Source: Chiloscyllium plagiosum (taxonomy: Eukaryota). Taken from it: DNA of 61,472 nucleotides. The DNA lies in the NCBI RefSeq assembly GCF_004010195.1, contig NC_057718.1, forward strand, positions 53,491,413-53,552,884, given 5' to 3'. The first letter of the stretch is position 1, and the number at the start of each line of letters is the position of its first letter. The translations under genes and the position numbers were made by a program. This document shows, in pieces, positions 1 through 61,472 of this stretch. A model generated the notes under the pieces. The model saw only the letters and a program-made list of their open reading frames with translations, was not told the DNA's origin and did not search any database.

Positions 1-1602
1 TCATGGGAATGAGTGTTTTTAAGCGATCCAGAGCAGGCATGGAGGTAGTGACAGTTGCCAATGGGAGATTGAAATGGAAATTGGTAGTAGGCATGTAGCA
101 GTATGTTAGGGGGCATTTCAAAGGCAAAAAGTGAAAGGCAATTGTAGGCAGACAAGCCACCATGATCCATCAAGCCCCATTGCACTCAATTGCCTCTATG
201 CTGCCAGTGCTGAGGACAGATGCTCCCACACTTGCAGAGAGCTAACTGCAATGTACATCCATCAGCACAGACAGAGAAATGTGTACCAATAGCCCCATTG
301 TTTAATATTGAACCTCTGCGAACTCACATCCACGTTGTCAATTACTCAAGGTTCTCCTCTTAAGGAATGGTAAAAGGGAATATTCCCACCTGACAATGAA
401 ATTCAGGATTCAGTTGGCGCAGTTGGTCTGCAGCCAAGGAGTAATGCATGGGGTCTGTCTGCAATGCAGAGAAAAGGTGAAGGACTACCTGCATTCTGCA
501 AGGGAAGGTATGGCTCAAGGTGGGTGGTGTGATGACAGTTAAGCCACTATGTTATCACTTTTCTCTTCCCTACCACTTGCCCCTTCTAGTGATCACTGGT
601 TCAACTTTTCAAGCATGCTCCTGTCCTGCTGCCCACTTTATGTCAGCTTTGCATGTTACACCAGCTACTCCCGCTCAGTCTGAAACATTGACGATCCACG
701 CAATGAATGGATGATTTGTACAAACGCAATAATGGTTTTCTATATTCTTTCAGCTATGTTGCTAGAATTTTATTTGGCAGATTTTGTTTTGCTTAACATT
801 CAAGCTCCCAACTCCATCTCCAGAATTTAATTGTCTCAGTTATCATTTTTAAAAATTTCAGAGATGACTGGTTTCCCTTCTTGAAAAAAAAACAAGTTCT
901 CAATATCATTTACATTGATGGACTGTGTTGTAAGGATAGGCAAGTTATATTTGAACTACCACCAGTGTTACTTAACAGGGAAGAGATCATGCATTTAACA
1001 GCTACTCATTCAATGCATATTATATTACTTCTGACATTTAAGAGGATAGTTATAATCTCTGGTATAGATTGCAGGGATACCTGGTTCAATTCAGTGATTA
1101 GCCAGCTTAACTCAACTGAACATCACAACTGACCACTTGAATCACCTACTGTGTTAATGATCTAATCATCCATCTGTCCACTTGACCAATTCCATAACTA
1201 GTCAACTCCTCCCTGGCAACTCAATTTCTAACCCCAGTTTGTTACTGCTCATCTAATCTAATACCAACCTGCCAACAGCTTACTTTTTTACCCCTTGACA
1301 TACGACTACTGAACCACCAGATAACTCACCTAGAACCTCAGCTACTTCCCATTCATGAGTTTACCTAACCCAACGCTTACCCTAACCCAGCTACTCACAT
1401 CACCACCAATTACCCGAGCTCTGATCACCAATGCAACCACCCAACCAGTCACCAGACCTCCCCAGACAAGCCTACCACAAGACTACTTGGCCAAATACTC
1501 ATTATTATCCATCCAGTCACCCAAATACCCACACAAACTTCTGACTACTTACTGGACCATCTGACTACCCAGCCAACATCCAACTATTCAGCTGCTCCTC
1601 CA

Positions 1603-1769
1603 CCTTCCACAGTCCAAAGATGTGCAGGCCAGGTGAATTGGCCATGTTTAAAATTGCCCGTAGTGTTAGTTAAGGGGTAAATGTAGGGGTATGGGTGGGT
1701 TGCGCTTCGGCGGGGCGGTGTGGACTTGTTGGGCCGAAGGGCCTGTTTCCACACTAAGTAATCTAATCT
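1603..1769 (+). mobile_element. HE1-type V-SINE, 5'-truncated
   Basis: Matches the 3' half of the full copy at 10915-11240 (ccacagtccaaagatgtgcagg...gggccgaagggcctgtttccacact) and ends in taatctaatct. Confidence 0.9.
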
Positions 1770-3659
1770 GTACTTGGAAAGGCAATGCCCAATTCACTGA
1801 GGGTGTTCATTAAATTCATGCAAGTTATTGAAACTGAAATGCATTATGCAACATTCAAGTAAATGCCAAGAAACAAATGAGAAAACATTTTAGAAAAGTA
1901 TAGGACTTTTCGGGATATTGGAGGCATTACTGTTGGAAAATTGCTCAAGCATATATCCATATACAGACAGGGTAAGAGGAAATAGGAGTATTGTGGGTTT
2001 TTAAAAAAAATAGAAAATGTAACACTTTTGTGGATCAAGAGTCCAACCTAATTGGGTAGATTACGTTGACTTTTCAACATGCTTTCTGCTCCTTGTCAAT
2101 GACGCAGGTTGTTCTTGCTTGCAAAGCAATGGAAGATATGCAGATACAATATACCTTCAGATATATTCTGCCCTGAGATAATTTTGCTGATTTGAAAACT
2201 CCTGGCAGGAAGGACTTAGTCCATAGCTGGTAAAGATAAGATCATTGAAGGAATTTAGTTAAGTTTCTTCTCTCTCAGTGGTGATTTTGAACTGATAATA
2301 CGTTTGACCGAGTATGCTCATTTTGTCAAAGACTGAAGGTAGTAGAACTACTAACACACTCACTGACTTATACACTCACTAATCCACTGAAAGACTTGGA
2401 TGATTAAAAGCATAACTGAACATGACAGCCTTTGTCCTGAAAGTAAATCATGTCCTTTCCTCATCTGCCTTTTTTTTCTACCCACTCTTTCTCTGGTAAA
2501 CTTTGTCCTATCCTCTGATGGATCAAAGGTATCAGCTGAAAAATCTCAGGAATGTTGAATTGCAGAAGTCTTCACGGGCTAGGTGAATGTGTGCAGAATC
2601 AATACTGACTCAGAGATCTGGCCCAACATGTTGTTATGAATTCTGGTTTGACATTGAAAACCTCTTGGATTCAATGACTTTTGTGCCTTCCATTAGAGTA
2701 CTGGCATCTTATTCTTATGGGAATTGACTCTTACTGATCCCTTGTTGCTTATCTGTGAACATAATGGCATCCACATCTGATCTGGCCTGCATACTTATTT
2801 CTAATGTGAATTTCATCAGTTTCTGAAGATGACTCAGGATGTTTATTTGTTTTAATGAATAGACAAAGACTGCTGTCCCATGCAGCTATTAATAATGAAT
2901 TAAAATTATTTGAAGATTTAGTAGAAGTTACTTGAAACCTACATATAAAAACCAACATCTGTATATAGCAACCAGCGATGAACAGTATGAATTACAGCCA
3001 GTCAAGATCAAATTTCTCTTTAATTTCTTCTCTCCTCAAGTTTGGAACTCACCTCATCTGTACTGTTTCTATGTTGCACCAATCTCTTGATCTCAGCAAC
3101 AATAAGTCTAAACCTACATTTTCAATATCAGTCATCATCATTTACAAAGCAGACCTAAAAAAAGACTTGAATCTATTACATCTTACAGATTGAATTATAT
3201 AGAAAAATAGCAGAGCTTTCGCAAAATAACAAGTTTTGAAAAGGTTCACGCTACAAAACCAACAATATTGAGACTCTAAATGAAGCAGGCTTCAAAGACA
3301 CGGTTTAAAAAATTTTTGGTATAGAGGAAGTCATTCTCTCAGCAAGACCCATCAATTTTCTGTTAACAAAGGTGACCACTCTTACAGTCTTCTGATTTCT
3401 ATGTGCCTGTATTTTTGAGGGCATTTCCCTTGTAAAAAGAAATAAAACAAAGTTCAGTCATGCAGCAGCACTGTGGACGTGCTGTAGAAATGCATAGTAC
3501 CAGCACCAGCTGCTGGCATGGCACAACCCAGTTCAAATTGCCACCTGTATGGGCATCCTGTAAAGCAGTATATCCTGATGACACACAGAGTAGGCTCAGA
3601 ACATAAACTTTGACAAAAGAATGACCTATTGCTAAGCCAGAGGTAAAGGACAGTTTGAA

Positions 3660-3735
3660 ACAAACACAAAGAATGCTGAAGAAACTCAGCAGGTCTGGCA
3701 GCATCTGAGGAGAGGGAAAAAGAGTTAATATTTAC
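3660..3735 (-). mobile_element. Old PLE pseudo-LTR fragment
   Basis: gaatgctgaagaaactcagcaggtctggcagcatctg is the reverse complement of the family at 20170 and 48344. Confidence 0.65.
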
Positions 3736-4077
3736 AATCTGGTATGACTCTTGTTCAGAATCGATGATGTGGCACTTGTGTCTCAAGATTCCTAACATAT
3801 CTCCATACACTCAGTTTCTATTTCCCAACCCTGTGTCTTGCAGGTCTCCTGACTCTTAAGAACAAAGGACAAAATTCTTCCTCTTCACTTCCTGCACAAT
3901 ATTCAAAAATATCTAAGTGCCACTTTCTCCCAAGATGCACCATTCTTCAATGCTTACCAAGTCAGAAATACTTTTTGTATTATTACCAGAAACTGCTCCA
4001 GCTACACCTCTTTGTGGAGTTGAAAACTAGTGTTTTGTAGTTTTGGTTCTAGGTTTAATTGGTGCAATCCATTCACA

Positions 4078-4289
4078 GCTAAGAGTGTGGTGCTGGAAAA
4101 TCACAGCAGGTCAGGCAGCATCCAAGGAGCATGAGAATTGACATTTCGGACAGAAGGTCTTCCTGATAAAGGGCTTATACCCAAAATGTCAATTCTCCTC
4201 TCCCTCGGATGCTGCCTGACCTGCTGTGACTTTCCAGCACCACACTCTTGACTCTATTCTCCAGTATCTGCAGTCTTTACTTTCTCCTA
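4078..4289. mobile_element. Fold-back PLE pseudo-LTR mini-element with degenerate hammerhead
   Basis: Inverted arms aagagtgtggtgctggaaa...ttccagcaccacactctt. Flanking 14-bp repeat gcaa(t/a)ccattcaca at 4064-4077 and 4290-4303. Confidence 0.85.
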
Positions 4290-4304
4290 GCAAACCATTC
4301 ACAA

Positions 4305-4545
4305 AGTGGCAGAAGTGACGCAGCAGTCATACCATTTGGCCTAGTAATCCAGAGCCCCAGGGCTAATGTTCTACAATTGTCATAAAAACTTAACTGGCTC
4401 ACTGCTGACTATAGGGAAGGAAATGTCTTCCTTACCTATTCTGGCTTACAGATGACACCTTATCCATTGCCATGCAGCTGCCTGTTAAATTGGGCAAATA
4501 GGGATTGGCAATGAATGGCCAGTGAGGTCCACATCCCATCAATAA
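4305..4545 (+). mobile_element. Bipartite SINE-like element sharing 5' and 3' ends with the LINE at 31516-38867
   Basis: Contains ctagtaatccagag and agggaaggaaat...tctggcttaca (LINE 5' part) and the tail gggattggcaatgaatggccagtgaggtccacatccca (LINE 3' part). Confidence 0.65.
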
Positions 4546-5146
4546 CTTTTATTAAATGTGTTAGTCCTGTTTGAATGTATCCAGCCGATGTGTTTAGTGT
4601 TGGCTGGATTCCGAAAACATTAAACTAAGAGATGGCACAAAATTGTCATGCTGTTTGCATTACCACCAATGAACATAATGCAAGTACCAATCATGACCTT
4701 GAAGTTTATTCTTTAGGGGGAAAAACAAATCTCGCTCCAGCAATCCTCCATTGCTCAGAAATGTTAAAGTTAAGTCATATTAATCATTCTAAGACGAGCC
4801 TTGAAATATTTTGATGAGATAATTATACATTTGTTATTGTTTTAAGCACAATTCTTTGTGCAACAGCCAAATCAGTGCAACAGATTGTTAAAATTCAAAT
4901 GCAAATTACAGTCAGCACAATTGTGTTTCTGGAGACTTTCACTCTAATTTAAAATATCACTGCAAGACACACACACACCACAAAAATTGTTCCCATTCAA
5001 AACTGTAACAGCCTGCAACTCCTCAAGTGAAATAAAAGTGATCCAGAAGGGAGGTCTGAAATAAACAGGGCATCAAAATTGGCCAAAAAGTGAGGTATGC
5101 TGACAATTCTGCATGGAGGCAAGTCATTTCAAGATCCAAGCTCAGA

Positions 5147-5311
5147 GTCGAGTGTATGGTGCTGGAAAAGCACAGCAGGTCAGGTAGCATCTGAGCAGCA
5201 GCAAAATCTGCCTGGCCTGTTGTGCTTTTCCAGCTCTCGACTCTGGTCTCCAGCATCTGTGGTCCTCACTTGGTCCTAGTTGATATTAACCTTACTGCGG
5301 AGCCTCTTCCA
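5147..5311. mobile_element. Fold-back PLE pseudo-LTR mini-element, centre deleted
   Basis: gctggaaaagcacagcagg pairs with cctgttgtgcttttccagc. Flanking aagat(c/g)caa(g/t)ctcaga at 5131-5146 and 5312-5327. Confidence 0.75.
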
Positions 5312-5727
5312 AAGATGCAATCTCAGACAACTGAAGCCAGAGAGGCATCAGAATATTTCAGGAAGTGTGAAAGGGCAATTCAACCCTTCATGAAAAACAA
5401 ACTAGCATGAGATGCATGGGGCAGGCCTTGGTAAGACAAAAGAATGGATGTATATTCTAGGATGAAACCAGAGTTCCAGGCCCCTAGAGCAGACACAAAG
5501 TGGTCACTGTTAAGCAAGCAATTGAGAGCCATTCGCAGCATTTCAAGTTGATAAAGCCAATTAATACGATAGCTCTGATTGGTCAAATCTTTGGAAAATT
5601 CCAGAAGGTAACCAGGAGGGTATAAGAACCCAGCCTGGCAGGACTCAATGTGCCTTCACTCTGCAGCCTACCTAGAGGCATGTCAGAGTAAGAGAGTGAA
5701 AGGGGAACAGACTGAACAATTCATCAA

Positions 5728-6210
5728 GGAGAAAGTGAATACTGCAGACGCTGGAGATTGGAGTCAAGAGTGTGGTGCTGGAAAAGCACAGCAGGTCAGA
5801 CAGCATCCGAGGAGCAGAAGAATGACATTTTGGGTAAATGCGCTTCATCAGGAATGAGGCTTGTAAGTCAAGGGAGTGGAGAGATAAATGGGAGAGGCAG
5901 TGGGGCTGCGGGGGGAAGGTAGCTGAGTGTGTAATAGGTGGATGAAGATGGGGGTGAAGGTGATAGGTCAGAGAGAAGAGTGGAGCAGATAGGTGAGAAG
6001 GAAGATGGACAGGTAATACAGGTCATGAGGGTGGTGCCGAGTTGGAAGAGTGGATGTAGGATAAGGTGAGGTGAGGGGAAATGAGAACTGGCGAAATCCA
6101 CATTGATCTGGTGTGGTTGCAAGTTCCCAAGGTGGAAGATGAGGCGTTCTTCCTCCAGGCATCAGGTGGGAGGCGACCCAGGATCGACATGTCCTTGGTG
6201 GAGTGGGAGA
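5728..6210 (-). mobile_element. 3' end of a Penelope-like retroelement (ORF C-terminus, 3' UTR, pseudo-LTR)
   Basis: Minus strand reads EEERLIFHLGTLQPHQINVDF, a typical PLE ORF C-terminus, then a pyrimidine-rich UTR, cctgatgaagc and the same terminal repeat as the mini-elements. Confidence 0.85.
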
Positions 6211-7879
6211 TTCAACAGCCCAGCATATTTCATCAGCAATTTATCAGCCCAAAGTTAGGAGTATCTGGGAAGTACTTTAACTTTCTAAAGAATCAGATAA
6301 TTATCAATCATTGATTAGTGTAAAATTTAACTCTTAATCTTTGTTATCTTCAAATAAAGTTGCAACATGGTTCACTGACTGTGGACTGGTGCTGTGTGGT
6401 CCTTTCTTCATACATGTTAAAGGTATCTGGGTAAATCAACATTGTGCATACTGGTTGAGGAGTCTGCAGAGTCTGTTCCAGAGAATGAAAGTTTCCATAA
6501 TTGACCCCATTTGAGAGGTTTCGGGATTAAGCTGGTTACTTTAGGATGCAATAATGCTATATTTTAAAACCTTCTTCAGATATTTAATGCTCACAGGTTC
6601 ATCTTATGGAAAGAAAGCTGGTACCTTGGCCATCACTATCCATAGCTGCAGACAACGATCTACAGGCTAAGTGCATATTGGTACAATAACAGACCTCCTG
6701 AGTGATCTGCAAAACGTCACCATCACTTACAGGTTACAGATCAGCAATCCTGCTTTTAAAAGCACTTGGTGATAAGCTCATTTCAAGTTACATTAATCAA
6801 ATACAGTAGGTTACCACTCATAAAGTAATATTTTCCAAAGCAAAATATTATTTGAAAGTGCTTTTGAAAATGTTATCCAATTGTGCTTGTTCAAAGTGCA
6901 TTTTATATTTGACAATTTGCAAATTGGTTTGAACTGAAACTTGATGCAGAAAAAGTATTTTAAAAATGAGTATCATTTTATTGCAATTCACAATTAGAGT
7001 ACTGATCACAGCCAAATTAGAATATTGATGAATCGTTAAGACATTTGAGTGCTATTTTGATTCAGTTCAATTGTCTTCATTATAATTTTGGGCATTGTTT
7101 ATTTTTGCAGGAAAATAAGTGTCCTGGTTGGAGGAGCCATATAACCTGTTCAGTATGAAGTTTGAGAAGGCCAGGATATCAGGCAGGAATTCTTTGTGAC
7201 AAATTCTGATTTGATTTCCACTGAAAGCAATTGTATAGCCACCATAAAAACATTCTTACGCCTGCATATGAGAAAGTTTCATTAAAACCTAAATCCTGTG
7301 TAAGTGAAAAAGATTACATTGAGAATTCCTGTGTGCTGAGATTCCCCATGTAATATAGATGAAAACTAACAAATAGATTTGACCGTTTTAGGAAAATAAA
7401 ATATGCATTTTTGTATTTTTCACTTCTGCAATAATCATAAATTATACTCAGATTTGAACTTTGCAAGACAAGGGCAGATATAAAGAATCAAGTTCATTTG
7501 TACTGCAAGTGAACTAAGCATTCTGAGTGGTAATTTTGCAAACTCGGAGGTTTAACAAAAAAGTACAAAATCAATTAGTTTTAATCTGTCCATTTTACCA
7601 GGGTGGCAAGAACTAGTTATGATATGTGCGAAAATATGGTCTGCAGACAAGGCCATACAACTGTGAGAGGCCTAAGTACAATACAGATCATTGATATTGT
7701 CTCCTCCTTTCATGTTGCCTCAATGAACATTTACAAATGTTAGTTGAGAATGGACACATTGTTCATCAGTGTAAGCATTGTTAGTTTTGCTGTGGTGATT
7801 GAGAAACTCTTAAAAAAGATCATTCCCATTTTCCTGACATTAGTTACAAATTTGAGAGTTCAAGTACCCACTTGACAGA

Positions 7880-10140
7880 GTATTCCATAAGGCGGCTGTC
7901 ATTGTCAGAGAAACAATGGTGAGTCTTCACCACTGTCATATGACTTTACCAAGTGGACTGGACGTTGGATTAAACTGCAAATCAAAACATCAGGGAAAGG
8001 CGACATCTCATTAGATTTGCTGCACCATCTTGTTCCATTGGCGAAATAATACCTGTTCGCATGCTCCTCAATGATCGGAAATGGTAATTTGCCCAAATCC
8101 TGTGTGAAGCAATTGCTGAAAACCTAGAAATCTGGCAGATGTCCCCAGGACCATAGACCCACTATTTTGCCCTGGAATAACTCATTCTTTTAAGAATGAG
8201 TTATTATCATAACCGCATCCCTGCCTCAAGAGCAGTCTGACTTCAGACTACAACATGATTGCTGTGAAAAGATTGCTACTATCGTCATGACCTACAAGGC
8301 TAATTTTCATCACAAACTTGAGATTGAAGCTGCTTTCATACAGTTTTGATTAGCCTATGACACTGTGTGGAAGTGATTCTTGGTACAAAGTACTTAAACA
8401 TTGCTAAAAGAACACCAGAAATTGAAGCATTTTGTCTACCACACACACACGTCATTTAGTATCCAAGTTCCAAAGCTGATAATGTCAAGTATGCAGACTC
8501 TACATGACAATATCATGCAGACCATATCAAACAACCATTCACAGCTGGGTGCTCGCTGACCGTGTTCAACCAGGTCATGCTTGCAAATCTCAGAAAAGTA
8601 TATCCACCAATGTGGTTCTGCCTTTGGAAATCTGTTGTCAAATAATCAGAACTATGCTAAGAGTTACAAAAGAAATCAATTTAAGATAATCAGTCAGGCC
8701 TGCAGTGTGATGCAATTGCAGGTGCTAGAAGCTACATGCAAAACTATTTGAGACCCTATCTTCATGGCAACATCTTGACCAATAGAATCTACCTGCCCAG
8801 TCTGGGAATGAAAATTGACAGTTAATTGCTCTTGTTACATTTCCATGCTATTTGTGGCTGAACCAATTAGCACCTTATCTTCATTTTGTATAACATGGTG
8901 TCTCTTCCATGAAATTAAATTCTTGCATCCTTGCTCTGATGATTGTATGACAAAAAGCTTAAACCTCTAGTCTTATTTCAGCAGATTCTCATTGTACCCT
9001 CTACTTCAACTACTCAGACATTTCTGATTAACAAAACAATGAAGGTCTAGCTATAAGACACACTAAACGACCCATGAATACTCAATGGTCTCCAATAAGG
9101 CAATACCCTGGCACTGACTCTTTTGAACATCATGTCTACCATATCAGGAAAATGTATATACATCAACAATATCATCTTGAAAATTCAGGCAAAATCTTTC
9201 CAACATAAGCTGTGATAAACTGTCAGAAATGACTAATATTTCCACAAGTGGACACTGTAACCAAACCCAGTAAATTCTATTTTGTCAGTATCTTGGATTG
9301 AAAATTGCAATGCTGAAAATGTGTTGCTGGAAAAGCGCAGCAGCTTAGGCAGCATCCAAGGAGCAGGAGAATCGACGTTTCAGGCATGAGCCCTTCTTCA
9401 GGAATTAGTAGAGGAGAAGAGAGCTTCTTCAAGGAAGGCATCCTTGCAAGAGGATTCGCAGTAAGTTAAAATCTTCGAGGAGAAAGTGAGGATTGCAGAT
9501 GCTGGAGATCAGAGCTGAAAATGGGTTGCTGGAAAAGCGCAGCAGGTCAGGCAGCATCCAAGGAGCAGGAGCAGCTTCTTCAGGGCTCATGCTCGAAACA
9601 TCAATTCTCCTGCTCCTTGGATGTTGCCTGACCTGCTGCGCTTTTCCAGCAACCCATTTTCAGCTCTGATCTCCAGCATCTGCAGTCCTCAATTTCTCCT
9701 TGAAAATTGCAATGTACATGTACTGTAAAGGTCACCTTCTACAGAAGAAAAGTGTGGTATAACCCATTTCCTACCTAACTTGGAGTTTTCCTTGACTACT
9801 CCTTAACTTACAATCATCACCACTGAAAGAAAGACTGCTGAAAAGATACAAATGCAGACTCCGAAGCCTCATCAACAAAAGAAAATACTCCCCACTTCTT
9901 TTGTTACTCTGGTTTTCTCAGCAACTCAGTGCTGTACATCTATGTGAGCCTCATGTTGTCACAGTAAACCAATTGACACACAACTGTTGCAATGTCTTAT
10001 GAGGCAGCAATAAGAAGACAATCCAATCAACCTTATTATCATTAGATACATAAACCAGTGAACTTCAATAATCAATGACCCGCAAAATTGCCCAATTGTT
10101 CTTAACCGGATGTTACAAATGCCATAACCTAGACACCAAG
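7880..10140 (+). mobile_element. Highly decayed non-LTR retrotransposon RT (Ingi/Vingi-like), interrupted by insertions
   Basis: Colinear motif relics: QEQSDFR (~8228), AAFI..LAYDTVW (~8330), NGLQ*G.TLA.TL.NI (~9084), LGV.LD.SLTY.HH (~9780) and IDTQL (~9971). Confidence 0.6.
9313..9699. mobile_element. Tripartite PLE pseudo-LTR insertion (two minus copies, one plus copy)
   Basis: 15-bp TSD ttgaaaattgcaatg at 9298-9312 and 9700-9714. A minus-strand hammerhead core lies at about 9370-9404. Confidence 0.9.
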
Positions 10141-10746
10141 CTGATAACTTTAAAAAATGTACTATTAACACTATGACTTTGGCAAGATAAAGCTAAACAA
10201 TAAGTTAATTGGATTAATATCTATGATCTAAACCCAATCTTCTCTGATCATAACCCCCACTCATACACAGACAGACTGGAGGACAGACATAGTGAAGGTA
10301 TCAATTTAAAATAAATTTAAAAATGTAATTTGTTAGTTCACTTAAACAGTTTCAAATGATGAATGCCAAACCTTTATTCAATCCTTGGATAATAACTTAT
10401 TTTCAAGCATGTAATTGTACATCTAATTCTGAACTTACTGGTGAGTCAAACAGTTTCAGATGCATTTACTTACTTAGAGATTGGGATTCTTTTTGTTACA
10501 ACAATTCAACAACTGGATATAAAAATAAAAAGAGTGCTACACAGAGTAGCCAGTCCTGAAGCTTGCAAAACCACTCTGCACCAGCCAAAACCTGTCAGAA
10601 CTGGTTTTCTTCATCCTTTTCTTTTTATCAACCATTTCTACAGCTGGCTGGTTGGCATCAATCCTCCCTTAGTTGATCACCTCAATATCCAATCAGCTGC
10701 CAACAATGAGTATGGCAACATTCAATGTTAAATCACCTAAAGTGTT

Positions 10747-10914
10747 CTTTAGATTGGTAATTAAGTTGCAATCTTGTCTTCAAGTTGTTATCTTGCATGT
10801 CAGTTCCTAACAGCAAACACCTTTGTTTATTTTCTTCTATTTTAAAACACACAGCTGTTCAGGATTTAACTGATTCTAAACTCAAATCATGTTTCAACCA
10901 GAGAAAAAGAAAAA
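10747..10914 (+). repeat. 168-bp direct duplication, copy 1
   Basis: Identical to 11374-11542 except for one T/C substitution and one A indel. Confidence 0.97.
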
Positions 10915-11240
10915 GGGTGGCACGGTAGCACAGTGGTTAGCACTGCTGCTTCACAGCGCCAGAGACCCGGGTTCAATTCCCACCTCAGGCGACTCTCTGT
11001 GTGGAGTTTGCACATTCTCCCCGTGTCTGCGTGGGTTTCCTCCGGGTGCTCCGGTTTCCTCCCACAATCCAAAAATGTGCAGGGGTTAGGTGAATTGGCC
11101 ATGCTAAATTGCCCGTAGTGTTTGAGAAAGGGGTAAATGTAGGAGAATGGGTCTGGGTGGGTTACGCTTCGGCGGGTCGGTGCGGACTTGTTGGGCCGAA
11201 GGGCCTGTTTCCACACTGTAAGTAATCTAATCTAATCTAA
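10915..11240 (+). mobile_element. Full-length HE1-type V-SINE (tRNA-derived)
   Basis: A-box-like tagcacagtgg, B box ggttcaattcc, V domain gtgtggagtttgcacattctccccgtgtctgcgtgggtttcctccggg, CR1-like 3' end and (TCTAA)n tail. Confidence 0.95.
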
Positions 11241-11242
11241 AA

Positions 11243-11365
11243 GCCTACGGCCATACTAGTCTGAAAAAAAACGCCCGATCTCGTCTGATCTGGGAAGCTA
11301 AGCAGACTCAGGCCTGGTTAGTACTTGGATGGGGAGACCGCCTGGGAATACCAGGTGCAGTAGGC
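11243..11365 (+). rRNA. RNA5S: 5S rRNA copy (orphan, probable retropseudogene)
   Basis: Full-length gcctacggccatac...gggaataccaggtgcagtaggc with box A (agctaagcag) and box C (ggatggggagacc). It has an A-run expansion, an extra G and no TTTT terminator. Confidence 0.95.
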
Positions 11366-11373
11366 CTGTCTCC

Positions 11374-11542
11374 CTTTAGATTGGTAATTAAGTTGCAATC
11401 TTGTCTTCAAGTTGTTATCTTGCATGTCAGTTCCTAACAGCAAACACCTTTGTTTATTTTCTTCTATTTTAAAACACACAGCTGTTCAGGATTCAACTGA
11501 TTCTAAACTCAAATCATGTTTCAACCAGAGAAAAAAGAAAAA
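11374..11542 (+). repeat. 168-bp direct duplication, copy 2
   Basis: Matches 10747-10914. Confidence 0.97.
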
Positions 11543-11559
11543 TAGTGAGGGTCTCCATG

Positions 11560-12118
11560 CTGGCAAAATGAAAGACCAGATGACCCAGTACAACCCATGG
11601 ACAAAACCAACGTCATCTACAAAATTCCATGCAAGGACTGCCACAAACACTAGTAGGACAAACAGGAAGAAAGTCAGCCACCAGGATACACGAAAACCAG
11701 CTAGCCACAAAAAGACACGACTCTCTCTCCCTCGTAACCTACACTCGGATGAAAAAAAAACACCATTTCGACTGGGACAACACATCTATCCTGGGACAGG
11801 CTAAGCAAAGACATGCCAGAGAATTCTTAGAGGCCTGGCACTCCAACCACAATGCCATAAACAAACACATAGATCATGCCATCTATCAACCCCTCAGAAA
11901 ACGAACAGGAAATTACAATCACCACAAACCCCAGGAACCCCATCCAGGACAAACATATAAATAGAAAGCAGGAGACAACAGCTTCGCTTCACTTGGAGGT
12001 CGCCACTGATGATGTAACCTAGCCAGGTAATGAAACGTCTGGATATCAAACCTACAGCTCAGCGAGCAAAGCTACTCCCTAAACCTCAACCTGAGCTACA
12101 AACCTTCACAAACCTTGC
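11560..12118 (+). mobile_element. 5'-truncated Penelope-like element (GIY-YIG endonuclease domain plus pseudo-LTR)
   Basis: NVIYKIPCKDC, then after a frameshift VGQTGRKSATRIHE...REFLEAWHS..AINKHID, the GIY-YIG signature of PLEs. A hammerhead motif lies in the 3' repeat. Confidence 0.92.
12003..12042 (+). ncRNA. Minimal type-I hammerhead ribozyme motif (helix II slightly decayed)
   Basis: cca-CTGATGA-t-gtaacc-tagcca-ggtaat-GAAAC-GTC-tgg, with helix I formed by cca/tgg. Confidence 0.75.
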
Positions 12119-12734
12119 TAAAGTACATTAATAAGTCTAAATTCTGATAAGGTCAGCCATTTATTGTAGCCTCAATCACTCCTCCACAATCTGAATAATT
12201 GAAGCACTGGCTTTTATGCTTATCCTCCATCCCATACACCTCAGTCCACAACATCCTATCTGGGTGCCAATAACATCAGTTAGCATTATGGCTGTTGATG
12301 TCCCAAACCTGAAAATATGTGACAGACACCTCTCAGCCACACCAGCTGTAATGCCTCACAAAGACATTGCCTCCAAATGCCAGGGGTCTTCTGTGCTCAT
12401 GCTTGTATAGCACAGGACATCTACCCTTTCTGACACTGTAGCCAGGTTTTGCACAACACCACAGTACATGTCTGCCAGCTTCATCTAGACAGATCTGGTG
12501 GAGATGGAGAGGATGCCTCTGGCCACATAGTGAGAGGAGAAACAGTCTTCAGGGCGGGCATGTGACTGTACAGCAGAGTGCTATGTCAACATCACACCTA
12601 CAGCATGTGCCAGCTGCTTATGCATTGAATATACAACACCTGCTTCAACTAAATAGTTGCATCTGAAGGTCAAAGGAGAAGAGTCCTAAGTAGGGTCAAG
12701 GAGGAATGATAGACAGTTAAATGTATTGGTATTG

Positions 12735-12953
12735 CCTCACCATGGTCTTAACAGACCATAGGGCTGCTGTCTCATTAGAGAGATGATTGATGGTAATTTT
12801 ACCTGAAGGTCACCATACCTTTGGCAAGGGGAGAGGTTGGAAAAGAGAGTCCTTCATGATAACATCAGCCAGTGCAGGAATTGAACAAAAGCTGTCATTA
12901 TCACACTGTTTCCCAAGCCAAACATCCAGCCAACTGAGCTAAACTAAGCCCCT
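12735..12953 (-). mobile_element. tRNA-derived SINE (non-HE1 family)
   Basis: Minus strand starts ggggcttagtttagctcagttgg (A box), followed by gttcaattcc (B box). Confidence 0.7.
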
Positions 12954-13171
12954 CAGTCAGATGTATGGCCATGTTTAGTCAAGGGGCTCTTTGAACAACA
13001 CTTCTAAGGTTTGGGTAGTCAGGTAGGGTCTTGGCCTGATCCATATATTTGCAGCCGAGGAATTATGCCATAGTTACTCCTGCAGGTCAAGTGTAACCAT
13101 TCCGAGGGTCACAAACTGATGAGTTGTGGAGATGTTAGCCAAGAGGTGGACCATGTTCAGTCAGGGCTGAA

Positions 13172-15235
13172 TACAGAAACATGGAAAATGTGAGGAGAAG
13201 GAGTTGGCCATTTAGCCCTTTGAGCCATCTCTGCTGGCTGATCATTAAACTCAGCATGTTGTTCCCATTTTCTCCCCATACCCTTTGGTCCCTGTAACCC
13301 TACAAAATATATCTACCTCCATTAAAATATTCAATACTTGGCCTCAACCACTGTCTGTGGCAGAGAATCCCACAGGCTCACAGCTCTCTGAATGATGAAG
13401 TTTCCCTTCATCTCAGTCCAAAATGGCCTATCCTGTATCCTTAAACAGTGAGCCCTGGTTCTGGACTCCCTAGTCCTGTCGAATTATGATTGCGTTCAGA
13501 GGATCCCCTTCATTCTTCTAAACGCCAGTGAATATAGTCCTAAGTGATACAATGTCTTTTCATATGTCAGACCTGCCATCCAGGAATCAATCAGGGAAAC
13601 CTTTGTTGTGCTGTCTCCAAAGTCAGAACTTCCTTCTTCAGGTAAGGCTACCAAAACTGTACACAATACTCCCGGTGTTGTTTCACTAAGGCTCTGTATG
13701 ATTGCAGCTCCAGTACTTGAATCCTCTCCTTAAGAAGGCCAAAATACTATTCACCTTCTTCACCGCCTGGTGCAAATGCATGCTTACATTCAGTGACTGG
13801 TGAACAAGGAGCCCATGTGCACTTGATCCCCTTTATTAGTTACTTCCTTGAAAAACTCCAAAAGATTTGTCAAGCACGATTTTGTTTTTGTAAATCCAGC
13901 CTGACTTTATCTTACCATTTCCTGTTTTCTCAGTGGTCTGCTATTAAATCTTTTATAGTGGACTCTAGCATTTTCCCATTATCGACATTCAGGCTAACCA
14001 GCCTATAATTCCCTGTTTTCTCTCTATCACTATTTTTTAAATAGTGAAGTTAAATTATCTCCCCTCCAATCCACAGGAATTGTTTCAGAGTGAAAGATGA
14101 CCATCAATGTGTGTACTATTTCTAGGGTCATTAAGTACTCTGGGATGCAAATTAGCAGGTCCTGTGTCTCCCAACATTTTCAGGTCATTTTTGGTGTCCT
14201 CTTTGTAAAGATTGAACCATAGCATGTGTTCAATTGGTCTATAATTTCTTTGTTCCCATTATAACCTGCTGTTTCTGATTGTAAGGGCTGTACATTTGCC
14301 TTTGCCTTTTCACGTGGAAGCTTTTACAATCAGTTTGTGTATTCCTCACTGGCTTCCTCTGAGAATCCATTTTCCCCCTTGTTATCAATTCCTCTGTCAT
14401 CCTTTGCTGAATTCTAAACTGCTCCAATCCTCAAATGGGCTGCTGTTTTTGCCCATTCATATATGTACCTTCCCCTGGATCTAACATTGTCCTTTACTTC
14501 CCTTGTTAGCTCTGATCAGGCCACGTTTCCCCTTTTATTTACTTGCTGGACAAGAATGAGCAAATGTTATAATTGCTCCATGCTGTCTTTGCATGTTTGC
14601 CATTGCCTATCCACCATCATGGATTCTGGGTAATCCAAAATGGAGGTTGGGAAAAAGTTGTGGCTGTAAGAGCTGCTTCTTTTCCAGGAGCAATAATCAT
14701 TGTTTTGTAAGCTGTTGCATTCTTTTGAGAACTTTGGGGGAGAAAAAGATCTAACCAACAGCACTTTTGAAAAGAAAGAAGTGAGACAAAGGCAGTGACC
14801 ACATGATGGGAAATGCTGCCAGAGGAAGTGGTGGAGGCTGGTATAATTTCAAAGGTATCTGGATGGGCATGTGAATAGGAAGGGTTGAGGGGGATATGGG
14901 CCAAATGCTGACAAATAGAACTAGACTTATTTAGGAAAGCTGGTCAGGATGGATGAGTTGAACCAAAGGGTCTCTTTCCGTATTGTATATCTCAATGACT
15001 CTATGACTATCATCTATTTAGCTACTATTACGCAATTTAACATAGCCAGCTCGCATCTCATGCCATCATAATTTCCTTTATCAGGGTTCAGAACCCTCGT
15101 TTCAGAATCAACTATGTCACTCTTCAGCTTTTTGAATAATTATTTCATATTATGATCACTCTTCTCCAAGGGGTCTCATAACTAGATTGTCAACTATTTC
15201 TTTCTCATTACACAGCCTCCAATCTAGGATCTCTT
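13172..15235 (-). mobile_element. Decayed CR1 LINE pieces (3' UTR and ORF2 segments)
   Basis: Reverse 3' end agaaacatggaaaat...ggccatttagccctttgagc, and minus-strand RT relics ENREL*AG and KTKSCLTNLLEFF. Interrupted at about 14610-15010. Confidence 0.75.
14790..15010 (+). mobile_element. CR1 (HER1-type) 3' end fragment
   Basis: ctgccagaggaagtggtggaggctggta...atgactctatgacta tail, same family as 51313 and 55885. Confidence 0.85.
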
Positions 15236-15954
15236 GTTATGCACAGGAGGTCAGGTTAGTCCTGCATGTTTGGCCAAGAGCAGTCAGAGGCTTATGGTGG
15301 GTCAGTTCATGGAGTCCTTGGGACAGCAGACAACCAAAGTTTAGGGAAGAGCTTAATTTTACAGAATCACTGAGGGAATAGTGACAGTGACAGGGAACCA
15401 CAGGACTGTGACCATAGAGTGAATGGACAGGGACATCGAGGAGATCTGGAAGTGGAGAGGGGCTCAAACAGATTAAGGGAACTCAGGTCTGTACATAGGG
15501 AGAGTGTAGGGCTAACAAGTGCATGAGAATTTCTGAAGTCATGATCTCTGTGGGTAAAGTGGGGATAGTAAGAGTTATTTAAAAGGGGCTCAACAGAAAC
15601 TGTGGGAGGATGCAAAGCCATCAAGGCCACATGAACATCAACACAAAAGAGAACATGAATGATAGAGAACAATGCATGCATCGCGGAAAGAATCTGCAAT
15701 TCAATCACATTGAAACAAAGCTGGAACCCTGCCATGTTGGCTCGAAATTGAGAGCCACCATGTGCAATGTGGTTGGAGTAAATTCTTACAATTTTCCTTT
15801 GGGGATGGAATAAAACTTTTGGAATGTGAGATCTTGCTGGGGGGCTTTACAGTAATCATGTCTCCTCTGATTCAGTAATTCCATCCATCTGGTTTCAATT
15901 TGTACCTTATTTGTAGGTCATTCATTATCTAAAAATGTGTATCTTCTTTGTTTA

Positions 15955-16216
15955 TTTAGAAGATGCATGTGCTGCTGGCTAGGCCTGCATTTATTTCCTC
16001 TCCCTAATTGCCCAGAGGGTAGTTAAATGTTAACAATATTACTGTGGGTTTGAAGTCACAAGGAAGCCAAACAACGTGAGGACATTAGATTTCCTTCCCT
16101 AAAGGACCTTAGAGACCCAGTTGGGTTTTTGTGACAACTGGCAGTCACTAAATGGTCACCTTTAGCCTGCAGTTCTGGATTATTAGTTCAGTAACATTAT
16201 TACTATCCACTACCAA
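15955..16216 (-). mobile_element. Bipartite SINE-like element (same family as 4305-4545)
   Basis: Minus strand reads ctaataatccagaa...gtcctttagggaaggaaatc...gggcaattagggag..ataaatgc.ggcctagccagc. Confidence 0.7.
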
Positions 16217-16903
16217 CTTCAATTAAACATGATGGCATTCAGAAATCAAGAGCAAAACCTTGTGTGTAAATTGTCTTCTGGTCATGTCAACTAAGCAAAT
16301 ATAATCAGATAAACGCACATGAAAGCAGAATCCAAAGTTTCCATTTCAGAAGAATATTCCACAGTTCACACTGGATGGTAATGCATCATAAAATACTGCC
16401 ATATTCACATACTGACGTGTAAGCGTTTTTGGACAATTCTGTGATGTGGAAGGGAGTCTATTTTTTGAGAGCATGATCATATTGACTTACTAGCAGAATT
16501 CTACCCACTGGTGTAACATAGATATTCAAAATACATTTGGATGAAGTTGCCTACTTCAGAGCTCAATATAGAGATGTGACCTGGAGTACCTTGAGAAGCC
16601 TCCATGGTACATTGTTTGAGGAGTTTGTTATCTTACTAACATTCCCCACAGATTGTCTGTTCACTCATTTAACATGGAGATGGCCATGGCTGGAGGCCTT
16701 ATGGCCTTGATTTGATTCTGAAGACACCATGGAACGAAACAACAATTGCAATGTTGTCAATGATCCCTGCAAGAACAGCAATATTCAAATACTGCTGAAC
16801 AGCTTTCAGAGGGAGAAGCAGCAGGAGAAGATCCACCGAATGAAATGGAAGACCATGTTAAGATATTGGGTCGACAGTCCTCACTGCCATTCTCTTCAAC
16901 TGT

Positions 16904-17489
16904 TGTGGTTCTGTTCGCCGAGCTGGGAATTTGTGTTGCAGACATTTCGTCCCCTATCTAAGTGACATCCCCAGTGCTTGGGAGCCTCCTGTGAAGCACT
17001 TCTGTGATCTTTCCTTCACCATTTGTAGTGGTTTGAATCTGCCGCTTCTGGTTGTCAGTTCCAGCTGTCCGTTGCAGTGGTCGGTATATTGGGTCCAGGT
17101 CGATGTGCTTATTGATTGAATTTGTGGAGGAATGCCATGCCTCTAGGAATTCCCTGGCTGTTCTCTGTTTGGCTTGTCCTATAATAGAATCCCACAGATT
17201 CAATCAATAAGCACATCGACCTGGACCCAATATACCGACCACTGCAACGGACAGCTGGAACTGACAACCAGAAGCGGCAGATTCAAACCACTACAAATGC
17301 CGGAGGAAAGATCACAAAAGCGCTTCACAGGAGGCACCCAAGCACAAATTGAAACCAGATGGATGGAATTACTGAATCAGAGGATGTCACCTAGACAGGG
17401 TACAAAACGTCTGCAAAACAAATTCCCAACTCGGCGAATAGAACCACAATAACGAGCACCCGAGCTACAAATCTTCTCACAAACTTTGA
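16904..17489. mobile_element. Penelope-like element 3' fragment with inverted duplication and TSD
   Basis: The left arm (minus) encodes IIGQAKQRTAREFLEAWHS..SINKHIDLDPIY. The right arm from about 17199 is its reverse complement. Perfect 15-bp TSD attctcttcaactgt at 16889-16903 and 17490-17504. Confidence 0.95.
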
Positions 17490-20169
17490 ATTCTCTTCAA
17501 CTGTCTGAGAAATAATACAGGGAAATGAAAAATTTATTGGTCCATCAGCTCTGAACTGTGTCATCTGCTACAGGATAAGTTGCACAGGATAAGAACTGGA
17601 TTGTAATCTCATGGAACTGGAAAGCTGTGTGGTATCTTCCGATCCTTGACCTATCAATGGATTTGGGGCGTAACATTTTCTTCAGATCCTTGCGCCATGC
17701 CAAAGACGGACAAACGGTCTGGGTAGTGGTATTCTCCAACATCACTGGTGCCTCCAGGCAGAGGATGCTATTAACAAAATCCATTTTGCTTTAAGAGCAT
17801 CTGCTATCAACAACGTTCATCAACAAAAGTGGTTTATACTCAATCAATGCTCACATTATATGTGACCATCCAATGCCATGTCTTGGGGGTCTTCAACAGA
17901 TTTCTTGGGAGCTAGAGAGCTTACAGGTTCCTGAATCCTGCTGAGATATTTGGGCCATACAGGGATGGGTTCTAGGAGAGAAGGGCTACTCCCTCCAAAC
18001 CATGTCTCATGGCACTCACTGATTTTTCATTCTTTGTGCTTTTATTCTTTTATCAATGCTAGTTTTAAGCTGAAGATGACTTGTGGACTTTGTGAAACAG
18101 CTTGTGGTACAGGAAAAGAACAGAGCAAGAAATCTTTTGTTTGTTTGTGAGGCCAGGTCTGGAGGCCAATTGCAGACTGAGTCTTGATCAGAAGGGTTCA
18201 CATAGACGCAGTGAACCCACGAAGAGCACTGAATTAAATAGATAGCAGAAGTTAGCTATTCACAAGATCAGTACTTGGAAATTCATTCTGGTGAGGCTGG
18301 AAGCGATCCTATCTTCAAACAAATGGCAGTTGGCGAATGGTAAGTGGAAAGCAATGATGAGTCTATCAGGGCACAATCCCTGTTATTTTTGAACTGTGCC
18401 TTCTGGAGAGGATGAGCTTGGTTGCTGACAACACAACATGAAGATTTAAGAAGATCCTTCTCTAATCTGCCACATCACCTTTTGGATATGCAAAGATAGA
18501 AAGTTGAGTTAGAAGTATTGCTAGCTTTACCTGAGTGAAGTGAAAAGGTGACCTTGATCAATGATTCAGAAAAGGAAAGCCATTTAAGTATTGTGGCTAG
18601 TTTTGTTATTTTCTTTTAATTATCCCTTCACTATGTTTAAATGTCTATCTCTCCGTCTCTTGTGTGAATGTGAGCTGAAAGTAAATATTTTGGGTTTTAA
18701 GATTAAACATTAATCAGTTTACCTTATTTTTGTTCTCTCTGCTAAAGTTATAGTTAAGATAATGTTTAAAAATACAAAACCAGTATATGGAATTAGCTAT
18801 TCACAAAGTCTGGATTTGTTATTCAGAAGACTGGTTACAAACTGTTGAATAACGATTGTGGTCCTGACAGTTTAATTTTATCATGTTGTGAATACAGAGG
18901 TAGGAAGACTTATTTGGTTTGGCTGTCTGTCTCCATGTCATAAGGACACCTTTCAAAACCTTCAGACTGATGTAGAATTAAATTGCAATGTTGCTCTTGC
19001 TTCCTCCTGAACCAGAGTAGAATGGATGATAAACCTCCTGAACATAAGGTTTTGATGCAAAGTTTGCTTCAGTGGAATCTTGCCATATAACCCATAAAGG
19101 AGAGCTGCATTATTATGACATGCAGGTCCCTTCACAGCTGACAAAAGAAGGATGTCCTGGCTCCTGATAATATTAAGATGAACAGCAATATTCTGAGGTT
19201 GATGATGAGGATCAAGACAGTGACTAAAAGGGCCATCTGAAACAAAATGACAGAGCAATGTATCACTGAGGCCCAGATGCCAGAGAGAACTTAATTGAAA
19301 GTTGCTTTCAGGATGAACGAGCTGAGTTTGGACATCTTTTAATCAGTTAACTCTCCACTGGCAAGAAGCCCTGCTTAGAGCAAAGGTCAAGTAGATCTTG
19401 TTACTTTTGCAATTTTGGAACATTTGTGTTGTTAAATGTTTTTTATCCATCTGATTGTACGCTTGATATTATCCCACTTTCAGTTATGTCCACCTTACCT
19501 CCAGACCATGAGGGAAAAAGCAGTGTGCAATGAGATAATGCACTAAGATTGCATTGTGTTAAGGTTATTTGCTGTGAGGGTAAGTGGGTATATAAGTGTC
19601 CATTGTGCTTCTCACAGCTTTGCATGGCAGTGTGCTGCTTCAAAAAAGCTGATCCATCGAATGAACATTTATCTCCATGAATGTGTGTAATTTTCGCTGA
19701 TTCCATTGTCTCTCTCATATGGTGAGTATAAGTTTTGAATAAAGTGCACTTTCTTTTGTTCACTGTATTTAGGTGGTGGTGGAACTGAAGGGCTTGGTAC
19801 TGGCTTCTTTGAGGTGCAGAATTGCTAGGTGTTGCTCGTGCCTGCATACGGGCAAGGATGGAATTAGTTGTCTAAGAGGAATAAAAGCTTATGAATCCAT
19901 CTATACTGGTGGTGATTGATGAGCAGTGCAGCACAATGAAACTTACTGGGCTCCCCTTCCCTACATAAGCAGTTGTGCTGTTTTCCAGGTTGGTTAAATA
20001 AATCTTCTTCTTGTACTGATTGAGGGGCCTGATGTCCACCATCCCTCCCCATCCTACTTCCTGCCAAATTTGGCTAATTTGGTCAAGCTGTGGGTCAATT
20101 TTCTTTTCCTGCAGTAAGACAAAGGGAAGGATTGAGTATGTCAAAGAAGATGGGTGGAAAAGAAATTTC

Positions 20170-20270
20170 TTCAGAAGAAGAGGTTCCAGACTTGAAATGT
20201 TAACTCTGTTTTTTCTCCACAGTTGCTGCCAGACCTGCTGAGTTTCTTCAGCAATTCCTGTTTTTGTTTG
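20170..20270 (+). mobile_element. Old PLE pseudo-LTR with decayed hammerhead
   Basis: cagaagaagaggttccagacttgaaatgttaactct...ccagacctgctgagtttc. Confidence 0.7.
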
Positions 20271-20573
20271 TTTCGTTTACCTTATCCTTCAATAGGAGGA
20301 ATTGATGTTCCAAACATCTTCATTTACTTAATTTGTGGAATAGTGGACAATACAATGACTGGCTCTCACAATGCCATTTATGAGTATCTGTAATGTTCAT
20401 CAGACATAAAAGATTGAGGACTGATGCTGTGATGCAATTCATTGATATTTTCTGAAAGTCTTCACTATATCCCTGTTAAATCTAACCCTCATTATGCACT
20501 GCAGCTAGGATGCTAAGACTATCCCTTACAATTTCCCCTGATATTACTGCTGACGATAATTTCAAATCTCGTA

Positions 20574-20796
20574 CAGGTCATTCTGCTATGAACACATATT
20601 TCATCAATGCAAATTCGTTGTAATGCGATTGATGAATTGGGGACGCTGTTTCTAAAGTCTGAATTTTTACATCATGTGTTGGCTGTAATGCAATTACATC
20701 ATCAAAACTTTAAATGTTGTTTCTGAAGCGAGATTTTTCTGTAACGCTGGGTTGCTCAAGACTACATCCATCACGCTATAAAATATCTGGCTACTG
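20574..20796 (+). mobile_element. Tc1/mariner (Tigger-like) MITE
   Basis: TA|caggtcattctgcta...ctactg|TA. Internally similar to 23748-23936. Confidence 0.7.
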
Positions 20797-23444
20797 TATT
20801 TGTACAATTAACCTCAGTCCTAGATAAAAGTTAAGGATTTGCTTTTTGTTGACTTGATCTGCTGTACAGCCACTGAGTCCTTCTCAACTTCCTTTTTATA
20901 ATATTTTCTTGTTAATTTATTTAGACTTACTTTAAATTATCAATTATATTCAGAGATGTAGTATGAATGTATGAAAGCTGGCTATTGATAGTTTTAAAAT
21001 GTCTGGGAAAGTAAATCTAACAATTCTTCATTAGTTTTACTCAACTAACTACGGATGTACTCTTTTATTCATATTAGTGTCAGGACAAACTATATCTCCG
21101 AACACATGTTCAATATTTATTTATCTCTGACCAAATACTTGTCACAAACTGTATTAAGTAATGACAATATTATGAAATAACTTACGACCTTGCAATTCTA
21201 CATTTGTTTCGTCAAATATCATGATCAATTCTGTAGGAAATGCAAATAATGCTTGTAAATACTGCGAACAAAATAGACTCTATATATTCAAAAGCAAATA
21301 GAGAAAATTCAGCAAACTATCGAGCACTTCCTTTCCTCAGTGTAGGAAAAAATAGTAACTGCTTTATTCAATGATTCATTTTTTTTAAAATTCAGAACTA
21401 AAAGTATAATAATGCATGAATTTTAAAAGTGAAAGTCATGTTTGACCAAGATGTTGAATTCTTTGAAAAAAAAATAGGAGTAGATAAGGATAATGCAGTT
21501 GTTGTAATATGTTTGGATATTTATTAAGCTTTGGATAAGATATCTCATTATACATGGAGGTGAAGTCGGGGACAAATAACAAGGTGGGTACAAAACCAAA
21601 AACTGAGTTGGGATTGAGCATTGGAACTCAGGGAGAGAACTGATAAGAAGTGGTCAGGAGTTTTTTACTTCCTCGCAGAAGCAGATTGATACTTGAAGAG
21701 GAGCAAATTTGGGTAACATTACAGCAGTATCATATCTGCACCTGTTCAATTCCACCCCATCCAGTGGTATGGGTATTTTGTTGTGGGAGAACCCTCAGTT
21801 ACCTGCAAAGAGATGATCATATGAAGAGGGCTGAAGCTACTCAGGAGGCGACATGTTGTGGGGAGCTGTACTGACATCGCTCCCCCTGTTTGCTTGTCCA
21901 TATCCCTCCCACTTCTAACATTTCCAACCCCTTCTTCTAAGTTCCAGGAGAATTGAGCTCATTATAATTAAATGTAAATTAAGATTAATGAAATTGAAGA
22001 TTGAGCATGACACTGATCTTTTGATGGGCCACCCTCAATGGTGTGACCGATTTATTGGCAGAAATATTGACTTAAATGTTGCAGCAATTTCTGGAAATGA
22101 AGTTCATTAAAAGTTGTAATGGGCAATACGGTTTAATTGCATTGATATTAAAATTTGCCTGTGTTGTCGTTCAACTGAAGATATTTAAATAATTTTGAGA
22201 AACCTCAGATTCGATTTTAATTTCACTGTCGATGTTTATTGAATTGACTGGAATTTTTTTCACTTGACTGTGAACAGACTTCGCTGCACTGAATCCTGTC
22301 AATTCAGCATATTTCAAGGACTATTGCCTTCTCTGAAGTTGTTGCTGATAATGCTATTTATATGACAGCCAGTCCAACCGGTCGTGGCCCACACTCTCTG
22401 CGTGTAGCTAATTTAGCTTACATGTCACTCACTTAGTGGCAAGAAGGAAAAAGGAAACAGCATCTATGAAATGCTTTAATAGCCCTAGAAAATATGGTAA
22501 GAGTGAAAAGTGCTAAACCATGAATCATATAATTTTATCTGTGAAAATATTTTAGTTTTATTCGACGTTCCCTCCTAATTTATGTCAATAAAGTTAACAT
22601 ATTAAAACTGGCATTGGCAATTAATATAATGGGTATTAATTCTTTCCTAAATCTTTAATTTTTGAATTTTCATTTTAAATTTTTCATATTGCTATAATAC
22701 TGTCGTATCAGCTCAAACTGTCAATCATATTAGGTAGAGTGCTGGTTTAATCATGCGCTTTGTACAATAAATTAACAAATATAAAATGTGTTCAATAATT
22801 GAGTTTTGTGAGAAAGTGCTGATTTGTCACCAATGTTCCGGTTAGCAGATTGCACAAAAACTAAAGCTCATCAACTGCATGGGAAGAAGTGAAACGAATC
22901 ATAAGTGTCATGCTGGGAATTATAAGAAACATTAAGGAAATCCAAAAGTAACTTGATCATATCCAAAAAGTTACCAAGTTAGGTGATTATAATACTAACT
23001 GTATTATAAAACCTCTGTACTGCACAACCCCTTATCTTTTGGTTATTAGTGTTCTCGAACACTAATAAAACTAGGTGTTGTTAAAGCTAGGTGTGTTTGC
23101 AGCAAGGACTTACTGCATTGTCTTTTCCCCATCTGATACTTCTGTGAGTATTTACTGGCTGACAGTGCAGAATCGTAAAATTGGTCCAATTATCCACACG
23201 TTGACAGACATGTATGTCTGTTTTTGTGTGCTCAACTTGACCTGACGGACATGTCTGGAATGTCATTCAGGTCAAATATGGTTGCAAAGTTGTGAACAAC
23301 CTTAGGCATTTGCCAAGGAGTGTTTTTAAGTTGTTGCTTCCTAATATTGCTTCTGTATTGCTTCTCATTATCTACTTGATGATGGCAACCTGCCATTGTT
23401 GAGACAGGGGTGGAACAGAGAAGGATAGGGGTAGGATGGAGATA

Positions 23445-23510
23445 GCAAGTTTTGAGAAGATGTTTAGCTCAGGTTGAGGTTCTGGATGTAGGTTTGCTCA
23501 CTGATCTGGA
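23445..23510 (-). mobile_element. PLE terminal fragment
   Basis: Reverse complement resembles 12060-12118 (aacctcaacctgagcta...aaacttgc). Confidence 0.7.
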
Positions 23511-23747
23511 ACCTTTCAATGGATATCCAGTAGGGTGGAGTTGTGTACAATCGGTATGTGCGCAAAATGTGCAGACAGTAATAATGCAAATTGCGTTGGT
23601 CTGGTTGGATATATTACTTTGTATATAGCAAATTCTGATCTAATAAATGGCAGTTTCCTATCTTGGCACTGGTGGAGAGTTTCACCACTAATATAGACAA
23701 AAGAAAACAGTAGGCTTGAACTACTAATAAGGGATTAGATTAATATA

Positions 23748-23936
23748 CAGGTCGTTCTGTCATTTCATCGATGCGAATTGGCTATAATGTGATTGACAAA
23801 TTGTGGACGCTGTTTGGGTGATACAAACTTTTTACTGAATGGATATAACGATTTTTTATAGCGATCTTCTAAAGCGATTTTCCATAGTGCGACACCACAG
23901 AAAAACATAGCCATCATGTTATAGCAGAACGACCTG
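23748..23936 (+). mobile_element. Tc1/mariner (Tigger-like) MITE
   Basis: Perfect 12-bp TIR caggtcgttctg/cagaacgacctg flanked by TA on both sides. Confidence 0.88.
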
Positions 23937-23939
23937 TAT

Positions 23940-26850
23940 TAGTAAGAAAGCAAGTTAGATTGAAGAATCAAGATGAAGATTGGTGTAGGTGGAGCTGTCA
24001 AACAGCAAGGGGGAGTAAACTTTGGTTGGAGTTATTTATAGAATACCAATCTGTGGTACTAATATTGTGCACACTACAAATCGGGAAATTCAAGATGCAT
24101 GTAATGTGACCAATAGATAATAATTCAATTATTTCAATTTGCATTTACAGTGGATTAACCAAGTTAGCACCACCGATGTGAAGGATAAATTCTGGTATGT
24201 ATATGAATTACATTTCTTTAACAGTATGTTGTGGAGTTAACTAGGGATCAGACAATTTTGGAATTAATGTTGTGTGGTGAGAAATAATTAATTAATAAGC
24301 TTGCTCTAAAGGAGGCTTTGGAAAATTGTGATCATAATATGGTAGAATTCTTCATGACGTTTAAATGGGACAGTTAATTTTGAAACTAGAATCCTAAAAT
24401 CTGAGCAAAGGAAACTATGAGGGTATAAAAGGCATATGGAAATCGTAGAATGGACAAATACACAAAAGGGTTTGACTGTAGACCCACATTAGCTAACTTT
24501 TAAAGAAATTTGAAAAAGGTTTGCAAACAGCTGTGCATTCCTTTAAGGCACAAACATCCATAGGGAAAGATGAATCAATAAATGGTTAATAAAAGAAGTT
24601 AAATATCACACTGGATCAAAGGAATTGTTTTATAAGAATGTTGGGTAGACCTAAGCAAAAAAGCAGAACCAATACACTGATAAGGAAAAGGAAGAGAAAA
24701 TGAATACAAGCTATCGAGAAACATAAAACAGGATTATCCAGGCTTCTATCGATATGTGAAAGAAAAACATATTGCAAAAATAAATGTAGGCCTATCACTT
24801 ATTGTACAAGAGAATTTAGGGGAACAGGGAAACTGTGAAGAAACTAAAGTTACTATGCATCTGCCTATACGGAAGAGGATACAGAAAATCTCCCAGAAAT
24901 ATTAAGTGTCAAAGGTTTTGTGTAACTCAAGAGCTGAAACAAATTTGTAAGTGGTAGTACTTAAAAAGGGTTTACGGGTCAATATATCTCTTAGACAAGA
25001 TGAACTTTATCCCAGAGTGTTGAAGAAAGATAAAGAATGTAGATGCATTTGTGGTTATTGTTCCTAATGCTATAGTTTTTGGAAAGGCTCCTGCTGACTT
25101 TAAGTTGGAAAATGCAACATCATTGTTCAAGAAGAGAGAAAGAGGAAGAGTGGAGAATTCTAGATCTGCTAGTTTGATATCAGTGTTATGGGAAATATTA
25201 GCATCCATTATAAAGGATCTGATAATGGCACATTTAGAAATGAATGGCAAACGGGGCAGAGTCAACACTGATTTATGAAAGAAAAATTACACTTCTCAAA
25301 TGTTTTGGAGTCTTTTGACGAGGTTCTTTATAGCATAGACAAAGAAGAACCAGTAGATGTGACTAATATGGATTTTAAGATTGCTTTTCATAAGATACCC
25401 CACAGGAGGTTAGTAAATAAAATTAGAAAACATTGGATTGGAAATAACACAATAGCATAGATTGAAAATGGGTTAATACACAGAAAGCAGAGAATAGGAC
25501 TTTTCTCAGGATGGCAGGCTGTTACTAGTGGGATATCACAAGGGTCTGTGCTAGTTCTACACCTGTTCACAATCTGTATTAATGATTTTCATGTGGGGAA
25601 TTACTGCAATATCTCCAAATATGTTGATAACACCAAATTGATTAGGAACATAAGTAGTGTGGACACTACAAGGACATTTCAAGAGGATTTTCACAGACTA
25701 TGTGAGTTGCCTACAACATGGCAGATGGAATGTAATATGAATAAGTGTGAAATTATTCACTTGGATAGTAAAAATAGATAGACAGAATATCTCTTAAATG
25801 GTGAGAGGTTGAGATTAGGTTAGATTAGATTACTTACAGTGTGGAAACAGGCCCTTCAGCCCAACAAGTCCACACTGACCCTCCGAAGAGCAACCCACCC
25901 AAATCCATTCCCCTACATTTGCCCCTTCACCTAACACTACGGGTAATTTAGCATGGCCAATCCACCTGACCTGCACATTTTTGGACTGTGGGAGGAACCG
26001 GAGGACCTGGAGGAAACCCACGCAGACACGGGGAGAACGTGCAAACTCCACACAGACAGTTGCCTGATGCGGGAATTGAACCCAGGTCTCTGGCGCTGTG
26101 AAGCAGCAGTGGCACCGTGTTGTGACAATAAAGCTGTGACAATTCAATTCAAGTGTGCATGTCAAAACGGACTTGAATGTCCTTGTCCATGATTCACTAA
26201 AGACTGGCATTCAGATACAGCAAGCAATTTGGATGATAAATAGCATTCATTTAAAGAGGATTTGAATCCAGAAGCAAAGATGTCATGTGGCAGTTGTAAT
26301 AAACCTTGGTGAGATCGTATTTGGTTCATTGTGTATAGTTTTGGTCTCCTTAGCTAAGGACAAATGTATTTGCCATAGAACCATACAAAACCATTTTCAC
26401 CTGATTAATCCCTGAGTTAACAAGATTATTACATGAACAGAGATTGAGGACCTGCATCAGTATTTCCTAAAGTTTTGAAGAATGATAGGTAATTTCATTG
26501 TAAGAATTGCTCCATAGTGTGACAAGGTGGATATAGCTGGGATGTTTCCCCGGGCTGGTGAATCTAGTACACAGAGATTTAATCTGAGGATAAGGGGTAA
26601 AGATTGAGATGAGGAGAATTCCATTTAAGATTGAGATGAGGAGAAATTTATTCGCTCAGAGTGAGTGATCTTTGGAATTCTCTATCCTAGAGGGCTATGG
26701 AAGCTCAATCATGAGCATGTGCGAGACAGAAATCAATAGGCCTCTGTAAACTAATGGTATCAAGGGGTAGTACAAGGAATTGGTATTGAGGAGATGATCA
26801 GGTATGATCTAGAATAGTGGGCAAGCTTGATGAGCTTAATAACCTCCTAC
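23940..26850 (+). mobile_element. Decayed CR1 LINE ORF2 (endonuclease to 3' end)
   Basis: Relics include ENATSLFKK..R..ENSRSASLISV, MDFKIAFHKIPHRRL, SGISQGSVL, SKYVDNTK and WQMECNMNKCE. Contains an HE1 insertion. Confidence 0.88.
25813..26119 (-). mobile_element. HE1-type V-SINE inserted in CR1
   Basis: Reverse complement of 10915-11240, with (TTAGA)n at the left end and a small deletion in the head. Confidence 0.95.
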
Positions 26851-28169
26851 ATTTTGAGGGTTTCTACAATGAGTGAATGCTGATCATCTCACTCATAGCA
26901 ATGTAAAGACACAGTGCAGATCATGTTCTTCTGACAGAATTTAATCTGGGTAATGGGGTTTTCACCCCCATGCAAAAACCCTGCCCCATGACTTCTGGGA
27001 AAGGATTAAGGGAAGGGTTACTTGCCTACAGCTAGTCACTGAATTGGCCAGTGGCAGGCTTTCCCCAGAAAAATGGGCAGACATTGAAATGTATCTGTCT
27101 AATATCTGCCCATTCTGCAAACTATAAATGTCCTCCTGCAGTCTTTTAATATTTGTCACAGTTTCTATTCCTTCATTTAATGGATGAAAAGTCACACAAA
27201 GCAAATCCACTGTTATAATATGAATCCTGGTAAGTACTGATTACCATCAATTGGATTAATAAACAAAATCACCCTTTGTTTCAGGTAGGCATCAGACGTT
27301 AATGTCTTTGTATTAAAAGAGGTTAAATTAGTTTTTTTTAGGACTGACATGCATGTCTCAGTCTGACTAATATTAACAACAGATTTTACTATGTTTTAGA
27401 ATAATGAAATATAATAAATTCCTTTAAATATGAAGACTATTACTCTCATTCAGTTTCACATATTATCTTAAAATATTGTCAACATTATGGCAGTAATATG
27501 TAACCACAATATTGAGTCCAGACCAAGGAACTGTGTCACTTTTATAATCAGAATGTTTGTTATTTCTTTAAGCATTTTGTATTTGCATTACCTTACTTAT
27601 ATTATACACCAAAATTTAATTTAAAAACAATGAACATAACACTTATGAAGATATATTTGAATTCTGTGGCAACAAATACATTGGGTATTGTAAAAAAAAT
27701 TACTAAATTTTAATTCATAATGAAGAGAATATGGAACATTGTGCTGGGTAGCCGATTATAGTGAAGCCATTGATTTGCAAACGTTATGTTTCAACATTTG
27801 CAAATGTTTACTTTGAATGTGTTTTATTATAGAAAATTTGCATTATTTTATGTGATGGTGAATATTACATGAGAGAAGTAGAAAAGAAATGTCAGCTGCC
27901 AGTCATCTTTCATGAACTTCAGTGCAACGACAAGATTACATATTGCTTTTGCTAATAAAATTTATTTTTCAAAAACTTTTCTCTTGTTGAATACTTACCA
28001 GGCAGTTTAGAAACTAACATCATAATTCTAACAAGAACATTTGCTGGATAAATATGAACCATTTGCAGAAAGCAGAAAAATGTCAGATATATGTAAGGTT
28101 AGGAGGAGGAGAAATTGTTATATTTCAAAATCAAGTTTGAGAGAGCATAACACAACATCCCCAAGTGCA

Positions 28170-28254
28170 TGATTTGGAGATGCCAGTGTGGGACTGGGGT
28201 GTACAAAGTTAAAAATCACCTGATGAAGGAGCAGCGCTCCGAAAGCTAGTGCTT
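28170..28254. mobile_element. Short PLE-type pseudo-LTR insertion (third family)
   Basis: Contains an intact hammerhead. Flanked by tccccaa(g/a)tgca at 28158-28169 and 28255-28266. Confidence 0.7.
28217..28251 (+). ncRNA. Minimal type-I hammerhead ribozyme motif
   Basis: cac-CTGATGA-a-ggagc-agc-gctcc-GAAAG-CTA-gtg. Helix I is cac/gtg, helix II is 5 bp, palindromic agct is at helix III, and the cleavage triplet is CUA. Confidence 0.85.
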
Positions 28255-29584
28255 TCCCCAAATGCAAGCTTTCATTGGATTGATTGGACTGGTCCTTGAT
28301 ATTAAGATGAAACAATGTTTCCGAAAAAGCTGGCTTAAAAGTTATATTTATTTTTTAAAAGTTCACATCAACTTGAACTTTTGTGTCCAACATAAAATTT
28401 TCATTCCATTTTAAAGCCACTTGCAAACAAATAGAATTAAAATGATCATGGGCAATGTTTCCTGTGCCTCAGGAGTTTTGTCAGACTGTAAATATAAAAG
28501 GCGTCATTCCCGAGTGTCAAAAATGAATGCATTTTGTTGCAAACAGGTGAGGACACGTTAGAATGTTTCCCTCTTGCCCACTCCTCGTTTGCCTGCCACA
28601 GTTATTTTGTTTCAAGAAAGAGGATATTCTGGCCAATTTTGCAGGTGCCGAACTGTTTATGTGCTCACTGAAAGCGTAACAATTAGGTAGGTTCTTTTGA
28701 GCTTTTAAAAAAGAAAAATATTGTTTTGATTGTACTTTACCAGGTTTCAGAAAAATAATAAAATGCGCAAATGTTCATACACATACACAAATTCAGGTTT
28801 CAAAGTACAGAGATGGAAGTCAAAGGGGTGGATAAGTTAATCTTAAAGTCCAATAAGGATTCAGATTTGACAATTCTCAAAGGTTGATATGATCCAGCTG
28901 GGCTTGGTCATCCTCTGGCTTTTGCATTATAATTAGTTAAACTGTTAATGGACAAAGTATCTGTGTTTTTGGAGATAGCAGCTGCTGATGTACTTACTGT
29001 AAGAAGTTCTCCATTTACAGCATGTGGATAGTCCAAAACACAGACAGAATTCAAAATTTACAGAAATACGTGGTGAGAAAAAGAGAAACCCACACAGGAT
29101 CTTGTCTCTTGAGCATTCCTTCAGCTTCCAACCTGTGTTCTGCAGAGAGAAAAAAAAAGCTTCTTAAACACAGAGCCTTTAGCTAGCTTGTCTCATGGCA
29201 CTCCCTCTCCAACTAACCAGTTACTCTAAATGTTGTTGTGATGTATGAATTTTAAGTCCTTCAAATGATTCCTTCAAGGGAGTTCCTGATGAGAAAGAAA
29301 GCTATTGAAATGAAGTCAGGCTTCGGAATATTTTGCAACACAAATTTTTAACTGCAATTAGTAGAAGCCATGATTTCAAATGATAGGAATATGGCTTCAG
29401 TCTTTTTATGAATCGATCCATAATGTCTTTCTTTATGTGTAAAGCAATATGTAAAAATATATAATGAGACATACATGATCATTGAAAATATATAATGAAA
29501 TGTGAAACTAAAGCAGAAATGATGGAAATACAAGAATATCTCAAAGGAAGAAACTGGCTACGTATTATATATAAACCTTTTATC

Positions 29585-29743
29585 TTCTCCTGCTGAACAC
29601 TCTCTGCTCATTCCTGAAGAAGGGCCTGTGCCCGAAACGTCGAATCTCCTGTTCCCTGGATGCTGCCTGACCTGCTGTGCTGTTCCAGCAATAAAGTTTC
29701 AACTTTGATCTCCAGCATCTGCAGACCTCACTTTCTCCTCGAA
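29585..29743 (+). mobile_element. Solo PLE pseudo-LTR flanked by a 59-bp direct duplication
   Basis: Identical 59-mers at 29526-29584 and 29744-29802. Confidence 0.93.
29610..29645 (+). ncRNA. Minimal type-I hammerhead ribozyme motif
   Basis: attc-CTGAAGA-a-gggc-ctgt-gccc-GAAAC-GTC-gaat. Helix I is attc/gaat, helix II is 4 bp, palindromic acgt is at helix III, and the triplet is GUC. Confidence 0.85.
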
Positions 29744-30772
29744 AAATACAAGAATATCTCAAAGGAAGAAACTGGCTACGTATTATATATAAACCTTTTA
29801 TCAAGTTAAATTGTTTTTTCAGACACTGATGGACATATTTTGTCACCAATGTATTATTCTAACATCATAACTTGAACTGTGTCCCATTGCCCAGTTGAAA
29901 TTCTGAGTGCCAGTTTATAAAACATGGGCAATTCAGCAGTGAGGAAAGCTTTCCATCTACAGTCAGCAAGCAATGCAGCAGGTACAGGTAAGCAGTACGA
30001 GTGAACCCTGGTCAAACATCGAAACTCTAAATCATAGCCACAACATTTTCCGCAATCCATTTCCATTGACATTAGACTTGAAGGTGACAGGGTGTGCTTA
30101 AATTAATATTTCATTTTAAAAAAAATGTTTAAGACCTTAATTTCACTTCATTCGTGTGTGTGTGTCACCATTGTTCATTGTAAAGAGCTAAGTCAGAGAG
30201 CTAAATGTGTTGGCCACCTCATGGTTGACAAGCATTGATGGTTACACAGGAGTGATGAACAGTTATTGGATAAGAAACAATGTTATGTTTTTTTTATTGA
30301 CATATTATTGAATTAGTATGGCAAAACATCTACTGCTGTACTCACTTTATGTGGGACGTGGCTGAACTTACAGCTTTAGAAAGCCCTAACGTTAATGTAT
30401 TGTAAAGGAATTTGTCTATGATCATTCACATGAGGAATAACTAAAACACTGCAGATTAACTTGAAACCCTGGACTCTGTCAGCCAACACCCGGAGGTGAA
30501 TTCACATTTGGACAGTAATGACACTGTCCTTTAGCCCTTGATTTTACTGTTCTAATCATCCCCACCAGGCCCAAGACACCAGACGTTTCGTACTTCACCC
30601 CTCCATAATGCTAATCCCACCATATATTTAATTAAATTGAAACAAGTTTCAAGTTAATGAAAATTCATGGCATACAATGGTATTTCATGCCACAAGCCCA
30701 CCAAAATCTGTTGGAATGATTGATGTGCTTTGAACCGGCTGCTGATTTTATCACTTCATCTCAACAAACCAT

Positions 30773-30963
30773 CAGGTTAGATGGATTGGCCATGCTAAGT
30801 TGCCCATTGTGTCCAGGGATGTGCAGGCTGGGTGGATCAGCCATGGTAAATGCAGAGTTACAGGGATAGTGTAGGGGTGTGGATTTGGAGGGATGTTCTT
30901 CAGAGGGTCGGTGTGGACTCGATGGGGAAAATGGTCTGCTTCCACATTGTAGGAAATTTATGA
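30773..30963 (+). mobile_element. Older HE1-type SINE 3' part
   Basis: ggattggccatgctaagttgccc...cagagggtcggtgtggactcgatggg...ttccacattgtagg. Confidence 0.8.
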
Positions 30964-31515
30964 CTTTGCTAATTCTATCAATCAAAACTTCGCACCCTAC
31001 CTAATTAATTCAGTCCACACACCATGTTTTCTGTGGTGCACAGAATTCCTCACCAAATTGTGTCAGTTAAGCATTTTCTATTTATACTCCAGCTTTCCTG
31101 CATTACCAGTTTCTTTTTATCTCTCTTTATAAGTGAGTATTCTTCTGTGAAGATGCCAACATGTGCAGCTCAGTTCATCATTGTTCCTGATGTAGCACTC
31201 ACCAATGCTGGCACTAACCCAAAAAACGAACATGAGAAATTGTGCTGGCTGTGACAATTATTGCCGCCAATGGCTCAGTCAGCGAGATACCAGAAAACTT
31301 TATTTTGGGAGCTGTTTTCTAATTTGGCACTATAAATTACATCCAGATTGTTCTACCATTGGTTCCACACATGCTCTATCAGTGCATGCCCACTTAACTA
31401 TCTAGTGCCTTCACCTTGACTTGGAATTTAAATTACAGAGATCAATAAATATTGCAAATTGTACAAAGTGAACAGCATGGTTATACTTACACTTAATACA
31501 TGGAAACTGAAGAGG

Positions 31516-32521
31516 GAGGCAATGGGAGCCTCGTGGTATCATTGCTAAACTATTAATCCAGAAACTCAGGTTCTTGGGAACCCTGGCTGAATTCAATATT
31601 TAAAAAATCTGGAATTAAGAATCTGATCATTATGAAGCCATTGTTGATTATGGCTCATTCATGACTTCAGGGTAGGAAATGTGCCAGGCTCACCAGGTCT
31701 GGCCGACATGCGACTCCAGATCTACAGCAATGTAGTTTACTCTCAATTGTCCCCGAAATGCCATAGCAAGCCATTCAGTTGTACCAATTGCTACAAAGTC
31801 ACGATGAAATGAAACCAGATGGATTGCCCGGCATTGACCTAGGCACCGGAAAAGACAATGGCAGAAACAGACCTGTTGATCCTGCAAAGTCCTCCTTACT
31901 AACATCTGGGGGCTAGTGCCAAAATTGGGAGAGCTATCTCAAAGAACAATTGAGTCATACTCACAGAATCTTATCTTACAGGCAATGTCCCAGAAATCTC
32001 CATGATCACCCTGGATATGTTCGGTCCCACCAACAGGACAGACCCACATGAGGGGTATACAGTCAGGATATAGCTGTCCTGGGAGTCCTCAACATTGACT
32101 CTGGACCCCATGAAGTCTCATAGCTTCAGATCAAATATGGGCAGGGAAACCTCCTGTTTGTTACCACGTACTGTCTTCGCTCGGCTGAGGAATTGGTTTA
32201 CCTCCATATCGAATAACATTTGGAGGAAGGATTGAGAGTGGCAAGGGCACAAATGTACTCTGGATGAATGTATTCAATGTCTATCAAGTATGGCTCAGCT
32301 GCAGTACTATTGATTGAGTTGGTTGAGTTATAAAGACCATAGTTGCTAGACCAAGGCTGCACCAAATGGTGAGGGAACCAACAAGAGGAAAAAACATACT
32401 TGACCTCTTCCTTACCAATGTGGCAGCTGCAGATGCATTTATTCATGAACAGTATCAGTAATCATACCACCGCACAATTCTTGAGAATATCCTCCATTGT
32501 ATTATGTGATACTATTGCCGT
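31516..32521 (+). mobile_element. CR1/L2-group LINE, 5' part (SINE-like head plus APE endonuclease)
   Basis: NIWGLVPKLGELS (~31901), VILTESYL and QDRPT*GG are APE motifs. The element continues after the Gypsy insertion. Confidence 0.75.
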
Positions 32522-35500
32522 TGTTATGGACCAGACTGGAGCCCCCTCAAAGCATTTCAAGAAATTAGCCTAGACCTTATCTTTGCTAGTTGTTTTAAGC
32601 AGGTGTACTGCAAATATTCCAGGAGTGATGCAGCTGGGTAAACCACTTAGTTTTAAACAAAACAGAATTAATTTACAAGATAACTGAATGAAACCCAAAC
32701 AAAAGAGAACAAAATATAGAATAACTGAACCTATCTAAAAACCCAACAGATTATCCCAATGTAATGATGCTGTTCCAAATACTTACAATAATCCCCTTAA
32801 ACGCCCCTTGACACAAAAGATAAAATCAAACACAGGGCCTTACAGAAGAGACTGCTGTAATCCAAACCAAATCAGAAGAAAATCCAATTTGGGAGAACTG
32901 GCCACTTCCCTTTCATTGTATCAGTCATTTTTTTTAAACTTGAAAGCGTTTTGCCTGAGGGCGTATCTATTTGCTGTAATCAAACTGGCCCGAAAAACCT
33001 TCAAACCACGACCTTTCGGAATTGCAGCTTTTACGACCCCTGAGAAAAAGAAATCAAGGACAGAAATCAAAGACCACCCCTTTTAAAAAAAAAACCCATC
33101 AATATCCAAAGATGGCTTCATTTTAAAACCCCCTAATCCTTTCGGAATTGCAGCTTTTACGACCCCTGAGAAAAAGAAATCAAGGACAGAAATCAAAGAC
33201 CACTCCTTTTAAAAAAAACCCATCAATATCCAAAGATGGCTTCATTTTAAAACCCCCTAATCTTAAACTGATAGTATTCTACAACACGCACACAGATACA
33301 TTACATTGACAATAATCATGCAAACGTGCACTACCACTTTTTGTTTCAGTCTGTTTTGCTCCTGCCACCAAATGCCTCCATTTCTCATTCAAGCCTCGAC
33401 AATGTGTCTGCAATCAGGTTTTCTCCTTCTGCCACCTACACAATTTTCAACTTGAATGGCTGTAACAACAAGCTCCATCGAAACAGTCTGGCAGTTTTGT
33501 CCTTAAGTTTCTCCACAAATGCCAATGGATTATGATCAGTGTATATGATTGCCCCATATACATTACTAGTAACATAAACATTGAAATGTTGCAATGCCAA
33601 CACCAAACTCAAAGTCTCCTTCTCAACTGTCAAATATTTCTGCTGATGAATGTTCAATTTCCTGGAGAAATACCCAATAGGTTGTTCTATCTTCTCACCA
33701 CCTTCCTAGAAAAGCAAAGCACTGACACCACATCACTTGCATCAATAGTCACCTTTAATAGCTTTGAGTAATTATGTGTGGCTAATACTGGGGCATTGGT
33801 TAACACAGCTTTCAGGCTGTCAAATGCTTTCTAACGGTCCACTGTCCAGTGTCTACTAAAATATCTTGCCTTTCTTTTGCAATTCAGTGAGTGGAATAGC
33901 CACACTGCTAAAAGTTGGTACAAATTTTCAATAAAATCCACTCAAATCCAGAAATCGTAGTACTGCTCTTTTTGTCGATGGTATGGGAAATCCCCCAATT
34001 ACTTTTGTTTTTCCATCCTGTGGGCCACTTGTCCATGTCCAATAACATGGCCCAGGAAGGTTACATAGGCTTTGGCAAATTCATTTTTAGCCAGGGTTAC
34101 CACAAAGCCTGCCTCCTGAAGTTGACTGAATAATTCTGATAATTGTTGCAAATGTTCACTCCACGTGTGACAAAACAAAAATCACCAGATCATCAATATA
34201 AATTACAAATTGGATAATCTAATAATGACCTTATTGTGTTAGTCTTTGAAATGTGGCTAGCGCATTTTTCATACCAAACGACATGACTTTAAACTGATAC
34301 AGTTTATTCGGCGTAATGAAAGCCAAAATTGCTTTCACTCTTTCAGGCAAAGGTACTTGCCAGTATCCTTTGATTAAATCAAACCTAGAAATATCCGATG
34401 CTTGTCCCACCTTTTCAATCCAGTCTTCCAAACACAGAATCAGATATGCATTAGTCTTTGTAACGGCATTGACTTTGCGATAATCCACACAACTGTTCGG
34501 TACCATTTGGTTTTGGCACCATTACTATGGGTGAGCTCCAGCCACTGTAACCCATTTCGATTATGTCATCTTGGAGATTATGTTCAATCTCCTTTTGAAC
34601 ATCTGCCAACTTTAGAGGGTTATGCCTATGTCTACATCATGCATAGTTAGATTACTACTTCCCAGCTTATTTCCACATATCTCTCCATGCGATAACAGTA
34701 ACTCTTTCAGGTGATTTTGCTTTTCCTCAGGAAGGTAACTTAATGATTTATTTCAATTTTTGACAACTTTCTCATTCCTCAAATTGAATTGGACAATGTC
34801 CAATTCAGAATCCCATGAAGTTAGTTCTTCCCTCTGTGTTGAAACCAATAACACAGTCTCCGTGGGCTTTCCTTCTCTGTCAAAATTTGAGAGTATTCAC
34901 ATGACACACTGAGATTTCTTTCTGTATGGTGTCCTTATCAAATAGTTCACCTCACTCAATTTCCTTTCAACTTGATAAGGTCCACTAAATCTTGGTTTTT
35001 GAAGGTTCAACTATCACTGGAAGTAACAGTAACATCTTATCTCCAATAGCAAAATTACGAGTTTTTGATTTCTTGTCTCCTTCCTGTTTCATTATATGCT
35101 GTGATCCTTTTCATGGCTGTCTAGCCAACTCCCCTGCTCTACTTAATTGTTCCCTAAAATCTGATACATTGTCTAAATATGTGGTCTCTGAATTCTAACA
35201 TTCCAATTTCTCCTTAATTAATTTTAACGGTCCTCTCACTTCATGCCCAAAAACTAATTAAATGGACTGAATTTGGTCAACTCATTGGGTACATCTCTGA
35301 TGGCAGAAAGTACAAATGGAATTCCTTTATCCCAATCATCTGGATAGTCTTGATTATAAGCCCTCAACATGGTCTTTAGTGTCTGATGCTCTCTTTCTAA
35401 TGCTCCGTGATTCTGGATGGCATGCAATAGATTTGAATTGTTTTAATCTTAAACTGTCCATAACTCCCTTGAATAATTTTGATGTAAAGCTTGACCTTTG

Positions 35501-37020
35501 ATCTGATTGTACCGCTGTGGATAGTCCATATTTAGTCAAAAAATTAAGTTACTCCTCTACAATCCTTTTAGCTGTGGTATTGTGTAATGGAACAGCTTCT
35601 GGAAATCTAGTGGACACATCCGTTACTGTTTACAAGTACTGATTCCCACTTTTTGTTTTGGTTGGGGTCCTATGCAATCAATTAAGACTTATGTAAGGCC
35701 TACCTGAATTGGTATTAAAGGTGCAGGTTTTATTACTGCCTGTGGTTTTGCAATTACCTGACATGTAGGAAATGTCTGGCAAAATTCAACTATAGCCTTG
35801 AGCAGTCCAGGCCAATAAAACTGTTTTTGTATTTTAACGTGTTTTTCTCAACCCTAAATGATCTCCTAGTGGTAGCTTTTGCACTACCCACAACACCACC
35901 TTTCTATAACCCACTGGAAATATGATTTGATGAATGTCTGCCCATTTTTCATCTTCCTGAATATGTGATAGTCTCCATTTCCTTATTAAGACATCATTTT
36001 TAAAATCATAGCATTCAGGGACACATTCAGATTATTTTTCTGTATGCCTTTTGATACACTTGCTTTAAATTTTCATTTTTCTGTTTATCTGAGCTAAAGA
36101 TGTCTGCCTTGTCATCTACCTGCTCCTGGTTTGTCTCAACCATCTGATCAAACAGGGTCTCTGCTAAGTTTACTTTAACTTCCTTATCTATGGTCTTATC
36201 TTTGATCTCTCCTGTTTCAACTGGTGACTTTGTGACCTCAGTACCACACAGTCCAGAAAATTCCCAGGATATGTATCTTGCAATAGTTCAGTTGTCTGTG
36301 CTTCCACTGGCTTTTCAACCAGATTGGGAAGCACTCCTACTTGTGAACCAGATATTTTGTTAGCAAGGACAAATTGTATTCCTAGAGCTGAGAGTTTGTC
36401 TAATACTCCTCCATGACTTCTCTACTCTTCACTGAACACTCTAACCTCACTTTACATAATTGAGTACTTCTTGGCTCACCGTGAACTCCCTTTACTAGCA
36501 TCTCTTCTGGCAATAGTTCTTCAGAGATATATATCTCCGCATCTTTCAACACCAAAGATTGAGAGGATCCTGTATCTCATAATATTGTAACCTCTTTATC
36601 TGCTGCTCCTGGTCTATGTGAGTAAACTTTACCTTCACAGGCATATGGTTTAAAAAGATTTGGCACTTCCTCCTTAAACAACCTCCACCCAGGTTGTACT
36701 TTCAGGTGCAGCTTTCTAGCCTCTAATGTGCTTTCCGTTACCACTCCAACAAAGTTCACTGGCATATCCTGTTTCCTACATCTGGCTTCCCAGTGCTTTT
36801 CCCAACCCACCAACACAATAATTTCATGTGGCCTACTTCATTTCAGTGAAAACACTGGAGATTTTTGATTTCTCTTCCCCTTCAAGGGGAACTGGGCACT
36901 CGCCTTTCATTGTACAAGTGTTTTTTTTTAACTGGAAGGCCTCATGCCTAAGGCAGTTTTTGTTAGCTATAATCAAGGCCCTAAAACCCTTCAAACCTAG
37001 ACCTTTCGGCATCGCAGCTT
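32522..37020 (-). mobile_element. Decayed Gmr1-type Gypsy LTR retrotransposon (PR-IN-RT-RH order)
   Basis: Minus-strand order is protease VTIL*DTGSSQSL (~36570), integrase HLG/FYWPGL/DVSTRFPEAVP/QSDQ (35300-35880), RT VDYRKVN..DLIKGYWQVP..YIDDL (34180-34500), RNase H DASD/EKE/TDHNPL (33430-33750). The left LTR starts tgttatg, and a partial second LTR at about 36905-37020 matches 32911-33032. Confidence 0.9.
33012..33261. repeat. Tandem duplication of a 126-bp unit spanning the LTR/PPT junction
   Basis: 33012-33137 versus 33138-33261, differing by one substitution and a 2-nt shorter A run. Confidence 0.95.
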
Positions 37021-38867
37021 TAGACTTCAAACAGAACTTCCAATTCAAGACTGGGCTGTGGGCCATCAGCAGCAAGCAGAGTTGTACTCCAGCACAATCT
37101 GTAACTTCATGGCCTAATATATCCCCCACTCAACCATTACCATCAAGCCAGGGAGTCATCACTGAGAGTGCTGGAAGGTATGCCAGGAGCAGCAGCAGAC
37201 AGATCTGCAAATGTGATGAAGCTACCAAACAGGCTACTTAAATGTCAAACAGCAATAAGCAACAAATAACAGACAGAGGTCAGTAAGCCCACAACCAGCG
37301 GGTCAGATCTAAGCTTTTCAGTTATGCTGTATCCAATCGTGAATGGTGGTTGACAATTAAACAACTTACTGGAGGAGGAGGTGGTTCCACAATATCCTCC
37401 TCCTCAATGATGGAACAGCCCAAACCATCAGGGTAAAAAAATTAAGGCTAAAGACTTCGCAGCAGTCTTCAGCTAAACGTTGAAGTGGGTGATCCATCTC
37501 AGCCTCCTCCAGTGTTCCCTGCATTTCAGATACCAGTCTTTAGCCAATTTGAATCACTCCATGTAATGTCAAGAAACAGTTGGAGTTACTGATACCGCAA
37601 AAGCTATGCACCCTGGTAATAGTACTAAAGACTTGTGCTCCAGAACTTGCCACTCCCCTAACCAAGCTGTTCCAGTGCAATTGCAAAACTGGCATTTACC
37701 TGACGATGTGGAAAAAGACTCAGGTATGTCTTGTACATTAAAAGCAGAACAAATCCAACCTGGCCAGCTATCACCTCATCAATCTTCCCTTGATCATCAG
37801 TAAAGTGATGGAAGGTATCATCACAGTGCTATCAAGCAGCACCTGCTCAGCAATAACCTGCTCAGTGGTGCCTGGTTTGGGTTCTGCCAGGGCCACTCAG
37901 CTCCTGACCTCGTTACAACCTTGGTTCAAACATGGGCAAAAATGCTGAATTCCAGAGGTGAGGGGAGAGTGACAGCCCTTGACATCAAGGCTGCATTTAA
38001 TTGAGTGTGGCATCAATGAGTCCTAATAAAACTGGAATCAGTGGGTATCAGTGGGCAAAACCTCCGCTGGTTGGAGTCATACCTGACACATGGCTTTGGT
38101 TGTTGGATGTCAGTCCTCTTAGCTACAGGACATCTCTACAGGGGTTCCTCAGTGTAGTGTCCTAGGCCAAACCATCTTCAGTTGTTTCATCAAATACCTT
38201 CTTTCCATCACAAGATCAGAAGTGGGGATGTTTGTCAATAATGCACAATGCTCAGCACTATTCATAACACCTCAGATACTGAAGCAGTCTATGTTCAAAT
38301 GCTACAAGACCTGATCAATATCTAGGCTTGGGCTGACAAGTGGCAAGTAACATTCATGCCACATAAATGCCAGTAAAAAATCATCATCAATAAGAAAAAA
38401 ATCTAAGTACCTCTCCTTAACATTCTATGGTGTTACCATCACTGAATCCCCCACCATCAACATCCTTGGGGTTACCATTAACCATCCATTCCCTCCACTA
38501 CCAATGCTCAGTAGCAGCAGCGTGTACTATGTACAAGATTCTCTGTAGAAATTCACCAAAGATGTTTAGATAGCACCTTCTAAACAGTTAACCACTCCCA
38601 TCTAGAAAGGGATGGGCAGCAGATAAATGTGAATACCACCGGCAAGTTCCCCTCCAAGCTACTCACTATCCTGATTAAGAAATATGTCGCTGCTCCTTCA
38701 CAGTTGCTGGGCGAACATTCTGGAACTGGCCCCAGGGTATTGTGGGGCAACCTACAGCAGGTAGACTGGAGTGGTTCAAGAAGGCACCTTCTCAAGGGCA
38801 ACTATGGATGGTTAAAAAATGCCAACCAGCCAGTGATGTTCATGTCTCATGAATGAATAAAAAAAAT
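37021..38867 (+). mobile_element. CR1/L2-group LINE, 3' part (RT and tail)
   Basis: QFGFRQGHSAPDL-like segment, ALDIKAAFN*VWH, GVPQCSVLG and WADKWQVTF, ending catgaatgaataaaaaaaa. Confidence 0.88.
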
Positions 38868-40037
38868 GGTAGGGAGCTTCAAGGAGGTCCTCAACACATC
38901 CTTGAAATCTTCATTACTGAAAGCACAAGCCAATAATATTATGGCTAATTGAGACCCATCTGGGACATTGGTAAACAATGGAACCAAACATGAATCCCTT
39001 TATCCATAGTGAGATAGAAACTGGGAAAGATAAAGCAATGCAAGGAAAGATTAGGGTTAGAGTCACATCAGGTACAGAACAAGAAACAAAAAGTGGGAAA
39101 GAAGCATTGGATTAAGGAAGAATTAGAAAGTATTCTGAAAGGAAAAATAAAATTATCCTATGTTTCACATGTTTCAAAAATCTCTAACAATAATTCATTG
39201 CCTGTGGGAATGAGACTTCACAATTTTAGTGGTTCAGTTTATGGGCTGGAGAGGCACTGTAGAATTGAAAGAACATCATTTTCATCATTAACATGGTACT
39301 GATGTTATTAAGTATTTTTTATGTTGTCCATTAATGTGCAACTACAAAAAAGTCTTTAAAAGGTTGAGGAAAACCATCATTTTATGAAGGTAAAAATATT
39401 GTCCATCAATTAGCTCCTTACCACAAGTTGCAGGTAACCTTATCACTAATATAAGCATTCAACAGGCTATTATTTTGATTGCAAATGCAAGCCTATTATC
39501 TTTTCAAATTTGTTACTTTGGTTTAAGTGCAGTTCAGATTTCTGCAATTAAAGTCTAGAGTGATCCTACATGAAACAGTTTGAGCAGCCTCAAACTGTGA
39601 AACATATTAATATCATTAGGATTGATAGATTAGGCACTTGGGAATCACTAGTTAGCATTAAGTAGATACTTAAATTGAGTACATTGAATTTAAAGTGGCC
39701 TGTTATATATTATGTCATTTATGTAATTGATTAAGAACCAGTTCTGAGAACATTGCTGTGAGTAGTGTATGTTTTAAAGAAGCAATTAGAAGTAAAGATG
39801 GCATTGAGCAATAAAAATATACAGGGCCAATTTTAAATGGCTGCAAAGATTGGATTAGAGGTGATTAGGTTGATAGGTCCACATACATGGTTGTGCCTTC
39901 GAGCCACTTTTGTTCCAGGATGATCAGCACAGAGTACCGAAAACCAGTGGGTAGCCTTTTTGCCCAATTAGATGGTCTATCGAGACCATTCCGAAGAAGC
40001 TGGCTGGAGGGCCGTTATTAATGACAAATGATGGTGT

Positions 40038-40095
40038 CAGAAACAAAACCAGAAAATGCTGGAAAATCTCAGCAGGTCTGGCAGCATCTGTAGAA
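40038..40095 (-). mobile_element. Old PLE pseudo-LTR fragment
   Basis: aaacaaaaccagaaaatgctggaaaatctcagcaggtctggcagcatctg. Confidence 0.65.
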
Positions 40096-40299
40096 CTGTA
40101 TATGCTAAAATCTGGAACAACGTCACTCCACTCCCACTGATACACTTAGCCACCTTAGTTGTTGCCAGCTCTGGATCAGAGTGAGATAAGATCTCATAGG
40201 ATTTCACCATCTTGTTTATCCTCTCAAATAGGGACTACTGACGATGATCCCATTACCACGTTATGGTCTTGCTTTACAAGTTGACTCAGATGCTTGATG

Positions 40300-40492
40300 G
40301 AGAAAGTGAGGACTGCAGATGCTGGAGATCAGAACTGAAAATGTGTTGCTGGAAAAGTGCAGCAGGTCAGGCAGCATCCAAGGAGCAGGAGAATCAACTT
40401 TTCCTGAAGAAGGGCTCATGCCCGAAACGTCGATTCTCCTGCTCCTTGGATACTGCCTGACCTCCTGCACTTTTCCAGCAACACATTTTCAG
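40300..40492. mobile_element. Fold-back PLE mini-element with intact hammerhead core (40404-40431, +)
   Basis: Inverted arms around CTGAAGA-a-gggc-tcat-gccc-GAAAC-GTC. 15-bp TSD ctcagatgcttgatg at 40285-40299 and 40493-40507. Confidence 0.92.
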
Positions 40493-40654
40493 CTCAGATG
40501 CTTGATGATTATAAGCTTGATGTGGTGGAAACATCCCCATTTGAAGAACCACTTCCATGAATATCTGCAGTTTTGCAATATTTGTGGGTGCTGGGAAATC
40601 ATTTTGTTTCTGTATGCCCACCATAAAACACATTACATGAAGAAGAACTGAGGA

Positions 40655-40930
40655 GGATGTAACTGCTCTTGATATCAAAGCAACATTTGACCAACTATGG
40701 CATCAAGGAACCCTAACAAAACTAAACTCAATATGAGTTGGGGAAACTCCCGATTGGTTGGATTCTTACCTAGCACAAAGGGAGATTACAGCAGTTAATG
40801 TCAATGACCTCAGCTCCAGGATATCTCTGCAGGAGTTCTTCAGGGTGGCGTCCAAGGCCCAACCATCTTCAACTGCCTTTGTCAATGACCCTCTCTCCAT
40901 GTTAAGATCAGAAGGGGGATGTTCACTGAA
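40655..40930 (+). mobile_element. RT fragment of the same LINE family as 37021-38867
   Basis: ALDIKATFDQLWHQG...GPTIF..FVND. Confidence 0.8.
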
Positions 40931-41139
40931 TTTGTGTCATTTTCACACCTCTGAAAGTACAAAATAGAAGCAGAAGACCACTTGTTTCCTTGAGCCCAAT
41001 CCGACATTCTATAACATTATTTCCTAAAACATATTTCAAGACTTACCTCCACTGCCTTCTGAGGCAGAGAGTTCCAAAGCTACACAACCCTATGAAAGAA
41101 AGGTATTTTCCTTATCTATGTCCTGAAATAGGACATAAT

Positions 41140-41475
41140 TTAAAATAGGCCATTCAACTCATCAAATCTGCTCTATCATTCAATTATGGCTGATATGTTT
41201 CTCAACCCCATTCTCCTGCCTCTCCCCATAACCCTTGATGCCTTCATTAATCAAAAACCTATCTATCTCTCTATGTTCACTCTATTCAAGCCTTTCAGTT
41301 CCTGGTAAGTTCCAATCAGATTCCCCCCTCATCCTTCTAAACTCCATCAAGTACAAACCCAGAGTCCTTAATCGCTCCTCACATGACAAGCCCTTCCTCC
41401 CCAGGACCATTCTTGTAAACTTCCTCTGGACCCCTCCTTAGGTACAGAACCCAAAACTGCTCAAAATATTCCAAA
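41140..41475 (-). mobile_element. CR1 3' fragments
   Basis: aataggccattcaactcatcaaatctgctctatcattcaattatggctgat...cccaaaactgctcaaaatattcc. Confidence 0.75.
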
Positions 41476-41547
41476 TTTAATTTAATTTTTAAATTTAAGC
41501 AATACTCTGCTTTTTAATGGTTTTAATTATCCTATTTTTTGATTCAG

Positions 41548-41640
41548 CCTGTTCAGAGATATTATTAGACACCCCTAGAGTAGGTGAAACTTGAACTAAG
41601 GCCTCTCAGTCCAGGTGTGGGGACACCACAAGAGGGCTCT
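41548..41640 (-). mobile_element. Degenerate tRNA-derived SINE head
   Basis: Minus strand has a B-box-like agttcaagt. A related, more decayed copy lies at about 55565-55672. Confidence 0.45.
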
Positions 41641-41941
41641 TACGTATCTTTTTATTTGTCCTGCCAAAGTGAACAATGTTAATTTTTCAACATCAACTGT
41701 CTTGTCATATTATGTTTTCGCTGAACCATGCATCCAAAAGACAAATTATGCCTTCCATTTCCTCCAATATATTTGACATTGTCCTCTGGGATATTTTCAG
41801 TGCAACTGTGATCCCAAATTTTAGACAGCTAAAATAGTGATGCCCAAATTCGATAATGAAGGTGTTAAAGGTTTGAAATCTTTATCTAGTGGCAACTGCC
41901 AGAATCTTCTGCTTGCATCCAATTTGTGAAGATGGTACTCT

Positions 41942-42845
41942 TAGAAACATACAAGATAGGAACAGAAATAGGCCATTTGAACCTTGGCGCCTACTCCAGC
42001 ATTCACTATGATCATGGATGACCACTGAGCTCAATATCTTAATTCTTCCCTCTTTCCATAACCCTTGTTCCTTTAACCAGAAGAGTTAATATCTACATTC
42101 TTCCTGAAAACGCGTAATGTTTTGGTCTCAACCACTTTCTATGAAAGCGAATGCCACAGGCTCAGCACTCTCTAAGAAAGTTCTTCTCATTTTGGTCCTA
42201 AAAGGTTTACCCCTTATGCTTAAACTATAATCCCTGGTTCTGGAGTTACATACCCTGCATGGGGATATCTCTCCTGCTTCTAATCCTTATAGTTCTATTG
42301 GAATTTTATAGGTTTCTAGGAGAACTTCCTCATTCTTCTAAACCCCAATGAATATAATCCTGACTGACTCAATCTCTCCTCACAATTCAGACCTGGAATC
42401 AATTGGTAAAATTTTGCTGCACTCCCTCTACAGCAAAAACGTCCTTTCACAGGTAAGAAGACAAAATTGCACTCACTGTTCCAGACGCAACCTCACCAAT
42501 ACCCTGTACAATCGCAACAAGACATTCTTTTTCCTGTACCCAAATCTTCTTGCTATGTAGACCATTGTAGTTTTCCTTCTTTACTGCCTGCTGCACCTGC
42601 GCACTAACTTTCAGTGATTGGTGCACAAGGACACCCAGGTCTTGGGGTACATTCCCCTCTCTCAGTTTGCAGCCATTCAGATAATAATCCGCCTTCCTAT
42701 TTTTTCCTATCAAAGTGGATAACCTCACATTCACCGACATTAAACTGCATTTGCTATGCATTTACCCGCACACTCAGCTTATCTAAATCGCACTGTAACA
42801 TGTCTGCAACCTCCTCACAGCCCACCCTTCCATCTAGTTTAGTTC
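41942..42845 (-). mobile_element. CR1 ORF2 3' part and tail
   Basis: ORF 42447-42761 reads GKNRKADYYLNG..L....PQDLGVLVHQSLKVSAQVQQAVKK. Reverse tail tagaaacatacaagatagg. Confidence 0.88.
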
Positions 42846-43081
42846 TGCTAAGCTTTCATCTCCTGGTTCGATACAATATTCTTCACATTCATCTTGTTCA
42901 ACTAGTAAGGACAAATTCTGATAGAACATTTAAGTTAAAGTTTTGGAACAAATGCCATGAAGGAACAATATTTCCTAGGTCTCGTTACTTGCCTCTATTT
43001 CAGTTCTCAAATTCTTTAGAAGTGGAAGTAGAACTTGGCGAGGTATAATCTGACAAATGGATTTTGCATCACACGCCTGTA

Positions 43082-43309
43082 CAGTGTGTTCAGCTTTAAT
43101 GTAGCAGTTGTGTTCCTGTGCAACCTCGCACTACAGAACATTGTGCTATGGAAAACTGCTATAGGAAATCACATTGTAGAAGGTCACTATATAAAATTGC
43201 TGTACCTGTTCAGTAGAAAGTTTGCATTATTCAAACAATCTCCATAATTTGCCAATCGCACTATAGCCAATTTACATAGATGAAACATGCATTATACGAA
43301 AACAACCTG
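43082..43309 (-). mobile_element. Tc1/mariner MITE (family of 23748-23936)
   Basis: TA|cag...aacaacctg|TA. The internal caatcgcactatagccaattt is the reverse complement of the family interior. Confidence 0.7.
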
Positions 43310-43377
43310 TAAGATAATACAGATTTTTCAGTCTGCTCAAGCCTTTAAATAATTTCAGCAATTTGATTCTGAATTTG

Positions 43378-43515
43378 AATCACAAACAGAAATTGCTGGA
43401 GAAACTTAGCAGATCTGGTCGCATCTGTGGTGACAAAGCAGAGTTAACACTTTGGATCCCGTGATTACGTATTCTGCTTTTGTTTCAATCTTCCAGCAAC
43501 CACATATTTTTGGTG
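43378..43515. mobile_element. Old PLE pseudo-LTR piece
   Basis: cagaaattgctggagaaacttagcagatctgg...gcagagttaacactttgg. Confidence 0.6.
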
Positions 43516-43564
43516 TATTTTTTAAAATTCTGAATTTATTGTTTTGATCATTTTCCATTTTTAA

Positions 43565-43870
43565 AAAATTCACACAAAGCATCTGGCCATTACAGGCTGG
43601 ACTAGTAATTGTTGCGCATCCATAGTTTCCCTTGAGGTGATGGTGAGCTGCCTTCTTAAATGGTTGCAGTCCATTTGCTACAGATACCCCAAAATATTGT
43701 TAGAAGGCCAGTTCCAGGATATTGACGCAGTGACATTAAAAGAACGGTGATATATTTCCAGTCAGGATGGTGAGTGGTTTGGAGGGGAACTTGCAGGTTT
43801 TGATTTTCCCATGCTGCCCTTGTTCTTCTCAATAAGAATAATCATAGGTTTGAAGATGCTGTCGAAGGAA
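43565..43870 (-). mobile_element. 3' end of the LINE family at 37021-38867
   Basis: Reverse complement of 38560-38865 (ggaggggaacttgc, ggtgagctgccttctt). Confidence 0.8.
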
Positions 43871-43885
43871 TTGTCTTTGTCTGTA

Positions 43886-44058
43886 TAGAACAACCTCGGT
43901 TATCTGAACATCAATTATCCGAATTTCGGATTATGCGAACAAGATCTCAAGTCCCTGTAAAACATTATCTGTTATCCAAACAATCAGTTATCCGAACAAT
44001 CAGTTATCCGAACAAAATACACCCCACCTATCTCACTCGGGTAATTGAGGCTGTTCTG
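43886..44058. mobile_element. Tigger-like MITE with internal ttatccgaaca repeats
   Basis: TA|tagaacaacctcggttatc...gtaattgaggctgttctg|TA. Confidence 0.8.
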
Positions 44059-44911
44059 TAGTATGAAAAGAGGTGTGAGAAAGCTTTCCAAAAAGATTAA
44101 CTGCGTCAGTCAGTTATGACACAGACACCTAGTCCTATATATTTCAGAGAGCAGACACCCTCTGGGGTGTTCATGGATTATTATTTACTGTGGTGGTTAA
44201 CTTACGTGGTTTACAACAGGTGGAACAAATATCGAAGCTATTAGCTTTTTTATTGTTCAGTATATTCAAGGATTGATTTCAGTTAAGAAAATCCAGCATT
44301 TCAAAGTTAAGAGGGCAGTTCTGGAGGAGACCTGATGGGGTTCAGAAGCAAATATAAACTCTCTCTCCAAAAGGAGTACAGCAGAGTACAAGGAATGGAC
44401 AATTTAATGGAAAAGCTCTATTCTCCTGATTTGAGTCTCAGGAAAGAAAGTGTTGGGAAATCGGAGGATACTTTGTTTTGCTATGTGTTTTTAAATCTTT
44501 CAAACTATTTTTGATATTAGGATTTTTTTTCTGTTTGCTTTCATCTTTTAGCTTGCAAATTACTATTCTGTGTTCACCAAACTCTGCGCCTTCATGTGAC
44601 TATTTTAATGAGCGACAATCATGTTCAGTACAGAAAAAAATCACTTGAGTCACATTTAATTCTAGGATCTGACTTGTACCATTAGCTGCTATCTTCGCAA
44701 TTGTGAATTACTTTCAGGTACATGCTTTTCTGCTTAATAACGAGCATTCTTCAGTTAGGATAATGTATACTTCTTGAAGATTTCTCTGTCTATTTACTTC
44801 AGCACTGCAAATGGCTACTCTTTTGTTGATCATTTCATTCCTCATGCATCTAAGAGCCAAATTGATACAGGTTGCAATGCTACTTGATTGGGTTATTCTA
44901 ACTCATCAGAG

Positions 44912-46668
44912 AGTATTGGGAAAATAAATAGTGACATCTTGAAAAATGTCCATATTACAGAGGAGGAGGTGCTGGACACCTTAAAATGCATAAAGGTGAA
45001 TAAATCCCCAGGACCTGATCATGTGTACCCTAGAACTCTGTGGGAAGCTAGGGACATGAGTGCTGGGTCTCTCACTGAGACAGTTGTACAATCGATAGTC
45101 ACAGGGGAGATGCCAGAAGACTGGAGGCTGGTGAATGTTGTGCCACTATTTAAGAAATGTGGTAAGGAAAAGACAGAGAACTATAGACCAGTGAGCCTTA
45201 CATCTGTGGTGGGCAAGTTGGTGGACAGGATCCTGAGGAACAGGATTTACATGTATTTGGAAAGCACTTCTTGAAGAAGGGCTCATGCCCGAAACGTCGA
45301 TTCTCCTGCTCCTTGGATGTTGCCTGATCTGCTGCGCTTTTCCAGCAACACATTTCAGCTCTGATCTCCAGCATCTACTGTCCTTACTTTCTCCATGCAT
45401 TTGGAAAGATAAGGACTGATTAGGAATAGTCAGCATGGCCTCATGCATGGAAAATCATGTCTTACCAACTTAATTGAGTTTTTTGAAGAAGTATCAATGA
45501 GGATTGATGACGGCAGCATGGTAGGCGTAACCTATATTGACCTCAGTAAGGCATTTGACAAGGTTCCTCAAGGTAGACTGGTTAGCAAAGTTAAATCACA
45601 TGGAATACAGGGAGAACTAGCCATTTGGATACAAAACTGGCTTGAAGGTAGAAAACAGAGGGTAGTGGTAGAGGGTTACTTATAAAACTGGAGGCCTGTG
45701 ACCAGTGGTGTGCCATAAGGATTGGCTGACTCCACTGCTTTTTGTTATTTACATAAATGATGTGGATGTGAACATAGAAGGTATAGTTAGTAAGTTTGCA
45801 GATAACGCCAAAATTGGAGGTGTAGAGGACAGCGAATAAGGTTACCTCAGGGAACAACAGGATCTTGATCAGAGGAGCTGGTGGGCTGAGGAGTGGGAGA
45901 TTGTGCTTAATTTAGATAAATGCAAGGTGCTGCATTTTGGAAAGGCAAATCAGTGCAGGAATTATACATTAATAGTAAGGTCCTGGGGAGTGTTCCTGAA
46001 CAAAGAGACCTTGGAGTGCAGGTTCATAGTTCCTTGAAAGTGGAGTTTTAGGTAAATAGAACAATGAAGAAGGTGCTTGGGATGCTTTCCTTTCTTGGTT
46101 AGTGCATTGAGTACAGGAGTTGGGATATCATGTGATGGCTGTACAGGACATCAAGTTAGGCCACTTTTGGAATACTGTGTTCAATTATGGTCTCCATGTT
46201 ATACAAAAGATGTTGTGAAACTTGAAAGGATTTGAGGGTTTGAGCTATAGGGAGAGGCTGAATAGGCTGAGGCTGTTTTCCTTGGAGTGTCAGAGGCTGA
46301 GGGGTGACCTTATAGAGGTTTATAAAACCATGAGGGGCATGGATGAGGTCTTATCTACAGGGTAGAGGAATCCAAAACTATAGGGCATAGGTTTATGGTG
46401 AGAGAGGGAATATTTAAAAGAGACCTAAGGGGAAACCTTTTCACATAGAGGGTAGTGTGTTTATGAAATGATCTATCAGTGGAAGTGGTGGCGGCTAGCA
46501 CAATTACAAGATTTAAAAGTCATCTGGATGGGTATATGAATAGGAGGGGTTCAGAGAGATATGTGCTAAATGCTAGCAAATGGGACATGATTCATTTATG
46601 ATATCTGTTCGGCAAAGAGGAGTTGGACTGAAGGGTCTGTTTCCATGCTGTACAGCTCCATGACTATA
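44912..46668 (+). mobile_element. 5'-truncated CR1 (HER1-type) ORF2 RT and 3' UTR
   Basis: KSPGPD, DWRLVNVVPLFKK, ENYRPVSLTS, DLSKAFDKVP and SKFADN, with tail ccatgactata. Confidence 0.95.
45265..45393 (+). mobile_element. Solo PLE pseudo-LTR inserted in CR1
   Basis: TSD catg(t/c)atttggaaag at 45250-45264 and 45394-45408. The uninterrupted CR1 at 57184-57198 (minus) has a single copy of this site. The hammerhead has a C3U variant. Confidence 0.93.
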
Positions 46669-47312
46669 CAACTGAATTGAAACTGCTACTCTGCTGTCCA
46701 GTTTAAATTAATATAGTGTCTATTAACCTCTCTGTTAGCGTTTGCTTTTTAAATCGTTGAATTCTCCAAGAAAGCTGTTTTCCTCAGTTTCTCATGAATA
46801 TATTTCTTGGATGGCGCTTTGCTTTGAGCTTTTCCATCTCTCATGAAGATAATAATTTTTTGGACTGAGACACTGACTTGAAATGATCAACGTTGCCAAA
46901 CACATGCTGTTCTGATAGGACATGCTTCATGTCTGTGGATCATCCTCCTATTACAGTGAGAACATGGCAAGATGGCACCTGGTGCTCCTTCGTTGCTCTC
47001 TCCTACTTGCTGCTACCACATGCTTTCAGTTTTGAAGCCAATAGATAGGATAGGCTCAGAACGTTAATTTCCAAAGGATTTCTCTCTTGCACCTAATAAA
47101 GCCACAATTCATTTTCAGACCTTAGCCTGTCTCACCAAGTTTGTTAATTTAGACTGTCGGATGACTGAAAGAATTTCCTCTAAAACCTTATCTACATCAA
47201 GTTAACTTTTCATTTTCCATAATCCCAGTTGTCTGTAATTGGTAATGGTTGTGAACAAAGGATTTGAAGCCTTCTCTTGGCCTCTGTTAACTTCTATTAA
47301 ACTTTGTTAGCC

Positions 47313-47944
47313 CTGGCCAGAACAGTGGCTCAGTGGTTATTATTGCTGCCTCACAACAGTAGCCTTCGATTCCAGCCTTGAACAATTGCCTGTGTGTTTT
47401 TTGCCATTCTCCCCATGTTTGTGTGAGTTTCTGCCTGTTGCTCTAGTTTGCTCCCACAGTTCAAAGATGTACAGGTTAGATGTATTGGCCATGCTAAATT
47501 GCCCCTCTGGGGATAGAACATAGAACGTTACATTACAGCGCAGTACGGGGTCTTTGGCCCTCGATGTTGCACCGACCTGTTATACCAATCTGGAGCCCAT
47601 CTAACCTACACTATTCCATATATGCTTGTCCAATGACGACTTAAATGTACTTAAAGTTGGCGAATCTACTACCGTTGCAGACAAGTATTCCATACCCTTA
47701 CTACTCTCTGAGTAAAGAAACTACCTCTGACATCTGTCCTATATCTTTCACCCCTCAATTTAAAGCTATGCCCCCTTGTGCTCGCCATCACCATACTTGG
47801 AAAAAAGGTGATATACAGGCTAGGTGGATTAGTCATGGTAAATGCAGGATTATAGGGTATGGGTCTGGGTGAGATGCTCTTCAGAGGGTTGGTGCAGACT
47901 AAATGGGGCTGATTGGCCTCTTCCTGCACTGTAGGGATTCTATG
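47313..47944 (+). mobile_element. Old HE1-type SINE split by a CR1 3' fragment (about 47513-47806, minus)
   Basis: Head gtggctcagtggtt and V domain, then tagaacatagaac...cgccatcacca, then the SINE 3' part resumes. Confidence 0.8.
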
Positions 47945-47954
47945 AAATATTACT

Positions 47955-48046
47955 GAAAACAGCAAATGTCAGCAATCCCAGCAGGTTAGACAGCATCCAT
48001 GGAGAGACAGCAAGCTAACATTTTGAGTCTAGATGACTTTTCATCA
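47955..48046 (-). mobile_element. PLE-type pseudo-LTR with decayed hammerhead
   Basis: Minus strand reads tgatgaaaagtcatctagactcaaaatgttagcttgc...atggatgctgtctaacctgctg. Confidence 0.6.
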
Positions 48047-48343
48047 TGAATGATTATGTTGGACCAAATGCTAAGATAAGAATCAAAAGTGCTGATTCCA
48101 TCCTTGTAGATCACTGGCTCTTTGCTCACTCTTGTCTTGCTAACACATCATCTGCAATGCTGCCCAATGTGTGTAGCAAGGTACTGATCTGATCCTCATT
48201 GACTTGGTTGCCAAACCTTTTTGTAATGTTTGAATTGCCTTCTCCAGTACTGCTATCATTCTGTCTGTCATGGATCCTTCACGGTTTCAAATTTCTGTGG
48301 AAGTGACAAGGTTGCATCCATTTCCCCTCCCTGGCCCAAGATT

Positions 48344-48458
48344 TTCTGAGGAAGGCCCTTCTGAGGAAGAGTCACCAGACCTGAAACGTTAACTTTGATT
48401 TCTCTTCACAGATGCTGCCAGACCTGCTGAGTTTTTCCAGCAACTTCTGTTTTTGTGT
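48344..48458 (+). mobile_element. PLE pseudo-LTR with hammerhead-like core
   Basis: CTGAGGA-agagtcaccagacct-GAAAC-GTT-aac...cagatgctgccagacctgctgag. ttctgaggaag is duplicated at the 5' end. Confidence 0.75.
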
Positions 48459-50566
48459 CAAGATCTTCCTCTTGAGCTTCAACTTGATTGGTCTTTGGGC
48501 TGTGTTTCTTTCAAGTTTTTCTCTGTCCTTTCTGATCAAAAGGAGTGTACCACAAAGTTTTACCTTCTACTTTGACTTGCTGTTGGGTCTCTTCAACAGT
48601 GCTACTAACGATTGCTGTCCTGTAGTGTTTTAAAAGGTGGGACCATTCAAAGATAGAGACATGGTTACAATTGGAGGACTTTTCTATTTTTTTACACCAC
48701 ATTACTTATTTAGATTCCAACTCAGCAAGAGGTTTCAGCTTTCGATCCTTTCCAGAGTCTCATCATCATGTGATTATGATGTCTAAATTGACATGGCGTT
48801 CTGAGGACTTGTGCTGGTGTTAGCTCTTTACTTTACAGTGAAAGACTTCTAAAATCCCCAGAAGGTAAATGTAAATGGACTTGTCAGCAGTTTGTACCAT
48901 TTCTTTTGTACATTAGGATGGGAAGGCTCCACTTATCTTCTGTTAATGTTATGCTCAAACCAGCATTAACCCACACAGAAGTGCAAAGCTTCTCACTGAC
49001 ACCATATTAAAAATACTTTCCCAAGCAATCAATGGGAATGGTTTTAAAGTCCATAATTTTCTCCTGTTGTAGGCTTTCCTTCCTGTGTTATGTTACATTC
49101 ACTTGTTCTCTTCAGTGTGCAGAACTGCAACCATGAGGTTTCCTCAAAGAGCATGGGCCAGAGCTTCTGCTGCAGTGATGGTGAGGAAATGTCAGCAGCC
49201 CTTCTCACCAGGCATCAGTTACAGGAACAATAGTAGCTCACCAACTGTGTCTGGAACTGAGCCCTCTTAGATTTGAATCCCTGTCCTTTTCAGAGTATTT
49301 TGTTGGAAAGAAACATGTAAATAATTGTATCGATACAAATATTTTAATACACTCTACGCTTTGATTGCTGACTTGTGAGTAATGCTGCAAAGTAATTGCA
49401 TAGGCATTATAGAGGAGGATAAGATCAGACGCCACAATGCACTCATTCATAATTCAACAGCTGTCAATTAGCCTGTGGTCAAATTGGCTGCTGACACTCA
49501 CTGTCAAGGCTCTCAAATGAAAATGACACAAAGGTAAGGTACTTGAATCTGACTGGCACTGATAGATCCATGTCTCAGGATGAGTCAGTGTCTTTGAAAG
49601 AGAAAATCAAAAAAAAAAGTCCAATTATTTATTCAATAAAAATGTTCAAAACCTGGAGCCAAGTAAAGGATTCTATTTTTTGCAGCAGTTTCTTCCAATT
49701 AGATAAAGGTGATGGATATATCATTATTCACTGTTACAGAAGAGCTATCTTGTACATTAACACAAATCCTTTTAATGTTTGCAATAGTTGCTGTATTTAC
49801 CAGCAATCAACCACACATCACTTCTTGTTAAGTTCACAGTTGTATCAATATTATTCATAATGCTGTGCAATCGACAATGTGCTTCAAGATTATGGAGCAC
49901 CTTGGGATTTGGCCTGTCCACCAATATTTGGCATCCATATTGGTAGCTGGTGCCAGCACAAAAGTTGCCCTAAAAGTACACATGCCTCTCAGAACACTGA
50001 ACGAGCACAAATACGAGGAAGCAATCTTAATGCTAGAACCACTGACAGTGTTAAAGATGACTGTTTACTCCTGGGGGTTTATGACATTATCTGAACTCAA
50101 ATCAAATTACTGCTCATTGTCATTGTTGTTTCCACCCCTACACATTATTCAGGAGCAATTCACAGGAAGGGAGCAGAGAATTATTTAAGACAATAGCAAA
50201 TTGCACAAAATCTGAAGAGACAAAAAGAACAAAGAAACCTTTACACAGACAGACATATATTTCAGTTTTGATTCTGTATCCTGAAGACATTTTTCCCACA
50301 TTTTCCATTTCAGCATCAGTTGAACAATGATAGGGCACAGACGGAACAGTATAAACTCTCAGACTGAGCTTTCTCAGTGTTCCAGCTGCTAAACCCACTC
50401 AATGTAAAACTAAATGATAAAGGCTAGGAAAATTCTTGTCAGTAGTCTGTGCTATCAAACAACATGGAATAAGTAGTCTCAGTTTATTTGGTTTTAAAAT
50501 GGGGTAAACTTCCAGTGTTCACATTCCCACTCCAGACAAGAATATCAATGCATTTGAGCAGCAAAT

Positions 50567-50666
50567 TTGAGTGTCATTCCTAATGAAGGGCTCTTGCCCG
50601 AAATGTTGATTCTCTTGCTGCTTGGATGCTGCCTGACCTTCTGTGCTTTTCCAGCATCTTACTCTT
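50567..50666 (+). mobile_element. PLE pseudo-LTR flanked by a 32-bp direct duplication
   Basis: 50535-50566 versus 50667-50698, with 3 mismatches. Confidence 0.85.
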
Positions 50667-51312
50667 GACGAGAATATCAGTGCATTTGAGTAGCAAATAA
50701 AGATGGGATTGAGTTTAGTTCTGATACTCTTCAGAGTTGAACAACTTGGTAGAAGAAGAATTAGATTTTATTATCACATATATTCAAGCATAGGAATACG
50801 AATGAAAAGTGCACAAAGTCTCCATTCTCCAACACCATCTTGGTTACAAAACTAAGAATTTAATAAAGCAGCAGCAGAAACAAAAGAAAGGCAAAAGGTA
50901 AGACAAATGTCCAGACCTTAAAGTCTAAGTGATTTTTCCATTTGGGATTTGGAACCACCAATGCAGGCATTCGGCCTAGCCGTGGTCCAGAGTCTCGGTC
51001 AGCTGGAAGGTTTTGCATCAATCGCCAGGAGGAGCCATTTTCTTGCTGCCACTACTGCCTCTGGTCACTGGAGGAGCTTTGCTACCGTTGCTGCTGCCAC
51101 TGCCTCCAGCGCTGAACACCAGGAGGAACCATCTCCTTGCAGGCTCAAAGTTCAAGAATAGCTGAGGGAACCGTAAAGGAAATTCCCCTATTCCAGTCTG
51201 GGCCAAAGCAAATGCCTGCTCTCACCCAAGTTGGATATTGGTGAAGAAGTGTAGTTCGTCAAGGATGCACATTTCATTGGCATGGGCTTTTCTGAACTTC
51301 CTGGGCACATAA

Positions 51313-51815
51313 AGTCATAGAGATGTACAGCACGGAAACAGACCCTTTGGTCCAACTCATCCATACTGACCAGATATCCCCATCTAATCTAGTCTAATTT
51401 GCTAGCTGTGGGCCTATATACCTCTAAATCCTTCCTATTCATATACCCATTCAGATACCTTTTAAATGTCACAATTGTACCAGCTTCCACCACTTCCTCT
51501 GGCAGCTCATTCCATACATGCACCACCCTCTGCGTGAAAAAGTTGTCCATTAGGTCCCTTTTATATCCTTCCCCTCTCACCCTAAACCTATTCCCTTTAG
51601 TTCGTGGCTCCCCACCCCAGGGAAAAGACCTTGTCTATTTACCCTATCTATGCTCCTCATAATTTTATAAACCTCTGTAAGGTCACCCCTCAGCCTCCAA
51701 TGCTCCAGGGAAAATAGCTCCAGCCTATTCAGCCTCTCCATATCGCTCAAACCCTCCAACCCTGGCAACATCCTTGTAAATCTTTTCTGAACCCTTTCAA
51801 GTTACAAAATATCCT
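51313..51815 (-). mobile_element. CR1 (HER1-type) 3' fragment
   Basis: MLPGLEGLS..ERLNRLELFSLE..RLRGDL.EVYKIM and FFTQRVV.VWNELPEEVVEA. Confidence 0.93.
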
Positions 51816-53319
51816 TAGCGTGTGGAGAAGCAGTGGATCATCTCAATTTCCTGATATATTTTTGGAGGTGTTTATGATCTTGATTTTAGTGACCCTGCAA
51901 GCTACCATGTCTGTCCAGCCACTCCCTGAGAAATATAACCAAGCATCTGAACTGCTTCCGCAAGATGCTTATTGTGTGTTTGTTAATGATCGAAGTAGAC
52001 GAAGGCATTCCTCATTAATATTTGGGCTGTGCTGTTGATCATGGTTATTCTGAATAGTCAGGAGCCTGAATTGTAAAGGTCATCTTGGAGCTATTTGCTT
52101 ATACTTCTTGTCACATAATAGCTGAACAAATTGCAGAGGCCTCTCATTCTGTTGGTAGTTGGAGAAACTTAGGAATTCTTTGACTGGTCCAATAACCATT
52201 TCGTACTGACACTGTGACCAGTGGTGACTGAAAAGTGTATCTTTGCACAAGTCAGTAGCCTAAATAAAGAAGAAGCAGACATTTTCAAAGATAGGGAAAT
52301 TGTGAAAAGAAAGACTTATAAGATTAAGGATTCCTTTTATAAATCTTTGAAGCCCTTTGTGTGTTGGAACAATTACAGCTCAACAATTACTACTCCACGT
52401 TGATATGTCTTTATTTTTCATCAACTGTTAGGTTAGTTAACACTTTTGGTTAACAGTTATTGTAACTTTCAGTTGTAAATTTCCATGGAAATTTATCAAC
52501 TATTGTTTCGCTTTTTAAAAGGTTTTATGGTACAGATTTTATGTAAACAAATCATCTCAATACAAATCATTTTTAATTACAAATGCAAAATATTTAGCAA
52601 AATATGATTTTTTAAATGAAGGCAAACATCAAGCCAGACTAATGCAGTAACCAGATGGATATTAGCTACACATTGCAACAATAAATCAAAAATCACCACA
52701 CTACTTAAGCATAAAATAAAACACATACTAATTACAAATATATCAAAACATGCCGAACCACAGCTCAAGCTACTAAGGCCTTAAAACACTCAGTTCCTGG
52801 AAGATAGTCTCCTTTTATGTAGGTCAAACTCATTACACTCTTTTGACCACAGCAGAAATGTGTCTGCCAGTAAGTATGAGCTCTGAGTGCATTAACTCTT
52901 ACTGGTGGTCACATGGGAATTGTGCACTTGGATTAGCTATGCATTTATTCTGATTTTGTAGTTAATCAGGTTGAGTTCCCCTCAGTTGTCCGACACAGAA
53001 TGCTTAGATTTTGTGAGTTGTTTTGCCTAATGAAATGTAATGGGTTGATATCAAATGCATCATAATTATTATTATTTAAAATCATCCTCCAGCTTTGAAA
53101 CGTGGTAATGAAAACAGCAAATTAGTAAGATCAAAAAGAAAATGAACAGTTCAAACAGCGATAGTGTGCACAGAGGACAAGTGCAACTGTAATATGAAAA
53201 ATCACAAGCTTCAGAGAATGGTTTGTACAAAACATGCTGTTTGGAGTTCAAACAAATTGTGTCAGTAATGTTTAAACAAGTCAGGATCCACAGCAGCAAC
53301 TAGGTTTCTGCTACCTCCA

Positions 53320-53540
53320 GGAGAAAGTGAGGTCTGCAGATGCTGGAGATCAAAGTTGAAACTTTATTGCTGGAACAGCACAGCAGGTCAGGCAGCATCC
53401 AGGGAACAGGAGATTCGACGTTTCGGGCACAGGCCCTTCTTCAGGAATTCCTGAAGAAGGGCCTGTGCCCAAAACGTCGAATCTCCTGTTCCCTGGATGC
53501 TGCCTGACCTGCTGTGCTGTTCCAGCAATAAAGTTTCAAC
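53320..53540. mobile_element. Spacerless fold-back PLE mini-element with head-to-head hammerheads
   Basis: 95-bp arms 53353-53447 and 53448-53542 with one mismatch. Perfect 14-bp TSD ttctgctacctcca at 53306-53319 and 53541-53554. Confidence 0.95.
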
Positions 53541-53650
53541 TTCTGCTACCTCCACTCAACAAGTATGTGAATTGTTACTACTGCTTCAGGTACCTCCAGT
53601 ACCTTAATGTTAAGTCAAAGACAATGTATCAAGGTTAACTGTGAAGAGTT

Positions 53651-53812
53651 AGGAGAAAGTGAGGACTGCAGATGCTGGAGATCAGAGCTGAAAAATGTGT
53701 GGCTGGAAAAGCGCAGCAGGTCAGGCAGCATCCAAGGAACAGGAGAATCGACGTTTCGGGCATGAGCCCTGAAGAATTCCTGACCTGCTGCGCTTTTCCA
53801 GCAACACATTTT
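53651..53812. mobile_element. Fold-back PLE mini-element with short right arm
   Basis: TSD ttaactgtga(a/g)gagtt at 53635-53650 and 53813-53828. Confidence 0.88.
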
Positions 53813-55035
53813 TTAACTGTGAGGAGTTGTCTTCTATCAGAAACTGCCTGTTTCAGAGCAGTTTGAGACAGTCTGGCTATTGTAATGGAGTGACCATCTC
53901 CTGTCCCAAATTAATAGCTGCCATGAATACTCTCTAGTATTGCATGTAACTGCTGGAAGTTCAGCTGGACTTACCACATGAAGGCAGGACTGTTTCCTAA
54001 TTGTCCCAGTATTTCCCAAACATGTTGTTATTTAACAGTGCTCAACGCCCATCATCAGAAAGATGATGATATTGGTAACAAACCTGATTTGGTAAGATCA
54101 ATTGTCATACCGGGAAACAATCTAGCACCAATACTTTGGCCGCATTAAATTCTACTCGGACAGCAATAAGGATAGTGCATCATCATTCGACTTACATTTG
54201 TATTCATTGGCTCATGTAAAGATGCTGTACAATTTTGAAGCAGGATGTGTATTTGTGGTGAGACACCAGACTTGAAAGTCCTGCAGCCAGGGTAGAGGGT
54301 ATGGATAGTATAGGAACCGTTTTACCTGAGGATGAGTTTCAACACAGATTTTAGCTGTAGAGGATTCAGACGAGTAGGCAACCACCTACAGAAGAACATT
54401 GTTGTATAAGAAAATACCCAGTGCCTTTGAAAACGTGTAATTAACCTAAAGGAATATACACGATACTACAGAGTTTTGCACACATCTTGAAACCCATCCT
54501 TTTCAGACTCCATCAGTGCATTATGGGCTCAACTATAACACAAGGATTAACTACCAATAACTGCTGAAGTCTGTAGGATCAGGAGATGCTTCAAGTTTAG
54601 TTTAGCTTACTTACATAGTTTATTTACTACGTAATCAAAGCATATTCATTAGTAATGTCACATATTACTATTCTGTTTAACTTAAACCTCAATGGACTTT
54701 ACTACTTAATAGCATGTGACTCTATTTAGCTTTACATGATGAAGAATGCACTCTTCGATTTTGAAGAGCAACATTGTGACGACATCCAATCTTTCTCCCG
54801 ATTCATTCAACCCAGAGCAGAAGGCTCTAGTGTTATCAATAAAAGAAGGCTGTAAGAGATTTACTGTGGGAAAGGTGGGGAAAAAAGAAACTATAGTAGC
54901 TGTATTCTACATCAACTCTGTTTTAATTTGTAGTGAAAATATATCTCAGAAGAGAAGCAATTACATTTTCCTGAACGTAATCTTTGTATTACGGAGAACT
55001 TTGTAGCAATGTGCATTTGAGCTTGTGACTGTATA

Positions 55036-55357
55036 ATTAGATTAGATTCCCCACAGTGTGGAAACAGGCCCTTTGGCCCAACAAGTTCACACCGACCCTC
55101 CGAAGAGCAACCCACCCAGACCCATTCCCCTACACTTACCCCTTCACCTAACACTACAGGCAATTTAGCATGGCCAATTCACCCTAACCTGCACATTTTT
55201 GGACTGTGGGAGGAAACCGGAGCACCCGGAGGAAACCCACGCAGACACGGGGAGAATGTGCAAACTCCACACAGACAGTTGCCCGAGGCGGGAATTGAAC
55301 CCGGGTCCCTGGTGCTGTGAGGCAGCAGTGCTAACCACTGTGCTACCGTGCCGCCCC
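55036..55357 (-). mobile_element. Full-length HE1-type V-SINE
   Basis: Reverse complement of 10915-11240, starting ggggcggcacggtagcacagtgg. Confidence 0.95.
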
Positions 55358-55884
55358 TGAATAAAATTCTTTAGAATTTTATTACTTAAGACTATGCAGG
55401 GACTGAACGTATAAGAATATCTCAGTACCTCACTTTTTATACACCCTCTGTATAACTCCAGCATTAGATATGGTTATAATTTGTTTGCATTAAGAATTTG
55501 TGATCTTTTGGACTAGCATTACACAGGTTTAAAGTCACAAGCAACTTTTCCACAGGAGGCATTTTCAACCAACTTGCTCAAGATGTTATGACACAGTTCT
55601 GCAGCTGCTCACAGTTCTGGGACTAAAACCCAAAACTTCTGGGTCGGAGTTAGAGACACCACCAAAACACCCTGTTTTTAAAATGAAGCAATTCATTATA
55701 AACATACACAACTACGGAGAGAAAAACATCACTTTGCCAGCTGGCTTCTTAAAAGATCACAAGCCGTAACTGATAAGCAGTTCGATCTAATGAGGGTTTC
55801 TTAACAGTTAAGCAAAAACTGGCAAAGAGCTCAGATCGTCAACAACAAGGACACTGCAGCACACAACCCCTTGTCCAAAATAAA

Positions 55885-58800
55885 TAGAGTCATAGAGTAT
55901 AGAGATGTACAGCACAGAGACAGACCCTTTGATCCAACTCGTCCATACCGACCAGATATCCCAACCCAATCTAGTCCCACCTACCAGCACCTAGCCAATA
56001 TCCCTCTAAACCTTCCTATTCATATACCCATCCAGATGCCATTTAAATGTTGTGATTGTACCAGCCTCCATCACTTCCTCTGGCAGCCCATTCCACACAT
56101 CCAGCACCCTCTACATGAAAATGTTGCCCCTTAGGTCTCTTTTATATCTTTCCCCCTCACCCTAAATCTACGTTCTCTCATTATGGACTCCCCCACTCCT
56201 TATCTACTTACCCTATCTATGCCCCTTATGGTTTTATGAACTTCTATAAGGTCACCCCTCAGCCTCCGCTTTCCAGGGAAAACAGCCCTTGACTATTCAT
56301 CCTCTACCTATAGCTCAAATCCTCCAACCCTGGCAATATCCTTGTAAATCTTTTCTGAACCCTTTCAAGTTTCACAACATCCTTCCAATAGGAAGGAGAC
56401 CAGAGTTGCACACAATATTCCAAAAGTTGCCTAACCAATGTCATGTACAGCTGCAACTTGACCTCCCAACTACAAAACTCAAAGCTCTGACCAATAAAGG
56501 AAAGCATACCAAATGCCTTCTTCACTATCCTATCTACCTGTGGCTCCACTTTCAAGGAACTATAAACCTGCACTCAAAGGTCTCTTTGTTCAGCAACACT
56601 CCCTAGAACTTACCTTTAAGTGTATAAGTCCTGCTCTGATTTGCTTTTCCAAAATGCAGCATCTCACATTTATCTAAATTAAACTCTATCTGCCACTCCT
56701 CAGTCCAATGGCCCATCTGATCAAGATCCTGTTGTAATCTGAAGTAACCTATTTCGCTGTCCACCTATTTGTAACCTATTTTGGTGTGATCTGCAAACTT
56801 ACTAACTATACCTACAATGTTCACATCCAAATCATTTATATAAATGATGAAAAGCAACAGATTCTAGCAGGATTCCTTATGGCATGCTGCTGGTCATAGG
56901 TCTCCAGTCTAAAAAACAACCCTCCACCACCCTCTGTCTTCTACCTTCGACCAGTCCTGTAACCAAATGGTTAGTTCCCCCTGTATTCCATGAGATTTAA
57001 CCTTGCTAATCAGTCTCCCATGGGAAACCTTGTTGAACGCCTTACTGAAGTCCATGTAGATCACATCTACTGCTCTGCCCTCATCAATCATTTTTGTTAC
57101 TTCTTCAAAAAACTCAATCAAGTTTGTGAGACATGATTTCCCATGTACAAAGACATGCTGACTATCCTGAATCTGCCCTTGCCTTTCCAAATACATGTAA
57201 ATTCTGTCCCTCATGATTCCCTCCAACAACTTGCAGACCACCAACATCAGGCTCACTGGTCTATAGTTCTCTGGCTTTTCTTTACCCCCTTTCTTAAATA
57301 GTGGCACCACGTTAGCCAACCTCCAGTCTTCCAACACCTCATCTGTGGCTATGGATGATCCAAATATCTCAACAAGAGGCCCAGCAATCACTTCCCTAGC
57401 TTCCCACAGCTCGAGATTACACCTGATCAGTTCCTGGGGATATATTCAATTTTATGCATTTCAAGATATCCAGCACTTCCTCCTCTGTAATATGGACACT
57501 TTTCAAGATGTCACCATCTGTTTCCCTACAGTCTATATCTTCCAAGTCCTTCTCCAAAGTAAACACTGATGCAAAATGCTCATTTAGTATCTTCCCCATC
57601 TCCTGCAGCTCTACACAAAGGCTTTATTGATCTTTGAGGGGCCCTATTCTCTCCCGAGCTACCCTTTTGTCCTTAATGTATTTGTAAACACCCTTTAGAT
57701 TCTCCTTAACTCTATTTGCCAAAGCTATCTCATGTCCCCTTTTTTGCCCTCCTGATTTCCCTCTTATGTATACTCCTGCTACCTTTGTACTCTTCTCAGG
57801 ATTCACTCGATCTCTGCTATCTCTACGTGAGATATGCTTTTTTTTAGTCAAAACCTCAATTTCTCTTGTCATCCAGCATTCCCTACACCTACCAGCCTTT
57901 CCTTTCACCCTAACAAGAATATACTGACTCTGGATTCTCGTTACCTCATTTCTGAAGGTTTCCCATTTTCCAGTCGCCCCTTTACTTGAAACTATCTGCC
58001 CCCAGTCAGCTTTTGAAGGTTTTTTGCCTCATACCGTCAAACTTAGCCTTCCTTCAGTTTAGAACTTCAACTTTTAGAACTGGTCTATCCTTTCCCATCA
58101 CTATTTTAAAACTAACAGAATTATGATTGCTGGCCCCAAAGCGTTCCCCCACTGACACCTCAATCATCTGCCCTGCCTTATTTCCTGAGAGTTGGTCACG
58201 TTTTGCACCTTCTCTTGTAGGTACATCCACGTACTGAATTAGAAACTTGTACACACTTAAGAAATTCCTCTCCAACTAAACCCTTAACACCTCCCTTTCT
58301 ATCCTTCCTCTAGCATTTGTATCCTGGAACATTAAGCTGCCAGTCCTGCCCATCCCTGAGCCATGGTTCTGTGATTGCTATGATATCCCAGTCCCATTTT
58401 CCTAACCATGCCCTGAGTTCATCTGCCTTCCCTGTTAGGCCCCTTGCATTGAAATAAATGCAGTTTAATTTATCAGTTTTACTTTGTTCTCTGCCTTATT
58501 CCTGCCTGCTCTGGCTGTTTGACTCGTTACCTTTCCCAACTGTACCAGTCTCAGACTGATCTCTTTACTCACTGTTTCCTTAGGTCCCACCCCAGCACCT
58601 TACTGGTTTAAAATTTCCCAAACAGCTCAAGCAAATCTCCCTACCAGTATATTAGTACCCTACCAATTCAGATGCAATCTGTCCTTCTTATATAGGTCAC
58701 TTCTACCTGAGAAGGAATTTCAATTATCCAAAAATGTGAATCCTTCTGGCATACACCAGCTCCTCAGCCATGCATTCATCTGCTTTATCCTCATATTCCT

Positions 58801-60040
58801 ACCCTTATCAGCTCGCAGCACTGGGAGTAATCCAGCTTTTCCTACTCTCGAGGCCCTCCTTTTTAAATTCTTGTCTAACTTGCTATATTCTCCCTTCAGA
58901 ATCTCATCCTTTTGTCTTCTTATGTCGTTGGTTCCAATGTGTGCAATGACCTCCTGCTGGCCTCTCTCCCCTCTGAGAACATTCTGCACCCTCTCTGAGA
59001 CATCCTTGATCCAGTACCAGGGAAGCAACACACCAGTCTGATTTTTCGCTGCTGGAACCAGAAACACCTGCTTCTGCGTCTGACTAGAGAGTTCCCAATT
59101 ACAATCAATCGCTTGGAACCTGACGCACCCCTCATTATATTAGAACATGTCTTGATACCAGAAACTTGGCTGTTCATGCTACAGTCTTCTGAGAGTCCAT
59201 CACCCTCTACATTTTCCAAAACACCATATTTGTTTGAAATGGAGATAGCCCCAGGAGACTCCTGCACTACCTGCCTGACCTCCTACCTTTCCTGGAGTTA
59301 ACCCATTTACCTGACTGTGTCTGCAGCTTTTCTCCCTTCATATAACTGCCATCCATCACACCCCCTAGCTCTTGTAAATTCTTCATGGCCTCTAACTGTT
59401 GCTCCCAACTGACCCATTCAATCTGATCAGATTCGTATCCAAAGACACTTCCTGCAGACATAACCATCAGAAACTCTCTCTAATCTCCCACATCCGACAG
59501 AAAGAGCACATCACTCTACTAAAGGCCATCTTTGCTCCTTCACGATCTACAGACCTAGGAAATAGCACCATCTCATTGCTCTAAAAAAACAGTGCTCCAG
59601 GCTAACTTGGTACTTATGGTTTATATTTTTAAAATGTAATTAGAAAACAGATCTCAATAAAACATATAATCAATAAAGAACCCACTCTACTCACTACTGT
59701 AGACTTACAGCAATGTTACACGCAAAAAATATGCACTTATCTGTTCCTGTGCTGTGAGCTCTCCCACACAGGTTACTCCAAGGTTAGCTGTGAATTTCGC
59801 TGTTCATTAAGTTTTCCTAGACACACTCCGATGTCCAGAGATACATGAACTCTAACAGCAAAGGCAGTAACTGTGCAGATTTGCAGCGGTGTCAGTCAGC
59901 AGTGTCGGTTTCCTTCTGTCTCTTTCCCTCACTGACGATCTGGTCGCTGCCTTTTTTCTGTCTTCCTCTTTTTAAAAGTGCTGTTGCTTTGATCCTTTTC
60001 CCCAAAAATTCCAAAACAATGCAACAGTGTATAAAACAGC
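55885..60040 (-). mobile_element. Near full-length decayed CR1 (HER1-type) LINE: 5' UTR, ORF1 with SGNH esterase, ORF2 APE-RT, 3' tail
   Basis: ORF1 relics IVIGNSLVRR, CFPG and HIGTNDI. ORF2 relics PTREGA..D, SNHNSVSF, NYRPVSL, DFSKAF and LEYCVQLWSP. Many stops and frameshifts. Confidence 0.93.
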
Positions 60041-60429
60041 TTAGTGGTTCACTCTAGATCCTTACCACTCACAAGATGAAAAATCTCTTTCCTATGTCGC
60101 CATTACTTCTTTTACCAATTATTGTAACTTTGTGCCTCCCCATCTCTAGCTTTCCACCAATGGGAGCAAGTTCTCCTTGTCTATTCTACCTGTACGTCCC
60201 ATGAGATTGTCCCAACTTCTCCAATCTATCCATGTAACTGAAGTCCCTCATCCGTGGAACCATACACATTACTCTTTGCTAGACCCTGTATTTACACTCT
60301 TCCTGAAGTGTGGGATCCAAAGTGAATGTAATGCTCCTACTGGGACCAGACCAGTGTTTTATCTGTGCTTGCCATAAACAAAGGGATTGCTTAGTTTAGT
60401 TGGCTGACAGCTGGATTGTGATTCCAGTT

Positions 60430-61472
60430 TGCACGACGTCTCCAGCACCCCTGCAGACGGAGCGCAGCGTAGATACACCTGGTCACGGGCAGACGGTTCT
60501 ATCCGCTCAAGGATAGATTACCTGTTTGTGTCCCGAACGCTCTCGGTCAGATCCACTGACGTCAAGCCCGGTGTTCTTCTCTGACCACTGCCTCCTGCTG
60601 GCCGACTGTCACCTACAGGACGAGCAGCGGGCTGGTAAGGGAACGTGGAAGCTGAACACAAAGCTGTTGACCCCGGGAAACATTGAGGAGCTCAAGAGGG
60701 ACTACGCAGGTTGGAGAACCGTGAAGCCCCTCTTTGAGTCCCCAGCAGACTGGTGAGAAACAGTAAAAGGGAACATCAAGGGGTTCTTCATCCTCAAAGG
60801 TGTTCAGGAGGCGAGAGAGAGGCGGGGAAAACTGTCCCAGCTCCAGGAAAGTATGCAGAACTGCTCCTGCTTGCAGACGACGGGGGACGAAGTCACGGAG
60901 GACCTCCAGGAGGTAAAGGGCCAGCAAGCCTCGCTCTTTGCCTCGGAGGCCTCCAAGATAACCTTCCAGTCCAGGGTCCGCTCGGTGGAGCAGGACAAGA
61001 CATGATCACGTTTCTTCTTCCAGAAGGTGCACAAAGAGAGCTCCGTGCTCAGCAGCCTGAAGGAAGAAGATGGCTCAATAACGTCATCTCAGGCTGACAT
61101 CATGAGGATCAGTAAATCCTTCTATACCAGTCTGTATGACGCGAAGCCGACCGACAGCGCGGCCTCCCAGTCGTTCCTGTCCTCTATCACGGAGGTCTTA
61201 GACGACAGAACACGCGAGAGGCTGGACCAGCCGCTATCTCTGGACGAGCTGACCAAGGCCCTCGAGTCCTTCGAAAAGAATAAAACTCCCGGAAGCAACG
61301 GCTTACCGATCGAGCTCTATTCCGCTCTGTGGGACTTGATTGGCCAGGACCTGCTGGAGGTGTATGTCAGTATGCTTCGGGCAGGTACCATGAGTGAATC
61401 CATGAGGAAAGGCATCATCACCCTCATCTACAAGCGGAAGGGGGAGAGGGAGAAACTCAAAAATTGGAGACC
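60430..61472 (+). mobile_element. Tx1/L1-type LINE ORF2 (APE end to RT start), 5'-truncated, disabled, runs off the window
   Basis: YTWS..SRIDYLFVS, FSDH, GTWKLN, NKTPGSNGLPIELY and LIYKRKG...KNWR. Frameshift near 60570 and stops at 60754 and about 61003. GC- and CpG-rich. Confidence 0.9.

Follow-up and report, generated by a model that had tools for sequence, protein, structure and literature searches.

The window analysed here (the whole stretch of 61,472 nucleotides of Chiloscyllium plagiosum DNA) contains 10 insertions, comprising 17 arms, of the pseudo-LTR of a Neptune-type Penelope-like element (PLE). All nine insertions reported by the initial annotation were recovered at their positions, together with a longer copy at 5728-6210, and the six described there as inverted (4078, 5147, 9313, 40300, 53320, and 53651) are without exception arranged head-to-head, the one at 9313 having three arms. 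Counts of ends, arms, and junctions given below refer to these 10 insertions in one 61-kb window. The features are as follows, including a Poseidon-type insert for comparison.

4078-4289: head-to-head pseudo-LTR dimer, subfamily A; short end on the left arm, tail on the right arm; 14-bp duplication (4064-4077/4290-4303)
5147-5311: head-to-head dimer, subfamily A, without hammerhead; left arm starting near the cleavage site, right arm reaching ~35 nt beyond the tail; weak 16-bp duplication (2 mismatches)
5728-6210, minus strand: PLE copy of subfamily A, truncated at its 5' end; decayed C-terminus of the endonuclease, then a pyrimidine-rich 3' UTR and a tailed pseudo-LTR
6063-6161, minus strand: 33-codon stretch without stops in the 5728 copy
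9313-9699: three-arm insert, subfamily B; exact 15-bp duplication
9313-9405, minus strand: short arm of the 9313 insert; hammerhead intact
9406-9583, minus strand: middle arm of the 9313 insert, extending ~72 nt beyond the tail; followed by a plus-strand arm with tail
16904-17489: Poseidon-type PLE head-to-head insert (comparison); ORF C-terminus in both arms, tail on one arm; exact 15-bp duplication
29585-29743, plus strand: single pseudo-LTR with tail, subfamily C; minimal hammerhead intact (core 29614-29641), ~22-25 nt of unassigned lead; exact 59-bp duplication
40300-40492: head-to-head dimer, subfamily B; tail on the left arm, short right arm with intact hammerhead at 40404; exact 15-bp duplication
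45265-45393, plus strand: single tailed pseudo-LTR, subfamily B; mutation at C3 of the core; 15-bp duplication
50567-50666, plus strand: single pseudo-LTR without tail, subfamily A; mutated core, 7-nt filler at the 5' end; 32-bp duplication (3 mismatches)
53320-53540: near-perfect palindrome of two head-to-head arms, subfamily C (youngest); its apex, 53446-53451, immediately precedes both hammerhead cores on their 5' side; tail and intact core on the left arm; exact 14-bp duplication
53651-53812: head-to-head dimer, subfamily B; tail on the left arm; central 17 nt mirror-identical to the 9313 junction; 16-bp duplication

Flanking duplications, claimed for each of the nine insertions, were found at all of them, measuring 14-16 bp in seven cases, 32 bp at 50567, and 59 bp at 29585, with scores of 8-59 against a maximum of 13 at 60 random positions. 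Those at 5147 (score 8) and 4078 (score 10) are individually weak because random positions reach such scores (3 of 60 scored at least 8, and 1 of 60 at least 10), and no convincing duplication was found at 5728 (score 4). The insertion at 45265 has a LINE-like RT fragment as its target. Hairpin-forming sequence had been proposed to occur about every 7 kb; instead, six hairpin formers in 61 kb amount to about one per 10 kb, and they are clustered, while hairpin formers and single copies together give about one insertion per 6 kb. Nor do the copies constitute a single repeat family: identity over a 53-nt core divides them into three subfamilies (A, B, and C), with mean values of 76-84% between subfamilies and of 83%, 93%, and 100% within A, B, and C, respectively. 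The C copies are 99-100% alike.

The copy at 5728 had been taken to join the repeat to the C-terminus of a PLE ORF. This link concerns subfamily A only, and it is based on the 17 middle residues of the 33-codon stretch, which resemble the end of the Neptune GIY-YIG endonuclease (a by-eye comparison with Neptune1_Nv in a published alignment gives 7 identities in 17); the ORF end had no match in protein database searches. Assembled pieces from sequencing runs tile across the 5728 copy. A tblastn search with 14 Poseidon-type proteins gave matches at 11500-12070 and 16874-17463 and none at 5728-6210, whereas an Atlas search with the 5728 ORF end returned only unnamed or low-score clusters, to be regarded as a lead only. 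ORF-linked copies of B and C were not found within the window. The reported excess of ORF-less over ORF-bearing copies was confirmed in the window, where 16 of the 17 arms are ORF-less and the ORF is absent between the arms in 9 of 10 insertions. Summed depth in two shark DNA runs gives a ratio of about 11-12 to 1 as a rough and confounded measure, and copies that include the ORF end abound in runs X1 and X13.

The ends of the units fall into distinct classes. Each of the six inverted inserts has one short end, at +85 to +95 counted from C3 of the hammerhead, and another that carries the tail or is longer, at +124 or beyond; the tail (~35 nt, of a 30-40 nt class) is found on one end only in all six. 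On the 5' side, ends pile up just upstream of the hammerhead core, at -1 to -6, in 7 of 10 insertions (that of 53651 read by eye). A uniform null over 130 nt reproduced this in 10 of 2,000,000 draws, for a 6-nt window picked after viewing the data. Four of six copies of a second pseudo-LTR family begin, by eye, at the same 5' edge. The edge is located within TCATTCC, a short motif that fits the initiator consensus YYANWYY. A splice acceptor was rejected as its source: an AG is present at -10/-9 in 5728, yet the ends lie at -1 to -6 and not at -8. Several arms end within the hammerhead (+7 to +30), and 5728 is the one copy extending past the 5' boundary. Beyond the tail, the right arm of 5147, the middle arm of 9313, and the 29585 copy continue into downstream sequence, with homologous extensions in A and B, and the template must therefore have been longer than the mini unit; a search with this leader sequence found no match and thus gave no support to a role for it as ORF start.

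Among the six dimers there are five junction types, with microhomologies at the junctions, and no two dimers have a common junction together with both ends in common. The inserts at 9313 and 53651 have a 17-nt junction in common. Private variants are common to the arms of one insert in four cases (7 in 4078, 3 in 5147, 1 in the middle and right arms of 9313, and 1 in 40300), and each arm of 40300 and of 53651 contains sequence missing from its partner. The initial annotation proposed a retrozyme- or SINE-like unit; self-propagation of this kind is not supported, given the lack of dimers sharing a junction and both ends and the one-sided PLE tails. The recurrence of one architecture at many loci, expected of a SINE-like family, was not seen in the window.

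With respect to the hammerhead, origin from a PLE pseudo-LTR with a minimal type-I motif was supported by a motif scan and a per-arm check of the core. The repeat had been described as beginning at or near a CTGANGA motif; the start is covered by 9 of 17 arms, but the core is intact in only 4 of 17, and 5147 has no hammerhead. An Rfam scan at E<=1 gave six matches, with no hammerhead family among them and hairpin matches under gathering scores. The boldest form of the initial proposal, in which a hammerhead-cut, circularised RNA is reverse transcribed as a unit, could draw on the four intact type-I cores, the two same-strand arms of 9313, and the left arm of 5147, which starts within about 2 nt of the cleavage site. 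However, most of the core is missing from the second of these same-strand arms, no head-to-tail pair of intact hammerheads was found in the 10 insertions, no more than 2 of the 17 arms begin close to the cleavage site (near +28), and predicted folds bury the dimer hammerheads, one per strand, inside a long hairpin; minimal hammerheads are also inactive as monomers according to PMC4209133. We regard this process as very improbable here. A mobile module defined by the hammerhead, or unit ends set by its cleavage, is not supported. The hammerhead is more probably a passenger that marks the 5' region of the RNA, the unit not being excised by it.

It appears rather probable to us that the units are dead-on-arrival by-products of retrotransposition of an autonomous Neptune-clade PLE, made anew at each insertion through run-off comparable to retroviral strong-stop DNA. 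The PLE protein would nick the target on both strands, at positions about 15 bp from each other, and reverse transcription would have two possible internal start points on the RNA, both at the 3' end of the pseudo-LTR and giving copies with or without the ~35-nt tail, and would occasionally begin further downstream. The two internal start sites and the two-strand cleavage are borrowed from the literature on a Poseidon element rather than a Neptune one; PMC11167929 describes two RT start sites defining the tail and both strands cut and extended. A start in the 5' pseudo-LTR would leave about 90-130 nt to copy before the enzyme runs off at the RNA 5' end, where we place the pile-up, just upstream of hammerhead helix I. 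One such cDNA would yield a single pseudo-LTR, while two cDNAs primed on opposite strands and annealed by 2-3 nt of microhomology would yield a head-to-head dimer with the tail on one side, its apex possibly shortened by central deletions at joining or later. Template jumps may account for the three-arm insert and, by extension, for ORF-bearing copies. The Poseidon-type insert at 16904 has the same geometry as the Neptune-type dimers, but its arms bear the ORF. A broader claim, that integrated strong-stop-like cDNA is the main Neptune product in these sharks and that copying the ORF needs a template jump, is tentative and falls somewhat short of an even chance.

Several other explanations have to be weighed against run-off by an autonomous element. 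A non-autonomous, SINE-like master consisting of the pseudo-LTR and a short downstream leader, with the ORF lost, might be transcribed on its own and use PLE protein in trans, dimers arising at insertion. The prevalence of ORF-less arms and the fixed 5' edge would suit it, and such a master is conceivable for B and C because the window holds no ORF-linked copy of either; the close likeness of the C copies, and non-autonomous PLE derivatives on record in the literature (Chlamys/MRC1; the retrozyme preprint bioRxiv 10.64898/2026.07.22.740005), point the same way. Nevertheless, subfamily A appears tied to an ORF at 5728, and, by analogy with PMC11167929, copying should require RNA lying ~55 nt beyond the start sites on their downstream side, which is absent from the inserted minis. 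Since three subfamilies and a second family display one pattern, a property of the mechanism is the simpler account, and we consider such a master unlikely. Scarcely different in likelihood, if slightly lower, is ordinary 5' truncation in which copying begins at the 3' pseudo-LTR and a fixed obstacle (the hammerhead fold or the start of the pyrimidine-rich 3' UTR) halts the enzyme before any RNA end is reached. Truncation at the 5' end is frequent and standard in PLEs, and both the arms ending in the hammerhead and the crossing of the boundary by 5728 agree with it; but the majority of ends are found a little beyond the hammerhead and not before it, where we would expect a stall, and the ends within the window reject uniform truncation. 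Plain extreme truncation, which the initial annotation named as its alternative, likewise leaves the fixed 5' boundary unexplained.

Self-priming fold-back on the cDNA 3' end or on an antisense template, suggested for rotifer Penelope in the Discussion of PMC3846280, would explain the palindromic apices, and in 4078, 53320, and the middle and right arms of 9313 one arm could have been copied from the other, as private variants common to the arms also indicate. In 53651 and 40300, however, neither arm is a subset of its partner, so that simple fold-back copying could not yield them, barring added later deletions, and both outer ends match the two known start-site classes. We judge fold-back improbable as the general route. 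The 17-nt junction shared by 9313 and 53651 and the shared private variants also fit fold-back copying, distinct source loci, or a common dimer ancestor.

Beyond the window, no RNA run was listed as containing the segment 26500-32500. Read mapping with capped counts gave 1-3 contigs per run for the best 15 of 213 joints, none strand-changing, and as assemblies collapse palindromes this is not evidence on recurrence. The mapping profile is confounded by a reference copy that is diverged, including at the hammerhead, and the 5' boundary is not separable in it. A polyA single-cell RNA run contained both directions without a pile-up of ends, and A>G places numbered 49 in RNA versus 44 and 40 in DNA, which with a diverged multi-copy reference gives no reading on A-to-I editing. 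Loci from a pattern scan (17 metagenome, 9 prokaryote, and 0 viral) were rejected as relatives and are considered chance matches because in none of the 26 does the match extend beyond 27 nt of repeat.

Much of this architecture (inverted pseudo-LTRs, tails, and opposite-strand hammerhead pairs) is already published. Inverted PLE inserts with one short and one tailed end were described in PMC3846280 and PMC8557442, and EN+ PLEs (these two and PMC8969392) likewise show head-to-head arms, a palindromic junction, a 30-40 nt tail at one end, target duplications, and solo pseudo-LTRs; what differs here is the missing ORF in 9 of 10 insertions, the density of about one per 6 kb, and 5' ends within 6 nt. 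The accessible portion of PMC4209133 describes metazoan PLE hammerheads that, like ours, have a type I minimal core, an extra nucleotide after A9, a short helix I, and palindromic 15/16 positions; it reports opposite-strand pairs 100-700 bp apart and dispersed singles "probably related to truncated PLEs", whereas that portion neither tabulates ends and junctions, as done here, nor names sharks. The anole Poseidon element PAc, as far as PMC11167929 was available, has the same two start sites and both strands cut and extended, with hammerhead cleavage unneeded, but it belongs to another clade, and that part discusses neither products lacking the ORF nor run-off at the RNA 5' end. Non-LTR retrozymes (PMC7229834; bioRxiv 10.64898/2026.07.22.740005) are also ORF-less, with a type I hammerhead and kinship to PLE pseudo-LTRs, and occur in a cartilaginous fish; they are head-to-tail tandems in which two or more consecutive units carry a hammerhead, and they make circles, in contrast to the singles and head-to-head pairs found here. 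A sharp 5' pile-up as a strong-stop-like product was not found in print in the portions of these sources consulted.

As a new mobile element the units fail, but as a record of mechanism they have some value, and counting such dense, short, fixed-end insertions could separate twin priming, fold-back, and run-off. If a strong-stop-like cDNA is indeed the main product, hundreds of thousands of fossils would record start sites, the run-off point, and jumps base by base, the mechanism of PLE integration would become testable from genome sequence, and these by-products would rank as a major source of hairpins in the genome.

All nine insertions described in the initial annotation, together with the long copy at 5728-6210, were recovered by self-comparison and profile search of the window (GC content 40%), giving 17 arms (individual pseudo-LTR copies of a Penelope-like element, PLE) over ten insertions, each named here by its start position. 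The six inverted insertions were also found, head-to-head in every case, and insertion 9313 contains three arms. Each of the nine was said to have its own flanking duplication, and this holds for 9/9 (14-16 bp in seven, 32 bp at 50567, and 59 bp at 29585), with scores of 8-59 against a maximum of 13 at 60 random positions; because 3/60 random positions score at least 8, the duplications of 5147 and 4078 are individually weak. Under the same scoring, the flanks of 5728 showed no duplication (score 4). The exact duplication around 29585 (29526-29802) is unusually long, and the lead of 22-25 nt at the 5' side of this insertion has no counterpart anywhere else in the window. Instead of the single repeat family previously claimed, the arms sort into three subfamilies, between which identity is 76-84%.

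Pseudo-LTR subfamilies, with the farthest 5' point of each insertion counted from hammerhead C3
Subfamily A (within-group identity 83%): 4078, -3; 5147, ~+30; 5728, ~-355; 50567, -5/-6
Subfamily B (within-group identity 93%): 9313, -4/-5; 40300, -3; 45265, -3; 53651, -1 (by eye)
Subfamily C (within-group identity 100%): 29585, 22-25 further unassigned bases; 53320, -4

The hammerhead matches the minimal type I motif of PMC4209133, in which A9 is followed by an extra base. The repeat had been described as starting at or near this motif, but only 9/17 arms span the hammerhead start; a per-arm check found an intact core in just 4/17, and 5147 is without any hammerhead. CTGANGA occurs 67 times in the window (42 expected), and an Rfam search of the window did not call the hammerhead motif.

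The copy at 5728-6210 had been taken to show a PLE origin. On the 5' side, its pseudo-LTR is preceded by a pyrimidine-rich stretch and a disrupted reading frame, and 17 residues of this frame align ungapped to the endonuclease end of Neptune1_Nv, 7/17 being identical by eye (alignment in supplementary Fig. S2 of PMC8557442). The short decayed peptide had no match in database searches. Since contigs of two DNA runs tile continuously from the pseudo-LTR to the ORF-end region, ORF linkage is not unique to this copy. Membership of Neptune is likely, the evidence being confined to subfamily A.

Four sequencing runs were aligned to 5660-6260 at 80% likeness. For organisms A and B, the DNA runs contributed 63,250 and 66,431 contig pieces; 2,200 of 12,955,460 RNA reads (0.017%) matched, as did 5,647 pieces in a run guessed to be RNA. 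Summed depth rose from ~24 in the flank to 1.6-1.8 million in the best ORF-end bin and 19.2 million in the best pseudo-LTR bin. The pseudo-LTR to ORF-end ratio of 11-12 should not be read as a copy number; subfamilies are mixed in the core bin, and the profile tracks local divergence of the reference. In two species the repeats are present in very large numbers, and ORF-bearing truncations are common as well. RNA reads on the pseudo-LTR run both ways (1059 and 840), with no end pile-up listed; small circles would escape a polyA library.

The 5' stop falls inside one 6-nt window in 7/10 insertions, a clustering that a uniform null over 130 nt reproduces in 10 of 2,000,000 trials, for a window picked post hoc. 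At most 2/17 arms begin near the cleavage site (+28). Depth drops to 43% and 37% from 5842 to 5862, across this 5' edge, a drop confounded by reference divergence. The edge lies in TCATTCC, a sequence that conforms to the initiator consensus. For Drosophila Penelope, PMC2377424 reports an internal promoter that includes an initiator. Further PLE sequences in the window include a second, older and more distant hammerhead-bearing family, absent from the initial annotation, 4/6 copies of which begin at the hammerhead 5' edge (by eye); none of the six had clear flanking duplications.

Other PLE features in the window
3655-3762, 20165-20270, 40038-40095, 43374-43465, 47955-48050, 48345-48462: single copies of the second pseudo-LTR family
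11500-12100: 5'-truncated Poseidon-type PLE, endonuclease end, hammerhead motif at 12006
16904-17489: Poseidon-type PLE insert, head-to-head, one-sided tail, 15-bp duplication, ORF C-terminus in both arms

Peptides related to the 11500-12100 element sit within several shark gene models. For a neighbouring Poseidon-type fragment, the best matches among named proteins come from carpet sharks, and the host was accordingly treated as shark-like. At 10747-11542, a 5S rRNA-like sequence (11243-11366, 85.6 bits) adjoins a dispersed repeat, the pair being bracketed by a 169-bp direct repeat of 99% identity. Beside a 127-bp direct repeat (98%, 33012-33262), the minus strand carries decayed Gypsy-like frames for RT and RNase H (33439-37129).

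Arm 3' ends are either short (~+85 to +95) or carry a tail of ~35 nt (+124 to +129), and others extend beyond it (the right arm of 5147, ~+159, and the middle arm of 9313, ~+197, read off the alignment). Sequence past the tail is homologous between subfamilies A and B, and the template RNA therefore exceeded the inserted unit in length. Splice-signal-like sequence occurs in the tail or extension at 9455-9470 and 5270-5290: the subfamily A tail end resembles a splice acceptor region (branch point, pyrimidine tract, AG), and the subfamily B extension has a donor-like GTAAGT on the opposite strand. Tail-less ends at 5767-5769 with mixed A-rich flanks were seen in 568 and 606 contigs of run X1 (agreement 0.38-0.41). 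The two outer ends of the inverted inserts differ in 6/6 cases: one is short, the other bears the tail or runs further. This matches the PLE signature of PMC3846280, PMC8557442 and PMC8969392, in which the neighbouring pseudo-LTR is inverted, one of the two bears a 31-bp tail, and the target is duplicated. The Poseidon-type insert at 16904-17489 shares this geometry but, unlike the short insertions, carries the ORF C-terminus in both arms; a mini-element is therefore unnecessary for the geometry.

The youngest inverted dimer, 53320, forms an almost perfect palindrome whose apex coincides with the 5' edge, and the remaining dimers can be expressed (by eye) as this structure minus its centre, with losses bordered by 2-3 nt of microhomology. 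In 9313, the short arm reaching -4 abuts a point ~72 nt past the tail of the next arm, the arrangement expected if the enzyme ran off and then jumped template. The best supported reading, and in our view a fairly probable one, is that the insertions are by-products of autonomous Neptune insertion: priming would occur at two internal sites within the 5' pseudo-LTR, extension would then run off the RNA 5' end, and the products would pair up through microhomology. In vitro, the anole PLE protein works on both strands, cutting and extending each, and reverse transcription begins at two internal sites whose spacing equals the tail; hammerhead cleavage is dispensable there (PMC11167929).

Private variants common to both arms (seven in 4078, three in 5147, one in 40300, one between the middle and right arms of 9313, and none in 53320 and 53651) speak against a clean two-primer reading and are compatible with fold-back, inter-arm conversion or distinct source copies. 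Self-priming fold-back, which these variants fit, is nevertheless hard to credit, as either arm of 53651 and 40300 contains sequence missing from its partner. A short non-autonomous master is an unlikely alternative, one that would apply to subfamilies B and C. The six dimers show five junction types, and 9313 and 53651, which have 17 nt across the junction in common, are not copies of one unit because the adjacent deletion and outer end differ. Truncation with a stall at a fixed point is likewise unlikely. The retrozyme-like mini-unit proposed initially was not upheld, and a true retrozyme is extremely improbable: by definition (bioRxiv 10.64898/2026.07.22.740005; PMC7229834), a retrozyme is a tandem of head-to-tail units, successive ones of which carry hammerheads. 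This arrangement is found in 0/10 insertions, the six inverted ones being head-to-head.

For all six dimers, plus-strand folding predicts a long hairpin, with energies between -73 and -216 kcal/mol; such structures would bury the single sense hammerhead of each strand. Opposite-strand hammerhead pairs 100-700 bp apart, and dispersed single motifs tied to truncated PLEs, are already in print (PMC4209133), and the insertion architecture itself is previously published. A strong-stop-like run-off reading was not found in the literature searched, which was largely open-access. The insertions are real, dense and ordinary PLE debris, of which one regularity is useful for mechanism.
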